Program-made: the position numbers and the translations under genes | The notes under the pieces: generated by a model | What the model was told of the DNA's origin: nothing | Seen by the model: only the letters and a program-made list of their open reading frames with translations | Databases searched by the model: none | In this document: in pieces, positions 1 to 64,000 of the stretch | Layout of the letters: each line of letters starts with the position of its first letter | Numbering within the stretch: the stretch's first letter is position 1 | From: Tubiluchus corallicola | Lineage: Eukaryota > Animalia > Priapulida | Assembly (NCBI GenBank): GCA_030141605.1 | Contig: JAQGDQ010000514.1 | Coordinates: forward strand, 62,001-126,000 | Direction of reading: 5' to 3' | DNA length: 64,000 nt

Positions 1-58
1 AATTTGTCTATTTTGAGATTTTTTTACTTGTAAATTTGTAGCATTAATGTTATTGTAG

Positions 59-3000
59 GTGAGGAGGCTCGGAATCCCCAACGTGCTATACCTATCAGTA
101 TATGTCTCGCACTTCTCTTTTGCTTTCTGGCATATTTCGGTATATCAGCTGTTCTCACGTTAATGGCACCATACTATGAACTGAGTGGTAATGCTCCTCT
201 GCCATTTGTCTTCGATAAAGTTGGGTGGACCGTTGCCAAATATGTTATCAGCGTCGGCGCAGTATGTGGTCTTTCTACAAGGTTTGTTAAATTTATTGTT
301 ATTGTTAATAATCTGCAAGTTTTCAAAAAGTGCTGTGCCTATATTTCTATAAACAATAAAAAATTGTGTTTGGTGTTTTATCGGGATTCAGTACAGCACT
401 GGAATAGTTTCACTATTTTATACTTGATTTTATGTGTCTTTTTTCTCCATATAGCTCTGGTATGTGGTTCTTTTTTTAAGTGAAACATTTATAATGCAAT
501 ATTCTGTTAGTTCCATTTTTAAAGTAAAGTATTTTCTATGAACTAAAAGCATTTGCCAACCAAACATTACCATATGTAAACTTCCGGATTACTGTTGTAT
601 GCTGGATTTTGCTATTCGGTTTTCATTATTCTATGAAATTGTACAAGCTGAACAATTTAACAAACAGTCCACTATTAAACGATTGCGCTTCATTGCAGTT
701 TGCTAGGATCCATGTTTCCAATGCCACGCGTAATCTACTCTATGGCAAACGATGGGCTTCTGTTCAAGTTTTTGGCAAGCATTAATCCTCGATTCAAAAC
801 CCCAATCATTGCCACAATTTCGTCTGGACTGTTAGCAGGTATGCAGCTGTGTTGTTGGGTTTGATAAAGATGTGTAACTCATTCCTCTGAAAACATGTCT
901 GAAGTAATGCAATATATTATAGTTTGTGTGCTTCGTAATAATTTCAGAAAAGGAACTGGTCAACATTTATTTATCTTTCCCTTTAGGCTTGATGACTACA
1001 TTTTTTGATCTAAAGGAACTTGTAGACATGATGTCAATTGGAACATTACTTGCTTATACACTTGTGTCGTGTTGCGTACTCATTTTGCGGTGAGTCTTAT
1101 TTTTATAAGTTACTACTTGCTGCATATGGATTGTGAAATAAATCTATCAGTTTTACCATTTTACCAATTAATAGTAATTTAAATATCATTTTTTAAAACT
1201 AATACACAAAGTGCTGTATTATTTGCTATACATTATTTACTATTATTTATTTAAAGGTAATGCTTGTAACATAAAGTTAAAATGGCAAGGGTGTATTAGC
1301 TTCACAATTCTTGGACATTTATAGAAGTTTGGATTATCTTTCTAAAATTTGCCAGTAACTTCAAGAATTCACCAAATTTTATTTTAAATAGAACATATGT
1401 ATAAGATTAAAGGCAGAATTGAGAACACCAGTAAACAAATAATTGATCTATGATCAGCAATCAGTAAATGAGAAAGAACTCTTAGTTATGGTCAAACTAG
1501 TAATTTTCCTAATTTTTCTGTTAATAAATTTGCAACCAAATTTTGAAAAGACAACTACAAACAGATACAGAACAAAAAGTCAGGATGGCGGCTCAGAAAA
1601 CACAACCATTCAACCAATTATGATCAAAAATCAGTAGCTGACAAAAAGTACCAGGATGTGTCAGATTGACACTAATGCCAAATGGTGTCTGTTAGCATCT
1701 GCTGACGAGTAAATCGTAGTAAATATAAAGCTGTGTGGATGACAGAATTAGTTCATGCTAATATGAACTAGAACAACTAATAAAATGTCTGCATTGAACA
1801 GTTTGAAAAACAGCACAGTACACCATTATTTGTAGGTGAAAGGCAAAAGAAGAGAAAAAGCAAAAGCATAAGAAACACAATTACTAATTAACCAGGGTGT
1901 ACAGCATAGGAAAAACACAAAAAATGAAAACATTGCTGATAACAGAGTAGTAAGATAACCATTTGTCCAGCGTAGAGATTGGCTTTCTAGCACGTTTCGC
2001 ATGCATTCAGAAGAATATATAGGTCCTACTAACAAATATCAAGAAGCATTAAAGGGCATCAGACAAAAATCTTAAATAATGTCAATGTTTAAAAGGCATC
2101 AAGTATTCTTTGTACCAACATGGTCATTTAATGAAGTTTGTCAATTAGTGTCAAACATGGATGAAGCAAAGATTATATGAGACTAATTATCATACTTACA
2201 TTTGAACATATTTTATAGAATTTAATTTTGTGATATGTTTAGCTGTTATTTGTTTAATTATGATAATTTACTGATTTACCTTTGTTTGTAGTAGTAGCAA
2301 TATGTACTAATATTTACAATTATAATGGTTCATTAAGTATAATTATTTAGATTTTATTATAAGTGTGTGATTGCTGTATTTATAACATTTGCAGGTATCG
2401 CTCTGAAGCAGTTGGACGGCGCGATGCACAAGGATTACCAACACAGCAATCACAGATTCCACTCAAAGCAGAAGAAAGCAATAGTAATTTTGAAAAGTGA
2501 GAAGAATCTTAATCTTTCTGTAACAATTTTTTTAGTGTCTCATGTTTCTTAGTATTTTTATGTTGTTTGCCTTCTGCAAAGTTAAGGTTTCTCCAACCAG
2601 AGGGTGGTAGGCCAAAGGGTGAATTTGATTTTAGAGGAAAAAACAGAGCAAAGTGTAGTGATGAACAGGCACTATTGATATTTTTTCTCAAAACAAAATA
2701 TGATAATAATAGAGCAAGAGAAAAAAAGCTGCTGACTGGAACTTCAAGAGAGTTGATATATTGTCCTCATTAGTTTTATTTATTATATTCTGTTTTGTTT
2801 TTTAAAAATCTATTCATTCTAAGTACATTTCTAGCATAGCTTATCGTAGGCATTATTTACCTTATCACATGCAATAAAATGTCAGTGCATTCTTGTTAAG
2901 TTCAGTTTACTTATTATTTACTTTGTTTTATGCTATTGAAACACAGTTTTAGTTGAGTTTTGCTTATAGTATGCATGCAATAAATGATTTTGTATAGATT

Positions 3001-6000
3001 AAACTTCAAAATTTTTCAAATTTGTCAGTGATGAGTGTTAACTCAGCGTTATTTATTATATAATCGTCAAAATTGAGCATTAATAATGTGTGAACTGAAT
3101 GTTAAAAACAGCACTTGAAAGAAATGTCTTTTCTTTTGTAAAAAAATGTTTTTGGTGTTTTGATAATTTCTTTTTTTATGTATTTGTACTGTCTTCCTGT
3201 AAGCAGGAAGTTCCAAGATTGGACACGGACTTTGTGTGCTTTATTTTGAATTAGAAGTGTTTGGAACTTGTTTTTTATAGAACCTTTTTCTGTTTTTTTC
3301 TGAAGATTATGATAATTATGTAATAACTGAAGTAATATCAAAATTAATTTCCATATCAAAGAGGAAGCCAACTCTGCAAAATGAAGCTGAGACGAAGCAA
3401 GGATTCTACTATTTAACAATTTGTTTCAAGGTTAATAAGCTTATTCATCAAGTTTAAAAAGTTATTTGTTTGTTTTTTGCTTATTTTAGGATGACGTTAG
3501 AAGCAACTGATGATCCAGGCATGAATTATTTACCAAGATCTAGTACTAAGACAAGCCGAATATACACGAAGCGGCAGATAGTTAGAGCTTTTTTCAAGCC
3601 TATGTCAGCTGAAGCCACCATTCTATCTTCAGACATAGTAATGTGGGCTGTTTTTGTATTATGTAAGTTGATAAAAGATGACGCAGTTTAGCTGTATACA
3701 TTTACCCATCATTTTTGCTGTTTAAAATTAAAGATTTAAGTTCCTGCCATAAGATGCCAACAAGTTTCAGCAATTGTTTGTAAAGATATGAATGCATGAT
3801 TTGCCAATTATTAGACGTTTTCATTCGTCCAATATTTTGTTTTTAGAATTCTATGTGAGTGAAATTGCAAGATTTGAATGATATAATACAGCACTTACAG
3901 TGATAGGCTCCTAAAAAAACTGATCAGCATGCACAGAGTATAATTGCCTGCTGATCTGTTGTTGTTCTGTTAGCTTTTACTGTGTATATATTATTTCTAC
4001 TAATACTGTGTATATTTGGACAGATACAACAAATTTTGTTAAGTTTCCTTATGTCTTTTAGTACGTTACTCAGAAAATAATGCTTTATGTTGAACATTTT
4101 TTAATTGGTGCTATGACTTAGGGGCCAACCACATATAGTGGTATCAAGTTTAGGGTAAGCAAGTTGCAGTGGATGCGATAACGCCATTATAATGCAAGGT
4201 ATGTAGGTGATTTAGTTGTGATATCGTTATCTGACTTCACGCTGACGATGTGTCTGACATCCATGTGGAACAACGATTTGCTAATTGTGGAGGAAAAATC
4301 TGCAGAATGAATCGATGAAAATGAGTTCAGTGAATTAGGGCTGCCACCGCCTCCACTGTCGATGCCAGCAGAATCCACTGATGGTTTCCCGTTAATTAAC
4401 ACAAGTGATGTTGTTGCCTGTCCTTGGGAGGAGGAGGAATAAAACGTGCAAAGAGCTACATCATTGTTATATCGATATCAACAGGGTCGCTCTACCACTA
4501 GCAAACTATGCAGTTGCCTACAGCATCAAATTTTTTTGGGGGGGGGTTGCCAAGTTCAGGGAGTAATTCTGTAATTTTTAAGTTTAGTATAAATAACAGC
4601 ATAATGCATGTGTATGTACATAAGTGCACAACACTAATTAAATGAGGCGAACAACTTGCATTCTTTTCCTGTCGAAATATGTGATTCACTGATGCTAGCA
4701 AGTGTCTTCTCACAGCAAAACACTTTCTGATTTTGTTTTATCTGGTTTCCTAAGATGACACCATTGCATGCAGACATTACTGGTGCGTTACCTTATTGTT
4801 CCCCGCAGTTTCTATGAAAGCTTATATAATGACCCTTCCATTAATAAAAAAATTGCTTGCAATAGCATTTATCTGACTATGGCAGATAAAACTATAAGAA
4901 TTGAAGTCTGTAGGATGGAATACAGGAAACGAAAGGTAAAAAAGCTAGCGAATCATAGAGCACAATGTAGGGTCATGGATCCAATTTCGAATTCAAGCAG
5001 TAATAAATTCAGTTTCTGCCTCAATCAGCACAAACCATAGACAATTATTTACACTTAACTAGTATACAATAATACATGTATAAGCGTAGCACACATGTAC
5101 TATTACACTTTATTATAATATTATATGAGAAAAAAAATCAATATTGAGAGTATGATGGGGACAGTTGGGGAAGGGCTTGACCATTGAGGAGAGGTGGCTA
5201 AAAATTTTTGCTTAGGGCATTAATCTACCTAGAGTCAACTCTGGATATCAGTATAAGGGTAGGTGTGAGACATATCAGAATGCCATTATAATGCAAGGTC
5301 TTCAGAATCGGTTGAAAATTTGATATCGTTGTATTAGGACGGTCTGTTAGCATCAAAAGAATTTCTGATCAAATTTTCACAGGTTTTTCCCCAACTATCT
5401 CACTAAGTCAGGCTCTTAATAGAAAACTAAAAAATGAATTTCTGTTGCTAATAAATTTAATTACCTTTCAGAATCAGAAAAAAATACTTTTTTCTCAAAC
5501 GTGCAGTGGAAGCACCTCTAGCAGTTTTATATAAGACTGTCAAAACTTTTAATATGTTCATATTCAGGAAAGAAAATAATCTCTTTTTATAATTACTTTT
5601 CTAACTCGTTTTCTAGTTTGTTTTTTTTGAAAATAAAGCATTCCATAGCAAAACAAAAATGTTTAGCAATTGCTACAGTGACTGCGGAGTCATCAAGCCT
5701 AATTTCCTGATGTGTGTAAATTTTCCTGGACACATCAGGAAATTGGGCTTGATGTCAGTGAGTTAAATGTGTCTGAAAATTGTCAGGGAAAATCTGCGTT
5801 TTGCAGTTCATTTCATTTCCGCCAGTTCTAGCACAATTAGAAGCATGATTTTTTTAGCATAATAAGAATTATGACTTTGATTACACTTGCGATAAATATA
5901 TAGAATTAAATTATAAAAACCTAAAAAATCGTTGAAAGCTGTCATTGAAATCACTGAAATCCCAAAATATAGTTTCAAAGCATAAAATTTTGTTTCATTT

Positions 6001-9000
6001 GTGGTATTAAAAAGTCCTAACTTGATATGTTTCATCACTATGTTGTAATATTGTATCATAGTTCTTTTTTATTGTAGCCTAAACGTCAATACAGACAGCT
6101 CTAATAATTGTTTAGTTTTTAGCTTTAATTTTTAGACTACAAAATGTTAATCGGCTTGCTGCCCCTCATTGTTGTACCATCATGAGATGGACAGGACTTA
6201 CCTCCCCTCCCCCAAATGATGGGGGAAGGGAAAATCACTTTCATAAGGTGGTCAATTTAACAGTCACATTTGCTGTGAGATGGACTGTGCTTCCATAAGA
6301 AATAGTTATATTTTCCTTGACATTGCAATATGTTACCCAAGTTTTCAGAAGGTTTTCATAGCATTCAGCAAATTGGTCAAGCTTATTTATTTGCTTATTG
6401 GTACATTAATTTCACTTGCAAGATATGCATAAATATTATCCGTGATTTTACAATCAAATCTCAGTAATATGAAATTCATATGGTGCACATTTTTTGTATT
6501 ATCAATTTCACACTGCCTAACAGAATAGACACATCCACTCCACTGCCTTGAACTTTTTTGTGTTCCCCAAGTTTGTAATAAGCTTACTTTTATGTTTAAT
6601 CAGTTCATTTTTTCTTCTTTATAGGTATATTGATCTTAGTACTCAGTATAACACTAAACGTAGCAATGACGTCTATACTAAATAAACATTTAGGTTCTAT
6701 TGCTATATTAACTGTATTCATCTTGATGACTGTTGTGACTTGCGTCATTATTTGGAGACAGCCACAAAGTGAAGAAAAGTGTGCATTCATGGTAAATTTA
6801 ATTATTCGAAATATTTTTTGTACAAAGTATTTGACAGTATCGAAGAGAAATACTTCATTGTTTTGCAAATCATTTTGAAATTGTTTTTGTTAGGACACAT
6901 TAGGTCTGAAAGAGTGGTTCTGACATGTCCTGGTCTTTTTCTCCCTTGAGTTCTAAAACAGCGGTTGTCACATACCTAAGTCATTTTTTTCCTTGAGTTT
7001 TAAAAAGTGGTTCTCACAAGCCTAGGTCACTTTTCTCGCTTGAGCTCTAAAATAGTGGTTCTCACGTGCCTAGGCCACTTTCCTTCCTTGGTTTCCTGCA
7101 ATTCCTGGTTTCCTTTATGCTTTCTCCATTTTGAATTGCTATCTAAGAATTTTTTTTTACCATTATATATTTACAGTGCTGAGTATTAAAATAATTTATG
7201 AAAACGATTCTTTTCTGCAATTAAAAGAAAAAAGAAGTACTTAATTTTAAGGATCATTTAATTCCCGATTGTATTGACAAATGGGTTAAAAGCAATTCGT
7301 GAAGTGCTGTCAAAAGGAAAGGAATGGTAATGAGGAAACTGTCCTAGGTTCGCTTGAATTTTTAAAGTAAAGTCCGATTCTTCGTCTAGAGTGTGGAAAA
7401 TATCCAAACTAGCCAGCAAGAGTGGAACTTTATCGAAAAAAGACATGCTTGTTTTTCAGTGTTTTCCTAGCCATAACACAAACGATTTCAGTAGTCAGCA
7501 ATTTGCAATAGCTAAAGCTGTCAAATGTCACCCTATAATCACCATATTATCAACACGAATATGTTTTTTAAATCTCATTTTTAAATCATTCACGAACCGA
7601 TTCAGTTTGAAGCAAGTGTTTGTTAACTTTTAATTTGTGTTCTTAATAAACTCCCTGACAGTTACGCATTGTGGTGTTTCACTTGTATATTTATATACAT
7701 ACGTAATAATAAATAATACTATCTATGTACATGTGAGTCCTGTTGTTATCTGCAACAAATCGAATATTAGATTTATATTTTGCAGGTGCCACTGGTTCCG
7801 CTCCTACCAGTTATTAGCGTTTTCATAAATTTATATTTGATGACACAGTTGTCTACAGGTACATGGATAAGATTTGCTGTATGGATGGCAGCAGGTTAGT
7901 CATTTAAATGTTTGTCTGATTAACCAAGGTAGTTTCTGGCAAAAACGTTTGTGTTGTTAAAATTCGACCATTTGTCATTTTTGTGACAGTGTGCAGTTTC
8001 TACCAGGCAGCTTTTTGAAATTAATTTTTGCTTTGTTTTCCTGTGGTGATTGAGGCTTTCTGTAACAGAAGTAGTGTCCTTATTCTTTTATTGGAGTTTT
8101 CTTAACCATAGGCAGTTACCATTCTGTGTAGTAGTAAACTGGTACACCTATTTTCTGCGAACATTTACTTGCTAACTACATTTTTATAATTTGAGTTTCA
8201 TAAAACCAAAACGAACCAGCAGAATGTAATCTTATCAAATACTATATATCTTTGATTGTACAGTTTCCCATAAGTCTCACTATTAGCTAAAATTGTTGTA
8301 ATTTGTGTTTTGGCCCAGTTTAAGAATCTGCTGTATGAGTTATAAATGATATACATACAAACTGTTGTTGGTAAATCTGTTTTTTTGGCAGAAACAATGG
8401 TCATTACATAGCATGTTGTCTGGTAGTAATGTGCACCTAAGCAACTGACACCCAAGTACTGGTCTTAGAACATTCATTTAGCATATCATTTACCGTGATT
8501 TTGAAGGCAGAATTGTTGTCTATACAGTGTATAAGATTTCAACCAGTGGTGGCTATTATTTAATGAATTGTAGTTGAAACAATTAGCAAAACTCACCCAC
8601 TATTCACCAGCCGCCATGCCCAGTCTAATGCACACCTATTAGTTTTAGTGACTATTGCAAGTCACCACAGCAACAAAATTTATCATGTTGTACATAGTTA
8701 TAAAGCCCTTTGAAATTCTGTATCTAGCCGTACAGAGAAGTTTCTGCTGAGGAAAAACACAAACATTAGTTTGAATTGTTAGTAGGGAAACAATCGTGAG
8801 AATGCAAAACCTATGTAAGATTGTAGTTTTTAATGTTGATAATTAAGTCGTGGAGTTTTCGTGCTGGGTATCAAAAAAGACAAGCCATGCAACCTGTTAA
8901 TTGCTAGTTAGTGTGTTCATTTATTGTTAATGTGTGGGTGTCCATTAAGTGTGCAAGATGTGACATTATACCAGAAAAGAGCACCAAAAATTGTATGGTC

Positions 9001-10629
9001 AATTGCTGTCGTACACTGCTATACTTAAAATTTTTTTTATGTACTCATGTTGACTGCCTAGAAGTTTTGTGTGGAAGAATTTTTCTTGTCAAGTGTGGTG
9101 TTTGCATAAACACATAGGCCTAATTGCGTACCAAATGTCACAAATAGCTAATGATTGTGAAAAGAACCTGAATTAACCACTAAACTTCTCTCTTCCTGGA
9201 CCTGCAAGTCAGGAGAGGGTTTTACTGTGTTAAATCATTAAATATCTTTAGCTTGTCAACTCATTATAAACTGCTCTTGAAAGGTTAATAGGTTTTTTGT
9301 TTGTGTTTCCAGTGTTCAACTCACAATTAATCAAATAGGTTTGAATGTCTCTGTAACTCTCACTACTCATAAGTGCTGTTTATACTTATGTGAAAAGTTC
9401 AAAGAGTTGAGTCGCTTGCTATTACTTTTGCAGGGATCTATTGCAGACACTACCATCGTATCACGTTGATCACACTCTCATACTGTTTTACATTAAAATT
9501 ATTATTTTCGTCAACAGTAATCTGACATTCATATACATTAATGTATAAAAGAAAATGGTATAGTTTCATAAGTAGTGGGTTATTATTAAACTAATATGTA
9601 AATAAATTGTACTCACATTTTTTTATATTTTAACTGGTTGATTTTGTCTTTTTAGATCAACTCTTTGAGTACATACAATGAGTTCATTCTAAAATCCATT
9701 GTCATTTCATTTATACAGAATTGGTTACTACTCTTCCCTACTCTGTTAATAAAAAAATTCAACTGTGGGAGAATAAATAAAAAAAGACTTCCATAAAAAA
9801 ATTTCACATTTATTCACTATTTTTAGAAAATGTCTTTTTAACATTTGTGTAAATATTTACCACGTTAATATTTTGTTACTTGAAAATTATGCCTAGTCTG
9901 CTAGGCATTTTTGAGATGCCATATAAATATGTGTAATTCAGGAAGAAAAAATGTTTAATAGAGCAATTTCCTAGCAAATTCATTTGAATTCTGTACTGCG
10001 ACTTGATATCATTAATAATTATAATAATAATTAATAAATTAACTGCTTATGTTCAGTAATCACTTTACTTAAGTCAGTCTGATGTCTTCTTGGTAACAGT
10101 TTAGCAGTTTTCATTAAATTTTTAATGATAACAATAGCAAACCATTGATGAAAACGATTTTCCAAACGTTTCACATAGCTGTGATCCATTTGCATTTAGC
10201 AAAGATCTACTAGAATTTTTGTGTGTAGAAAGATATGCCACCAGGTTAAAAAGTTACACTGAAGATATCAGTTGTTGCAGTTGAAATGCTTAGAAAATAA
10301 ATTTTAATACTATGACATCATTGAAATAACAGGAAAAATAGCAAGCAAGTCCTTAAATTATCACAAGAAATACTTCAAAGCATTTTTTGTCTAAAATCTA
10401 GATGTTTGAAATAATGTTTTTGACTGGAACCTTCAGTGTATTTTTTCATATGACTAATTTTTGTTCATATGTCTACTTTTTTGCAGGCTTTGCCATATAC
10501 TTTTTTTATGGCATCTGGCATAGTACTGAACGAGTGAAATATCCTGAGCAGTATCAAGAGCAATATGCTCCTGTAACAGATGAGCCAGATTTTACTGTAC
10601 CGCCAAATGAGTCAGGTACAAAACTTTAA
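59..10629 (+). CDS. SLC7A1/2/3-like: Cationic amino-acid transporter (CAT, SLC7A1/2/3-like), 3' eight coding exons; 5' part lies outside the window
   Basis: GT-AG exons in consistent phase at 59-281, 699-838, 987-1089, 2395-2496, 3490-3662, 6625-6791, 7786-7894 and 10487-10629 (stop). Spliced product has CAT motifs [91 protein letters not shown]. Confidence 0.95.
5691..5754. repeat. Intronic inverted repeat (25-bp arms, 14-nt loop)
   Basis: CATCAAGCCTAATTTCCTGATGTGT (5691-5715) pairs with ACACATCAGGAAATTGGGCTTGATG (5730-5754) with one mismatch. Confidence 0.85.
6910..7085. repeat. Degenerate tandem repeat, about 47-bp unit, about 4 copies, in a CAT intron
   Basis: Recurring AGTGGTTCTCAC...CCTAGGTCAC...CTTGAG.TCTAAAA blocks. 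Confidence 0.7.
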
Positions 10630-13600
10630 ATGCATTTTAGTTTGTTCCTAACAGATAGTAGTTAGGAAAAGAGGACTACTTTCTTTTTGTTGTTTACTTG
10701 TATTTTAGCAACACTATGAGAATGTAGATTACTCGGATGTGTTTGTAAGCCTGTTTTTAATACTAAACGAACTTTCGTTATTTAATCCAGCTGCTAGGTG
10801 TTTATCTATTGATGTTTTCTAAACACTGTCTGCATTACAAATGACTTGATCATTATTTTTTGGGTAACATGCAGTGTTATCTTATTATAATATGCTGAGG
10901 CGTCTTATTCTTTTTCAATCATGTAAGTGTCTTCTCTTATTTTTTATTTTTACTCTTTGAGTATTTAACTTATTTTACCTTTTCCATGATATGTTATTTT
11001 AAAGCTGGCGAAGGAATTCTCAAAACTGAAGAAAGTACAGGTGATGTCGTAGGTAAAAGTGCTACTATGTCTGAATTGCTTCACTTTACTTCAAGTTTAG
11101 TGTATTGAGAATCATTGGGAAACTAAAATGAGTGACAATACAGTACTTTCAATTTTTGAAAAAAGCTCATTTGCAATTTTGCATTCATGATGTTTTCAGT
11201 GAAGTGGGTGGCAGACATTAATGATTACAGATTTGTTGCTAAATAACAATTTTCATAAAATATGTATGCACACTGATAACTTTTAGGGTAGGCATATTTG
11301 ACCAGTCGTTCGGTTCAATGGTCCGGCCATTGAACTGATTAAATGCTTGCATGATCAAATTGTTGAATGTGTTTCTGTTCTCTGTAGAACGTTTGCAAGA
11401 TCAAGTCATTAATTTAACATATTTTTCACCTCTGTTGTGTCACTCAGGAACTCTGTGATCACTGTATCGCTTTATCACAATGTGAAGCAGTGTTGTTCTT
11501 TCACGCCATGCATGACGTACCGACAGTGTGCCGTGGAAAAAATTACCCGTATTTATTTTTGGCTTAATCGCATTTTCACGATGGAATGTCATGACGTCAC
11601 GACACTATGCTTGTATGCACTAGTCTTCATTCACAACAGTGCCTGTTGGACACTATGTTTTCGTTGTGATAAAGAGATGGATGCTGCATGTGGAATGCTT
11701 GCAGGATAAAGTTGTTAAAAATGTTTCTCCATCTCTGTGGAATGCATGAATTATGAAATCATTGAACTTATTGTATGCCCTATATTAAAGTAACTCTGAA
11801 TGGCAGTAATGGGAACAAAATTAAATAAATTGTCTTACAAGGAAGAATTTGAGAAAACTTCTCATTTAATTAACTAGTGTTCTTACTGTTATGTTACTAG
11901 TGATGTTATTGCCTTTTTTTCTTTTCTGTTTTTTCTGCACTGCATGTGAAACCTGAAAATATTTCATGGTGACAATATGCAATATTATTACAATATTATT
12001 ATATCATTACAATATCATGTTTGTGCTTTTATTTTGATTTCTTTCTACCAGAAGACAGTACAGAAGTACTATTAATATTGTCTGTGTAAACGTTCTCTTG
12101 TACAAATTAAAATATTATGGTATATGTGGCTTTACTTTTGAACTACTCGTACTCGCATAATCGGAACCAAATTTCTCAAATTAAAGATGCTTTCTCAGAT
12201 GCTATGCTGCAAGACTCCATACTTGGTACTCTTCTTTTCCTAATTTACATAAATGACTTACTCATCTATTGATTACATGCTGTAAATCACGGTTATGTGC
12301 AAAGTAAAACTCGTCGTGTCTTGTGTCTTATAGGAAAGAACTAGTCACTCAATATGTTGGGTTTATTTTACTGTTGTCACTTAAACTTAGAAAAATATAG
12401 CAAACAAATTTGCACAAAATTATCTGTAAAGCATAAATTTAAACTATACTACTGCTGAATAGAAATTTTTAGGCCATGGTGGTTGCCGCCATTCACTTGA
12501 AAGTTAAGACGTAACTGGGAGACTGCGTGGCTTTTCCTAAGTGCATCATGGTGCTCCGTAAGCGCACTGTTTAAACTAATTCAAACTTCTGCAGCTTATC
12601 TAATGTTCACACAAAAATATTACGAAATTAGCTATCTGGTTTTTTGTAAAAACTTATACTTTCGACGAAGATTGACAGTGCGCTACTTTCTCCAGGATGA
12701 ATGACGTCATTGGAAGAAGAATTGGCATTGAAAATCGGAGCGCCCAAGCATGAAGTGATCGCGACTTTAAAGTGATTTTATTAATTACATGAGGCACTTA
12801 TTGCAGTATAATTACCAAATCCTAACATTTTTTGCGAACATTGAAATAAGCCTTTAAGACAATAGTTTATTGCTATAATGAAAAATTTTTCATTTACTGA
12901 GGAACAAGTGGCAAATGTTTGTAGTCATTTTAAATAAAGCACCGTTAAATTGCGATTTATTGAACGAAGATTTATTTAACTAACTTTTTGGTCCTAGGAC
13001 ACAAATGTTCATTTAAATTTAAATTGTTGCAGGTGTGAATTTGCTTAGAGATGAAAGCAGCCTCAGTAATGATCAAATAAATGGCGTTACTGGCAAAGAA
13101 CTATACGAGATAGACACCGAAATGGATTTCTAGCAGCAACCTATAAAAAACCGATAATGTTTTTAAGAAAGCAAGGAATGAACGGGTCTTCCATCGTGCT
13201 TGCGTACTGTTAATTGATGACTTTATTCACAGAAAACTGTGAACTTGGTGCCGAGCAGTTGATGTGGCTTCGTAGTTGCTAGTTTAATAAAGCATATTTT
13301 CGTTTATCGCCGCCTACGCAACTTTTTGAAGGAGTGGTAAGAATGGTTATTTTAGAAAACTTGCAGTATTAAATTCTATTATTTGGCAGCATTCTATTTT
13401 GGCTGCTACTTACAAGAAGCTTTTTTTGTGATTTATATTTAGTGGAGAACGGGCAAGCTTTATTGACATGATGTTCTGTGTTCCAACTTGCATCAGTAAC
13501 ATAAGAAGAGAAATACTATTTTTGAAAATAATGTGCTAAAACAGTTATTTGCCTTGACAGAAAACACTGTGCTGTCTTTCAGTGTAGCTCTACTACAGGA

Positions 13601-16600
13601 AAACGATATTGTTAAAATGTCTTCCAGTTTTTTGCGAGCATGAATGTGTGAACATTATGCTTTAATACCCTTGTGTGTTAAAGGACAAGAAAAGTGAAAC
13701 TTAATGCAACTTTCAAAAACGCACATTATGAAACAGATGTTCACTGTTTTGTCGTAATTTTATGCAAATGAAGAACTCATATTTGCATATTTTAAATTTT
13801 CAACACTGTGCCAAACTTTGGCAGTTTGCAGATTTCTTTAAGATAGACGTGCGCAATTTTTTTTTGCGCTACGATTTGTTATAGTAAAATGTTAGTTGAT
13901 CATAAGGATAGCAGTGCCACGTACTAATGCTACACTTTACCTGGCTTTACATACAAACTGAAATTTTCTCATCCAATAAGCTTAGGCATCCAATAAGTAA
14001 TGGATTTTTTAGTATTTACTGGGTTAAACATTTTAGTTATACATCCATGCAGTGTACCACACTGACCATTTGCAACATGTTCTGGTGCTTTATACATTAG
14101 CTTCAAGTTAGTGAAGTGGATCTGGAATGTCATACTTATCCAGTGATATTCTTCGGGCTAGGATAACTCAGCAGATGAATTTAAAATGTAAACATGGACT
14201 TTCTTTTAGTGCGAGCATCAGAATTATACTGTATAACGTCATTATAGCGAACCTGCTAGGAACCCAGAAAAAAGTACTCTATAACCAACCGTACATGGCT
14301 AAAGTGTATATGACTACTAGATCGACAACTGTATTATTTTTAAGTGTATTAATAATATACACTGTTTGGCTTCACAGAGGCTATTAAGTACTTTTAGAAG
14401 ATGCTATCGAGTATCAAGCACTTTGCAGTGTATTCCAATTCAATGAGAAGTATTTTATGTTTCTTCAATAAACTAAAGTTAATGAATGTTTCATATTAAA
14501 TTACGTGTACACATTCAGTTGTAAATGTACGTGAAGTAAAGTTAATGAGATTCAAAAAAGCCAGTCGGTTTTGTTTGCACAAAAAAGGGCCGACAAAATG
14601 TCTGCAAAACGCAATAACCAAGTAAGCTGTTTTCGAAACTATTATATTAGTTAAATGAATGTTTGTTCTTTTTGTCAGTTCGTATTACTGGTGCGCGTGC
14701 AATAAGCCATGTTCAGTATAATGACATTATACTGTAGTGTATGCACAAAACTGTCATTGACCAGAAGCTAGTTTTCTGAAATTTATATTAAAAGACCATT
14801 TTATTGTCCTGTAACAAGAGTTCTGTTTTGGAATAATGCAACAGTGTTAAATTTCAAGTCGTTTCAAGGTGAAACTGGCTATCTTGTATTAACTAATTTG
14901 CAACGAGTTTCTCAGGTGTTATAAAGTGTAGTACAGTAGTAAATTTTTTTCGGCCATATTTAAAAGTATTATCTCTAAGTCGATACTTCAGTGCTGTAGT
15001 ATACGTTATATTAATATTAATTTGGTAGTATACATCATGTTCATTGAAATATATGCTAGCCAATTTTTTTATCTTTATAGTGGTTAGTCAGTAATTTACC
15101 GGTGGTAGCGTGAAAGTTGGAGAATCTTTACTGTTTCCTGTGTTCAATGTGGTGCAATTCTGTTTATTTTATGTGGTTAAATACTTAGGAACCGGTGGTT
15201 TAACAAAGTCATGTCAAATCATTGCTACTTATGAATCTCATGGCATAGTGAGATACAAGGAAGTTTGTTTTTCACGTGTAAGTAGCACATTCCAGTTTAT
15301 TGTATTAATCCCATTTTCAGTTTTTCTGAACCTTCTATTAAAGAAACTGACATTATTCACCACCAGATGGTGCTTAGATATGGTAGTGATGCTTTTTTAG
15401 CATTCTCACTATTTATGCAAATTCAAAAAGTTGTTCTAATCAGCACTTGTATAATATTTACATACCACTGAACAAAAAAGTATGTAATTTTGTTTATTTC
15501 AACATGTATTTCACTTGAAGTAACGTTGTTTATTTCAAGGTTTAACTATAATTATGCTTAATAATGAAGATTTCTTGCTGTTATTAAATATCTGTGATCA
15601 TATCATAGCGTCTCAGTTTTAAACCCAAAAACCAGGCTATTAAAAAATGTGTGACAGAATGGAAAAATGTAATATCATGGGACAGTAATGTAACTATTCT
15701 TTTGGGGCCCACTTTTCAAAATAATCTAGTAGACCCCTATCATTTAAGGGTAAAAATTTTATGGCCTATGGTTTTTATGCACTACAGTTTTTAGAATCAA
15801 TTGTAAAACTGTCACAGCTTACTTTTAAATTGTTTTTCCTCATGATTTTATGCTGGTAGAAGTGTCGTAAAATTATGTTGGTTCTTCGTGACCGACGTCC
15901 TCTGCATAGTCCAGGGCCTTAGGTCATCCTGTGTGCATTTAACGAAAAATTTTGCCAACATACATTTTTATGTTATTTGGAGGTCACATTATGTTTTTTG
16001 AAATATGTTATTCGGAATTTTTCCACTATATTTAGTATATCAACACAAAATTGTGATTTTGTCAGAAAAGGGAGCGCATTGTGAATAACACCTTGGAATA
16101 CACATGGTTGAATACAATACAGGGGCCTTATTTACTGGCAATCAGCAATGCATTGCATTTATTACGAGTATCAGTAGCAACAAACAGATGAATTAGTAAC
16201 AATAGTATTTGTTTGTATGTTACGTCAACCTATTGTTTGCTTAACCTGCTATATATCTTAACACTTACTCTTAATTTTGTATTTTTTTGAACTATTACCT
16301 GTTACTATGAACCATGGTTTGAAACAAAATTCTTTTTGTTTGTCGTTATCAGTAAACTATTAAAGCTTCCTTAGAGTTTGATAATTTTAAGTTTTTTGAT
16401 AGTGCACAGGAAACAGGTATGTTGTTCACGACAAGTTTGTATGATTCTTATCTCTGCAAACTTATTGTCTTGTAGCATTCTTAATTTAAAGGAAAACATT
16501 GATGAGTTTATACATTGTACCCCTCTTTTTGTTGATATATATGAGGGGTACTTGAACATTTCATCTGACTCACAACAAATGTAACTGTAAAAAAATTAAC

Positions 16601-16779
16601 TGTTTGTTTTGTTGGATCCTTTAGTGTCATCAACATCACAAGGCATAGACAGCTAGTAGTTTTCTATGTTTTTTTGTTTACATTGCCATGCTAACTCACA
16701 CTTGTGCATTTCTGTACAATACAGCTTTTACTGTTTACATAACCACAAATACCTCATTTTACACTGACATTGGCTGCAA

Positions 16780-17260
16780 TGACATCCGATCAGATCCGCT
16801 ATAGGCTGGCTGGCAGCAAAAATTAATAAGTTGTTGACATGCTTTTGATGCTTCCACTTGTGCCCAATATGGTTCCCATGTCAGTTTAATGGACTTCTTC
16901 CAGCCCCAGTCAAATAGTGATGATAAAGCTGGAGCAGTGATCCATGCCTGGCTGCAACAGTATCATGCTCGATATACCACACATCTGGCATGCTCTAACA
17001 GTGTGGCAGATGTTGGAAAAATTGACCTTTCAATTTGAAAAGGTCTATGTGCTTTATGAACTGACATGAATGTGCTAGCTTTGTCCTACTGAAGTACTAC
17101 AAAACGTTCAAGCACTGGTGCCAGGTTAGTCAGCTGCTCAGCTTTAGGAGTGCTGTTTAGAGATATAAATACTTCTGCAACTTCCTTACGTACTTGCCAT
17201 TTGGACCAAGCTGTATTCTTCCTTTGAAAGTCGGGTCGCAACCATTAAAGACATAGAATC
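16780..17260 (-). mobile_element. Degenerate DNA-transposon-like ORF remnant
   Basis: Minus-strand translation gives GRIQAWSKWQ...FPTSATLLEHARCVVYRA*YC...LFDWGWKK...WEPYWAQVEASKACQQLINFCC, resembling the GKKTAW...PPT..AL..H..RA..Q...WGW...C.C ORF family common in invertebrate repeats; contains stops. Confidence 0.55.
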
Positions 17261-19427
17261 AAGTCAAAACAACACAAACTTGTTAAGGTGACATAACTTA
17301 TCCTCATCGCACACAACTATGCCACACTCGGAGTCATGAAGAGCAACCTGATCAGGATTTGCATTTCGGCCACTTCCTCGATGCTCAAACCCAGCCAAGG
17401 CGTGGCCAGATGCACAGCTTTGCTAGAGTGACAGCAAAACGAAAGCTGAGCATCTCTCCCAAGACAACCCAGTCAAACTAACTCTTCATATATCAAAAAA
17501 AGGAAAGAAAAGTAAAATTTAAAAAAGGGGACCCGGATTCCTATGATAACTAGCCTTTCTGTTGCAAAATAACAGTCCAAGCATGTTATACAAGCTACAC
17601 TTACGAAGTGAGGCGTTATTGGCACTTTGAGCACAGCCTAATTGGCAGTGTGACAATTAATTGCCAAAGAGAAAATAAAGTTAAGGATTAAATACCTAAC
17701 AATTCATGTACAATGCTGAACAGTGATAACCTTGAAAATGTACATTTATAATTTTTATACGCCATCGTCTCAGTCATCATGCTTCACTGTAATAATTAAA
17801 ATACGGTCTTTATAAGGGGCATTATATATATATATATATATATATATATACTATACACCGTCTCTATACTGGGCATTACTCCAAATCATTGAATTTAAAG
17901 CCTGTATCTAGACACTAAAATAATCATCCCATCCCCAAAAGAACATGTAATACAGGTAATGTTTTACACAAGCTTTTGGAGCCATCTTGAAATCCCAAAT
18001 GAGGTGGCAATAATGTTTTAAACATCAGGTTGGGTTATCTGTTCTAACAGCTAAGGAAGTGTCAGCCATCTTGTTCGCCATCACGAAAATGGCAGCAACA
18101 ATGAATGATTGTCCATGAACCACATCCAAAATTAATAACCTTGATGGGTGTTAGTATTGCAGAAAATTCCATAACGTTTAGGCAATTTTTTCACCATTCT
18201 CTAGACCATTTTTTATTTAAAAATTTGTGTGCTTAGAAGGCTAAAACATTGTAAATAATGAGATTAAAATTTGTAATAATGAGATTAAAATTTGTAACCC
18301 TTACATTATGCAGAAAATTATGCTATGTTGGCAAAAGTTTCCACCAAGTGCACACAGAGTCACTTTTTCAGCTGTAAGGCCCTGCACTGCTAGCAGCAGG
18401 TGCGTAGTTACGCTACTGTCATAGGAGCAGGAGCTGTTAAAATTCATGCTGCAACGGTCTACTGTAAACATTAATTTGCTGTGGCATATCATTCTGGTTA
18501 GACTGTATGTGATGGTGTGTTACACTGCAGATGACAGAGTCTGCAACGTTTGCATTTTAATCGCAAAGGTAAAACTTGTGCAATCTTATTTGTCATTGTT
18601 TTTTATCGTCTGCAATTAAATAACTTCTGTTTAACTATTGTGTGGACGGTTACGATTAAATTTTTTCTTGTTACTTTTTGCTTATGTTACACAGGCATGT
18701 GAAAAAAGTTAGTGCACCAATAAAGTTTGTGTGCAGTTACTACTTGTCGAGTTTTTTGCATTAAGAATAAAGTAGCCTCTTGAAATTAAAAGCAAAAAAC
18801 CACAGACTATAATAGGGCTACAAAACTATTTTGATATTAAAACTTTGAAAATGGAATTAAAGAGAGCTTAGAAAAAGGAAAAACAAGCAGAATCCATTGT
18901 TACGAAATTATTAATTCAGATTTATTTCGGTTTTGCAAATTAGCTTTTATCATGCCCGAAGCATTGAAACTGTTTCAAGATTACATGATTATGACTGTTT
19001 CTCTTTTTAGTTAAAATGCATGGGTTTAAACAACACAGCTTAAGTGGATTTCATTCTGCTTGACTGCAAATAGTGTTTGGCATGCAGAAGCATCTGACTT
19101 CTGTATCTGGTTTATCTTTACAGTTTAGTGTTCTGTGCTTTAGACAGTTAAAACTCATTGCAAGGTCTCACTATGGCATACATCTGAGTTGGACAACGGG
19201 AACTGACACCATTAGTAAATAAATTACAAACAAAATTATAATTTGAAAAAATCAGCCTTAAAACTTAATGCAATTAGAATGCAAGTGGTAGATTAAGATT
19301 CGTTCCAAAGACGAATTGTAGAGACATGCCAGCAATGTGACTTTGGAAACTACAGATATTCAAAACCCACATATAAGCAAAAATAATTTACAGTATTTAC
19401 AATGATGAGATTAAAATACATGTTTTG

Positions 19428-22400
19428 TCACTTTGTTTTCAAAATATGAATAATGTGTTCACTTAATGCTAAATCTGCTGCAGTGCTGCCACCTTTGTCG
19501 GTGTGAGAGACGTCTGCATGATGACGCATCAACAACTTTACAATGTCAGTGTGATCACACGAGCTGGCTGTAATTATAAAAAGAAAATTACCTACAGATT
19601 ATGCAAAAATGAATACTATTAAACGGAATTAAAAGTAAGCTATATTAAGCAGTAAATTAAGTTATAATTAATTAAGTTTCAGTTTCAGTTTTATTCATAT
19701 TTCTGTGCTTTCTTCAGTTTTATGCTTATTTTCTTTATTTGTGTAAGGATGATTTACTTTATTTCATATAATATAATTTCTACTTTTCTTTACAAGTTAT
19801 ATCAAATAAAATTGCAAACTAAAACATTATCGTCAATTAAAGAAAGAGTAATTACAAAAAACCCGCCATTGTAAGATTATTAGTAGCGATCAAAATAAAA
19901 TTAGTGATAAATTAATTATCACTGAAGTTGGCAAAATTTTGGTACACCCTCCCCAGAATTAGCATGGACTTCCCCAATTACCCATACAATGCCATTCACT
20001 TCAATTATAATTAATTTTGGTATTGTTAGATTTACTGATTACTAGATTTTACTGATTAATTAGTCTTCCTACCTGATAACTACAATTTGACTATTAAGAT
20101 GATGATGATGAAGCTTCAGGCCTAAATAAATATGGTTTCACTTAGTACTTACTCACCATAATGAAGAGGTGTTTGATCATCACCATCCTAAATAACGAAG
20201 TAGTATTAGTTAAAAATGTAGCAATGTGAAGTGATATTTAAACTATTACAAGCTGCATAAATTGCATGACACAGATGGGAGGCCATTAACACTTCACTGC
20301 CTGTATGATGAGAATCTTCCATCATAAAAATGCTTTTTGACTGGCCTATATGACAAGACTGTGCCATCATGCTTAATGTGCAAATTAAATGACACGTACA
20401 CTTCCACGAATCAGGCTAGTGAAAGTAAACAGTGGTGCTGTCCTCTCTTGACCAAAATGTTGGCCATAAATTGCCTATAGCCAAAAATTTGGGGTAAAAC
20501 TTACAGAAGAGATTGCTGTCATTACAGTAAAACTAATGGTGATGTAGCAAAAGTTGCACTAATCTGTAGTCTGCAGTAGTATCTGTAGCAAAAGCAACTT
20601 AATTTTCTTATGCCAGCTACAATACAAACTTCATGGCAGTAAGGTTCAGATTCAGTATAATGGAAGGAAGAAACCTGATAAATTCCATAATGGTTGATCC
20701 TCTGCTTATGAATTTTGGTACGTGTCACACAAGTTAGTATACTGCATGTAAAAGACATTCTGTTAAGAGATTACCTTGATATCTACATCGGCACCCGAGC
20801 GCAACAACAAATCAGCAATGTCGTAATGTCCTCGATCACATGCCCAATGAAGAAGTGCCATATCCTGTGGAATAGCAGATATGTTAACTTATGTTATCGT
20901 ATTAGAAACAATGTGTGAATATTGAAATCAAGTGAACGTGGTTGATGCAAAATATATCAAAACAAATTTAATAGACACATTGCAACACTTACTTGACAAG
21001 TTACATTTCTGTAATTAAAATTGCCATTATACAGAAATAACATAAAATGGCAAGGTGAGGTTATTAATTCCAGCAGATGTCTACACGGCTCTGTTTTGAG
21101 GCACATGCCCATCAAGTTGTTGAAAAGCTCATTAAATTAATCTTGTGTCTGCCCAAATCTGTCTCGCTGCTCTATACTCCTGTCCTTAATTTGCATCAAA
21201 AATGATGACCAAGATTAACCTTCAAATTAGTTTATTATAAAATAATTACTTTCGAGTAATAAACTTTATATAACCATATTAATGTGGCAACTAGATGCAA
21301 CCATTTTAGTTATGAAGTGGTCTTGTTAACACATCTGAAGTGTATCTATGAATATATATTTATAATAAATAGAAAGAAAGAGCAGAACTAAGACAAAAAC
21401 AGCTAAGAGTACCTCTAGTTGATATAAGGTTATTTACATATCTCTTGAAACATTGATTCTATTAAGTGTTATAATTCAGATTACAACACTCCCACCACGT
21501 TTCTATTGAATTTTAGAAAATCAAACCAAAACTGATCTTTGATACCTGGTCATCTTTCTGATTCACATTCACATCACCAGCTTCAATACATATTTCTACT
21601 TGTTTTAAGTTTCCATCCACAACCCAGTCAAACACTGTTTTCTCTGATTCTGGAACAATCTTTTCGTTGGGATTCTGCATACAACTGACAACAACTCCAC
21701 CCAAAGTCGATCGTAATGACTTTGATTCTTGTCCCTATATGTAGTAAAGGACTATTTAACTATAACTACAAAGAGTGAAGAGGTAAGAAGGGGAGAATTT
21801 AAATACAATTACTGAACTTTAAAACAAGTGCAAATATACTAAAGATAAGAATTGGAATAACTAACAAGAAATAAGCAAAAAAAAACCACAATGGCATGAG
21901 GTGTCAAATCGATTAAAAATAGTTGAGAAAGTTCAAATTAGCTTACAAAAGTTATAAAGCCTAACAAATATTGTAATTAGCAACTTTTTGAGAAAATTTT
22001 GAGTGATTAGTATAACAAAGAATTTAAGTACGTGACACAGAAAACTATAGCTTGAATTTAGTACGCAGTTTGGTTTAAGAACACAATAATAACTAATAAA
22101 AAGAAAAGAAAATACTTACTAATAACGGACTTACCTGAGTGGCATTTTGCCATCCAGGATCAATCAATGTCATTTGATCAACATATTCCTGCATGGCTTC
22201 TTCCCTGCTCATATCTTCTAACTTCTTCCATGCATCCCTGTTTGCAAATAAACTTACCAAGCTCTCTAAAACTGTTTGCATCACTACAGAACACAAACAT
22301 TTATTTCATTCTCCTAATTCACACATAAATAAATCACTAAGTAATGTCTTAGATGCAGTGAATGATGATCCTTGCTGGCCCTCAAGAAATGAGCAAAGCC

Positions 22401-23301
22401 TTGTTTTCTAAGGTTTGAAAGAGTAATGGTGTGTTCTTAAACTATAAATTGTGATAAAGAGATTTTGATCCAAAGCCATTCATTATCTAGCATTTAGAAA
22501 CTTAGAAACACACATTATACTAGAGTGTAACGTGCAGTGTCATGACAGTGCATCAGCTGGTTGTATGAAAATGCACAATGGTACACAACCAATGATCGCC
22601 AAAGTCAAATACTCTTCTGTTAACATGAGAGTATTACAAGCTATTTTTACTGACAGGCACTCACCCAGTCTAAGTTCCACAGATGAATTTTCTTATTATA
22701 TTGCAGAGAGCTTATAGGCCTAGAGAAGTAATTTGCCAATCTCGTGGGTAACTCTTCAACTTCAGCAAAAGCACATAAGTTGCCGCATAATAGCAATGGA
22801 TTTAATGTCAACTTCTCAAAAACTAAGTTTAAGAGGATAATTTTCTGACTACCTTTCTAATTTTCAGCACTTGGGAATAAGAGGAATAAACTAAATTGCT
22901 ATCAGTTAAAGATTTAACCTAGTTTCCACTCTCAGACTTTATTGTACAGCACTTTATATAATTCAAAATTTTTTGACTCTGATTCAAGGGAGTGAGGCAA
23001 ATGCTTTTGTACCTTTATTAATTGAAAATTTAGGAGACAACATGTACCTTTTCCCAGTACCTGTGTAATTAAAAATCTCTTTTAGTATATAATACTGTGC
23101 ATTTTTATAATTCGTTAAAAGTTTTTTGCCTCGAAAGTTTTTATTCATTGTACCACCATCATTTCATAATTTTCATATAAAATTTAAATTTCAAAATAAA
23201 ATGCTGTCTTGTGAACATTCTAAAGCAAAAAATTACCATTTCTGCCTTCCCTGAAAGTCAAAGAATCCCGGCTTTGACACATTGCATGGACCAACTGTAG
23301 C
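19428..23301 (-). CDS. ACBD6: Acyl-CoA-binding domain plus ankyrin-repeat protein (ACBD6-like); first coding exon not found in window
   Basis: Minus-strand GT-AG exons 23237-23301 (ATVGPCNVSKPGFFDFQGRQKW), 22135-22237 (DAWKKLEDMSREEAMQEYV), 21546-21734 (KTVFDWVVDGN), 20775-20864 (DMALLHWACDRGH), 20157-20187 (DGDDQTPLHY), 19428-19567 (ASSCDHTDIVKLLMRHHAD...stop). Phases are consistent. Confidence 0.93.
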
Positions 23302-24122
23302 CTAAAAATGTACGTGACAAAAACAAAATTTTACAGAAACACAGCTAAGGCAAAACTTATTTTCTAAAAAATGTACATGGGTGGTTTATAACCTTTTGCT
23401 AGGAGGATACAAATACCACAAGTAACAGTACAGTTATCTTTGCATCAAAGTATTGCTGGAACAATAAAGAATCTATCATGTCCTCACAATTTAGTGTGGA
23501 AGCTTCTCGTTTCAAACACGCCCTCCAAACTTGAGCCTATGATCGATGCAGTGGCACGAAAACTCTGGGATTAATTTTTTGTGAACAAAGCTGAATTGCA
23601 TGGCAATTTACAGCATTTCAAACCCAAAAAACACATTTGAACCATCTTCAAAGTTAGAGGGGATACTAAGATGATATAAAAGAGACATTGATCAATACTC
23701 AACCGACAAGCTCGGCAGATATCTGCAAGATGTGTTGGAGGATCTCTTAGTCCTTCAAGTCGCTGCTCCAGTCACATCCTTCAAGACTGCAGGTCATTTG
23801 TTTCAGCAGAACTTTGATGCAACAAATTGTAATGTAATATTACTTGTTGTTTTTGTACCTCCCTAACAAACAGGTTAGGTACCACTCTATATTTTAACCA
23901 GAACAGTTATGCCTTTAGCAATACGTAACTCGTTATGCTTCGTTCCAGTTACGTATTGCTCAGTGCGAATATACTGTAGAAGCAAATCCCTCTACAGTTC
24001 TGCAATGAATAATTAAGTCTAGTTTTCCAATGTGTCGCCTTTGTCTATAGATTTAGTAGGACGATCATTTGGGTCACTAAGCACTGAAATTGGCTATTTA
24101 AACAATGCTGCTCCATTATTTA

Positions 24123-24708
24123 GTTACTATTTGAGCCACGTACACGTCTTTCTTTAGATATTTGGCAATAGTTTCACGAAAGTTACATTCATTACAATGG
24201 AGAACGGTGGGATGATGACAGCCATATTAGTAAGTGTAATATACAGTTACTATTTGAGCCACGTACACGTCTTTCTTTAGATATTTGGCAATAGTTTCAC
24301 GAAAGTTACATTCATTACAATGGAGAACGGTGGGATGATGACAGCCATATTAGTAAGTGTAATATACAGTTACTATTTGAGCCACGTACACGTCTTTCTT
24401 TAGATATTTGGCAATAGTTTCATGAAAGTTACAACAATGGAGAACGGTGGGATGATGACAGCCATATTAGTAAGTGTAATATACAGTTACTATTTGAGCC
24501 ACGTACACGTCTTTCTTTAGATATTTGGCAATAGTTTCATGAAAGTTACAACAATGGAGAACGGTGGGATGATGACAGCCATATTAGTAAGTGTAATATA
24601 CAGTTACTATTTGAGCAACGTACACGTCTTTCTTTAGATATTTGGCAATAGTTTCATGAAAGTTACAACAATGGAGAACGGTGGGATGATGACAGCCATA
24701 TTAGTAAG
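24123..24708 (+). repeat. Tandem array of the 123/117-bp unit, 5 copies
   Basis: Unit GTTACTATTTGAGCCACGTACACGTCTTTCTTTAG...GCCATATTAGTAAGTGTAATATACA starts at 24123, 24246, 24369, 24486, 24603. Confidence 0.95.
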
Positions 24709-25281
24709 TATTTTCCGCTAGTTTGATGTGACCTCAGATTTAAGACCACCATTACCAAAGCTTATTTTAATTTCCACATAATAATCATAATAGTTGTACT
24801 CTTGATTTATGAGCACAATTAGCAAAGCTCATTTTAATTTCCGCATAATAACCATTAATATATTTATTTGTAAAAAAAACACTACGTAATTGGGACGTAA
24901 TAACGAGATTAGGTGAGAGCATTAGGGCGAGAAAAAAATCCCTTCTAATTGTAATTTAAGAAGAGTTGTTTCCGCGAATGAAAAAGACCATACGTGTTCG
25001 TTCGTTTGCTCAGTGGCACCACAGTGGACGCTCCGAAATTTGGGGTAAGTGTAATTTTATTCTTTAGCGTGTTTTTAGTTTTATAATGACACTTTATTGC
25101 TTTTTCAATAGCAAAGCAATAGACTTTAATTACATCATAATTCGTGTAAGTGAAATTCTTCTTTGCAATAACGTGTGCACACGAGAATTCCATGCTATAA
25201 CGTTTGAATAGCGTTAATTATTTTCTTACAGAATACAGCTTTATAAGAATCAACAAACACCGCTATATCGTCTTAATCATC

Positions 25282-25477
25282 ATGGACCCAGAACGCATTT
25301 TCAGGTGCCAGGTGGTAGTGAGAAAATTACGCATTGTCACCTGCGATATATGCGGGCGGGTCTGTCGTAGTATGAGAGCTATGCAGAGACACGTCACGAT
25401 CGATCATTATGGCCACGAAAGAAACTTTCTTTGCCACGTGTGTGGTCATACGGTCATGACGCAATACGGTCTACGCT
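25282..25477 (+). pseudogene. Truncated C2H2 zinc-finger ORF fused to a viral G fragment
   Basis: CDICGRVCRSMRAMQRHVTIDH and CHVCGHTV; longer copies at 36115 and 45378. Upstream intron-like GTAAGT(25045)...TTTTCTTACAG(25231). Confidence 0.75.
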
Positions 25478-26367
25478 ATAAAACTACTGAAAACTTTTGG
25501 GGGACGAAACAAAACGCCCGAAGTAGCTGGACAGAAACTCCAACTGAGTTGACTTATACAGAGTGCAAAAATCTAAAATGGCCTAACAAGGATTTCAGTT
25601 TTCAATATCATTGGTGTGGCTCGGCAGACTATACTACATATTGATGTTATTTTAAAACTGGGTTCGTTGACATGACTCATGGGGGACTTCCCTTTATCGA
25701 CCTAGGAAATATCGGTCATTGCTTATACACCACCGGACGATGTGCAACACCCGAAAATCTCTGGGTGCAATGGACAGTTAATCCATCAACCCTTAAAGAA
25801 TTTCTTCCAGTTGGTACTATGAATGCTTCCATTTCAAAAGGGATGATTATGATTCCTTCGCTCCAAGAAGCTTATGCCTTTGACCCTTCCGTAAACTTAT
25901 CACTTAATTTAAGAATTAATACAACTTCTGAATTTGCCTTTGACATATTAAAAATATATTCTAAGCCTAATAATCAAAAAATATTTCCCACTGTTGATGC
26001 CTTGGCAAAACGAATTGAATCAGTTCGAAATGAAATTCTTGGTAAAATTCAATACTTGACCGAAAAAATCTCAGGACCAATAACTGAAGTAAATGAAATG
26101 TGTCGACTGTCAAAACTTTCTTCAAATCTAATTCTGTCATTAGCAACATTGAGTCCTTCTTTATACATTAGAAACATCCTTCAAAATCCCTTTCTTATTG
26201 CCCAAATATCTGGAAGTTTTGTATCGTCCATCCCTGTCAAAAGGTTTACGATTATACACTTAATATAGAACAGAAGACCTGTTATCGGGAAATCCCGATT
26301 ACTTACAGGCTCACTGTGGGAGGAACAGACTATACAGGTTACCTTGATCCCAGAACTGACACAATCA
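25478..26367 (+). pseudogene. EVE: Mononegavirales class III (rhabdo/lispi/nyami-type) glycoprotein fragment, variant 1
   Basis: TTENFWGTKQ and QYHW (bipartite fusion-loop-like), HCLYTTGRCAT, LATLSPSLYIRNILQNPFLIAQISGSFV, then after a frameshift PCQKVYDY...TCYREIPITY...GYLDPRTDTI; one internal stop. Confidence 0.7.
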
Positions 26368-26469
26368 GCAAGTTCTTAGACTTTCTAATTCAGAAATGTA
26401 AGTCATCACTAATATTTCATTTCACACAATTTTGCTTCTTGCAAATATTTGTTTCGGCGTCAATTCCTG

Positions 26470-26995
26470 TAATGTCCCAATTGCCCCCGGCAGATCATTC
26501 TATCGATATATATAAAGGGCAAGGACTACTATACACAGGACAAATAGCGGACTACAGGCCCATCTACATGGCCACGGGCGCTCTTCTGGAATGGATGAGC
26601 TCAATGGATTTGGAAAAAAGTATAATGGCCTCTTTGTTTGGCGGCTTGGATGCATGCACAATAGATGTAAGATTTTTGGGGCCATTTCATTGGCAATTAT
26701 TGAATACGTTCACGGTTCACGTGAATTGCGACTGTTTAGGAGCTAATGCACGAATTTTATTGCAGAAATGAGAAAAACTTTTCCAAACAACATTGGAAGT
26801 ATTCAATTCGAACATAGATCACAAAATTCGATTTGCTATTAGAAAAATTTAGGAGGATTTTTTACCACGACACGGGTTGACAAACGAAATAGAGTGTCCA
26901 TTGACGTCGTTAGCCGTGGTAGCAGTGGCCGTGGCAGAACCAGCACCTTTCGAATCGCCGTTCTCGATTCATCTGGGCAGAGGGAATTATGTTTT
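26470..26995 (+). pseudogene. Unassigned disrupted ORF X (second copy 31665-32175)
   Basis: Long reading frame PPADHSIDIYKGQGLLYTGQ...EPAPFESPFSIHLGRGNYV broken by stops; no family recognised. Confidence 0.4.
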
Positions 26996-27140
26996 TTTCT
27001 TTTTCTTGAGAAATGAAATTTTTAAACATTGCGATTGATTATTTAACGGCAACAAATGTGCATTTTAGACTTCTGTGCATTCGTTGCCTAAATGTAGATC
27101 TTTAAATAAAATTCCGCAATGCAATTTAAGAGTGTTGATT

Positions 27141-27175
<35 letters not shown>

Positions 27176-27446
27176 CTCTAAAAAATACTCACGAGCCATT
27201 ATTTTCTTACAGAGTTTGAGTAAATAGAAACAAATGCGAATATACTGTAGAAGCAAATCCCTCTACAGTTCTGCAATGAATAATTAAGTCTAGTTTTCCA
27301 ATGTGTCGCCTTTGTCTATAGACTTAGTAGGACGATCATTTGGGTCACTAAGCACTGAAATTGGCTATTTAAACAATGCTGCTCCATTATTTAGTTACTA
27401 TTTTAACCACGTACACGTCTTTCTTTAGATATTTGGCAATAGTTTC

Positions 27447-28135
27447 ATGAAAGTTACATTCATTACAATGGAGAACGGTGGGATAATGACAGCCATATTA
27501 GAACCGGCACCTTTCGAATCGCCGTTCGTGATTCATCTGGGCAGAGGGAATTATGTTTCAGTAGGCGGCATTTTGCGCACCAAAATTTCAATTAGTAAAA
27601 AACACGTGCAACTTTACCATCGATACCCGAAGTAAGGCTCACATAGTATGAATATGAACAATTATTTTTAAAAAAAGACCGTATCAATTTTATCATTGCT
27701 AAACAAGAAGAACATAGAATGTGGATTTCGCCTAGGGGACGGCAGTCGTGCATGATGGGCAATACCATCTTATCCAACACGCTACAACACCGTGACCTAC
27801 GCGAACTGAAGGTAAGTGGTGCGACCACAATTTTTGACATCCGTCTATCAGTAAAAGCAGCCATCTGGAATGGAATTGTATTCATATATGAATTTAATCC
27901 AGCTAGTGGATTCATCTGTGATGGCTTTCATGCCCATCTTGTGCCATTCGAATTTAAACAACTCATGGGCGACCGAGTCAGAAAATTAACTAGTTCCCCA
28001 TCAACCCGGAAACGCACTAGAGAGGAAAGTTCCCAATCTACCCGGAAATGTACTAGAGAGGAAAGTTCTGCAATGAGATTCAATCGAGAACAATTGGCAG
28101 CCGGATCCCATCAGACAGCACGCAGCTGTCGTTGA
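27447..28135 (+). pseudogene. Unassigned disrupted ORF Y beginning in one 123-bp unit (second copy 32994-33640)
   Basis: MKVTFITMENGGIMTAIL-EPAPFESPFVIHLGRGNYV...MWISPRGRQSCMMG...RKRTREES; shares the EPAPFESPF.IHLGRGNYV segment with ORF X. Confidence 0.4.
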
Positions 28136-28575
28136 CACATCAAGTTTTGCATCTGTTAGCTGCCAACCTCGGATTACGATCATCATTTAAAAAGCTTTTT
28201 CTAATTTTCAACACGATGAGCAAAACTAATCAATTTTCTATGCAAGAAACTTGGCAATGTTGAGATGCACTAACAAGATTAGGCGTCATCATATTCATCA
28301 TTCACCGGAAAAAAGACCTTTTAATTGTAATTTAACTGGGCACATTTGCTAATTTTTTTGAAATAAAAGAGTGGCTCTCATCAATGTCATGCCACACACA
28401 TCCGGTCACTGCTAACAGCAGGAGTACACCTTAAATTTTGAGTAAGTGTAATTTTTATTCTTTGCTGATGCGAATTGAAGTCTGTACACTGTGAATGTGC
28501 GTACACTCACATGGTAATATTTTTTGGATGTTCTTTCTCACATGGTAATATTTGAGCTTATATATATATATATAT

Positions 28576-28906
28576 TGTACTGCAGGGCTGTGATGAGATG
28601 AAGTGTAATACTGGCAGAGGAATACAGCAGAATTCTCAGGTGTGCATGTGAACGTGGCTTTATCTAGCACATAGACTCTTATTCTGACCTTGTGTTATTA
28701 GGAGCCACTAGTCACGTGCACACCTGCGCTTATAAAAAGGGTAGGTCTGCTGTAGATCCTTGTCAGTGGTCGTCTCCTCCCAGCTCGGTTCACATTTCAG
28801 GCTTTGCTCTATTCTATTCTGTTCGGTAAGCTGTTTGGAATAATAAATTGTCATTTTGATTTTATTATTCATTTTGGTTTTGGTTTGGCATTGACTTAGT
28901 TGAGCA
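28576..28906 (+). mobile_element. LTR-like element, copy 1 (probably BEL/Pao)
   Basis: About 330 bp, TGT...CA ends, TATAAAAAGG at 28731, GGTAAG at 28825, AATAAA at 28842; three copies in the window; followed by a gag-like knuckle. Confidence 0.65.
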
Positions 28907-28990
28907 AAATCGTCGTACAGCGTGCTTTAATTGTAAAGGTGTCAATTCACATGCATCAGCAATTTGTCCTCGCAAATATAGTGAGTCTGG
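28907..28990 (+). mobile_element. Gag-like CCHC zinc-knuckle fragment (also 34450-34530)
   Basis: CFHCKGVNSHASAICPRKY in the second copy resembles the last knuckle of BEL/Pao Gag. Confidence 0.5.
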
Positions 28991-29019
28991 TGTGGCAAAT
29001 GTGTATCGTGCAGCTCTTG

Positions 29020-30505
29020 CACTCTCTTTCAATAGAGGTGGGGACAATCACTATCTCTTTTTTCAAGGAATACTATGCAACATTATTAGCAATGTCATAA
29101 TCAATGAATATTATCAACCAAGTGGGAGAAATTATAGTCATTATCATTTTGTAGACTATGATTGTATTATGAAAATCAATGAAGAATTCCTGACAACAAG
29201 CCAAGACTTTGTATCGTCTTATTCCAGAGATGAAGCACAATCCATACACCTTTATTCCAGAGATGAAGCACAATCCATACACCTTTATTCCAGAGATGAA
29301 GCACAATCCATACACCTTTATTCCAGAGATGAAGCACAATCCATACACCTTTATTCCAGATATGAAGCACAATCCATACACCTTTATTCCAGAGATGAAG
29401 CGCAATCCATACACCTTTATTCCAGAGATGAAGCGCAATCCATACACCTTTTTTCCAGAGATGAAGCACAATCCATTCACCTTTATTCCAGAGATGAAGC
29501 ACAATCCATACACTTTTATTCCAGAGATGAAGCACAATCCATACACCTTTATTCCAGAGATGAAGCACAGTCCATACACCTTTATAGATAGAAAGAAGGT
29601 GATCATTTCAATAAATCCAATTATGAACATTTTCAGGACTCGACCACCAATAGATGGATTGAATGAGGAGAAATTAAATGCAATTGCTTCAGTGAGAGTT
29701 GGAATAAATTCAATCCGAGAATCATCAGAAATCTATGAGATGCAAGAAGAATTGATGGAAGACTCTAAGGGAGGAGAAACGTACTCGAGTTTCTTACCAC
29801 CAAATCCTTTTGGAATTCTTCTCGGAGGAGCCCTTCAAATAATTGGATGGGCAACAATCAAGGAATTAAGACAGGCGAATCCTTCACTTGCTCACTTAGA
29901 GAAAAATATAATAGAAGTTCTCTTAACCAACACACGAGTCATTGGACATGCGTTCCATAAGTTGTTTGTACACTCAAACATAAGGAGAGAAATATACTCA
30001 TGTTTTGAAGTAGCAAATCCTCCCAAATCAACCCCTTTCAAAAGAAGCGAAACTCAAACAACACTGGTTTCCTATATGAGATTTCTGTTTTCTGAGTTAT
30101 TGAAAGGAAATGTTCCCAACTACTTAACAACAGAAATTCAATTGATTTTCAAGTCATTATCAGTTTCTGTAGAAAGTGAGATTGTAAAACATCCTAGAGT
30201 TTGGAAAAATGAATTATCTGTTCATCCACTATTTGGAAGGAACCAGAGAAAATTGGGAGAAAGCAATCATTGTTTGTGATGCTGAATATTCATTGTCAAA
30301 GGATGAAGTGAAAGATATGTTTGCAATTCAAGAAAACTTAATAAAGTTAGCATATTGGACTCAAGGATCTATTTTGGTGAAGTTTTACTTCAATTCACAA
30401 GAGTTACTTGATAGTTATATGGGAAGATTATTAACATGTTTTCAAAGAGTATCAGTCTTAACATCTATATTCTCCCCTTATAATTCAACAGAATTTTTTT
30501 CTTTT
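29020..30505 (+). pseudogene. EVE: Mononegavirales L protein fragment (end of capping domain and connector)
   Basis: RGGDNHYLFFQG...HYHFVDYDCIMKINEE...NPYTF matches the G..NY...FQ...HYH....CI..I.E...NP pattern of L proteins; frameshifted. Confidence 0.65.
29221..29583 (+). repeat. 33-bp tandem repeat x11 (IPEMKHNPYTF) inside the L fragment
   Basis: Unit ATTCCAGAGATGAAGCACAATCCATACACCTTT. Confidence 0.97.
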
Positions 30506-30509
30506 TTGT

Positions 30510-30859
30510 GAACATCCAACTGATTTAACCTATGCAGAATGTGAAAATTTGAAATGGCCAAACAAGGATTTTAGTTGCCAATATCATTGGCGTGGTACAG
30601 GAGATGATACCACCTACTCTTGTTATTTTAAAACTGGATTTGTTGATATGACTTATGGAGGAGTTCCATTTAGTGACCTTGGAAACATTGGTCATTGTCT
30701 CTACACAACTGGGAAATGTGCTACTCCAGAAAACCTCCTCGTAGAATGGATTGTCAATCCATCAACTCAAAAAGAATATTTACCAGCTGGAATTATGAAT
30801 GCCTCCATCTCAAAGGGTATGATTATGATCCCTTCTATCCAAGAAGCATAAGCATTTGA
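30510..30859 (+). pseudogene. EVE: class III glycoprotein fragment, variant 2
   Basis: LKWPNKDFSCQYHWRGTGDDTTYSCYFKTGFVDMTYGGVPFSDLGNIGHCLYTTGKCATPEN; aligns to 25540-25880 with many third-position differences. Confidence 0.7.
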
Positions 30860-32571
30860 GCGTACATGTCCTGCTGTATAGTAGTCCTTGTATTATCCCT
30901 ATACAGCGGTATAGGGATGGCACTGTTAAATGAGTCACCTCAAGCCACAGCAACAGCTTGGAATGTGGCATGAAATAGATTGGGAAGTAGACAAATTCAC
31001 AAACCTACAACTTTGTACAACAGTTTTCTCCAGGAACATTTCTAAATGCACAATGAGTCAGACAGCCTGAATGCACCATGACTAGTTTGTGGTGCCAGTG
31101 GTGCAGACCGCTAAGATCTCATCTAATTAGGTAAATTCTTTAAGAAATTATTAAAAATCTGAAGTCTGTTATAGGTCAAGTTGTGTGAGTCTGATTCATT
31201 GGACTGTAAGTGTGTGCAGTTAAAATTTTTGTAATCTGTTTTACATTGACACTTTGGCATAATGTTAAAGCTACTAGAACAGCTACTATAAAAAATTAAG
31301 GCAATGCTTTGGCGAAAAACTATAGTAACTTAAGCAGAGTTTTAATGTTTGACTCTCTCTCTGTGTGTGTGTGCACTTAAAATAAATTTCTTTAGTCTGT
31401 TTTACACTGACACTTTCACTTAATGCTTAAGCTATTATCACTTAACCGTGAAAAATTAAGCCAATTCTCTGGTAAAAAACTATAGTAACTTTAGCAGAGT
31501 TTTAATGTTTGACTATATCATGCTGTTTAAATGATCAGTATTCATTATTTTCCTACAGAATTTGACTGAATTTAAATTGCAAGTGAAAAGACTTCTTTCA
31601 TTTACAATTCCGTGGGAAAACATTTCGCTGCAGCAAGATGATGCGATAATTATGATAATGATGAGCCCCCGGCAGATCATTCTATCGATATATATAAAGG
31701 GCAAGGACTACTATACACAGGACAAATAGCGGACTACAGGCCCATCTACATGGCCACGGGCGCTCTTCTGGAATGGATGAGCTCAATGGATTTGGAAAAA
31801 AGTATAATGGCCTCTTTGTTTGGCGGCTTGGATGCATGCACAATAGATGAAAGATTTTTGGGGCCATATCATTGGCAATTATTGAATACGTTCACGGTTC
31901 ACGTGAATTGTGACTACCTGGGTTCTAACGCTCGAATGTTATTGCAGAAATGAGAAAAAATTTTCCAAACAACATTGGAAGTATTCAATTCGAACATAGA
32001 TCACAAAATTCGATTTGCTATTAGAAAAATGGAGGAGGAATTTTTACCACGACACGGGTTGACAAACAAAATAGAGTGTCCATTGACGTCGTCAGCCATG
32101 CTAGCGGCGGCAGTGGCAGAACCGGCACCTTTCGAATCGCCGTTCTCGATTCATCTGGGCAGAGGGAATTATGTTTTTTTCTTTTTCTTTTTCTTGAGAA
32201 ATAAAATTTTTAAACATTGCCATTGATTATTTAACGGCAACAAAAGTGCATTTTAGACTTCTGCACACTCGTTGTCTAGATGTAGATCTTTCAATAAAAT
32301 TCCGCTAATGCAATTTAAGAGTGTTGATTTATATATATATATATATATATGACTCTAATAAAATACTCACGAGCCATTATTTTCTTACAGAGTTTGAGTA
32401 AATAGAAACAAATGCGAATATACTGTAGAAGCAAATCCCTCTACAGTTCTGCAATGAATAATTAAGTCCAGTTTTCCAATGTGTCGCCTTTGTCTATAGA
32501 CTTAGTAGAACGATCATTTGGGTCACTAAGCACTGAAATTGGCTATTTAAACAATGCTGCTCCACTATTTA

Positions 32572-33048
32572 GTTACTATTTGAGCCACGTGCACGTCTTT
32601 CTTTAGATATTTGGCAATAGTTTCATGAAAGTTACATTCATTACAATGGAGAACGGTGGGATGATGACAGCCATATTAGTAAGTGTAATATACAGTTACT
32701 ATTTGAGCCACGTACACATCTTTCTTTAGATATTTGGCAATACTTTCATTAAAGTTACATTCATTACAATGGAGAATGGTGGGATGATGACAGCCATATT
32801 AGTAAGTGTAATATACAGTTACTATTTGAGCCACGTACACATCTTTCTTTAGATATTTGGCAATACTTTCATTAAAGTTACATTCATTACAATGGAGAAC
32901 GGTGGGATGATGACAGCCATATTAGTAAGTATAATATACAGTTACTATTTGAGCCACGTACACATCTTTCTTTAGATATTTGGCAATAGTTTCATGAAAG
33001 TTACATTCATTACAATGGAGAACGGTGGGATAATGACAGCCATATTAG
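32572..33048 (+). repeat. Tandem array of the 123-bp unit, 4 copies
   Basis: Units start at 32572, 32695, 32818, 32941. Confidence 0.95.
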
Positions 33049-34061
33049 AACCGGCACCTTTCGAATCGCCGTTCGTGATTCATCTGGGCAGAGGGAATTA
33101 TGTTTCAGTAGGCGGCATTTTGCGCACCAAAATTTCAATTAGTAAAAAACACGTGCAACTTTACCATCGATACCCGAAGTAAGGCTCAATGAATATGAAC
33201 AATTATTTTTAAAAAAAGACCGTATCAATTTTATCATTGCCAAACAAGAAGAACATAGAATGTGGATTTCGCCTAGGGGAGGGCAGTCGTGCATGATGGG
33301 CAGTACCATCTTATCCAACACTCTACAACACTGAGACCTAAGCGACCTCGAGGTACGTGGTGCGACCACAATTTTTGACATCCGTCTATCAGTAAAAGCA
33401 GCCATCTGGAATGGAATTGTATTCATATATGAATTTAATCCAGCTAGTGGATTCATCTGTGATGGCTTTCATGCCCATCTTGTGCCATTCGAATTTAAAC
33501 TACTCATGGGCGACCGAGTCAGGAAATTAATTAGTTCCCCATCAACCCGGAAACGCACTAGAGAGGAAAGTTCTGCAATGAGATTCAATCGAGAACAATT
33601 GGCAGCCGGATCCCATCAGACAGCACGCATCTGTCGTCGACACATCAAGTTTTGCATCTGTTAGCTGCCAACCTCGGATTATGATCATCATTTAAAAAGC
33701 TTTTTCTAATTTTCAAGAGGATGAGCAAAACTAATCAATTTTCTATGCAAGAAACTTGGCAATGTTGAGACGCACTAACAAGATTAGGCGTCATCATATT
33801 CATCATTCACCGGAAAAAAGCCCTTTTAATTGTAATTTAACTGGGCACATTTGCTAATTTTTTTCAAATAAAAGAGTGGCTCTCATCAATGTCATGCCAC
33901 ACACATCCGGTCACTGCTAACAGCAGGAGTACACCTTAAATTTTGAGTAAGTGTAATTTTTATTCTTTGCTGATGCGAATTGAAGTCTGTACACTGTGAA
34001 TGTGCGTACACTCACATGGTAATATTTTTTGGATGTTCTTTCTCACATGGTAATATTTGAG

Positions 34062-34118
<57 letters not shown>

Positions 34119-34121
<3 letters not shown>

Positions 34122-34449
34122 ACTGCAGGGCTGTGATGAGATGAAGTGTAATACTGGCAGGGGAATACAGCAGAATTCTCAGGTGTGCATGTGAACGTGG
34201 CTTTATCTAGCACATAGACTCTTATTCTGACCTTGTGTTATTAGGAGCCACTAGTCACATGCACACCTGCGCTTATAAAAAGGGTAGGTCTGCTGTAGAT
34301 CCTTGTCAGTGGTCCTCTCCTCCCAGCTCGGTTCACATTTCAGGCTTTGCTCTATTCTATTCTGTTCGGTAAGCTGTTTGGAATAATAAATTGTCATTTT
34401 GATTTTATTATTCATTTTGGTTTTGGTTTGGCATTGACTTAGTTCAGCA
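34119..34449 (+). mobile_element. LTR-like element, copy 2
   Basis: Near-identical to 28576-28906; preceded by a long (TA)n. Confidence 0.65.
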
Positions 34450-34564
34450 AAATCGTCGTACAGTGTGCTTTCATTGTAAAGGTGTCAATTCACATGCATC
34501 AGCAATTTGTCCTCGCAAATATAGTGAGTCTGGTGTGGCAAATGTGTATCGTGCAGCTCTTGCA

Positions 34565-35620
34565 CTCGCTTTCAATAGAGGTGGGGACAATCACTATCTC
34601 TTTTTTCAAGGAATACTATGCAACATTATTAGCACTGTCATAATCAATGAATATTATCAACCAAGTGGGAGAAATTATAGTCATTATCATTTTGTAGATT
34701 ATGATTGTATTATGAAAATCAATGAAGAATTCCTGACAACAAGCCAAGACTTTGGATCATCTTATATTCCAGAGATGAAGCGCAATCCATACACCTTTAT
34801 TCCAGAGATGAAGCGCAATCCATACACCTTTATTCCAGAGATGAAGCACAATCCATACACCTTTATTCCAGAGATGAAGCACAATCCATACACCTTTATT
34901 CCAGAGATGAAGCGCAATCCATACACCTTTATTCCAGAGATGAAGCGCAATCCATACACCTTTATTCCAGAGATGAAGCACAATCCATACACCTTTATTC
35001 CAGAGATGAAGCACAATCCATACACCTTTATTCCAGAGATGAAGCACAATCCATACACCTTTATTCCAGAGATGAAGCACAATCCATACACCTTTATTCC
35101 AGAGATGAAGCACAATCCATACACCTTTATTCCAGAGATGAAGCACAATCCATACACCTTTATTCCAGAGATGAAGCACAATCCATACACCTTTATTCCA
35201 GAGATGAAGCACAATCCATACACCTTTATTCCAGAGATGAAGCACAATCCATACACCTTTATAGATAGAAAGAAGGTGATCATTTCAATAAATCCAATTA
35301 TGAACATTTTCAGGACTCGACCACCAATAGATGGGTTGAATGAGGAGAAATTAAATGCAATTGCTTCAGTGAGAGTTCGAATAAACTCAATCCGAGAATC
35401 ATTAGAAATCTATGAGATGCAAGAAGAATTGATGGAAGACTCTAAGGGAGGAGGAACGTACTCGAGTTTCTTACCACCAAATCCTTTTGGAATTGTTCTC
35501 GGAGGAGCCCTTCAAATAATTGGATGGGCAACAATCAAGGAATTAAGACAGGCGAATCCTTCACTTGCTCACTTAGAGACAAACATTATAGAAGTTCTCT
35601 TAACCAACACACGAGTCATT
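34565..35620 (+). pseudogene. EVE: Mononegavirales L fragment, copy 2
   Basis: Same sequence as 29020-29943, in frame across the repeat (ORF 34463-35716). Confidence 0.65.
34765..35260 (+). repeat. 33-bp tandem repeat x15
   Basis: Same unit as 29221-29583. Confidence 0.97.
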
Positions 35621-36114
35621 AGCAAAGCTTATTTTAATTTCTACATAATCACCATTAATATATTTCTTTGTAGAAAAACAGTACGTTATTTGGAGTGTAA
35701 TAACGTGATTAGGTGAGAGCATTTGGGGGAGAAAAAATCCCTTCTAATTACAATTTAAGTATGGGGTCGTTGGCTCGCTATTTTCAAAATAAAAGAGATC
35801 TTTAGCGAATGAAAAACACCATATGTGTGTTCGTATGCACTGTGACAGCAGCGTGGAAGCTCCAAAATTTACAGTAAGTGTACTTTTATTCTTTAGCATA
35901 TTTTTAGTTTATAATGGTACTTTATTGCTTTTTTCAATAGCAAAGCAATAGACTTTAATTACATCATAATTCGCCTAAGCGAAATTCTTCTTCTTTTGCA
36001 ATAACGTGTGCACACGCGAATTCCATGCTATAACGTTTGAATAGTGTTAATTATTTTCTTACAGAATACAGCTTATAAGAGATCAGCAAACACCCGCTAT
36101 AACACGTGACCATC

Positions 36115-37696
36115 ATGGACCCACTCCGCATTTTCAGGTGCCAGGTGCTAGTGAGAAGATTAGACATTGCCACCTGTGATATATGCGGGCGGGTCTGTCG
36201 TAGTATGAGAGCTATGCAGAGACACGTCACGATCGATCATTATGGCCACGAAAGAAACTTTCTTTGCCACGTGTGTGGTCATACGGTCATGACGCAATAC
36301 GGTCTACGCTCTCGTCTACTACGGAGACATCCAGCGTGACGACAGCGGCGACAGCAACAACAATAACAACAACAATGACAACAACAGCAGCATCAAAATG
36401 GTGGCCGAGATGGCGGCGACGATGATGATGATGATGGGCCGTTTTTGTGTGAGCAATGTGGGCTGCTGTTTCACACAATGGCAGCTTTAGAGAGGCACGC
36501 CGCACAACAGCAGCGTGGCGACCAAGATGGCGATGATGATGATGATGCTGATGAAGCTGCTGGTGGGACGTTTTTGTGTGGCCAATGCGGCATGCTGTTC
36601 CACACAATGGCAGCTTTAGAAAGCCATGGCCCACAACAGCAGCAGCATCAAAATGGTGGCCGAGATGGCGGCGATGACGATGATGATGATGCTGATGCTG
36701 GTGGGCCGTTTTTGTGCAGCCAATGCGGCATGCTGTTCAACACATTGGCGGCTTTAGAGAGCCACGTCACACAACAGCAGCAGCAACAAAATAGCGACGA
36801 CATGGATGATGATGATGATGCTGATGCTGGTGGGTCGTTTTTGTGTGGGCAATGCGGCATGGTGTTCCACACATTGGCGGCTTTAGAGTGGCATGCCACA
36901 CAACAGCAGCAGCAACAAAATGGTGGCTGTGACGACGACGGGCCGTTTTTGTGTGGGCAATGCGGCATGGTGTTCCACACATTGGCGGCTTTAGAGAGGC
37001 ACGCCACACAACAGCAGCAGTAACAAAATGGCGCTCGAGATGGCGACGCCATGGATGATGATGATGATGATGCTGATGCTGGTGGGTCGTTTTTGTGTGG
37101 GCAATGCGGCATGGCGTTCCACACATTGGCGGCTTTAGAGTGGCACGCCACACAACAGCAGCAGTAACAAAATGGCGCTCGAGATGGTGACGCCATGGAT
37201 GATGATGATGATGCTGATGCTGGTGGGTCGTTTTTGTGTGGGCAATGTGGCATGGCGTTCCACACATTGGCGGCTTTAGAGTGGCACGCCACACAACAGC
37301 AGCAGCAACAAAATGGTGGCTGTGACGACGACGGGCCGTTTTTGTGTGGGCAATGCGGCATGGTGTTCCACACATTGGCGGCTTTAGAGAGGCACGCCAC
37401 ACAACAGCAGCAGTAACAAAATGGCGCTCGAGATGGCGACGCCATGGATGATGATGATGATGATGCTGATGCTGGTGGGTCGTTTTTGTGTGGGCAATGC
37501 GGCATGGCGTTCCACACATTGGCGGCTTTAGAGTGGCACGCCACACAACAGCAGCAGCAACAAAATGGTGGCTGTGACGACGACGGGCCGTTTTTGTGTG
37601 GGCAATGCGGCATGGCGTTCCACACATTGGCGGCTTTAGAGTGGCACGCCACACAACAGCAGCAGCAACAAAATGGTGGCTGTGACGACGACGGGC
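36115..37696 (+). pseudogene. Zinc-finger array with poly-Q/poly-D linkers (2 C2H2 plus about 10 CxxC...H units)
   Basis: Repeated FLCGQCGM.FHTLAALE.HATQQQQ units; CAA>TAA stops in the poly-Q tracts; GC-rich relative to the host DNA. Confidence 0.8.
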
Positions 37697-38600
37697 CATA
37701 TCTAATGGAAAGGCATGTCACAGGAAAGGTACTTGAGTTAGGTGGAGGCGCTGGAGGAGGAACCCAATGGTTGGTCACCCAGAAGAAAGTTAAAGAAGTG
37801 ACCACTCTATGCTTTGATAGAGAGGGACATGGCCGCCATCGATTGGGGGAAGAGAGAACTAACGGCTATGAGAAAAGCCACCTCCATTATTTTTCGACGT
37901 CTGTCAATTACCTTTAATGTTTCAGCGGAAGTTGGATGGCAGGTCAATGCGGCCAGTTGCATTAGCGGTAAAACGTTTAAAGGTAAGCAGGAAATTTACA
38001 CTATGTAGATTTTTTAGTTAGCAAATAGATAGGTATCAAATTAGCGATAAGATATTGAGGCAGCTGTTTTAACTGTTTCGTCGTTTTGAAGTTATTTATT
38101 TATGTTGCAACTATAGCCTGAGGGAAAATACGACTGGCTAGTGTCAGATATAGGTGAAACAAAAACTCAATTTGACTACCAAACCTTATATTCCCGTAGA
38201 AAGAGAGAAAACTTTGACCGGATATTAACAAAAGACAAACCAAAATTAATAGTCTATAAAGAGTTAAGCCCGGGTGATTACAAGCTTGAGGAGTTTGTGA
38301 ACAAATGGGGCTTGCGTGCTGTTAAGTTGCCTTATACTAGGAACTCCGGCACGGAATTCTACTTAGTCAATTTTGGGGAAGGCATGGAATACAGAGAAAT
38401 GGCTAGGGTGGCCACTGAGCTGATGACTCGGATGAGAGTTATGGGACCTCCTATTACAGTAATGGAGAGTGAGAAAGAAATCAAAGAGGAATATTATCAC
38501 CAAAGTAAACCAGACCCAAACAGGAGGAATCCACTTAAAGCACCAGACTAGACACTAACCATAGAAAACCTCAAATTCAAGTATAATGTCAGACCTCCTA
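37697..38600 (+). pseudogene. EVE: orthoflavivirus-like NS5 methyltransferase, split by an insert (about 37877-38116)
   Basis: GKVLELGGGAGGGTQWLVTQKKVKEV...EGH, then YDWLVSDIGE...YKELSP...KLPYTRNSGTEFYLV, paralleling flavivirus GKVVDLGCGRGGW, CDIGES and RVPLSRNSTHEMY. Confidence 0.85.
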
Positions 38601-38773
38601 GGACGTATTAAAGGAAACGTTTCATTGCCAACCATGCATAATTGTTGCCATGCCAACCATGCATAAACGACTGCATAAACATAACATAAACATATACATA
38701 AACATAGAACTCCATACACAAAGACGCCTACAAAATATTGAATAGTATAGAATATAGGAACAATTAAACGAAC

Positions 38774-40072
38774 ATGTATAAGAGGATCATACCAATGATG
38801 TTTTTCATTTCTATGGTCAATGGAACGAAGGAAATGAGAAATGAAACGAGAGGAGAAAAAACTCCTACCCTGAGTGCATGCACTGCACTACCTACAATAC
38901 ATAGGCATTATACATGCCCAGTTAAGAGCTGTTATGGATCCATGGTTGTTGTGGACCCAACAGTGCCATGTATATACGTTCAGAACTGTAAACCAGGAGA
39001 GTATATGCACTATAATTGTACTTGTGGGAATAAGAAAGCTGATTACTGCACACATCAGAGTGCCAAATATTTTCAGGATATGACGTGCCAAACTCCTTAT
39101 GATGATTTAAATGGGATTGGAAATGACCCAACCATATGTTCAATTGGAAGTAAAAAACTCCAAGATTGTGAAGAGGAGAATAGAAGAGAAGAATCTATCC
39201 TGTATGTAAGTGATTTATGCATAAACATATGCATAAACATATCATCTTTAGCTACCGGGTCTTTACCAAACAATTTTCATCAGCATCACACTGACTCACA
39301 GTCACTAGTAAACACTTTAAACTGTCTTCCCTAATCAATGATGGTAATTCGATGAAAACCTTTTATTTTTCCATATGAATGCGAGTCGCTTGTACCTTAA
39401 TTAAAATTTCATCACAACAGATCCTTCCATAGTTATTTATTTATTGATATTTTTTACAGAGCTTGTACCTTGTGAGGAGAGTCTGGAAGGTTTTGACCTC
39501 AGCTGGGATTCGACTGAGCAGAACTCAGAAGCAGGTGTTTCTACAGTAACCAGTGAACCAGTAAGCGAATTCAAGTGGTGTATGGTGAGTACGAACAGCC
39601 AACGATGTTTTAGCACTTTGTCCATCTCATTTCTCGAGATGAAAATGTGTTAGACATTTTTAATTATCAAATACAGACATATATAAACATAAAATTCACA
39701 CTAATTTATGAAAGAATACATTACATTAACTATTTGGACAATTCATTATTCTTCTGGCTTTTCATAGTCTGCGTTTTATACAGAAGTGGATATGAAATAA
39801 TGGCACTCACTTTTATAGCATATGTTTACTTTATGTACCGATGTGACACATTCATGGGTATGGTGTTAGTATTTATAGGTTGGTCAATTAACACAACAAT
39901 GGTGACTATTGGCATCCTCATGATGTTAGGTATCACTAATCATTTAGTGGCAACAGTAAATGAAGCAATAGCTAGGGTGTACTACAAGAAAAGGACAAGA
40001 GGGTACTACAATAAGCATGATCTGGTATATATGATCATGATGCTCTTACTTCCTATGGAGATGCACAGGATC
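38774..40072 (+). pseudogene. Probable EVE: signal peptide plus Cys-rich domain plus multi-TM ORF, split by a 440-bp insert (second copy 47967-49265)
   Basis: MYKRIIPMMFFISMVNG leader, 11 Cys, then hydrophobic stretches; halves rejoin in frame at duplicated ATAAACAT. Confidence 0.45.
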
Positions 40073-41410
40073 CTTTCAACATTATGTTATTCGGCTCTCA
40101 CGTACTTATTGGATCTGTAGAAAAAGTGATTGATGGTGAATTAGAACTTAATACCATTCTCTACGACGCTTTTAGATCCGGCCCTCATGGAATTCTCCAC
40201 GCTATCTTTAGGACAGTTAAATTAATTTATAACATTTTATTTGGTGATAGCGACGAAATTCAACATAGCTCACAATGGTATCCTTATTTTAAACAAAAAT
40301 TGACTGATTTAATATCCAAAGGTAAATCAGGCTCACGTTCTGCCGTTGAATGGACCACCTGCTTTCTCCTACTAAAAGTGCTACCTAAAATTGCAAAATG
40401 TGGCTTTCATGTTTATGATTATATTATGGACTCTCACGACCAACATCAAGGGATAAAAGAATTTTTTAACTTTTTGGAAACTGAAGACAGCCGTGAAATG
40501 TTGCAGCGCTTTTTGAAACAAGGCACAGTAGGGCTTCTTTTTGATCCGGATGATTTTAAACAATGGCAAGAAGATAACAACATCGTAGGTCAAGTTCCAC
40601 ATTGTTCTGTAGGAATTTTGGGTAACATAATCGATTTATTTGAATCTTTTGAAACTAGTGTAGAGCAAATATTCTTCTCTCCAAAAATTCACAATGCTGT
40701 ATTGGATCGCGAACAAGCTAAGCAAGTTCCCAAATGCAAAAACCCCACCTCTCGTATTTCCGCTTTAAAATATGTTAGTTGTGCTTCTGTCCCTGTAATT
40801 GACCCTCTGGATTATCCTTCTGTCCCTTTTAATAGCGCCACTCCTATTCCTCCATGCGCTGATGAGTCTACTGCCACTACGTAAGCTGCCTTTAATAATG
40901 TAGAACAACTATGCTTAAAGAAACCTGAATTGGTGCGTAGTGGCCTCGAGAAGAAAAAATTAACTATATCACACAAAATTCTTTCTGGGTATAACATAAT
41001 GTCAAATTTAGATAAAAATTTCCCCTTCTTTAGAGATTTCGATGAAGAAGAAAGTGTAATTAAGCCCAAGTATGTAAAAGTCTTCGACGCCACGCCAGGC
41101 CGTGGCGGCACCACACAATACATATGGCAATCCACCCTTAATGCTGACATTCATTTCTATCAGGACCCTCAAGATAAATGGCCCATTGACATTCCTGTCA
41201 ACCTATACGGTTTGGCCGTATTGCTGTACGGGAAAAATGCATTTTTGGCCCAATACGGCTTACAAGAAAATCCATACGGCGAAAAGAAAAATATACGGCA
41301 AAATCAAAATGTTGCTCAGCGAAAATAATCGCATCGAATATTCCCTTTTCGATCGGTACTTTCATGCAGACGATCTTACTTCCGTTCAAACGTCGTCATT
41401 GCGCACACTC
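40070..41410 (+). pseudogene. Probable EVE: pesti-like/large-genome flavivirus polyprotein fragment with FtsJ-type MTase N-part (second copy 49262-50600)
   Basis: 1.3-kb nearly open frame with SGYNIMSNLD and VFDATPGRGGTTQY (SAM-binding-like); T/C-rich codon use like 42858 and 55331. Confidence 0.5.
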
Positions 41411-41548
41411 AGCTAATAATTTTTAACATCCGGTTAACCACTTCCGCTATTTCATTCGTGAGAAAAAACACGGCAAGCGAACGTGTTCCTCCGGCGAAAA
41501 AGCAAAAAACTGGAACTGGACGTCATTTAAAAGAATGGGAGAGCCAAA

Positions 41549-42365
41549 ATGGCTTATTATACCTTCTTAGTTATGCTTGCTCTCTCTACTTCCATTCATG
41601 GAACTATTGTAAGTGTGAACAGTATCATCCCTCAACTGTCTCAGGAGGCGATTTACAAGCACCAAGACGTTTTAGCGTCATATGGGATTATCATCACTGA
41701 TCCCAAGCCCATTGGGTATCAAGTATCCCAATCTTACAAGATAATAAGAGTAGAAATGTCCAAAGCATGGAACATTCACTACCAGCTCTTCAAGGATCCA
41801 GAAAATGACTACCCCTCCAAAGCCAACCATCGAGATAAAAGATTCCTAGGAATGATTGTAGCCGGTGCTGCGATGGCAGAAGCCACTGCAGCCTTAGCAT
41901 TGGGGGCAACCAACAGGGCCGAAATTAATGCCCTCAACAGGAAAATGAGTGAGTTAAAAAACAACCAAGATATGATGAACCACGAGCTGACTGTAGTAAA
42001 TAAGGAAGTTGGCATTTTAGGACATGACCTGGAAAAATTGGAACGACTTGTTGGTAATGTTGACCATAACGTCCACAAGCTTATGCAGGCCCATGCAAAA
42101 GATATGACTCAGCTCCATGAATATCTAAATTCAGTTAGGTATGGACATGGATTGAGATCTATAACATCGTCTAAGATAGATTCACTCCTCATAAGCCCGA
42201 CTCAATTTAATCTTCTCATGTCTAATCCCAACTGCAGTGTCCCTTTGTCCTATGGTGCAAGCAGAGCAATAGTAATCAAATCAGAACCGGAGAGGTTGTG
42301 GATGTTGGTTAATGTGAGAGAGATCATTCAATCACCAAGCAGAGTGCATGTCAAAACCAAAAATG
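41549..42365 (+). pseudogene. EVE: class I fusion (F) protein, N-terminal half, copy A
   Basis: Signal peptide, furin site RDKR, fusion peptide FLGMIVAGAAMAEATAALALG, heptad repeat; truncated at a hAT junction. Confidence 0.85.
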
Positions 42366-42675
42366 TTTTGTGGTGGAGCATACGCTGGATGGGTGAAAGC
42401 CTCGTCAGAAGGCTCCGACTACTCGTTTTGTGTTCCATGTAGGAAAAATGTGAAAGTGCGAGCGTCCGGGTTTTACGACCTGAAGAGCCATTTCTCATCA
42501 ACACGTGGACACAAGGAAAGTGTGGCGAAAACTAAAACTTTTCGGTCGATGGATGATCATTTCAAACCAGCGAAGGAACCTGTTGTTAGCTCTAATGCCA
42601 CAGCTGCAGAAATTTTATTTTGTCAGTTTGTGGCCGAACACAACTTGCCACCTTCCATTGCTGACCATTTCAGTT
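42363..42675 (+). mobile_element. hAT-type transposase N-terminal BED-like zinc finger fragment (5' part at 41470-41548; second set at 50655-50735 and 54836-55148)
   Basis: PPAKKQK...KEWES then GWVKASSEGSDYSFCVPC...DLKSHFSSTRGH...TAAEILFCQFVAEHNLPPSIADH. Confidence 0.7.
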
Positions 42676-42857
42676 CCAGTTTTTTTGTTCCAATTATTTT
42701 TTGTTGTTGTGTGGACTGATATGCGATCTCCTGACTGGTCTGTTTCTGTTGGCTCCCAGCAAATTAACACATTTTCAGATTCGGTAAGGTCCCGTGCTGT
42801 CTTATAAGGTTTAGCAAGACCCTATATAAGGGCAACGCTAATAACAGGTTGACAGGT

Positions 42858-43458
42858 ATGCATTGAACACGACTATCTTAAGAACATAGCTGACACTCAA
42901 ACTCTTTACCATCATGATAAATTTTCAAATGTCCTTGATAATTTTGATTTCGTGATCTGTGACTCTATCGATTTTCTCCACCTTCGGGCCATTTCTAGCA
43001 ACGATTATATTTCGAAGTGTGAAGCAAAAGTTAAAAATAAAGGCACCTTTTAGTTTAGTATTGGGTTAGAACAAATTAAAAACTTAAATATTTTAAAATT
43101 AAATTTACAAACACTACAAATTTCACATATCTCCTAACGTTAAAGCAAATCAAGTTTATATTTTCCTCCAATGTTCTGAAAAATTAGATAACAAAGAAGG
43201 TTTAGTTGCTTGGTCCGCTTGGTATCAATTCATACATTTTGTTGTTCGTTATCGCATGTACGCTGTAGAAAATGCTTTTAAACGTAAAATGAAACAATTG
43301 ACGTTAGCCCATCCTATTCTTTCTAAAGTTAAAGATAAGCCTTGCCACTACACAACCTTCTCCCCTACCCTAACGTCAGACCGCTTTGAAACCATGTTTG
43401 AATGTAAGCATAACAAGCTCAAAATTAACCATCGCCTTAACCGTATCGAAGCAATTTT
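42858..43458 (+). pseudogene. Probable EVE: pesti-like/LGF MTase C-part leading into RdRp (truncated copy of 55331-56475)
   Basis: FDFVICD motif; near-identical to 55331-55931. Confidence 0.5.
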
Positions 43459-43510
43459 GGGTCACTAAGCACTGAAATTGGCTATTTAAACGTTGCTGCT
43501 CCATTATGTA

Positions 43511-44796
43511 GTTACTATTTGAGCCACGTACACGTCTTTCTTTAGATATTTGGCAATAGTTTCATGAAAGTTACAACAATGGAGAACGGTGGGATGATGA
43601 CAGCCATATTAGTAAGTGTAATATACAGTTACCATTTGAGCCACGTACACGTCTTTCTTTAGATATTTGGCAATAGTTTCATGAAAGTTACATTCATTAC
43701 AATGGAGAACGGTGGGATGATGACAGCCATATTAGTAAGTGTAATATACAGTTACTATTTGAGCCACGTACACATCTTTCTTTAGATATTTGGCAATAGT
43801 TTCATGAAAGTTACATTCATTACAATGGAGAATGGTGGGATGATGACAGCCATATTAGTAAGTGTAATATACAGTTACTATTTGAGCCACGTACACGTCT
43901 TTCTTTAGATATTTGGCAATAGTTTCATGAAAGTTACATTCATTACAATGGAGAACGGTGGGATGATGACAGCCATATTAGTAAGTGTAATATACAGTTA
44001 CTATTTGAGCCACGTACACGTCTTTCTTTAGATATTTGGCAATAGTTTCATGAAAGTTACAACAATGGAGAACGGTGGGATGATGACAGCCATATTAGTA
44101 AGTGTAATATACAGTTGCTATTTGAGCCACGTACACGTCTTTCTTTAGATATTTGGCAATAGTTTCACAAAAGTTACATTCATTACAATGGAGAATGGTG
44201 GGATGATGACAGCCATATTAGTAAGTGTAATATACAGTTACTATTTGAGCCACGTACACGTCTTTCTTTAGATATTTGGCAATAGTTTCATGAAAGTTAC
44301 ATTCATTACAATATTAGTAAGTGTAATATACAGTTACTATTTGAGCCACGTACACGTCTTTCTTTAGATATTTGGCAATAGTTTCATGAAAGTTACAACA
44401 ATGGAGAATGGTGGGATGATGACAGCCATATTAGTAAGTGTAATATACAGTTGCTATTTGAGCCACGTACACGTCTTTCTTTAGATATTTGGCAATAGTT
44501 TCACGAAAGTTACATTCATTACAATGGAGAACGGTGGGATGATGACAGCCATATTAGTAAGTGTAATATACAGTTACTATTTGAGCCACGTACACGTCTT
44601 TCTTTAGATATTTGGCAATAGTTTCATGAAAGTTACAACAATGGAGAACGGTGGGATAATGACAGCCATATTAGTAAGTGTAATATACAGTTACTATTTG
44701 AGCCACGTACACGTCTTTCTTTAGATATTTGGCAATAGTTTCATGAAAGTTACAACAATGGAGAACGGTGGGATGATGACAGCCATATTAGTAAGT
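43511..44796 (+). repeat. Tandem array of the 123/117/96-bp unit, 11 copies
   Basis: Units start at 43511, 43628, 43751, 43874, 43997, 44114, 44237, 44333, 44450, 44573, 44690. Confidence 0.95.
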
Positions 44797-45377
44797 ATTT
44801 TCCGCTAGTTTGATGTGACCTCAGATTTAAGACCACCATTACCAAAGCTTATTTTAATTTCCACATAATAATCATAATAGTTGTACTCTTGATTTATGAG
44901 CACAATTAGCAAAGCTTATTTTAATTTCCGCATAATAACCATTAATATATTTATTTGTAAAAAAAACACTACGTTATTGGGACGTAATAACGAGATTAGG
45001 GCGATAAAAATCCCTTCTAATTGTAATTTAAGTAGGGGTCGCTCGCTTGCTATTTTTCAAATAAAAGAGTTGTTTCCGCGAATGAAAAAGACCATACGTG
45101 TTCGTTCGTTTGCTCAGTGGCGGCACCGTGGACGCTCCGAAATTTGGGGTAAGTGTAATTTTATTCTTTAGCGTGTTTTTAGTTTTATAATGACACTTTA
45201 TTGCTTTTTCAATAGCAAAGCAATAGACTTTAATTACATCATAATTCGTGTAAGTGAAATTCTTCTTTGCAATAACGTGTGCACACGCGAATTCCATGCT
45301 ATAACGTTTGAATAGCGTTAATTATTTTCTTACAGAATACGGCTTTATAAGAATCAACAAACACCGTCTTAATCATC

Positions 45378-46889
45378 ATGGACCCAGAACGCATTTTCAG
45401 GTGCCAGGTGGCAGTGAGAAGATTACGCATTGTCACCTGCGATATATGCGGGCGGGTCTGTCGTAGTATGAGAGCTATGCAGAGACACGTCACGATCGAT
45501 CATTATGGCCACGAAAGAAACTTTCTTTGCCACGTGTGTGGTCATACGGTCATGACGCAATACGGTCTAAGCTCTCATCTACTACGGAGACATCCAGCGA
45601 GACGACAGCGGCGACAACAGCAGCATCAAAATGGTGGCCGAGATGGCGGCGACGATGATGATGACGATGGGCCGTTTTGTGTGAGCAATGTGGGCTGCTG
45701 TTTCACACAATGGCAGCTTTAGAGAGGCACGCCGCACAACAGCAGCGTGGCGACCAAGATGGCGATGATGATGATGATGCTGATGAAGCTGCTGGTGGGC
45801 CGTTTTTGTGTGGCCAATGCGGCATGCTGTTCCACACAATGGCAGCTTTAGAGAGCCATGGCCCACAACAGCAGCAGCAGCATCAAAATGGTGGCCGAGA
45901 TGGCGGCGATGACGATGATGATGATGCTGATGCTGGTGGGCCGTTTTTGTGCAGCCAATGCGGCATGCTGTTCAACACATTGGCGGCTTTAGAGAGCCAC
46001 GTCACACAACAGCAGCAGCAACAAAATAGCGACGACATGGATGATGATGATGATGCTGATGCTGGTGGGTCGTTTTTGTGTGGGCAATGCGGCATGGTGT
46101 TCCACACATTGGCGGCTTTAGAGTGGCATGCCACACAACAGCAGCAGCAACAAAATGGTGGCTGTGACGACGACGGGCTGTTTTTGTGTGGGCAATGCGG
46201 CATGGTGTTCCACACATTGGCGGCTTTAGAGAGGCACGCCACACAACAGCAGCAGTAACAAAATGGCGCTCGAGATGGCGACGCCATGGATGATGATGAT
46301 GCTGATGCTGGTGGGTCGTTTTTGTGTGGGCAATGCGGCATGGCGTTCCACACATTGGCGGCTTTAGAGTGGCACGCCACACAACAGCAGCAGTAACAAA
46401 ATGGCGCTCGAGATGGTGACGCCATGGATGATGATGATGATGCTGATGCTGGTGGGTCGTTTTTGTGTGGGCAATGTGGCATGGCGTTCCACACATTGGC
46501 GGCTTTAGAGTGGCACGCCACACAACAGCAGCAGCAACAAAATGGTGGCTGTGACGACGACGGGCCGTTTTTGTGTGGGCAATGCGGCATGGTGTTCCAC
46601 ACATTGGCGGCTTTAGAGTGGCACGCCACACAACAGCAGCAGCAACAAAATGGTGGCTGTGACGACGACGGGCCGTTTTTGTGTGGGCAATGCGGCATGG
46701 CGTTCCACACATTGGCGGCTTTAGAGTGGCACGCCACACAACAGCAGCAGCAACAAAATGGTGGCTGTGACGACGACGGGCCGTTTTTGTGTGGGCAATG
46801 CGGCATGGCGTTCCACACATTGGCGGCTTTAGAGTGGCACGCCACACAACAGCAGCAGCAACAAAATGGTGGCTGTGACGACGACGGGC
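45378..46889 (+). pseudogene. Zinc-finger array with poly-Q/poly-D linkers, copy 2
   Basis: Same units as 36115-37696 with a different unit order. Confidence 0.8.
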
Positions 46890-47793
46890 CATATCTAATG
46901 GAAAGGCATGTCACAGGAAAGGTACTTGAGTTAGGTGGAGGCGCTGGAGGAGGAACCCAATGGTTGGTCACCCAGAAGAAAGTTAAAGAAGTGACCACTC
47001 TATGCTTTGATAGAGAGGGACATGGCCGCCATCGATTGGGGGAAGAGAGAACTAACGGCTATGAGAAAAGCCACCTCCATTATTTTTCGACGTCTGTCAA
47101 TTACATTTAATGTTTCAGCGGAAGTTGGATGGCAGGTCAATGCGGCCAGTTGCATTAGCGGTAAAACGTTTAAAGGTAAGCAGGAAATTTACACTATGTA
47201 GATTTTTTAGTTAGCAAATAGATAGGTATCAAATTAGCGATAAGATATTGAGGCAGCTGTTTTAACTGTTTCGTCGTTTTGAAGTTATTTATTTATGTTG
47301 CAACTATAGCCTGAGGGAAAATACGACTGGCTAGTGTCAGATATAGGTGAAACAAAAACTCAATTTGACTACCAAACCTTATATTCCCGTAGAAAGAGAG
47401 AAAACTTTGACCGGATATTAACAAAAGACAAACCAAAATTAATAGTCTATAAAGAGTTAAGCCCGGGTGATTACAAGCTTGAGGAGTTTGTGAACAAATG
47501 GGGCTTGCGTGCTGTTAAGTTGCCTTATACTAGGAACTCCGGCACGGAATTCTACTTAGTCAATTTTGGGGAAGGCATGGAATACAGAGAAATGGCTAGG
47601 GTGGCCACTGAGCTGATGACTCGGATGAGAGTTATGGGACCTCCTATTACAGTAATGGAGAGTGAGAAAGAAATCAAAGAGGAATATTATCACCAAAGTA
47701 AACCAGACCCAAACAGGAGGAATCCACTTAAAGCACCAGACTAGACACTAACCATAGAAAACCTCAAATTCAAGTATAATGTCAGACCTCCTA
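46890..47793 (+). pseudogene. EVE: flavivirus-like NS5 MTase, copy 2
   Basis: Same motifs as 37697-38600. Confidence 0.85.
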
Positions 47794-50733
47794 GGACGTA
47801 TTAAAGGAAACGTTTCATTGCCAACCATGCATAATTGTTGCCATGCCAACCATGCATAAACGACTGCATAAACATAACATAAACATATACATAAACATAG
47901 AACTCCATACACAAAGACGCCTACAAAATATTGAATAGTATAGAATATAGGAACAATTAAACGAACATGTATAAGAGGATCATACCAATGATGTTTTTCA
48001 TTTCTATGGTCAATGGAACGAAGGAAATGAGAAATGAAACGAGAGGAGAAAAAACTCCTACCCTGAGTGCATGCACTGCACTACCTACAATACATAGGCA
48101 TTATACATGCCCAGTTAAGAGCTGTTATGGATCCATGGTTGTTGTGGACCCAACAGTGCCATGTATATACGTTCAGAACTGTAAACCAGGAGAGTATATG
48201 CACTATAATTGTACTTGTGGGAATAAGAAAGCTGATTACTGCACACATCAGAGTGCCAAATATTTTCAGGATATGACGTGCCAAACTCCTTATGATGATT
48301 TAAATGGGATTGGAAATGACCCAACCATATGTTCAATTGGAAGTAAAAAACTCCAAGATTGTGAAGAGGAGAATAGAAGAGAAGAATCTATCCTGTATGT
48401 AAGTGATTTATGCATAAACATATGCATAAACATATCATCTTTAGCTACCGGGTCTTTACCAAACAATTTTCATCAGCATCACACTGACTCACAGTCACTA
48501 GTAAACACTTTAAACTGTCTTCCCTAATCAATGATGGTAATTCGATGAAAACCTTTTATTTTTCCATATGAATGCGAGTCGCTTGTACCTTAATTAAAAT
48601 TTCATCACAACAGATCCTTCCATAGTTATTTATTTATTGATATTTTTTACAGAGCTTGTACCTTGTGAGGAGAGTCTGGAAGGTTTTGACCTCAGCTGGG
48701 ATTCGACTGAGCAGAACTCAGAAGCAGGTGTTTCTACAGTAACCAGTGAACCAGTAAGCGAATTCAAGTGGTGTATGGTGAGTACGAACAGCCAACGATG
48801 TTTTAGCACTTTGTCCATCTCATTTCTCGAGATGAAAATGTGTTAGACATTTTTAATTATCAAATACAGACATATATAAACATAAAATTCACACTAATTT
48901 ATGAAAGAATACATTACATTAACTATTTGGACAATTCATTATTCTTCTGGCTTTTCATAGTCTGCGTTTTATACAGAAGTGGATATGAAATAATGGCACT
49001 CACTTTTATAGCATATGTTTACTTTATGTACCGATGTGACACATTCATGGGTATGGTGTTAGTATTCATAGGTTGGTCAATTAACACAACAATGGTGACT
49101 ATTGGCATCCTCATGATGTTAGGTATCACTAATCATTTAGTGGCAACAGTAAATGAAGCAATAGCTAGGGTGTACTACAAGAAAAGGACAAGAGGGTACT
49201 ACAATAAGCATGATCTGGTATATATGATCATGATGCTCTTACTTCCTATGGAGATGCACAGGATCCTTTCAACATTATGTTATTCGGCTCTCACGTACTT
49301 ATTGGATCTGTAGAAAAAGTGATTGATGGTGAATTAGAACTTAATACCATTCTCTACGACGCTTTTAGATCCGGCCCTCATGGAATTCTCCACGCTATCT
49401 TTAGGACAGTTAAATTAATTTATAACATTTTATTTGGTGATAGCGACGAAATTCAACATAGCTCACAATGGTATCCTTATTTTAAACAAAAATTGACTGA
49501 TTTAATATCCAAAGGTAAATCAGGCTCACGTTCTGCCGTTGAATGGACCACCTGCTTTCTCCTACTAAAAGTGCTACCTAAAATTGCAAAATGTGGCTTT
49601 CATGTTTATGATTATATTATGGACTCTCACGACCAACATCAAGGGATAAAAGAATTTTTTAACTTTTTGGAAACTGAAGACAGCCGTGAAATGTTGCAGC
49701 GCTTTTTGAAACAAGGCACAGTAGGGCTTCTTTTTGATCCGGATGATTTTAAACAATGGCAAGAAGATAACAACATCATAGGTCAAGTTCCACATTGTTC
49801 TGTAGGAATTTTGGGTAACATAATCGATTTATTTGAATCTTTTGAAACTAGTGTAGAGCAAATATTCTTCTCTCCAAAAATTCACAATGCTGTATTGGAT
49901 CGCGAACAAGCTAAGCAAGTTCCCAAATGCAAAAACCCCACCTCTCGTATTTCCGCTTTAAAATATGTTAGTTGTGCTTCTGTCCCTGTAATTGACCCTC
50001 TGGATTATCCTTCTGTCCCTTTTAATAGCGCCACTCCATTCCTCCATGCGCTGATGAGTCTACTGCCACTACGTAAGCTGCCTTTAATAATGTAGAACAA
50101 CTATGCTTAAAGACACCTGAATTGGTGCGTAGTGGCCTCGAGAAGAAAAATTTAACTATATCACACAAAATTCTTTCTGGGTACAACGTAATTTAGATAA
50201 AAATTTCCCGTTCTTTAGAGATTTCGATGAAGAAGAAAGTGTAATTAAGCCCAAGTATGTAAAAGTCTTCGACGCCACGCCAGGCCGTGGCGGCACCACA
50301 CAATACATATGGCAATCCACCCTTAATGCTGACATTCATTTCTATCAGGACCCTCAAGATAAATGGCCCATTGACATTCCTGTCAACCTATACGGTTTGG
50401 CCGTATTGCTGTACGGGAAAAATGCATTTTTGGCCCAATACGGCTTACAAGAAAATCCATACGGCGAAAAGAAAAATATACGGCAAAATCAAAATGTTGC
50501 TCAGCGAAAATAATCGCATCGAATATTCCCTTTTCGATCGGTACTTTCATGCAGACGATCTTACTTCCGTTCAAACGTCGTCATTGCGCACACTCAGCTA
50601 ATAATTTTTAACATCCGGTTAACCACTTCCGCTATTTCATTCGTGAGAAAAAACACGGCAAGCGAACGTGTTCCTCCAGCGAAAAAGCAAAAAACTGGAA
50701 CTGGACGTCATTTAAAAGAATGGGAGAGCCAAA

Positions 50734-52248
50734 ATGCTTATTATACCTTCTTAGTTATGCTTGCTCTCTCTACTTCCATTCATGGAACTATTGTAAGTGT
50801 GAACAGTATCATCCCTCAACTGTCTCAGGAGGCGATTTACAAGCACCAAGACGTTTTAGCGTCATATGGGATTATCATCACTGATCCCAAGCCCATTGGG
50901 TATCAAGTATCCCAATCTTACAAGATAATAAGAGTAGAAATGTCCAAAGCATGGAACATTCACTACCAGCTCTTCAATGATCCAGAAAATGACTACCCCT
51001 CCAAGGCCAACCATCGAGATAAAAGATTCCTAGGAATGATTGTAGCCGGTGCTGCGATGGCAGAAGCCACTGCAGCCTTAGCATTGGGGGCAACCAACAG
51101 GGCCGAAATTAATGCCCTCAACAGGAAAATGAGTGAGTTAAAAAACAACCAAGATATGATGAACCACGAGCTGACTGTAGTAAATAAGGAAGTTGGCATT
51201 TTAGGACATGACCTGGAAGAATTGGAACGACTTGTTGGTAATGTTGACCATAACGTCCACAAGCTTATGCAGGCCCATGCAAAAGATATGACTCAGCTCC
51301 ATGAATATCTAAATTCAGTTAGGTATGGACATGGATTGAGATCTATAACATCGTCTAAGATAGATCCACTCCTCATAAGCCCGACTCAATTTAATCTTCT
51401 CATGTCTAATCCCAACTGCAGTGTCCCTTTGTCCTATGGTGCAAGCAGAGCAATAGTAATCAAATCAGAACCGGAGAGGTTGTGGATGTTGGTTAATGTG
51501 AGAGAGATCATTCAATCACCAAGCAGAGTGCATGTCAAAACCAAAAATGGTCCCCATAGTTAAAGGGGGCACTTGGGTGATTCATGGGGCTCCATTTGAC
51601 ATGATTTTGGACCTCAAGAGTATTAAGATTATTCCCCCTGGGTCCTGCCAGGACTTCAACGTGATTGTATGCTCTGATGACCTAGAGACACAACCATTTG
51701 ACCAGTCTTTAAAGTATGAAAGATCTCCTGAAAATTGGGGTATTGTGACCTTAATGGGGGGTTGGATAGTCCAGAAGCAAGCCAGTTATCAACTTAGAAC
51801 GGTCTTCACTCATTCAGGGGCCTCTGAGAGGACAATACCCAAAAATTCCAGCCTTGTTTTAACGTGTAAGAAGATCCTAGAGTACCACTTACCTGGTTAC
51901 TTACTTCGATGCAGTGACACTCTGCATAGGCTGAAAAGCTGGATCCCAAGATTAGAAAGCCATAATTTGACAAGCTATACAGATGAGATCAATGTCCTAA
52001 TAAATAAGACTCATGCTTTACTCATCTCTCATCATGAAATTGAACCTCTCAGCTGGTATGAAGACTATTCATCTGCTAGAGACTGGTTATGGTTGATATC
52101 AGTAGTAACTTCTGTTGAGGTTAACCTGTTAATTATTTGGATTATATACAGACTGGTAAAGATTCGAGTTAAAAACCGCAAAATGATCCAGGGTGAAGAG
52201 GTAGAAATGCAAGAATACAACAGTAGAAGATCAGAAGATCAGCCCTAG
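50734..52248 (+). pseudogene. EVE: near full-length paramyxo/pneumo-like F protein (copy B)
   Basis: Signal peptide, RDKR/FLGMIVAG cleavage and fusion peptide, heptad repeat, Cys-containing core, TM (WLWLISVVTSVEVNLLIIWIIY) and tail; 1-nt loss just after the ATG and one frameshift near 51530. Confidence 0.85.
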
Positions 52249-52310
52249 CTACTCTTTAGAACATGGAACAATTCAGCTTGCTAGTCATATCCCCATTAAT
52301 CGCTTCACTT

Positions 52311-52340
52311 TTTATCTTGTAAAAAAATGAAGTCAAAATG
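52311..52340 (+). promoter_or_regulatory. Mononegavirales gene-end/gene-start junction (F to L)
   Basis: TTTATCTTGT-A7 (52321-52327), one T, then GAAGTCAAA-ATG. The same GAAGTCAAA-ATG precedes F at 54013-54024. Confidence 0.75.
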
Positions 52341-53132
52341 ACTTATGAGAGACACCTCAACTCACCTCTCAGCCTGGAATTTGAGAATGCTTTTATATTT
52401 GATATACATCACAAAACTCCAACAGAAGTAGCCAAAATTTGGGCTCTTGGACCTCCAGGAAAATGTCAATATCTGGATTACTTGAAAAAAGTTTCTCAGG
52501 AAATCAAGATCAGCCCTCCAGAACCTCTAGCGAGTTACCAGCACTCTAGGATGATGGAGAACTGCAATTCCTTTTTTTGGAAAAGAAAGAAGTCACCCAC
52601 TGAAGGAGAAGCCACCGACCAATCCAGGAGAGAACCTCCACAGAAGGAGGAATATGAAATCAAAGAGATTAAACTTGGGGACATGGCAAAACCCGCTACA
52701 GAGCTACAACATGCTGAGGAAACAATTGCGAGATATGCCAAGAGCTATCTGGCCGGCAAATATGAACATATTCCTCCACGACTTAGCATTGATATCAGTC
52801 TACTTCAAAGAAGACTGCTGCTAGAAAAGATCAGCAGCATTTTTGCCAACTCATCTGTAGCCAACAACAATCCGATTTTAATCAAAATTAATTCGAATCA
52901 TGTCTTCCACTTGTTGGGCCATTCTCTATTTGAACACCGCCGTGATAGTATAATTGTAACACATGTCAGTCATTTCACGGGGGGACTAGATGCAGCAATT
53001 TCTCGACTTACTGTCAAAATCTTACATGCTCTGCTAGATCAAGAAGATCAATCAGAGAAGCGCAATGTTATAGAAGAGTTCATAGAACTCATTCATAAGC
53101 ATATACTTGTTCCCATAAATCTCAGAAAATAA
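52338..53132 (+). pseudogene. EVE: Mononegavirales L polymerase N-terminus
   Basis: Starts MTYERHLNSPL (cf. conserved L N-terminal HL[D/N]SP[I/L]); directly downstream of F and the junction; 264-aa open frame. Confidence 0.72.
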
Positions 53133-53524
53133 AGCGGAGGCAAAGCGGTAACAAAAAATTCATCGTTCGTTTTTTTCAGTTCCTCGAGGCAGAGAAAAGT
53201 TTAAGTTTGTTATTTCATGTTTATTAAGTCCAAAGATTGTTCAGTAGCATCACTATCTAGTATTACATAAACTCTCTATCGCACTGCGAGTGTCATTTCC
53301 ACCGACATTATTTCCCATTCTGACGTTGTTTTTGGAAAGATTTCTTCAAGTATTGCTGTTGCAACTAGTAAATAATCAATAGACTGCAAACGAGTTGTGT
53401 GCGCCTCGCTGAATGAAGTAAGCGTCTTGCTGTTCATCCTTTAAAAAATCTACTCAAATTTATGTGTAGGCCTGGGGACAAGCGGTATGAATGTTGTAAG
53501 AATGATGTGTAAAAGTAATAATAT

Positions 53525-53861
53525 TGTTCTGCAGGGCTGTGATGAGATAGTGTAATACTGGCAGGGGAATACAGCAGACTGCTCAGGTGTGCGTGTGAAC
53601 GTGACTTTATCTAGCACATAGACTCTTATTCTGACCTTGTGTTAGTAGGAGCCACTAGTCACGTGCACACCTGAGCTTATAAAAAGGGTAGGTCTGCTGT
53701 AGATCCTTGTCAGTGGTCGTCTCATCTCAGCTCTGTTCACATTTCAGGCTTTGCTCTGTTCTATTCTGTTCGGTAAGCTATTTGGAATATTTTATAATAA
53801 ATTGTCATTTTGATTTTATTATTCATTGTGGTTTTGGTTTGGCATTGACTTAGTTGAGACA
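53525..53861 (+). mobile_element. LTR-like element, copy 3
   Basis: TGTTCTGCAGGGC...TTGAGACA with TATA, GGTAAG and AATAAA; more diverged from copies 1 and 2. Confidence 0.65.
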
Positions 53862-54021
53862 TGCCGCACGGTGTAGGCCGCGGTGCCATCCGTCCTGCCT
53901 CCGTTAAAAGCGGACAGCAGCCCAATATTTTAAGAAAGTTTTGTTTGCAGCAGAAATGTTATAGAAACTTTTTATTGTTTTTATACCTATCTATTGTCTT
54001 TTTTATATACAGGAAGTCAAA

Positions 54022-54838
54022 ATGGCTTATTATACCTTCTTAGTTATGCTTGCTCTCTCTACTTCCATTCATGGAACTATTGTAAGTGTGAACAGTATCA
54101 TCCCTCAACTGTCTCAGGAGGCGATTTACAAGCACCAAGACGTTTTAGCGTCATATGGGATTATCATCACTGATCCCAAGCCCATTGGGTATCAAGTATC
54201 CCAATCTTACAAGATAATAAGAGTAGAAATGTCCAAAGCATGGAACATTCACTACCAGCTCTTCAATGATCCAGAAAATGACTACCCCTCCAAGGCCAAC
54301 CATCGAGATAAAAGATTCCTAGGAATGATTGTAGCCGGTGCTGCGATGGCAGAAGCCACTGCAGCCTTAGCATTGGGGGCAACCAACAGGGCCGAAATTA
54401 ATGCCCTCAACAGGAAAATGAGTGAGTTAAAAAACAACCAAGATATGATGAACCACGAGCTGACTGTAGTAAATAAGGAAGTTGGCATTTTAGGACATGA
54501 CCTGGAAGAATTGGAACGACTTGTTGGTAATGTTGACCATAACGTCCACAAGCTTATGCAGGCCCATGCAAAAGATATGACTCAGCTCCATGAATATCTA
54601 AATTCAGTTAGGTATGGACATGGATTGAGATCTATAACATCGTCTAAGATAGATTCACTCCTCATAAGCCCGACTCAATTTAATCTTCTCATGTCTAATC
54701 CCAACTGCAGTGTCCCTTTGTCCTATGGTGCAAGCAGAGCAATAGTAATCAAATCAGAACCGGAGAGGTTGTGGATGTTGGTTAATGTGAGAGAGATCAT
54801 TCAATCACCAAGCAGAGTGCATGTCAAAACCAAAAATG
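54022..54838 (+). pseudogene. EVE: F protein N-terminal half, copy C, retaining the viral gene-start
   Basis: ORF 54022-54915; 54018-55931 duplicates 41546-43458. Confidence 0.85.
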
Positions 54839-55330
54839 TTTTGTGGTGGAGCATACGCTGGATGGGTGAAAGCCTCGTCAGAAGGCTCCGACTACTCGTT
54901 TTGTGTTCCATGTAGGAAAAATGTGAAAGTGCGAGCGTCCGGGTTTTACGACCTGAAGAGCCATTTCTCATCAACACGTGGACACAAGGAAAGTGTGGCG
55001 AAAACTAAAACTTTTCGGTCGATGGATGATCATTTCAAACCAGCGAAGGAACCTGTTGTTAGCTCTAATGCCACAGCTGCAGAAATTTTATTTTGTCAGT
55101 TTGTGGCCGAACACAACTTGCCACCTTCCATTGCTGACCATTTCAGTTCCAGTTTTTTTGTTCCAATTATTTTTTGTTGTTGTGTGGACTGATATGCGAT
55201 CTCCTGACTGGTCTGTTTCTGTTGGCTCCCAGCAAATTAACACATTTTCAGATTCGGTAAGGTCCCGTGCTGTCTTATAAGGTTTAGCAAGACCCTATAT
55301 AAGGGCAACGCTAATAACAGGTTGACAAGT

Positions 55331-56475
55331 ATGCATTGAACACGACTATCTTAAGAACATAGCTGACACTCAAACTCTTTACCATCATGATAAATTTTCA
55401 AATGTCCTTGATAATTTTGATTTCGTGATCTGTGACTCTATCGATTTTCTCCACCTTCGGGCCATTTCTAGCAACGATTATATTTCGAAGTGTGAAGCAA
55501 AAGTTAAAAATAAAGGCACCTTTTAGTTTAGTATTGGGTTAGAACAAATTAAAAACTTAAATATTTTAAAATTAAATTTACAAACACTACAAATTTCACA
55601 TATCTCCTAACGTTAAAGCAAATCAAGTTTATATTTTCCTCCAATGTTCTGAAAAATTAGATAACAAAGAAGGTTTAGTTGCTTGGTCCGCTTGGTATCA
55701 ATTCATACATTTTGTTGTTCGTTATCGCATGTACGCTGTAGAAAATGCTTTTAAACGTAAAATGAAACAATTGACGTTAGCCCATCCTATTCTTTCTAAA
55801 GTTAAAGATAAGCCTTGCCACTACACAACCTTCTCCCCTACCCTAACGTCAGACCGCTTTGAAACCATGTTTGAATGTAAGCATAACAAGCTCAAAAATA
55901 ACCATCGCCTTAACCGTATCGAAGCAATTTTGAACGATAATAAATTTTAGAAATCTGCTAGCAAACTCCAAAATTTAGAATATCTTAACGTAGAAGACGT
56001 TAAGAAAGGATCCCGATTATGCCCAAGAAAATTAAGTAATCAAATTGTAATAGCAAAATGGAACACCGAAAAATCAAAAGTATCTGATGATTCAGTTTTA
56101 GTAGCCGACTTTTTAGGAAATTTAGTTAAGAAAATTACCGGCGCTGATCCGTTTAACACCCCTGTAGTACAAGTATCTAAAAACGCAACCTTAGTTCATT
56201 CTGCTGTAAGAGACCGCTTAGACCATCCAAATAAGCAATTATCTGACGAACAAATTACTCAACTCTTAGACGCTGCAGAATACGTATGTATGCCTCCATC
56301 CCACCCTATCAAAATTGCAACCTGGGATGAATTAGGACATTTAATCAATAGACAAGGTGCTTCCGGAATGTTAGACGATTGTCAAGATTTAGGAACTCTT
56401 TACGACCGCCCTGGCACTCGCGAAGTTGTAGAACGTATAATTAACGATTTGCAAAAGTTCCAATTTTACCAAGGT
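55331..56475 (+). pseudogene. EVE: pestivirus-like/large-genome flavivirus NS5B RdRp N-terminal region
   Basis: TWDELGHLINRQGASGMLDDCQDLGTLYD...VVERIINDL parallels pestivirus NS5B WEQLEAGINRKGAAGFLE...LVEQLVRDL; upstream frame largely open. Confidence 0.7.
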
Positions 56476-58048
56476 TGACTAAGGGAGACATAGTGATTAG
56501 TCCAAGACTAAAAGTAGGATGGTTTACATATTATGTTGATTGTAGTTACCAGGGTAGAGTTGAGAGAGTAGAAGCAAACGGAATTGTGCGGGTTAAGTTT
56601 CCTACTACAGTACACGGAGACAGTGGGCAACCCATATACATGGAAACAGAAAGAGGAAACGTGTGTGTGGGTTGCATTGCATACAGTAGCAATTTGAATG
56701 GAGACATGGTAGAGGAAACGATAGCAACTGAAACTCACGGAATCTCAACTAAGGTAGAGCAGGGAAAGATACGAATTGTAACATCTTATTGTGGGAGTGG
56801 TAAAACTAGAGAAAAGATTCCATCTTGTTTGAAAAGTAGGTCTATTGGACAGAAAGCATACATACTAGCTCCTGACAGAGTAGTAGCACGTGAGAATTAC
56901 GAATCCTTGAAGAAAGTGCTAAAAGAGAAAATAGCATTGAGGACATCAGATGCTAATCCAGAGGAAAGAAAGATGATATATTTTTTGTTATGCAGTTGTC
57001 ATAATGAATGTTAAGACTTAGATTTAACAGAAATTTGTGGTATTTTAGGGAGGTGCTGCCATCTTTTGGCTGTAAAATTAATTTACCTATTTCTTAAACT
57101 GTTTACTGTACAATCTATTTACATACCATTTACTGGGTTTCAACTAAAGTTAATGAGCTGTAACAGGAGTCCTGGCTATTGTATGTTGGTCAGTAGTAGT
57201 TCAGGTCTCATAGTCTGCTGGTGAATAATGTAATTGGTGAATTTCATAATGTAGTTTGTCAAGGTATGTTGCTTTAAATTATATTTTGTGGTTTTTTTAT
57301 TTTGCTAAACTGAGAGGTTAGTGCTTTAATTTTTGTTATAGTGTGTTAAACTTAAGTGAATTATTAAGCTAAACTTCCCTAAATGTTGCTTTTGCTTTTA
57401 TTTCAGACGGCAATTTATGTTGAAACCTACCCCCCCCCCTCTACACAGGCTTCACTTCTTCATTTTTTTGACAATAAAGAAATCAACCTACCTGTATCAA
57501 AGTGTTCATCATTTTTATTGGATTACAACATGCAGACAGACAAACTGAACAAAACAGCCAGGACCCTGTAAAATCGAGGTAATGGCCCATGCAACAGCCT
57601 TAAATCGATATAGGAAGGAGAAATTGAACTTTAGAAGCTCATTGACCATCATAGATGATGGGCATTATAATAACGAAGAAACCGTGGCATTAGTATCCAT
57701 AGTCATGTACAGTGCAACATCAAAGGACATGATGGCCACAGCCACAAACCAGCCAGTGGAGCGCATGGAGATGAATGAAAGGGAAGTTAAAAACTATGTT
57801 AACGAGCAAGTAGAAGCCAAGATATTGTGGATAGTACCAGGCAACGTGAATAGTAAAGCAAAAGAAGTGAAAGGTTGGTACAAGGACAAAATAATAGTGT
57901 TGGATAAGCACAATATAGAAAACCTGAACCAAGCTAAAAATCTTGCGACAGGCATGGGGATAAGCACCAGCATATGTGAGTGTGGTGCTAACTTAAATCC
58001 TGACATCGTCATTGTACTCAAACTAATTACCCTCCAGTAACAGAAGGT

Positions 58049-58200
58049 ATTGAGACTGGAAGATGGGCAAGGATAAAAAGAGAGGACAGGCTATGCTCCT
58101 GTTCTGGCTTAAACGTACAAACAGAAGAGCATGTTATCTGTTTTTGTCCACTTACGAATCACCTTCGTGAACATAACACTGAACTGAGCTTCAACGAATT
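58049..58200 (+). mobile_element. LINE ORF2 C-terminal CCHC fragment
   Basis: IETGRWARIKREDRLCSCSGLNVQTEEHVICFCP. Confidence 0.75.
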
Positions 58201-59078
58201 TTTTAAGACGAATTTTTTAAGCTTTATTTACGAACAATGTTTTCTTGTGCTTCAAAATATGACATTGCCTAAGTGTACTACAATCAATGTCCGCCATATT
58301 CCAATAAAATATTGTAGCGTTTTATATGTCATTTCTATTGAAAAAAATAAAAAAGCTATTTTACAAATTTGCATTAAATTCTGTAGTTCTAGACCCTACT
58401 AAACACAAACATTAAGTAAACCTAATTTGGTAATTTTACTAATTTATACTATGTAACACATTATTTATACTATGTAACACGTTCTATCAAATTATAAGAT
58501 TGTCATTAAGTAAACTAAATGTTCAAGGTGATCAGTTCAATCAAAATGATACAAAATGATGTATTTACTTACATCGTACGTCTCCATAAAGCAAATCGAG
58601 TATTTACCAATATATCTGACAAATTATCACTATCATACTGTGAAAACTACTATTAAAGAAGCCTGTTAACGTCTGCCAACTAACTCGCTTGCCCAGGTAA
58701 AAACAGATCTGTACAGGTGAGTGATCGTGGTCACGTGACCAACGAGATACTTAGCGAAATTCACTACAGTCATTGATACTCAAACTAATTACACTCCAGT
58801 AACAGAAGGTGATGTAGATGTGATTTTGCAGGAAAGACCCACTAGTAGGGCTAGCCAGGTTCAGAGAATAGGTCGAGGAGGCAGAAGGAAGAAAGCCACT
58901 TATGTAACGATTGGGCCAAGAACTAGACCACAGACGAGATTTTTCCCATCAGATACAGCCATGTGGGATGGCATAGCCATCTTACTGGCTGAAGACACAG
59001 AGGCTACACTACTGCAATATGTATGGTGAGGAAGAATGCACATTGCATAGTGAGCGGAGTTTAGAATTCAAGAGATTA

Positions 59079-59656
59079 CCGTATATACTCGCATATAAGC
59101 CGAATTTAGAACTATAAGATACAATACTGAAATCAGGGGGTCGGCTTATATGCGCATGAAACAAAATGAACACAAGGACAGACACTAATGCCAATTTTCC
59201 AGCCACACATTTTCATCGCTATCTGACTCTTTATTTGGTTGTGTGTCACCAGTGGTGTATTGGAGGGGGATCGTGGGGGATCGCCGTCCATCCACTTTTT
59301 TTTAGAAAAAATATAACAGAAAACTTTTTTATAACAGAAATGTTATAATTTTTTGTGAATAAATAGAAAACAAAATAGTTTCTTCTTTATTCATATCAAA
59401 ATGTATAATTTCTTCTATTTCTTCTAGTATGTAACATAAAAGTAAGCATTTTACATCTTTATAGTAAAAAATTTCTATGAACCAAAAATACCCAATTAAC
59501 AAAATGTGACAAAAAGGGGGTTTGATTGGGTATGGAGTAAAATTAGACAAGTTGATGGTCGGCTTATATACGGGTTTTTGCAAAAACTTGCCATTTTAAA
59601 GCAGTTTTAGGGGGTCGGCTTATATGCGATGTAGGCCTATATGCGAGTATATACGG
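59079..59656. mobile_element. Tc1/pogo-type MITE inserted in the NS3 EVE
   Basis: TIRs CCGTATATACTCGCATATA / TATATGCGAGTATATACGG with TA duplication; removal restores the frame FKRL-GVKHP. Confidence 0.85.
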
Positions 59657-60436
59657 TAGGCGTGAAACACCCAGTGACTGAAGATATGAAAGTGCCATAC
59701 TCAATGGCTGTGTTGTTGAGTGAGAACGGTTTGCCACGGATATCAGACAATGTGCCAAACAGGAAGACGCCAACAGCAATTCTGTAATCAATGTCCAAGA
59801 AAAGGGGTTGCATTCGATTGTAGAATGCATGTGAATAAGCATGCAATGTTGGTGCAGTTGGTGGAATTTGGATTCAATTCTTGGAGTGTGGTGACGATGT
59901 TGGCAATAATAACAATGATATCAAGCACTCTCTATTATAAAATCATAACATCAACTCATGGTTGGCAAAGGACAGTAGACCTTATTAAATGGTTATGGAG
60001 ATATGCTATAGTATTCACGACTTTCTACATGGTCACTATGCACCAGGATTTACTAGCTGGATTGAATTTTGCAGTACTATTAAAGCTTAGTATGAACTTA
60101 TATGACATTATAGTCGAAATACGAGCCGAAAGGAATGTGAAACACTCCTGGTGGGACGCGATGGTTGCAATGATATACACAGGAACCCTGTTAATAGCTT
60201 TGCGAGGGGACCAGTTCATAACTTTTGTAACCCGAAAGATGGGAGTTGAAGGAGTGCAACATGTACGAAATATTGGATGGCGTTATCAGGTAACAGATTA
60301 TTTATCTGTGATACAAAGCCATCTTATTTACGTGGTGCTCGACACATCATCCATAGGAAAGTTATTCGGTTATGTATATTCCACTAAGATTCGAGAGAAA
60401 ACAAATGAAAAGGGCTTTGACGGTCCAACAATCAAG

Positions 60437-61030
60437 GGACGTATTAAAGGAAACATTTCATTGCCAACCATGCATAACCGTTGCCATGCCTACCATGCAA
60501 AAACGACTGTTTACCGTTTCAATACGGTGATATTGAAGAAATTGAAAAATTTTTGAATATCGGCGTAACTTCATGTACTATATCATCTTTAGCTACCGGG
60601 TCTTTACCAAACAATTTTCATCAGCATCACACTGACTCACAGTCACTAGTAAACACTTTAAACTGTCTTCCCTAATCAATGATGGTAATTCGATGAAAAC
60701 CTTTTATTTTTCCATATGAATGCGAGTCGCTTGTACCTTAATTAAAATTTCATCACAACAGATTCTTCCATAATTATTTATTCATTGATATTTTTTTACA
60801 GAGCATGTACCTTGTGAGGAGAGTCCGGAAGGTTTTGACCTCAGCTGGGATTCGACTGAGCAGAACTCAGAAGCAGGTGTTTCTACAGTAACCAGTGAAT
60901 CAGTATCAGTAAGCGAATTCAAGTGGTGTATGGTGAGTACGAACAGCCAACAATGTTTTAGCACTTTGTGCATCTCATTTCTCGAGATGAAAATGTGTTA
61001 GACATTTTTTAATTATCAAATACAGACACA
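60437..61030 (+). repeat. Recurrent non-viral module (split copies at 38601-38673 + 39239-39679 and 47794-47866 + 48432-48872)
   Basis: GGACGTATTAAAGGAAAC...ATCATCTTTAGCTACCGGG...CAAATACAGACA shared by three loci. Confidence 0.85.
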
Positions 61031-61261
61031 TACAAATAATTGGAACTATTAAGAAAAGAAAGTTTATCTATATACCCTGATAAGCCTTCTACTAATGTAC
61101 AACTGAGTTCAATTCCTATAAGTTCATTTTCAAACACCTAGTTATTTGTTACTGTATCAATTTCGTTTGATCAGGTCTGCTTATTCATTACCTTTTTGAC
61201 TTCTGTTAACTATTCAGTTAGCGCATAATAGGCTCTGTCCACCACTTGCATCAACATTGGT

Positions 61262-61620
61262 GGCAACATCGCATCATAGCGGATGGAAGACCTGACATTT
61301 GAAGGAAACACAATTTCTCCTCGCACCTGTCCTGGCAACATCGCATCATAGCGGATGGAAGACCTGACATTTGAAGGAAACACGATTTCTCCTCGCACCT
61401 GTCCTGGCAACATCGCATCATAGCGGATGGAAGACCTGACATTTGAAGGAAACACGATTTCTCCTCGCACCTGTCCTGGCAACATCGCATCATAGCGGAT
61501 GGAAGACCTGACATTTGAAGGAAACACAATTTCTCCTCGCACCTGTCCTGGCAACATCGCATCATAGCGGATGGAAGACCTGACATTTGAAGGAAACACA
61601 ATTTCTCCTCGCACCTGTCC
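61262..61620. repeat. 72-bp tandem repeat x5
   Basis: Unit GGCAACATCGCATCATAGCGGATGGAAGACCTGACATTTGAAGGAAACACAATTTCTCCTCGCACCTGTCCT. Confidence 0.96.
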
Positions 61621-62764
61621 ATCTAAAGCACGAGGGATGTGTCTCACCTTTCTGGCTAGCAGACTGACAGTAACTTTCAGAAACAAAAGTGGGTGTTGAG
61701 TTAGTATATGACTCAGTACCTTGAGTTTCAGCATTTGAAACCCTTGATGCTTTATCCATTTTAGAGCTTTCTTTAGATTTTATGCTACCACTCAGATTAG
61801 CAGTACACTTTTTATTGCTTAGACAATCACTTGCTGATGATTTGGAACTTCTTAATCTTATTAGGTAGCTATGAGGCATTAGCTTACTGTTACATAAGTT
61901 TATTAGCGTCTGTTTACTACAGTTCGCTAGGTTCAGCTCAGCTTCATAAATTGTTTGGCGTGGAAAACTTCGAGGCTTTACACCAATAGTAATGGCGGCT
62001 GGAACTATACTCCAGGTTACGGCATACAGCAGTGTCAAGGCCACAACAAGTGCTGTGCAAGAATACTGCCGACGTAAAATTAAAATGTTCTCACCGTATT
62101 TGTTCTCCAAAAACTTCATAAACTTCACTGCCGAAGATTACTTATATAATTTTGCAGGCATCAAAGGTGAGATATCACGTAAAATAATTGTTTTTATTCA
62201 AGTTTGCTAATTTTGTGTGAGCACCAATACTATCAGCATTATTATTTCCTCTTTCCAATCTGGCCTTCCCTGTTTGAGTCACTTGTCATGTTACAATCTT
62301 AAGCTGATGAGCCTACCTCATGTAAAACTGTTTTAAAAAAGAGATTACTTTTACTAAACCATCGCAGATGATGTGACTTTGAAGAAATGTAAAGAAAAGT
62401 TTTAAACATAAAGAAACACACACGTATATGGTCGTTAGCATTGCTTATATTTTTTACATTCGCAACTGTTTTTGCCAATCGCTCAGTGCAGCATGAAAAT
62501 TGTTTAAAAACATAGGAGAATTTAAAACATTGATGAAGCTTTGTATGGTGAAAATATGTTGTAGTTATCACAATACTTTCTCATTGTTAATAAGATCTTT
62601 CAGATCAATGAGTCGTAATATTTACAGTCAGCTAACTATTGGCTATTCCGCAAATGTTTCTTTTTGCATTTTTGTTCAAATTGATTTTTTTTAAATTTTG
62701 ATTTACTGAAGTAGGCAAACTTGAAAAGCCAAGGCTCCTTGGTCTCACTTAAACCATTCACTTC

Positions 62765-63133
62765 ATGAACTTAATTCGAAAAAATTTAGTGCGTCTCCGA
62801 GATGCTGGATGGGACCAAAAACAGATTGAAAACCTTGAGACAGAATTTCATGGTCTGAAGAGAGACTACAGAGACAATGAACCCACCAAGACTGCATTGG
62901 ATACGATGACAGATGACACACCATTCCTCCAAGCTTGGAAGAACTTCGATCGCTACTCTTCCTTGATGGAATTTTCTGGAGGACGTGCAACTCTCTTTCC
63001 GTCAACAGCCACTGTAGAGGCTGACTTTAGCATTGTTGGGGAAATCAAAGATTGCTATAAGCAGAGCATGACAGACTTCAGCCTGGAGGGGTGCCTCCAA
63101 GCAAAACAGTTTTTTGAACTGATGAAAATGTGA
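62765..63133 (+). mobile_element. hAT-like transposase C-terminal (dimerisation) fragment
   Basis: FSGGRATLFPSTATVEADFSIV...KQSMTDFSLEGCLQAKQF. Confidence 0.75.
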
Positions 63134-64000
63134 TAACTGATAGTGATAAGGAGTAACAAAATAAATGAATCAAATGACCTAAACAAAGTGGCCTGATCAT
63201 ATAGCAAGTCCGTGTATTCCACAGATTCTTGCAACATTTGGCAGCATCTATCTAAAATTTAAAGGACTTCATGTGAGCAGACATCTTAAATGCTGCGTAA
63301 GACGATGCAATTAAAGTTTCGATTTAGAGCTGCATCAGAGAAAATTTGTAAAATAATCTAATGTAAATTTAGATCAGTTTGGAAAATCCAAATTGAAATG
63401 CAAAAAACTAGTTCTCATTGGCTGTTCACGTTCAGTAAAGTAGACAGGTTTACAACTTTATACAACAGTTTTCTACAGGAATAGATCTAATTGTAAAATG
63501 AGTCAGACAGCCTGAATGCACCATGACTATTTTGTGGTGCCAGTGGTGCAGACTGCTAAGATCTCATCTAATTAGGTTAATTATTTCAGAAATTATTAAA
63601 AACCTAAATTCCGTTTTATTAGAGCCTTCACGTCTGCCATAATTAGGCTTCTCAGACGTACGCCTAGGCGTATAATTGCTTCATTAAAGGCGGGTTGGAT
63701 AGGTACTAGACAGCTTGCGGAATGTACCCCACCTGCATCAAACACGTTGGATGAATGAATCTAAATGAAATAAAACAATTTTCCATGTTGTTTGAAAAAT
63801 CTTTGTTTTTTTCACAAAAATACGTCTATGTTACAGAAACTCGAAGGCTTGGAGATAAACCAACCAAGACACAGACTGGATGACGAATGCAGACGGGAAA
63901 ATGAACAACAAGCACAACAATAGCAACTAAACCAGCATGCAGAACAACAGCAGCAAGAAGAACAGGCGCAACAACAGGCACAACAAGAGCAACAACATGA

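Follow-up and report, generated by a model that had tools for sequence, protein, structure and literature searches.

A block of viral-like sequence lies beside an ACBD6-like gene in the window, that is, the whole 64,000-nucleotide stretch of DNA that was analysed. The question is whether this block occupies the first intron of ACBD6 and is crossed antisense by the host transcript, as the initial annotation had proposed, and whether it could serve as a source of piRNAs.

The ACBD6 gene

Six ACBD6 exons were found, and they were compared with P0001, a single 1300-nt Logan contig that was the only close relative found.

23237..23301, minus strand: exon 2 (65 nt), mid-ACBP domain (Pfam ACBP 33-54/76), the first exon present in the window
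22135..22237, minus strand: exon 3 (103 nt), which completes the ACBP domain, 31/35 residues identical to P0001
21546..21734, minus strand: exon 4 (189 nt), linker, joined to exon 5 by splicing in a contig of run X6
20775..20864, minus strand: exon 5 (90 nt), ankyrin repeat, 30/30 residues identical to P0001
20157..20187, minus strand: exon 6 (31 nt), open frame with AG/GT
19428..19567, minus strand: exon 7, coding part up to the stop codon, ankyrin repeat (Pfam)

Together, the exons comprise 618 nt in a single open frame whose sole stop is terminal. The splice sites are canonical, with AG preceding all six exons and GT following the first five. Exon 2 starts in phase 0 at ATVGPC, directly after the acceptor TTTTTAG. 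Thus, the initial annotation was correct in describing the six exons as intact and the right-most one as beginning in the middle of the ACBP domain. The encoded product contains Pfam ACBP, then a linker and Ank, and the first part of ACBP is missing from the window. Database matches that carried names were mostly ACBD6, and the 65-nt size of exon 2 was matched in other genomic loci. The nearest ACBD6 carrying a name was that of Priapulus, with weak tree support.

The gene was identical to P0001 at 184/205 residues. Identity reached 21/21 in exon 2 and 52/63 in the linker, which suggests that the ACBP domain is under selection and that exon 1 is needed. Splicing of exons 4 and 5 on the minus strand was seen in the contig of run X6, which is about 90% alike and is RNA by guess; for runs X5 and X6, less than 0.01 of words were shared. 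Judging by its sequence, ACBD6 in the window is intact and looks alive.

Search for exon 1

An ACBD6 N-terminal profile was run against all six frames of the window and found nothing: the best hit (E 3.5) fell in a tandem repeat on the plus strand, and the best on the minus strand to the right of exon 2 had an E of 31. The exon 2 control in the same window gave E 2.5e-18. When first exons were held out, the profile recovered 91/91 at E<0.01 if given their final 40 or final 20 residues, and 85/91 if given the final 12. A [YFWL][KQ]Q motif immediately precedes the exon 1/2 junction in 91 of the 99 homologues; the pattern [YF]KQ followed by GT had 0 matches on the minus strand of 23302-64000. As possible short first exons in frame, five ATG-to-GT candidates between 23302 and 23963 were considered and rejected; none was ACBP-like, and all lay within the MITE-like repeat described below.

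Both the profile and the pattern therefore bear out the earlier statement that the window holds no start-codon exon with the [YF]KQ motif. A position between 23302 and 23965, which had been named as refuting the intronic location, was checked as well, and exon 1 was found neither in 23302-23963 nor elsewhere in the window. Because exon 1 is absent from the window, it would, if linked, lie more than 40.7 kb away from exon 2. It is probable that exon 1 and the ACBD6 promoter are located beyond 64000 on the same molecule, and the 40-kb block is likely to lie inside the first intron.

23302..64000, minus strand: putative 3' portion of the first ACBD6 intron (40.7 kb or more), with the donor and exon 1 outside the window

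Intron 1 position and alternative first exons

The position of the intron between exons 1 and 2 is conserved, since an intron at AARCAG followed by GT was present in 22/72 other loci fetched. The intron measured 54-3581 bp in these 22 loci, a sample biased by short contigs, and the putative window intron would be more than ten times as long as the longest comparator (3581 bp) in this biased sample, which weighs against the intronic reading. In Priapulus, ACBD6 isoform X1 has the canonical junction, with YKQ joined to ATVGPC, and isoform X2 has a different first exon at the same place. In P0001, 52 non-ACBP residues are joined exactly at the exon 1/2 junction. This 52-residue start had no match in the window and gave no ACBP signal in shifted frames; its reading as a frame-shifted exon 1 was rejected after it scored no better than shuffles. 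Among the 111 matches, none came from a close relative that has the canonical exon 1.

The non-ACBP start of P0001 and the other first exon of Priapulus isoform X2 would both fit a rewired gene that has lost its canonical exon 1 or no longer has it linked, and that expresses exons 2-7 with a different first exon. The block would then be an ordinary one-strand cluster next door, whose transcription starts at a separate promoter or runs on from a gene past the window edge. In NMT2 assays, the human ACB domain was dispensable for NMT2 protection (PMC7046191), which would allow an ACBD6 lacking exon 1 to survive. Core clusters of mosquitoes are most often driven by read-through (10.1101/2022.08.22.504762). 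Against rewiring, exon 2 is fully identical to P0001 and keeps the ACBP motif, P0001 is one contig only, and Priapulus has canonical X1 alongside X2, so an alternative start need not mean loss. Rewiring is considered unlikely, although it carries some weight.

The junction between exon 2 and the block

The features at the junction of exon 2 and the block were as follows.

23395..23870, no strand: MITE-like interspersed repeat whose terminal inverted repeats are imperfect (arms of 38 nt at 79% and 25 nt at 88%)
23917..23960, no strand: perfect 14-bp hairpin, stopping 3 bp short of the block
23964..64000, plus strand: mosaic amplified in tandem and built of virus-like, transposon-like and AT-rich pieces, duplications all direct, continuing past the window edge

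The mosaic had been reported to start about 660 bp from exon 2; its onset was measured at 23964, that is, at a distance of 662 bp. The MITE-like repeat, a label that is our own reading of the sequence, makes up 476 bp of this gap, leaving about 186 bp of non-repeat. Its depth was raised in samples X1 and X3. The first position of the block falls midway through a duplicated unit, and the depth of the unit at 23964-24110 was raised in the same two samples, although depth is not copy number. Among the contigs listed, none spanned 23964, and one X3 contig departed from the window at 23916 with 43 letters unmatched.

A start in the middle of a unit, next to a multi-copy repeat and with no contig among those listed crossing it, is what might also be expected of an assembly artefact. 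A repeat-rich contig could have been misjoined here, or near-identical blocks could have been inflated, with a short intron 1 in reality; a further option is that only one allele carries the block. The duplicated blocks gave two identity values, 99.55% and 99.64%, in the range where assemblies fail. The other copies, however, diverge by 1-22%, which is beyond assembly error, and the raised depth of the first unit in both samples likewise counts against an artefact, with the same limit on depth. An artefact of any of these kinds appears quite improbable.

Structure and orientation of the block

The recognisable pieces were the following.

25531..26768, plus strand: weak candidate for a chuvirus-type glycoprotein fragment (sole Pfam match Monjiviricetes_fusion, E 0.13); diverged copy near 30500-31950
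36100..37700, plus strand: C2H2 zinc-finger repeat array; copy at 45370-46890
37700..38550, plus strand: flavivirus-like NS5 methyltransferase fragment, interrupted (PDB 2oxt E 0.0042, other flavivirus methyltransferases weaker); second copy near 46900-47740
50709..52245, plus strand: gene resembling that of a class I fusion protein, split over two frames (Pfam Fusion_gly E 6e-4 and 8e-4, under the curated cut-off; Baculo_F E 0.071); partial copies at 41538 and 54012
56445..59030, plus strand: flavivirus-like NS3 helicase in pieces, broken by foreign inserts (Pfam Flavi_DEAD E 6.7e-8 and 0.0059; PDB NS3 best E 0.003)

The block faces the plus strand, antisense to ACBD6. All flavivirus-like and fusion-like matches are on plus, and in the non-redundant part (22,853 bp), 22 ORFs of at least 120 aa are on plus and one is on minus, although ORFs are not independent insertions and a p-value on these counts overstates the bias. 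None of the 56 minus-strand ORFs scanned had a Pfam match at E<=0.005; these were taken from 64, the eight omitted being mostly in tandem arrays, and two of the eight were scanned separately. The single orientation and the dense packing of several invaders (NS3, methyltransferase and fusion-like, the other pieces being weak) are features of a unistrand EVE/piRNA cluster.

The earlier description of 40 kb of viral sequence was right about the length of the block (40,037 bp) and overstated its content, since 17,317 bp (43%) are later copies and only three pieces match viruses at E<=0.005. A homologue search with the chuvirus-type candidate was empty. An Atlas search gave no usable match, and comparison with viral contigs gave none. 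A single coiled-coil match among representative sequences was judged to be due to chance. PDB searches with the fusion-like ORF and the next ORF found no match, and a stop read-through scan of the block found nothing new. Predicted folds of block pieces were too poor (pLDDT 57.6 and 36.4), and the fold search gave no match.

Compared with shuffles, the minus strand of the block showed no depletion of donors, acceptors or AATAAA, a point against the intronic reading; AATAAA was mildly raised (30 vs 20.0, z 2.5, one of 24 tests). A larger apparent excess of minus-strand AATAAA (63 vs 28) was rejected as a signal, as 24 of the 63 sites came from one 33-bp tandem unit.

The many long plus-strand ORFs might be taken to mean that the block is transcribed on plus as retained viral genes, independently of ACBD6. 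The recognisable viral-like genes are, however, disrupted: stops and foreign inserts interrupt them and the frame changes within them. Such retention is very improbable.

The block may also be situated in intron 1 and yield no piRNAs, its orientation being due to selection against sense insertions or to a few same-facing chimeric insertions that were copied in tandem. The large share of later copies and the exclusively direct duplications fit this explanation, as does the poor performance of excised introns as piRNA sources; intronic LINEs and LTR elements of mammals are antisense-biased through purifying selection (PMC3088655). On the other side, pieces of three or more unrelated kinds (flavivirus-like, fusion-like and zinc-finger) lie close together in one orientation, with hardly any spacer between them. 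Moreover, fragments of cytoplasmic RNA viruses have no obvious reason to damage splicing only in the sense orientation. An intronic block without piRNA output is considered improbable.

Proposed mechanism

The preferred reading is that the block lies in ACBD6 intron 1, is transcribed antisense from the ACBD6 promoter and acts as a one-strand piRNA source. Taken as a whole, this analysis gives it a prospect slightly short of even. Transcription from an ACBD6 promoter beyond 64000 would run through the block, antisense to the viral-like fragments. The piRNA precursor would be an unspliced transcript of exon 1 and the intron that terminates inside the block, rather than the excised intron. It would compete with splicing to exon 2, and the spliced form would be the normal ACBD6 mRNA. 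An unspliced isoform is proposed because published cases suggest this kind of precursor and not excised introns. For the same reason, the suggestion that the ACBD6 pre-mRNA supplies a ready-made precursor goes too far: in the papers cited here, piRNAs come from exons or unspliced isoforms.

Nor does transcription explain the strand bias, as had been supposed, since it cannot by itself orient insertions, and selection or duplication is required. Selection may first have retained antisense fragments, and tandem duplication may later have multiplied them; since such duplication leaves orientation unchanged, the one-way facing would be kept as copies multiplied.

Comparison with known systems

It is plausible that the locus is a variant of host-gene-driven antisense viral clusters. 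Flamenco-type clusters are dedicated non-coding loci directed against retroviruses and are not known to lie within a housekeeping gene. The block resembles these unistrand clusters of Drosophila in being a one-strand array of antisense invader fragments (PMC10643416).

In mosquitoes, host genes drive the core clusters, which contain viral fragments in antisense orientation; a few of these clusters are genic, and their contents vary between Aedes species (10.1101/2022.08.22.504762). As in the Aedes clusters described there, tens of kb of non-retroviral viral fragments are mostly antisense, and in Aedes they are transcribed from host promoters. Most Aedes clusters, however, lie past the gene end, three Ae. 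aegypti clusters being embedded in genes (same source), whereas the block in the window would sit between exon 2 and an exon 1 that the window lacks.

In mammalian piC-DoG clusters, a host promoter likewise gives an antisense precursor over packed transposon fragments; unlike the block, these clusters are found downstream of the gene, and in the case described, hamster C12orf45, piRNAs derived from exons and none from introns (PMC11615739). The model proposed here is closest to pachytene piRNA genes with a long first exon or unspliced form, such as pi-1700016M24Rik.1, where the intron region of a long unspliced isoform gives most piRNAs beside spliced isoforms with a short first exon; as described in that source, these are mammalian testis loci and not arrays of RNA-virus fragments (PMC7782496). 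In the koala, KoRV-A in the MAP4K4 3' UTR is a viral sequence captured by a host gene, with antisense piRNAs triggered there, but in the cited commentary it is a single retrovirus in a 3' UTR, whereas the window has a 40-kb mosaic in a putative intron (PMC12264075).

Among the literature titles and abstract openings searched, no first-intron cluster of this kind was described. One-strand piRNA clusters known to be driven by host genes are mostly placed in 3' UTRs or downstream of the gene. If true, a cluster in a first intron would provide another way of making the precursor, by choice of splicing and not by failed termination, and viral-fragment clusters would be known from a further group of animals, one that has been little studied. 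The fullest form of this proposal is rather doubtful: that in a priapulid-like invertebrate a first intron is a trap of more than 40 kb for RNA-virus fragments, and that one promoter gives either spliced ACBD6 mRNA or an unspliced antiviral piRNA precursor. If it holds, a single splice decision would set the heritable antiviral output of the animal.

Structure of ACBD6 and search for its first exon

The DNA of the window was AT-rich and of animal origin. The following features were located in it.

34-483, +, exon of a cationic amino-acid transporter (amino-acid permease) at the left end of the window, converging on ACBD6
19.4-23.3 kb, -, ACBD6 gene, six exons
23301-23237, -, ACBD6 exon 2
22237-22135, -, ACBD6 exon 3
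21734-21546, -, ACBD6 exon 4
20864-20775, -, ACBD6 exon 5
20187-20157, -, ACBD6 exon 6
19567-19428, -, ACBD6 exon 7 (coding part, to the stop)
23964 to the window end, repeat-rich block

The six joined exons (618 nt) contained a single, terminal stop and had canonical AG/GT borders; Pfam assigned ACBP to the first two and ankyrin repeats to two later ones. The product shared 184 of 205 residues with P0001, a Logan protein of a close relative from one 1300-nt contig (21/21, 31/35, 52/63, 30/30, 9/10 and 41/46 for exons 2 to 7). Its closest named relative was Priapulus caudatus ACBD6 (54%), and a quick tree grouped the two with a weak SH-aLRT of 85. A contig of sequencing run X6, which is RNA by guess, carried the splice 21545-20863 (GT..AG on the minus strand); because this contig was ~90% alike to the window, its source was likely a relative. 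An interspersed repeat of high depth was present at 20290-20560, between exons 5 and 6.

In 91 of 99 homologues, [YFWL][KQ]Q closed the N-terminal part exactly at the start of exon 2. A profile of this part found no match in the six frames of the window (best E 3.5), and exon 2, the positive control, was found by profile at E 2.5e-18. When held-out first exons were searched at E<0.01, with training sequences of at least 60% identity taken out, 91/91 were recovered from their last 40 or 20 residues and 85/91 from the last 12. No instance of the motif [YF]KQ|GT was present on the minus strand between exon 2 and the right end of the window. These results confirmed the observation in the initial annotation that exon 1 is not in the window. 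A MITE-like repeat with inverted ends filled 476 bp of the 662-bp gap between exon 2 and the block.

Position and length of intron 1

The junction in Priapulus isoform X1 read YKQ|ATVGPC. Among 72 loci fetched from metagenome contigs, several of them redundant, 22 had both exons separated by an intron opening AARCAG|GT; in 37 the exons were contiguous (mRNA or intronless), in 10 exon 1 ended at GT and exon 2 was not found, and 3 were unclear. Judging from these sequences, the position of intron 1 is old. The introns measured about 54 to 3581 bp, in a set where short contigs favour short introns.

Composition and orientation of the block

Later copies made up 17,317 bp of the 40,037-bp block, and 28,380 bp lay within some duplication. 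All duplications listed in the self-comparison were direct; the two inverted pairs were TA runs. Identity between copies reached 99.55% over 4666 bp and 99.64% over 1922 bp in some cases, and was 94% or 78% in others. In the non-redundant part (22,853 bases), ORFs of at least 120 aa, which are not independent events, numbered 22 on the plus strand and 1 on the minus strand, against 0.2 per strand expected from shuffled sequence. Viral matches at E<=0.005 were a flavivirus-like NS3 helicase (E 6.7e-8), a flavivirus-like methyltransferase (E 0.0042) and a class I fusion-like gene (E 6e-4, under Pfam's cut-off), all on the plus strand, as were the C2H2 zinc-finger arrays; none of 56 minus-strand ORFs searched had a Pfam match at this threshold. 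The block is a one-facing mosaic. Weak hints of a Monjiviricetes fusion (E 0.13) and a mononegavirus capping methyltransferase (E 0.097) were also obtained. Stop codons, shifts of frame and insertions of foreign sequence disrupted the virus-like genes. The description of the block as 40 kb of viral sequence was therefore overstated: three pieces had viral matches at E<=0.005, and 17,317 bp were later copies.

Reading by eye gave pieces that we take to be hAT-like (42350-42700 and 62750-63130), LINE-end-like (58050-58340) and an L-protein-like start (52338); in the stretch 50709-53129, the ORF after the fusion-like gene opens with HLNSPL, a motif similar to one in mononegavirus L proteins. Database searches lent these labels no support. 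The helicase-like gene contained a foreign insert, with the LINE-end-like piece inside it, that was bracketed by a 34-nt direct repeat (97%; 58015-58048 and 58777-58810). Inserts at 37880-38117 and 56975-57550, within virus-like genes, had splice-like signals on the plus strand and T-rich stretches, as if intron-bearing gene pieces had been joined to the mosaic in the same orientation. Tandem arrays of a 117/123-bp unit (24122-24709, 32571-33048 and 43510-44796) marked duplicated-unit edges. Apart from the zinc-finger and 33-bp arrays, only five near-perfect copies of a 72-bp unit (61261-61620) yielded long ORFs on the minus strand.

Evidence bearing on the intron reading

Evidence against placing the block in intron 1 came from P0001, the only close relative, in which 52 non-ACBP residues were joined at the exon 2 junction; they had no match within the window, and their shifted frames contained no ACBP. 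Residues 1-34 of Priapulus isoform X2 (P0002) formed a different non-ACBP start at this junction, canonical X1 existing beside it. In this group, the use of an alternative first exon may be recurrent. In human assays, NMT2 protection works without the ACB domain (PMC7046191). Donors, acceptors and AATAAA were not depleted on the block's minus strand. The 33-bp tandem arrays (29219-29585 and 34765-35262) held 24 minus-strand AATAAA sites 6-12 kb from exon 2, which could be an end point for an unspliced minus-strand transcript, or chance.

Among the matches listed, no contig crossed 23964, and one contig of run X3 exited the window at 23916 with 43 letters left over, possibly representing another allele or an empty site. 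A perfect 14-bp hairpin (23917-23960) ended 3 bp short of the block.

Proposed origin of the arrangement

The full conservation of exon 2 is our main reason for considering it reasonably probable that exon 1 lies beyond the block. Transcription from its promoter would then cross the block antisense. In two published cases, piRNAs trace to exons or to an unspliced isoform: PMC11615739 places those of hamster C12orf45 in exons and a read-through region, not introns, and PMC7782496 credits a long unspliced isoform for mouse pi-1700016M24Rik.1, whose introns hold 85% of its piRNAs. Because of these cases, the likeliest precursor would be an unspliced transcript of exon 1 and intron, competing with splicing to exon 2. 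The initial interpretation, a viral cluster inside intron 1 read antisense by host transcription, is partly supported: the absence of exon 1 from the window and the proposed antisense transcription are retained, an all-viral block is an overstatement, and the ready-made precursor would need another form.

The orientation would reflect selection of antisense fragments followed by tandem duplication. Alternatively, selection may have acted against sense elements in introns, a process described in PMC3088655 that needs no piRNAs. Taken jointly, exon 1 past the block, an antisense unspliced precursor, and selection then duplication form a tentative reading, to which we give slightly less than an even chance.

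In layout the block is like unistrand viral-fragment clusters, of which it is a candidate member. Aedes core clusters carry antisense viral fragments and are driven mostly by read-through of upstream genes, three in Ae. aegypti being embedded in expressed genes (10.1101/2022.08.22.504762); the koala MAP4K4 case is an insertion in a 3' UTR (PMC12264075, a commentary). Judged by titles and abstract beginnings, none of the papers listed in literature searches described a first-intron cluster. If ACBD6 is whole, its intron 1 here would exceed 40.7 kb.

Follow-up and report, generated by a model that had tools for sequence, protein, structure and literature searches.

A one-strand stack of broken RNA-virus and mobile-element pieces, probably in the first intron of an ACBD6-like gene, as a candidate source of antisense antiviral piRNAs

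How do fragments of several unrelated RNA viruses come to lie together on one strand of host DNA, and could the host put them to use? The question is raised by the right-hand part of a 64,000-nucleotide stretch of DNA, hereafter the window, for which the original prediction proposed a single-orientation archive of about 39 kb, taken from several viruses. A 40-kb stack of broken RNA-virus and mobile-element pieces is real, but recent tandem duplication accounts for much of the 39 kb, and the stack probably continues beyond 63,133, as indicated by the extra copies that depth in the DNA runs implies. The stack and its duplication-unit markers are as follows.

23964..64000, plus strand: stacked fragments of viruses and transposons, probably open to the right
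24122..24709, no strand: tandem array of 117/123 bp, a marker of duplication units (further arrays at 32571-33048 and 43510-44796 also mark them)

By manual interval assignment, viral sequence with tool support occupies 8,798 of the 40,037 bases and putative viral sequence 7,455. No viral gene with tool support is intact, and the stretch contains no Rfam matches. All duplications listed inside the stack by self-alignment are direct; their blocks are diverged by 0.3-9%, reaching 99.7% identity, and tandem duplication inflates the number of apparent captures. In the neighbouring 23.9 kb the sole ORF of at least 120 aa is a host exon.

Every fragment that can be assigned is sense on the plus strand, as had been proposed. 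ORFs of at least 120 aa number 23 on the plus strand versus 1 on the minus strand (22,549 non-redundant bases), where 100 shuffles gave means of 0.44 and 0.56 and maxima of 2 and 4, respectively. Viral families were absent from 27 read-through frames and 150 open segments of the minus strand. The chance of one shared strand is, by our own arithmetic, 0.125 when only the four tool-supported inserts are counted, and about 0.0005 if all 12 motif-assigned inserts are counted as independent. A weak RVP_2 match on the minus strand (E 0.019) was put down to chance. The single minus-strand ORF, at 61565-62137, carries no family label.

Two groups of flavivirid pieces are present, one LGF/pesti-like and one orthoflavi-like.

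37696..38548, plus strand: methyltransferase fragment of an orthoflavi-like NS5, interrupted by an insert of 202 bp; second copy, 46889-47741
38783..40599, plus strand: ORF rich in cysteine that begins like a signal peptide, followed by hydrophobic ORFs; no database match, probably viral
40600..43447, plus strand: LGF/pesti-like fragment (polyprotein residues ~3292-3687), split by a BED-transposase-like piece
54013..56463, plus strand: third, truncated F fragment, transposase piece and LGF fragment (polyprotein residues 3510-3868, to the RdRp N-terminus)
56463..60553, plus strand: orthoflavi-like NS3 protease-helicase and downstream hydrophobic (NS4-like) region (Pfam Flavi_DEAD, PDB)

A phmmer search of 1.84 billion representatives with the LGF piece returned six matches, which include Semibalanus balanoides associated flavi-like virus (E 5.6e-39), Bemisia tabaci pesti-like virus 1 and Hangzhou ochthera mantis flavivirus 1. 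In tblastn the LGF sequence is collinear, all on the plus strand, across 40600-41187, 42910-43447, 50157-50372 and 55383-56463, and the best match (40% identity, E 4e-66) falls in the 54013..56463 segment. Collinearity with the Semibalanus virus polyprotein (UniRef100_A0AAT9JA33) spans residues ~3292-3868, a range that takes in a methyltransferase-like motif as well as the RdRp N-terminus; at 29-48% identity this virus is a relative and not the source, and the LGF element here is partial and interrupted. The nearest known relatives are 40-48% identical in protein, with no cognate virus found in these searches. The interval 43103-43465, a candidate L methyltransferase, proved to be LGF in tblastn. 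The piece that splits the LGF fragment, which we take to be a BED transposase, has a depth of ~12-14 copies and, according to junction sequences, itself contains an F fragment (41542-42365).

The orthoflavi-like NS3 matches Pfam Flavi_DEAD above the cut-off (E 6.7e-8, or 1.8e-11 with both pieces); it had no match in a word-index protein search, nor did the helicase query in IMG/VR. Three repeat insertions (57012-57548, 58052-58776 and 59027-59634) break the NS3/NS4-like region, the second being what we presume to be a LINE-like 3′ end, with a 42-bp direct duplication. Because these insertions came later, the NS3 piece is an old one and may have lost its match to any living virus. Each half of the NS5 methyltransferase matches flavivirus methyltransferase structures in the PDB at E 0.004.

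Other pieces resemble genes of negative-strand viruses.

25478..26372, plus strand: putative viral glycoprotein fragment G1, with a stop and a frameshift; no database match
28965..30510, plus strand: putative mononegavirus L fragment (capping to methyltransferase region); partial copy at 34508-35620
30515..30859, plus strand: second G copy, G2, with 78% nucleotide identity to G1
50727..53107, plus strand: class I F gene (frameshifted; Pfam/Atlas), A-run, start motif and what we take to be an L N-terminus

The class I F matches Pfam Fusion_gly below the cut-off (E 6e-4), and its top Atlas matches are Fusion_gly/Negarnaviricota at 0.94; the word-index protein search and IMG/VR returned nothing for F, and the PDB nothing credible for its C-terminus. 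The same 12-base motif precedes F (54013) and the ORF that follows F (52329), with an A-run before the second copy, giving a repeated gene-start/gene-end signal across two genes only. The L-like fragment, presumed to be L by its motifs, contains an internal 33-bp array (29219-29585). Its best hint is a weak one, Pfam Methyltrans_Mon_2nd at E 0.097; the PDB returned nothing credible for L or the L N-terminus, IMG/VR no match for L, and metagenomes none for the L N-terminus. Fold searches were uninformative, since both AlphaFold models were made from single sequences (pLDDT 41.7 and 38.9) and had no fold match. G, which we assume from the motifs of G1 to be class III-like, had no match in Pfam, PDB, Atlas, IMG/VR or metagenomes. 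Across 114 codons, G1 and G2 differ 14/11/51 times at the three codon positions, with 42 synonymous-only codons versus 22 amino-acid-changing ones; genomic duplicates taken for comparison give 1/1/1, 2/3/4 and 0/0/0. Since the G1/G2 differences lie mostly at third positions, the copies were captured separately and are not one capture that was duplicated.

Among these viral pieces lie further modules, several of them transposon-like.

24818..25477, plus strand: CpG-rich module that carries splice-like signals and in which a C2H2 zinc-finger ORF starts (Pfam zf-C2H2, self-alignment)
26469..28132, plus strand: two ORFs (26469-26768 and 27647-28132) with no matches; duplicated at 31665-33661
28576..28964, plus strand: LTR-like element with TG...CA ends and a TATA-like box, adjoining a CCHC-knuckle piece (sequence, depth)
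62753..63130, plus strand: presumed hAT-like transposase C-terminal piece (ORF)

Copies of the zinc-finger module at 35618 and 44905 carry broken zinc-finger arrays as far as 37697 and 46890. The LTR-like element, whose depth in run X1 is ~600 times single-copy, adjoins the L-like piece through the CCHC knuckle; we take it and its copies (34119-34447, and 53526-53858 with a PBS-like motif after it) to be LTR and gag-knuckle sequence. The third copy looks like a later insertion. The interval 53107-54012 was considered as a complete LTR vector for F-L and rejected on a 5-base duplication and a joint that skips the LTR-like piece, both of which suggest that this piece was inserted later. Pfam gave no support for the LTR, gag-knuckle, LINE, BED or hAT labels, and an IMG/VR query with ORF Y had no match.

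The four virus lineages and the adjoining LTR, gag, LINE and hAT pieces of the original prediction thus stand in part. Tools support the pesti-like/LGF, orthoflavi-like and class I F components but not the class III G and L labels; high copy depth speaks for some of the transposon neighbours, but Pfam confirms none of their names. Several virus families and transposon pieces, the latter under presumed labels, do share one orientation.

Six sequencing runs, all in the form of contigs, were compared, and the viral pieces are present in the DNA-type runs of two samples, X1 and X4. Against a single-copy depth of ~175 in X1, NS3 has 135-195 and F 507, or ~3 copies, matching the three in the window. 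One X1 contig (58733-59101, 0 differences) bridges the LINE-like piece, NS3 and a repeat. RNA-virus homology, presence in host DNA joined to repeats and genomic copy number together mark these pieces as endogenous viral elements (EVEs). The lack of stack coverage in X5 and X6 says nothing, since under the same species label their host exons match only at ~89-94%. In X1 and X4 a junction leads from 54012 to 53107 with 12 other letters, a joint that we read as the F-L insertion site in its empty state. Inserts are nested one inside another; together with the separate G1 and G2 captures and the F-L empty site in two samples, this upholds the proposal of repeated one-orientation capture at a single locus.

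The stack is flanked by host genes, one of which probably encloses it.

58..10626, plus strand: exons of a host cationic amino acid transporter (SLC7A/CAT), flanking gene (Pfam AA_permease, homologue search, exon map)
19431..23301, minus strand: host ACBD6-like gene with ACB domain and ankyrin repeats (Pfam ACBP and Ank, exon boundaries)
23302..64000, minus strand: predicted intron 1 of the ACBD6-like gene, 40.7 kb or longer

In a CAT tree the window groups with invertebrates (support 100/98) among references of which 6 of 14 are invertebrate, with no chelicerate and no annelid. Compared over 192 residues, CAT is 74% identical with that of a nemertean, 70% with a bivalve's, 63% with an ostracod's and 57% with a fly's; a crinoid reference, which is without one exon, reaches 76% on the first exon. 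The ACBD6-like gene contains ACBP positions 33-75, and its most upstream exon found (23237-23301) is internal, with an AG acceptor, and covers profile positions 33-55; run X6 holds a spliced piece of the gene at ~89% identity. An exon for positions 1-32 was not found across the 40.7 kb upstream of exon 2: ACBP matched none of the filtered minus-strand open segments (0 in 150/150) and no read-through frame beside exon 2 or at the window end, and no matching exon end occurs among 2,439 minus-strand GT sites. The missing first coding exon suggests that the stack probably lies inside intron 1 and, the gene being on the minus strand, points to antisense transcription of the stack by the host, the direction that a piRNA role calls for. 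Alternatively, exon 1 could have been lost, could consist of pieces of <28 codons, or could be cut off by an assembly join; no independent contig joining exon 2 to the stack was found in the runs.

On balance we consider it probable that the locus is a repeatedly used plus-strand insertion site, likely within ACBD6-like intron 1 and acting as a uni-strand source of antisense antiviral piRNAs. Viral RNA would be copied to DNA by a retrotransposon reverse transcriptase, a step suggested by the one L-like piece fused to LTR-knuckle sequence. The copies would enter the locus through microhomology joints, often within earlier inserts (such nesting is seen), and related viruses were captured repeatedly, as the codon pattern of G shows. 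Blocks were multiplied by unequal recombination, at the divergences noted above. Host transcription of the minus strand, to which the missing exon 1 points, would cross the stack, the resulting RNA would be processed into putative 1U piRNAs, and selection may retain the antisense inserts. Use at the RNA level fits the absence of intact tool-supported viral genes. Only tentatively do we extend this to an updatable, heritable antiviral archive in a non-arthropod invertebrate, kept in intron 1 of a housekeeping gene whose transcription would double as the antisense piRNA precursor and in which successive strains would be captured.

A passive hot-spot, although somewhat unlikely, would also produce much of this pattern. 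A tolerant, expanding intron would gather viral cDNA and transposons with no antiviral role, and orientation would come from template switching with same-sense retroelements, selection against sense inserts and tandem duplication. The large recent direct duplications and the later repeat insertions within viral pieces agree with it, as does an excess of CpG-type transitions among the duplicates (25/82, where a share of 0.175 was expected; p 0.003), a pattern that ordinary methylated gene bodies also show; in mammals an antisense bias of intronic retroelements is established. However, AATAAA is undepleted on the minus strand (28 versus 18 on the plus strand), which weakens a premature-polyadenylation filter, and it would go unexplained how several RNA viruses without relation to one another, one of them as two strains, came to share 40 kb beside 23.9 kb without an outstanding viral ORF.

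We think it improbable that plus-strand transcription from the CpG-rich zinc-finger module (CpG o/e 1.35) yields sense small RNAs against negative-strand genomes, or interfering truncated proteins. The module does head three units with a plus-strand donor, acceptor and ATG, its last zinc-finger repeat is in frame with the methyltransferase piece, and on the plus strand the F start at 54013 lies directly against an acceptor-like sequence; such signals are also expected under the antisense reading, because captured genes carry their own. Against it, neither the zinc-finger ORFs nor any viral ORF with tool support is intact, splice donors are not in excess on the plus strand (8 versus 6), and sense RNA would miss positive-strand flavivirid genomes and all viral mRNA. 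Still less credible is an assembly artefact or viral contamination: near-identical blocks (99.7%) can be assembly errors and no listed record spans the stretch, yet the pieces occur in DNA-type runs of two samples at X1 depths of host single copy (NS3) and three copies (F), a contig bridges repeat-virus joints, and the pieces bear stops, frameshifts and host repeats.

Whatever its function, the locus records deeply divergent viruses to which nothing close was found in the searched databases, and it displays inserts that were nested and captured repeatedly at a single site. If the archive reading is true, mosquito-style EVE-piRNA memory would extend to another major animal lineage, and the stack would document a so far unknown negative-strand virus of an invertebrate in which the class I fusion gene immediately precedes the polymerase. 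For EVE-derived piRNA memory outside arthropods the locus makes a sharp test case: its strand (minus) and its driver (the ACBD6-like gene) are both predicted, and the viral targets are several.

Aedes genomes contain uni-strand piRNA clusters rich in nonretroviral EVEs (Whitfield et al., 10.1101/127498), with core and genic clusters (10.1101/2022.08.22.504762). Like those clusters, the stack covers tens of kilobases, interleaves several virus families with transposon pieces in one orientation, has species-specific content and may borrow its transcription from a host gene; the proposed piRNA role is drawn from this likeness. Unlike them, it belongs to a probably non-insect host and apparently occupies a first intron and not a position downstream of a gene; its LTR share is low where the Aedes loci are LTR-dense, its segmental duplication is high, and it is known from DNA alone.

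Outside arthropods, EVE-derived piRNA memory against RNA viruses has been raised as a question from single fragments in the excerpted text of Waldron et al. (PMC6085071), in which a probable rhabdo-like EVE of a gastropod yields antisense 1U piRNAs. Both cases concern non-retroviral RNA-virus EVEs of non-arthropod marine invertebrates, read antisense in the gastropod. The gastropod EVE is one nucleoprotein fragment, documented by RNA contigs and PCR with small-RNA proof, its genomic context not being given in that text; the present locus contains several viruses in genomic context, read from DNA only.

Endogenous flavivirid elements also occur in other aquatic invertebrates, namely Priapulus, Elysia, Craspedacusta and Eurytemora (PMC9752770), and internal duplications in a copepod element are noted there as typical of piRNA clusters. 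The table of that source, as excerpted, lists pesti-like EVEs from insects only, whereas in the present stack pesti-like pieces lie directly beside orthoflavi-like ones, and both beside negative-strand-like pieces.

The stack of virus and transposon fragments between 23964 and 64000 of the window, whose right end is probably open, is a real accumulation of EVEs, one-sided and repeatedly fed. Ordinary animal DNA makes up the left 23.9 kb, at about 33% GC and with gene bodies depleted in CpG.

Host genes and orthoflavi-like pieces in the window
58-10626 (left 23.9 kb), plus strand, cationic amino acid transporter (Pfam, homologue search, exon map)
19431-23301 (left 23.9 kb), minus strand, ACBD6-like gene (Pfam)
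stack, plus strand, orthoflavi-like NS3 (Pfam Flavi_DEAD above cut-off)
stack, plus strand, orthoflavi-like NS5 methyltransferase in two halves (E 0.004 each)

ORFs of at least 120 aa, counted by strand over 22,549 non-redundant, tandem-masked bases, number 23 plus versus 1 minus in the stack (1 and 0 in the host part), against means of 0.44 and 0.56 in 100 block shuffles; the strand bias at the ORF level is not due to chance. The single orientation claimed in the original prediction is further borne out by the minus strand of the stack, where a search for viral families found none, and by self-comparison, which found no inverted duplicates within the stack. Independent events are fewer than they appear, because blocks recur at 94-99.7% identity (26483-29943, 35618-42365, and 41542-43459). 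Inserts supported by tools number four, or twelve when those assigned by motif are included.

Repeated capture at one locus, also predicted, holds up on three lines of evidence: a codon pattern, nesting, and a putative empty site. Over 114 codons, the two copies of a putative glycoprotein, G (25478-26372 and 30515-30859), differ 14/11/51 times by codon position, with 42 synonymous-only codons versus 22 amino acid-changing ones. Genomic duplicates give 1/1/1, 2/3/4, 0/0/0, 1/0/0 and, in a single milder case, 2/3/7; the G copies therefore diverged under coding constraint before insertion, and represent two captures from related sources. An element of a large-genome (pesti-like) flavivirid (LGF) encloses a transposase-like piece, which in turn encloses a fragment of class I fusion protein (F); both joints of the F fragment show short matching sequence. 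One native insert together with unequal crossing-over would account for the three F copies. In each of two DNA-type runs, X1 and X4, the flanks of the insert carrying F and a putative polymerase, L (within 50727-53107), are connected through 12 other letters, a joint that we read as the empty site. Three repeat insertions later entered the NS3 piece, and one of them has a direct duplication of 42 bases. Tandem arrays of 33-bp and 72-bp units, in frame and located inside or beside inserts (29219-29585, 34765-35262, and 61261-61620), expanded after integration; the two duplicates hold 11 and 15 copies of the 33-mer. A 168-base element shared at 89% by 31006-31173 and 63451-63618 suggests that the unit structure of the stack extends at the right end of the window.

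Against 1.84 billion representatives, the read-through of 55951-59100 matched six proteins, five of them large polyproteins; the named matches are flavi-like and pesti-like viruses, and two matched proteins bear Pfam RdRP_3, one also pestivirus S31. In the tBLASTn check proposed for the fragments, the best-matching polyprotein aligned collinearly at four places, all on the plus strand (40600-41187, 42910-43447, 50157-50372, and 55383-56463; 40%, E 4e-66). A literature search found no account of this virus. The NS3 and NS5 pieces come from a second, orthoflavi-like source, whose NS3 N-terminal pieces gave no match to the pesti-like set. The class I fusion protein is recognized by Pfam (E 6e-4) and by Atlas (0.94; Fusion_gly, Negarnaviricota), where retroelement env-like clusters rank too. 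A 12-base start motif is common to the F gene and the ORF that follows it, with an A-run ahead of the second, as is expected of a non-segmented negative-strand virus. Three virus sources (pesti-like, orthoflavi-like, and class I F) have tool support; the G and L labels found no database support in the searches run beyond a match at E 0.097. Every tool-supported viral gene is partial or interrupted by stops, frameshifts, or insertions. The F-L piece is noteworthy because a tunicate preprint ties class I F to vertebrate paramyxo-/pneumoviruses (10.1101/2024.12.15.628590).

A 73-base stretch directly after the methyltransferase piece (38601-38673) has a 93% copy where the NS4-like ORF ends (60437-60509), hinting that these orthoflavi-like pieces derive from related captures. 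In four Logan contigs of about 2.4 kb (cluster P0002), a truncated protein of 264 aa is related to the LGF piece at 45-47% identity and may be an EVE of another organism. A 1,448-base X4 contig aligns to 52862-53107 (putative L N-terminus), differing at 23 of 246 bases, and beyond that is unlike the window; it may be a more divergent second copy or a capture elsewhere in that sample.

The stack sits in the animal's DNA. The stretch was found in 4 of 6 listed runs, from two studies, and one contig bridges LINE-like, NS3, and repeat sequence with zero differences. Host single-copy sequence has a depth of about 175 in X1, where the NS3 pieces range over 135-195; the F N-terminus, of which the window holds three copies, reaches 507, and a depth of about 360 for F-L and the LGF RdRp implies copies beyond the window. 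X1 carries several full-depth differences from the window and is therefore probably a different individual, although it could also be the source sample. The junction between host gene and stack is taken from the assembly, since none of the records in the runs searched spans it. An artefactual origin of the stack is very improbable.

The anatomy of the stack matches an Aedes piRNA cluster. Aedes has unidirectional loci that combine EVEs from several families with same-sense transposons and yield antisense piRNAs (10.1101/127498). Its core clusters are transcribed by way of host genes, either by readthrough or as genic clusters (10.1101/2022.08.22.504762), and a CFAV EVE is reported to restrict its cognate virus (PMC7522710). 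In animals other than arthropods, primary piRNAs arise from parvo-like EVEs of a starfish and an anemone and from a probably rhabdo-like EVE of a whelk (PMC6085071). A priapulid, a sea slug, and a jellyfish carry flavivirid EVEs (PMC9752770). Among titles and abstract openings of mostly non-subscription literature, we found no non-arthropod invertebrate for which a uni-strand EVE locus with several viruses is described. By this analogy we lean toward the stack being a candidate piRNA source.

The ACBD6-like gene bears on its transcription. The most upstream exon found (23237-23301) begins with an acceptor and encodes ACBP positions 33-55, and the next encodes 53-75. ACBP positions 1-32 had no match in 150 non-redundant minus-strand open segments with a suitable donor (from 423 of at least 30 aa), and none of 2,439 GT sites scanned offered a fitting exon end. 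Because positions 1-32 were not found, the simplest reading places exon 1 beyond the window, so that the stack would be intronic and transcribed antisense to its inserts. Against this antisense-intron reading counts a repeated CpG-rich zinc-finger module with plus-strand splice-like signals. Sense expression of the stack seems improbable. CpG-type transitions are over-represented among the duplicates (25/82; expected share 0.175, p 0.003), which fits a methylated gene body but also silencing. A passive hot-spot, accumulating these nested and duplicated inserts, we consider rather unlikely, and we continue to prefer a candidate piRNA source. Broken arrays of single C2H2 fingers with poly-Q/poly-D linkers between them occupy 36100-37697 and 45351-46890, and the last C2H2 repeat shares its reading frame with the flavivirus-like methyltransferase piece.

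The transporter exons identify the host as far as invertebrates: in a tree of four exons against 14 references, sampled without chelicerates and annelids, the window clusters with invertebrates (support 100/98) and grouping stops above the phylum level. The reference with the greatest identity is a nemertean (74%), and the invertebrate with the least is a fly (57%). A very high-copy interspersed repeat at 12330-12853 (in X1, about 2,000 times the depth of single-copy DNA) had no match in an Rfam search, and an old inverted-repeat element (23381-23885; 76% over 88 bases) lies between ACBD6 exon 2 and the stack. In two further runs under the same species label, X5 and X6, the ACBD6 exons diverge by about 6-11% from the window, which suggests a cryptic species or a loose label.

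What the first reader, a model, noticed from the sequence alone, without database searches (positions are those of the whole stretch)
38601..61030. The same non-viral module joins two different flavivirus fragments at the same nucleotide and is braided with viral sequence
Seen: GGACGTATTAAAGGAAAC begins directly after NS5-like sequence at 38601 and after NS4-like sequence at 60437. At 60437-61030 the module is continuous. At 38601-39679 the order is virus, module part 1, Cys-rich ORF, module part 2, then the same ORF resuming at duplicated ATAAACAT. Inference: back-and-forth template switching between two RNAs, with a fixed module end acting as a preferred capture point.
Basis: partly seen in the sequence, partly recalled or inferred. 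Interest (0 to 1): 0.7.

Follow-up and report, generated by a model that had tools for sequence, protein, structure and literature searches.

The report
Virus-host patchwork with DNA-repair scars
In an animal genome, pieces of flavivirus-like RNA viruses are interleaved with a piece of a host repeat gene that appears to keep its introns, and short stuttered fillers at the joints suggest the braid was likely stitched by error-prone DNA repair rather than by copying between two RNAs.

Summary
The sequence observation is largely real. The 18-nt start occurs at 38601, 60437 and a missed third place, 47794, inside a 6.7-kb duplication. Short-read contigs from two samples bridge the first three copy-1 joints; a separate contig bridges the fourth. 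The module is a likely internal piece of a dispersed host repeat gene: it has an intron-exon-intron layout, and paralogs keep the exon's reading frame. Its first ~140 nt (in copy 1) appear only in these virus-linked copies. ATAAACAT is not a simple target duplication: 6 of 6 occurrences sit at the three inner joints, as stuttered fillers that echo the end of part 1. Four other joints with both parents known show 2-6 nt microhomology (P about 1e-4). 'Same nucleotide' is only half shown: NS5 homology ends at 38602, but the virus boundary at 60437 cannot be placed independently. 'Same ORF resuming' is unproven. Best reading (0.55): one module origin, rebuilt at DNA level by polymerase-theta-type end joining that captured viral cDNA. 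Reverse-transcriptase template switching stays possible (0.25), because all pieces face the same way. It is a known kind of viral-fragment cluster with unusually readable joints.

The parts
37700..38602 (+). Flavi-like NS5 methyltransferase and linker fragment, broken by a frameshift and a stop; fused at its 5' end to C2H2 zinc-finger repeats
   Evidence: 33-65% identity to flavi-like polyproteins P0004, P0007, P0010; alignment to P0004 ends at 38602
38601..38673 (+). Module part 1, copy 1; carries an internal 25-nt imperfect duplication
38674..38707 (.). Filler 1: stuttered ATAAAC-type units echoing the last 15 nt of part 1
   Evidence: D1, D3; top local-repeat spot of the cluster outside minisatellites
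38708..39216 (+). Segment A: intronless Cys-rich ORF (ATG 38774, signal-peptide-like start); likely virus-derived, gene not assigned
   Evidence: no hit; codon usage closest to the flavi-like pieces and CpG o/e 0.26; no second context seen in contigs
39217..39240 (.). Filler 2: two tandem 12-nt units that begin with the 10 nt found at 38659-38668 in part 1
39239..39687 (+). Module part 2, copy 1: weak donor 39344, acceptor 39458-39459, open exon 39460-39584, donor 39585, intron
   Evidence: paralog contigs keep the exon frame (table 7)
39680..39692 (.). Filler 3 or homeologous joint holding one ATAAACAT
39692..40120 (+). Segment B: multi-membrane ORF, weakly NS2A-NS2B-like
   Evidence: residues 3-124 align to the region before the NS3 protease in P0049 (4 of 500 shuffles as high) and P0004 (17 of 500); no support from P0007, P0010 or a four-sequence profile
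39313..39807 (.). 495 nt missing in a second allele or copy, with 6-nt microhomology; not in the window itself
   Evidence: table 5 (X1, X2, X3)
44905..51549 (+). Duplicate of 35618-42365, holding module copy 2 (47794-48880); no difference from copy 1 between 37913 and 39873
56457..59101 (+). Flavi-like NS3 protease-helicase in three pieces (56457-57011, 57549-58048, 58769-59101) split by high-copy repeats
   Evidence: Flavi_DEAD E 7e-8
59607..60436 (+). Hydrophobic ORF in NS4 position (assigned by order only)
60437..60509 (+). Module part 1, copy 3
60510..60579 (+). 70-nt module middle, present only in copy 3; part of an open frame 60478-60672
   Evidence: (joint 38673-39239)
60580..61036 (+). 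Module part 2, copy 3 (exon 60802-60932, 6 nt longer than in copy 1); runs on into a high-copy repeat

Best explanation
The module is likely an internal, intron-bearing piece of a dispersed host repeat gene that entered this cluster of virus fragments once, and the braid at 38601-39690 was likely built at the DNA level by microhomology-primed repair synthesis of the polymerase-theta type. Shown: the order of pieces, the fillers, the microhomologies at other joints, the duplication and the deletion allele. Inferred steps: (1) viral RNA was reverse-transcribed into loose cDNA pieces; (2) the module became joined to an NS3-NS4 piece (copy 3 type); (3) a copy of that module was broken, lost 70 nt, and took in segment A, the polymerase re-priming several times on the end of part 1 and leaving the ATAAAC stutters; its outer ends were joined to an NS5 piece (through 2-9 nt of shared bases) and to segment B; (4) the finished unit was later duplicated (44905-51549), exchanged sequence with copy 3, and lost 495 nt in some copies. 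The shared start is then a breakpoint at or near the first virus-module joint, not a reusable capture site.
For: Unspliced template: canonical acceptor and donor bound an open exon of 125/131 nt; a paralog contig keeps 5 of 6 residues before the donor region, 4 through different codons (read by eye table 7, one contig in X1; two X2 contigs keep 3 of 6). Part 1 seems mid-frame: frames 60357-60527 and 60478-60672 are offset by the 25-nt internal duplication; an open run of 62 codons starts at 1.8% of host codons. Single origin: depth over the first 19 nt of part 1 equals the two known contigs only (717.3 = 666.2 + 172.2 x 19/64 in X1; same in X2), while part 2 has diverged paralogs from 39308 on. 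Fillers: 6 of 6 ATAAACAT within 30 nt of the three joints, 0.01 expected; A is flanked by a 29-nt 86% direct repeat that starts in part 1. [quoted passage not shown] Four other joints with both parents known overlap by 3, 4, 2 and 6 nt against a random mean of 0.72, P 1.2e-4. DNA-level change is ongoing: deletion allele in three runs; 0 differences in 184 nt against 15 in 338 between module copies, P 0.002.
Against: All pieces face one way: 28 of 35 stop-to-stop ORFs of 100 aa or more are on + (P 5e-4), which repair capture does not predict and copy-choice does (bioRxiv 10.1101/127498, passages). NS5, A and B show no second context in the contigs, so chromosomal donors would be lost or the donors were loose cDNA. 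The second break lies within about 30 nt of the first joint if upstream sequence at 60350-60436 is viral; random breakage makes that unlikely (my estimate, a few percent). Filler 1 is 34 nt, above the usual 25. Eight other joints checked have no such filler. Microhomology also fits reverse-transcriptase switching. The four joints were picked because both parents were visible. Contig filters can hide copies, and 26 loose-end rows were not shown. The splice sites are predicted, with no RNA run to test them.
Confidence: 0.55

Rival explanations
1. Reverse transcriptase switched between viral RNA and an unspliced module RNA with a fixed 5' end (start site or slicer cut), twice independently.
For: One polarity for all pieces. 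Viral pieces are out of genome order. LTR-like and gag-knuckle-like pieces lie in the cluster (28572-29000; recognised from memory). Virus-retrotransposon hybrid cDNA is documented in mosquito cells (PMC6797480, passages). It explains the shared start directly.
Against: Predicted introns are retained. No source locus with part 1 was seen. Both copies share the same frame-breaking 25-nt duplication and 184 identical bases. The partner is not an LTR-element sequence by any test here. Iterated fillers are a described repair signature.
Confidence: 0.25
2. A rolling-circle or Pack-type DNA transposon gathered host and viral-DNA fragments in one orientation, using filler-DNA repair.
For: Same orientation, retained introns, tandem units and minisatellites at 24122, 29219, 34765 and 61261. 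Capture features are recalled; only a search listing was seen.
Against: No termini or Rep-helicase found; the units are low-copy in contigs.
Confidence: 0.08
3. The shared start is an exon start: upstream viral sequence was spliced onto the module exon in cluster transcripts, which were then retrocopied.
For: The module frame starts in phase 0 one base into the shared block, and both upstream sequences then end in G.
Against: Downstream predicted introns are kept; relatives suggest the NS5 codon after the joint does not start a donor site.
Confidence: 0.05
4. The start is the left end of a Kolobok/T2-type DNA transposon inserted at TTAA.
For: TTAA followed by AGGAA at 38608 and 60444 matches a terminus recalled from memory.
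Against: Seven further bases upstream of TTAA are shared; no opposite end in the window; part 1 is not multi-copy; the motif lies inside an apparent reading frame.
Confidence: 0.03
5. The module is a conserved untranslated end shared by segments of a jingmenvirus-like virus, or the braid is an assembly error.
For: Five of 17 hits were 811-866 aa, the size recalled for jingmenvirus NS3 proteins.
Against: Both joints fall inside viral coding regions; the better hits include unsegmented-type polyproteins that carry NS3 and NS5; part 2 has host paralogs; joints are bridged in two samples; no match in viral contigs.
Confidence: 0.03

Closest known systems
Non-retroviral endogenous viral element clusters in Aedes piRNA clusters (bioRxiv 10.1101/127498; PMC5497376; PMC6797480; passages seen)
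   Same: Tens of kilobases of fragments from several RNA viruses mixed with transposon pieces in one orientation, with duplications and variation between individuals.
   Different: The partner here is an intron-bearing host repeat piece, not an LTR-element sequence; joints carry stuttered fillers; piRNA output is untested; the host was not identified.
Synthesis-dependent MMEJ / polymerase-theta end joining (PMC2943611; PMC12426944; passages seen)
   Same: Fillers made of overlapping copies of nearby sequence; 2-6 nt microhomology; capture of foreign DNA.
   Different: One filler is 34 nt, and the same seed recurs at three joints spread over 1 kb; enzyme dependence is untested.
FoSTeS/MMBIR complex insertions (PMC5120786; passages seen)
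   Same: Iterative template switches with microhomology and templated insertions of hundreds of bases.
   Different: Donors here include virus-derived DNA with no second chromosomal copy seen, and no inverted segments occur.
Unclassified flavi-like viruses P0004, P0007, P0010 (unnamed metagenomic proteins)
   Same: NS3 and NS5 pieces align at about 30-37% identity (65% over one 54-aa stretch), in flavivirus order.
   Different: Too distant to place NS4, segment A or the exact viral boundaries.

Membership tests
nrEVE cluster (Aedes piRNA-cluster type) | Fragments of non-retroviral RNA viruses in host chromosomal DNA | tested here: met
   NS5, NS3 next to spliced host genes at 1-22400; bridged in DNA contigs
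nrEVE cluster (Aedes piRNA-cluster type) | Several unrelated viruses in one locus | tested here: met
   flavi-like pieces plus a pestivirus-like polymerase piece, E 2e-7; fusion-protein-like piece weak, E 6e-4
nrEVE cluster (Aedes piRNA-cluster type) | One orientation of viral and transposon pieces | tested here: met
   28 of 35 long ORFs on +; no minus-strand ORF with a credible Pfam hit among 74 scanned on both strands
nrEVE cluster (Aedes piRNA-cluster type) | Antisense piRNA production | not testable with these tools
   no RNA holder listed
Polymerase-theta / SD-MMEJ joint | Insertion templated from sequence next to the break, in overlapping copies | tested here: met
   caveat: part of the motif could be native to the virus
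Polymerase-theta / SD-MMEJ joint | Short microhomology above chance | tested here: met
   3, 4, 2, 6 nt at 4 of 4 other joints with both parents known; the NS5 joint itself is 2-9 nt, undetermined
Polymerase-theta / SD-MMEJ joint | Dependence on polymerase theta | not testable with these tools
   needs a mutant or inhibitor experiment
Reverse-transcriptase copy-choice chimera | Same polarity of partners | tested here: met
Reverse-transcriptase copy-choice chimera | Host partner copied from processed RNA (introns lost) | tested here: not met
   predicted donor and acceptor sites and intron sequence retained; splicing itself is not shown
Reverse-transcriptase copy-choice chimera | Partner is an LTR-element transcript, unit bounded by LTRs | tested here: inconclusive
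   LTR-like high-copy repeat at 28572, 34115, 53521 (label recalled), none abutting the module
Kolobok/T2 transposon end | Copies diverge at TTAA, have an inverted opposite end and are dispersed (features recalled) | tested here: not met
Helitron capture | Helitron termini and Rep-helicase | not tested
   no whole genome held; element ends cannot be set from one window

The most novel reading that the evidence does not exclude
The module end is a reusable entry point: one fixed host end (a cut DNA end or a sliced RNA end) onto which fresh viral cDNA from an ongoing infection is stitched again and again by polymerase theta, building an oriented archive of virus fragments, loosely like spacer acquisition at a CRISPR leader. 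The in-register 495-nt deletion could additionally mark a kept virus-host membrane protein.
Probability: 0.1. Interest if true: 0.75.

Novelty: new variant of a known kind. Interest (0 to 1): 0.38.

Why it matters
How RNA-virus fragments enter animal germlines is usually put down to retrotransposon copy-choice, with little junction-level evidence. This locus keeps readable joints that point to a second step, repair synthesis that stitches viral cDNA to host DNA. Three full-text searches listed no paper whose title or abstract start describes templated fillers at joints of animal RNA-virus insertions; the library lacks most subscription papers and I saw listings only. If the pattern is general it makes the integration step testable by counting joint types across genomes. 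As it stands it is one old event with both donors missing.

Tried and rejected
No whole genome is held, so copies could not be tabulated genome-wide; contigs of three DNA runs stood in. No RNA holder listed and nothing laid from X6: no evidence on expression. Run X5 laid almost nothing. Segment A: no hit in Pfam, PDB sequences, PHROGs, ESM Atlas, the protein collection at 102-326 aa, or profiles of prM, E and NS1 built from two or three relatives. A by-eye likeness to the prM region of P0004 failed its control: 1-2 of 2000 shuffles, but 185-529 of 2000 once the hand-picked ends were fixed. The single-sequence fold was unusable, pLDDT 36, so no fold search was run. Module peptides: no hit in Pfam, protein collection or Atlas; the PHD-finger-like reading of its first frame is recalled, not confirmed. 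Module DNA patterns: 0 matches in metagenome contigs and viral contigs. NS5 piece: no hit among 253-2000 aa proteins. NS3 piece: no related viral contig. NS4 profile from four polyproteins hit only the helicase end. Composition could not place the boundary at 60437. Rfam: 0 matches at 23900-64000. Four look-ups of earlier findings returned nothing. Rejected: transposon end, segmented-virus UTR, assembly artefact. The host species was not identified. No supplements were read.
Full report
Setting. The window is AT-rich animal-type DNA. Its first 23 kb hold exons that resemble a cationic amino-acid transporter and an acyl-CoA-binding ankyrin protein (names recalled). From about 23.9 to 61.2 kb lies a patchwork of duplicated units, minisatellites, transposon pieces and virus-derived reading frames. 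Identified by homology: flavi-like NS3 (Flavi_DEAD, E 7e-8), NS5 methyltransferase, a pestivirus-like polymerase piece at 55951-56457 and a weak fusion-glycoprotein match. No whole genome is held.

The observation. The 18-nt start occurs three times: 38601, 47794 and 60437. The copy at 47794 is part of a recent 6.7-kb duplication, 21 differing columns in about 4.7 kb of non-repeat sequence, so it is not independent. Copy 3 reads part 1 (73 nt), 70 nt, part 2 (457 nt). Copy 1 reads NS5, part 1, 565 nt, part 2, segment B. Contigs bridge these joints without differences in runs X1 and X2 (one sample) and, for copy 1, in X3 (another sample and study). The best holder may be the assembly's own sample, so X3 is the independent support.

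Is it the same nucleotide? Two aligned copies always start at the same base, so the claim needs each viral boundary placed on its own. For copy 1 this holds: polyprotein P0004 aligns through the NS5 linker to 38602, two bases into the shared block. Relatives do not settle whether 2 or up to 9 shared bases are viral. For copy 3 no relative aligns near 60437 and composition is uninformative. The module's frame upstream of 60437 has no cysteine for 27 codons, so I infer that the boundary is within a few tens of bases. That leaves a real but smaller coincidence.

What the module is. Part 2 has a T-rich acceptor at 39458-39459, an open exon of 125 nt (131 in copy 3) and a GTGAGT donor at 39585. Other genomic contigs match from 39308 on, most densely around the donor (depth 7235 against 666 in X1; depth is no copy number). 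One paralog keeps 5 of 6 residues before the shared stretch, 4 through other codons (table 7, by eye). In copy 3 two open frames, offset by the 25-nt internal duplication of part 1, run through part 1, the 70 nt and the start of part 2. So the module is likely a dead internal piece of a multi-exon repeat gene; a PHD-finger likeness is recalled and unconfirmed. Part 1 was seen only in the virus-linked contigs: depth over its first 19 bases is the sum of those two contigs in X1 and X2, and X3 shows only the copy-1 type. Filters can hide contigs. A transposon end at TTAA is rejected.

The joints. ATAAACAT occurs 13 times on the + strand of the window, 12 of them in the two duplicate units. In one unit 6 of 6 lie within 30 nt of the three inner joints, 0.01 expected. 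Segment A is flanked by a 29-nt, 86% direct repeat that begins inside part 1. Fillers 1 and 2 rank first and among the top three local-repeat spots of the cluster outside the excluded minisatellites; 8 other joints checked have none. This matches complex insertions made of overlapping copies of nearby sequence in synthesis-dependent end joining (PMC2943611, passages). The inserted piece then looks like A in the module, not part 2 in a viral gene. B aligns weakly along its length to the NS2A-NS2B region of one relative (4 of 500 shuffles); A has codon usage like the flavi-like pieces but no assignable homolog.

DNA-level turnover. Three joints in the window and one in contigs have both parents visible; they overlap by 3, 4, 2 and 6 nt, against a random mean of 0.72 (P 1.2e-4). 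The fourth is a 495-nt deletion through the module, present in X1, X2 and X3. Between copies 1 and 3, 184 nt are identical while 338 nt carry 15 substitutions (P 0.002), which suggests conversion or a mosaic.

Against this reading. Long ORFs in the non-repeat parts of the cluster are strongly one-sided, 28 on + and 7 on -, whereas at 62 aa the count is 51 to 51. In Aedes, shared polarity of viral inserts and LTR elements was read as copy-choice, and large one-directional clusters were described (bioRxiv 10.1101/127498, passages); hybrids of viral and retrotransposon cDNA were sequenced (PMC6797480, passages); duplication and ectopic recombination after integration were also proposed (PMC5497376, passages). 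Polarity could come from the copying step or from later selection; I cannot separate them. NS5, A and B have no second context in the contigs, so their donors were loose cDNA or are lost.

Verdict. A real, inherited virus-host mosaic in a known kind of cluster. Template switching is likely, but more likely during DNA repair (0.55) than between two RNAs (0.25). A reusable capture end is not shown (about 0.1). Flavivirid insertions in many animal groups are already catalogued (PMC9752770, passages). What is unusual is the readable filler at three joints. Interest 0.38.

Noticed in passing
window 36330-37900: C2H2 zinc-finger repeat array runs in frame into the flavi-like NS5 methyltransferase piece; the array differs in unit number between the two duplicates.
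   Followed up: partly
window 55342-56457: Second flavivirid: pestivirus-like polymerase piece (E 2e-7) joined directly to the NS3 protease piece; ORF 40021-40884 has similar codon usage.
   Followed up: partly
window 41542-42365, 50727-52248, 54015-54838: Class I fusion-protein-like gene in three copies; two are cut at the same base and joined to a piece that resembles a hAT/BED transposase (recalled), one continues to a membrane anchor.
   Followed up: no
window 58005-58048 and 58766-58810: About 45 nt of NS3 are duplicated either side of a 720-nt insert that starts with a LINE-like C-terminal piece (recalled).
   Followed up: partly
window 39313-39807 (contigs of X1, X2, X3): The deletion is a multiple of three and both sides share a frame, so those copies would carry a longer chimeric virus-host reading frame; no expression data.
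   Followed up: partly
window 28572-28904, 34115-34447, 53521-53858: High-copy LTR-like repeat; in two places cut just short of its end and followed by a zinc-knuckle ORF and a 33-nt minisatellite.
   Followed up: no
window 25539-25883 and 30515-30859; 29600-30511: Two 78% identical glycoprotein-like pieces and a piece with a weak match to a negative-strand virus capping methyltransferase (E 0.1).
   Followed up: no
L004 3-4259: The 11.8-kb flavi-like virus has its structural genes in a separate overlapping frame and an extra Cys-rich region between the envelope-like and NS1-like parts.
   Followed up: no
P0003, P0008, P0049 clusters: Flavi-like NS2-NS3 fragments on contigs of 300-460 kb, likely endogenous copies of related viruses in other animals.
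   Followed up: no

Follow-up and report, generated by a model that had tools for sequence, protein, structure and literature searches.

The stretch of DNA analysed here, a window of 64 kb to which all positions refer, carries on its forward strand a broken gene for a class I fusion protein (F), joined through a run of seven A (A7) and the motif GAAGTCAAA to what are likely the first 256 codons of a viral polymerase gene (L). Our preferred explanation, which we regard as fairly probable, is that this is a copy, in the germ line of a non-arthropod invertebrate, of an F-L read-through mRNA from an unrecorded mononegavirus-type virus that would carry F as its envelope protein directly ahead of L. 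In more general terms, the insert is probably an endogenous piece of such a virus, in which a compact class I fusogen stood before L. An initial annotation had described an F-L fossil with its transcription signals, and the parts that it listed (F, a short UTR, here 72 nt, A7, a 1-nt spacer, a gene start and an HLNSPL-type start of L) are all found as described. The class I gene and the junction are genuine; the scores that identify L are marginal, as discussed below.

The F-like gene (50734-52248) comprises about 500 codons over two frames, which are open at 50514-51563 and 51502-52248, with a stop at 52248. The parts of the protein are, in order, a signal peptide, an RDKR cleavage site (51015-51026), a fusion peptide, a long heptad helix, a membrane anchor (at about 52080-52160) and a tail. 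Both HR1 and HR2 are present, completing the feature set of a class I fusion protein. On the basis of the signal peptide, the RDKR site, the fusion peptide, the long helix and the anchor, F is a class I fusion protein. It had been called near-complete, but its ATG at 50734 does not share a frame with the long ORF that follows, so that F is broken at its start, and there is a second frame break near 51550. Contigs of two runs from one sample (X1 and X2) differ from the window at this second break, which may therefore be allelic or an error of assembly.

Three copies of the first ~817 nt of F occur, at 41549, 50734 and 54022, differing from each other by 1-5 mismatches; the two extra copies are additions to the initial annotation. 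The copy at 54022 lies behind a second gene start (54013-54021; the whole piece is 54013-54838, forward strand) and is cut at codon 272 of F. The other (41549-42365, forward strand) is a solo copy, located between the same two host flanks as the main insert. The copy at 54022 has a reading frame of 297 open codons that lacks the membrane anchor. Directly upstream of its gene start at 54013 are a TATA box, a donor-like GTAAG and an acceptor-like CAG (53678-54022), and a putative spliced, secreted F fragment is a possible product. The F-L element is today likely to be non-coding debris.

The affinities of F are remote. The Pfam Fusion_gly model finds it with E 6e-4 to 8e-4, below the cut-off. 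In the ESM Atlas the nearest clusters are two Fusion_gly clusters of Negarnaviricota, at 0.95 (26% of members) and 0.94 (80%), and a third, Baculo_F-type eukaryote cluster at 0.94 (15% of members). A paramyxovirus F profile (37 sequences) gives the N-terminal part 15.7 bits (best shuffle 6.3), from the fusion peptide only, and the C-terminal part 0.8 bits; on the same profile six pneumovirus F reach 70-124 bits. The corresponding scores on a pneumovirus F profile (6 sequences) are 7.6 bits (best shuffle 5.7) and -1.3. On a profile of 28 baculovirus F, the C-terminal half scores 11.8 bits (best shuffle 4.1), from HR2 to the membrane anchor, and the N-terminal half 2.9 bits, not above shuffles; the baculovirus fusion-peptide motif GxxNF.G...KYLFGxMD is absent. 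The alignable stretch is only about 45 residues. Cysteines number 5 in F; the median among 43 paramyxo/pneumovirus F is 12. A search of PDB sequences with F has a measles-type F as its top row, at E 0.77, and no relatives were found in a homologue search of longer proteins, in viral contigs, in metagenome contigs or among PDB sequences. A single-sequence AlphaFold2 model, which had been proposed as a check, contains the long helix typical of class I, 100 residues from the fusion peptide onward with pLDDT 87-94 at its core, but is poor overall (pLDDT 56), and a Foldseek search with this poor model gave no match at E 0.001.

The description of F as paramyxo-like is thus too narrow, since the similarity is confined to the fusion peptide and the C-terminal half scores on baculovirus F instead. 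A paramyxovirus or pneumovirus F was rejected for want of family-level similarity and of a cysteine-rich F. A baculovirus F was rejected because neither a whole-length match nor the fusion peptide was found; the grouping with baculovirus F that might have overturned the original proposal is not clear either. Its sequence puts F within the F superfamily as a distant member that falls outside the group of paramyxo- and pneumoviruses and has no clear grouping with baculovirus F.

The stop codon of F is followed by a 3' UTR of 72 nt (52249-52320), the A7 gene-end-like tract (52321-52327), a single T that is likely to be the intergenic base (52328), and the gene-start-like GAAGTCAAA (52329-52337), directly before the ATG at 52338. 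The A7/T junction resembles the A-tract junctions upstream of L in the mononegavirus loci that were fetched for comparison. The 12-mer GAAGTCAAAATG has exactly two copies in the 64 kb, at 54013 and 52329, where 0.016 would be expected from base composition, and both end in an ATG, that of F at 54013 and that of the L-like ORF at 52329. With one mismatch allowed there are 3 matches, compared with 0.79 expected, and a count of 3 is also reached in 4 of 100 shuffles. Taken by itself, the 9-mer GAAGTCAAA lacks significance, since a further copy lies at 61203 on the minus strand. The A tract, the short spacer and a start motif repeated at more than one gene are the arrangement of Mononegavirales gene-end and gene-start signals. 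We infer that GAAGTCAAA is a transcription start, and no other finding argues as strongly as the shared GAAGTCAAAATG for an origin of both genes in one virus with stop-start transcription.

The L-like ORF begins MTYERHLNSPL, with HLNSPL as residues 6-11, and 52338-53106 (forward strand) represents the probable N-terminal 256 codons of a mononegavirus-type L. The viral sequence stops near 53106, and the last codons and the stop of the ORF come from a host repeat unit at 53107-54012. Of the linear N-P-M-G-L genome of Mononegavirales, the insert contains no N, P or M, and it ends before the RdRp core with its GDN motif, from which order and family, and with them any bearing on the origin of paramyxovirus F, would follow. 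Natural L genes were fetched from IMG/VR using polymerase motifs and built into profiles; their family labels are our own, based on an RdRp tree and on N-termini. A profile of 52 L N-termini gives the ORF 20.6 bits, colinear over residues 3-239; the top score among 1000 shuffles is 7.5, the runner-up of the 244 window targets (other ORFs) has 8.8, and no control among 930 real viral pieces exceeds 6.3. A profile of 124 sequences gives 21.6 bits, against 11.9 for the best control. Five other broad profiles give 6.5-11.9 bits, and only one of these beats all its controls. Overall, the ORF is above all controls in three of the seven broad profiles and is aligned from the N-terminus in six; with the remaining four (6.5-8.3 bits) the best control is not beaten, and the score therefore depends on how the profile is built. 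None of the six named-family profiles puts it above shuffles (among them paramyxovirus, -1.2 bits, and pneumovirus, 1.4 bits, the pneumovirus L and F profiles being of 6 sequences each), and a mixed remainder profile of 32 sequences does so barely (7.0 against 5.5).

The alignments are anchored at HLNSP and at a D..SR helix, and the predicted helix-sheet-helix order at residues 122-255 fits the corresponding region of the profile. All of the ESM Atlas neighbours listed are viral RdRp clusters, at 0.86-0.90, rated weak by the tool; the recognition values obtained from the Atlas in this analysis (1817 and 2007) fall below its line of 2300. No match was obtained in Pfam, in PDB sequences, in a homologue search of longer proteins or by phmmer against 1.84 billion representative proteins, and searches of viral and metagenome contigs gave no relatives. 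The single-sequence AlphaFold2 model is poor (pLDDT 44), and fold searches with it gave nothing usable. Taken together, the comparisons make it very likely that the ORF at 52338 is L. Viral and metagenome contigs yielded no exogenous virus, no RNA data set is listed as carrying the element, and the virus is probably undescribed, no close relative being present in the databases searched.

The limits of the insert follow from comparison with other contigs. In contigs of the runs X1, X3 and X4, 54012 is connected back to 53107 through 11-12 other letters and no viral sequence, which identifies 53107-54012 as a host unit of 906 nt on the forward strand (with a TATA box at 53678, GTAAG at about 53773 and the acceptor-like CAG ending at 54012) and places the end of L near 53106. 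Since the host unit ends at 54012, the viral sequence behind it opens precisely with the G of F's gene start. A 340-nt core of the unit is repeated at 28568 and 34111. On the outside, the insert is flanked by the two parts of another host repeat, both on the forward strand: the left part (50415-50733) ends in CAAAATG, which is common to the start of F, and the right part (54839-55198) contains a zinc-finger-like remnant, hAT-like by eye only and with no Pfam hit. In contigs of X1 and X4, which come from two studies, 50734 is connected to 54838, so that this repeat is seen with its site empty, and the CAAAATG is shared with both ends of the insert. Near-identical F and L pieces in X4, from the second study, differ at 0-1 positions over 151-213 nt, from which it follows that the insert is common to two samples. 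The runs X5 and X6, with the same species label, cover 4 and 1 of 30 bins, and the absence of the insert there is uninformative.

The contigs also contain related L pieces from elsewhere in the host. In X1 to X4 there is a second L-like piece over 52329-52468, with 24 differences in 140 nt (83% identical). It begins to match exactly at 52329, with no extension into the A tract; 17 of its differences are itemised, and every one of the 5 that fall in codons 1-18 is synonymous (hand count). Two X4 contigs, of 1535 and 1448 nt, overlap the L piece; the related L piece in X4 over 52862-53107, on the 1448-nt contig, is 91% identical and runs about 1170 nt past the breakpoint in the window.

The template had been described as genome, antigenome or readthrough RNA, and can now be narrowed to a likely read-through mRNA. 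The insert begins exactly at F's gene start, and two pieces that start at gene starts argue for mRNA templates, while the one that crosses the junction argues for read-through. On this basis we hypothesise that a host reverse transcriptase copied an F-L read-through mRNA from an internal point in L up to the 5' end of the RNA. The copy would have landed at a joint of the 906-nt host repeat unit and then moved, as a circle or tandem copy, into the second host repeat via the shared CAAAATG, leaving 817 nt as a direct repeat. The copy that stands alone at 41.5 kb would be a pop-out product or a precursor. The small number of lesions had been read as a sign of recent capture, but lesions date the duplications better than the capture. 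The same virus could instead have been copied from genome or antigenome RNA with a chance break at the F gene start. The insert spans the junction with its intergenic base and has no poly(A), and F starts directly behind the host CAG, where a chance breakpoint is the counter-reading; but the F piece and the second L piece both start exactly at GAAGTCAAA, and we consider this version unlikely.

The main rival explanation concerns the virus itself. A jingchuvirus with a class I glycoprotein, of the Tasmanian devil or Ciona chu-like type or the aliusvirus type, could have supplied the insert if its GP was read into L across the circle joint of an L-NP-X-GP genome. Such viruses resemble the insert in being negative-strand viruses with a class I or metapneumo-like glycoprotein: the invertebrate Ciona chu-like virus is reported to have a metapneumo-like one (bioRxiv 2024.12.15.628590), and class I proteins are reported in Aliusviridae (PMC12583693). 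Circular genomes are known among jingchuviruses (PMC10770922), and on such a genome GP could adjoin L. The order L-NP-X-GP is described for the chu-like/aliusvirus group (bioRxiv 2024.11.25.625296, PMC11508223), with L first and GP last in a circular ollusvirus (PMC11508223), and our best-scoring broad L profile included chuviruses. Against this, HLNSPL is a mononegavirus-type start: the motif L[NDSRQ][SA]P[ILV] is found in 87 of 107 non-chuvirus L and in 0 of 17 chuvirus L, and the chuvirus profile gives -2.4 bits. The L-like ORF is thus unlike 15-17 classical chuviruses, a set that probably lacks TDCV, Ciona and aliusvirus L. In addition, the reported jingchuvirus GPs are larger, at 741 aa (TDCV) or about 135 kDa, compared with about 500 aa for F here, and the TDCV genome is linear. 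We therefore regard a jingchuvirus source as improbable.

Two further explanations deny that F and L belong together, or that L is L, and both are considerably less probable. F could be a retroelement env, or an F of baculovirus type, that shuffling placed next to an unrelated ORF in a locus that is a mosaic with many joints. Elements with F-type env are reported to occur widely in non-insect invertebrates (PMC13524379). Both baculovirus F and errantivirus F-type env belong to the same fusogen superfamily as F, and the C-terminal half has its weak match to baculovirus F from HR2 to the membrane anchor. This is hard to reconcile with a shared 12-mer before both ATGs and with A7 between the genes. 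Moreover, the N-terminal half does not score above shuffles on baculovirus F, whose fusion peptide is different (no LFGxMD motif is present here) and which has 15-24 cysteines in the four examined, compared with 5. Errantivirus env occurs in a retroelement context, behind gag-pol and flanked by LTRs, whereas no gag, pol or LTR was found among 26 ORFs scanned here. We rate shuffling as highly improbable. That the ORF at 52338 is some other viral or host gene would agree with the absence of any signal in four of the seven profiles, phmmer, Pfam and the fold searches, but leaves unexplained the colinear N-terminal alignment in six of the seven, anchored at HLNSP and the D..SR helix, the exclusively synonymous change around HLNSPL in the related piece, and the fit of the helix-sheet-helix order; we think it very unlikely.

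It remains to compare the F-L virus that we prefer with known systems. F lies directly before L in none of the 43 F-bearing loci fetched (paramyxo/pneumovirus), and none of 65 ORFs of at least 400 aa directly before L in the fetched loci scores more than 6.2 bits on the F profile. The novelty claimed for the F-L order was overstated, since a glycoprotein directly before L is usual in mononegaviruses and found in some chuviruses. The rhabdoviruses in the fetched set have the glycoprotein and then L. In Rhabdo-, Xinmo-, Lispi-, Nyami- and Artoviridae, as here, a glycoprotein is directly before L, the junction is compact and L has an L[ND]SP start. The G of these single-glycoprotein mononegaviruses is class III. 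Glycoprotein then L is an ordinary order, and what is new is the class of protein in that slot. For chuviruses, the order N-G-L has been described (PMC6932829). Paramyxoviridae and Pneumoviridae share with the insert a class I F with a basic cleavage site and an FxG[MV][IV]xAGAA fusion peptide, and paramyxoviruses also have A-tract junctions and an L starting H-L-[ND]-S-P. However, Paramyxoviridae have an attachment gene between F and L, where there is here only the 72-nt UTR, and Pneumoviridae have M2 or other genes there; the host here is an invertebrate, unlike theirs. A metagenome contig that is sister to Paramyxoviridae in the RdRp tree has F (545 aa), a 461-aa ORF and L. Styela rustica patchyvirus 1 is reported as an invertebrate mononega-like virus with one glycoprotein, at the base of the paramyxo/pneumoviruses (bioRxiv 2024.12.15.628590), but its glycoprotein is class II, not class I as here. 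A compact F directly before L in an invertebrate mononegavirus was not found in the literature searched, which was mostly outside subscription journals, and no F-L virus appears in the available portions of bioRxiv 2026.08.30.748148 or PMC13709462.

Fusion proteins of this kind are best known from viruses of vertebrates, measles virus among them, but class I proteins have already been reported in the invertebrate jingchuviruses cited above. Class I proteins of Mononegavirales are reported to be monophyletic, beside those of baculoviruses and retrotransposons (PMC12583693). The origin of paramyxo- and pneumovirus F is debated, and an invertebrate mononegavirus-type genome with F directly before L would be a missing data point. 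The F-L insert preserves, with single-base precision, a gene start and a read-through mRNA as its likely template, in hosts whose RNA-virus fossils have received little study, and it provides a motif and a host group for searching. A wider interpretation has, in our judgement, about an even chance of being right: that non-arthropod invertebrates are host to a mononegavirus family, so far unrecognised, with a single envelope protein, carried in the slot directly before L, that is a compact, cysteine-poor class I fusogen intermediate between paramyxo/pneumovirus F and baculovirus/errantivirus F. If it is right, class I fusion exists in mononegaviruses outside vertebrates, contrary to the suggestion by the authors of the patchyvirus study that class I arrived with vertebrate hosts (bioRxiv 2024.12.15.628590); the 83% and 91% identical sister pieces would then be several strains captured from mRNAs, and the lineage may still circulate.

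The F-L insert sits in a 38-kb pile of RNA-virus scraps, all on the same strand. From 24 kb to 62 kb, flavi-like pieces, class III glycoprotein pieces and further L pieces make up a duplicated mosaic on the forward strand, and between 24000 and 61000 every ORF of at least 120 aa outside the tandem repeats is on that strand. A segment at 37477-42365 is repeated at 46670-51549 with 99.6% identity. The second set of L protein pieces (28926-30511 and 34403-35716) represents the capping and methyltransferase regions and is interrupted by a 33-bp tandem repeat; these pieces score best on a xinmo/lispi-like profile (21.7 and 37.3 bits) and are probably from another virus. Class III-type glycoprotein pieces are found at 25645-26771, 30511-30851 and 31642-32226 (Monjiviricetes_fusion E 0.13), in two versions that are 78% identical. 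The flavi-like pieces (55951-59029, 47310-47744, 38117-38551 and 59720-60556) include an NS3 protease-helicase (Flavi_DEAD E 6.7e-8) and a membrane ORF and, by eye, NS5 RdRp-like and methyltransferase-like pieces. The ORFs at 49214-50095, 47961-48527 and 50133-50513, which have copies 9.2 kb upstream, have no Pfam hit and are possibly further viral pieces. Similarly dense same-strand accumulations of RNA-virus and transposon pieces are described in mosquito EVE clusters (piRNA clusters), although the host here is not an arthropod. The locus is likely to be a trap for virus and transposon scraps, putatively like a piRNA cluster, a kind of locus marked by strand-biased, PIWI-bound RNAs of 24-32 nt.

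The proposal of an invertebrate host is borne out by a flanking host exon of 74 aa, which gives 45 matches among 96 candidates. Its best named matches are bivalve (78%), annelid (77%), crinoid (76%) and brachiopod (74%), with 57-61% identity to arthropods and 57-60% to vertebrates, and this one exon points to a non-arthropod invertebrate. A hAT dimerisation-like remnant is recognisable by eye at 62753-63133, with no Pfam hit. On the other side of the cluster, also by eye, exons of a cationic amino acid transporter are present on the forward strand (34-10629), and acyl-CoA-binding/ankyrin-like exons on the reverse strand (21513-22328), so that the cluster starts back to back with the latter gene.
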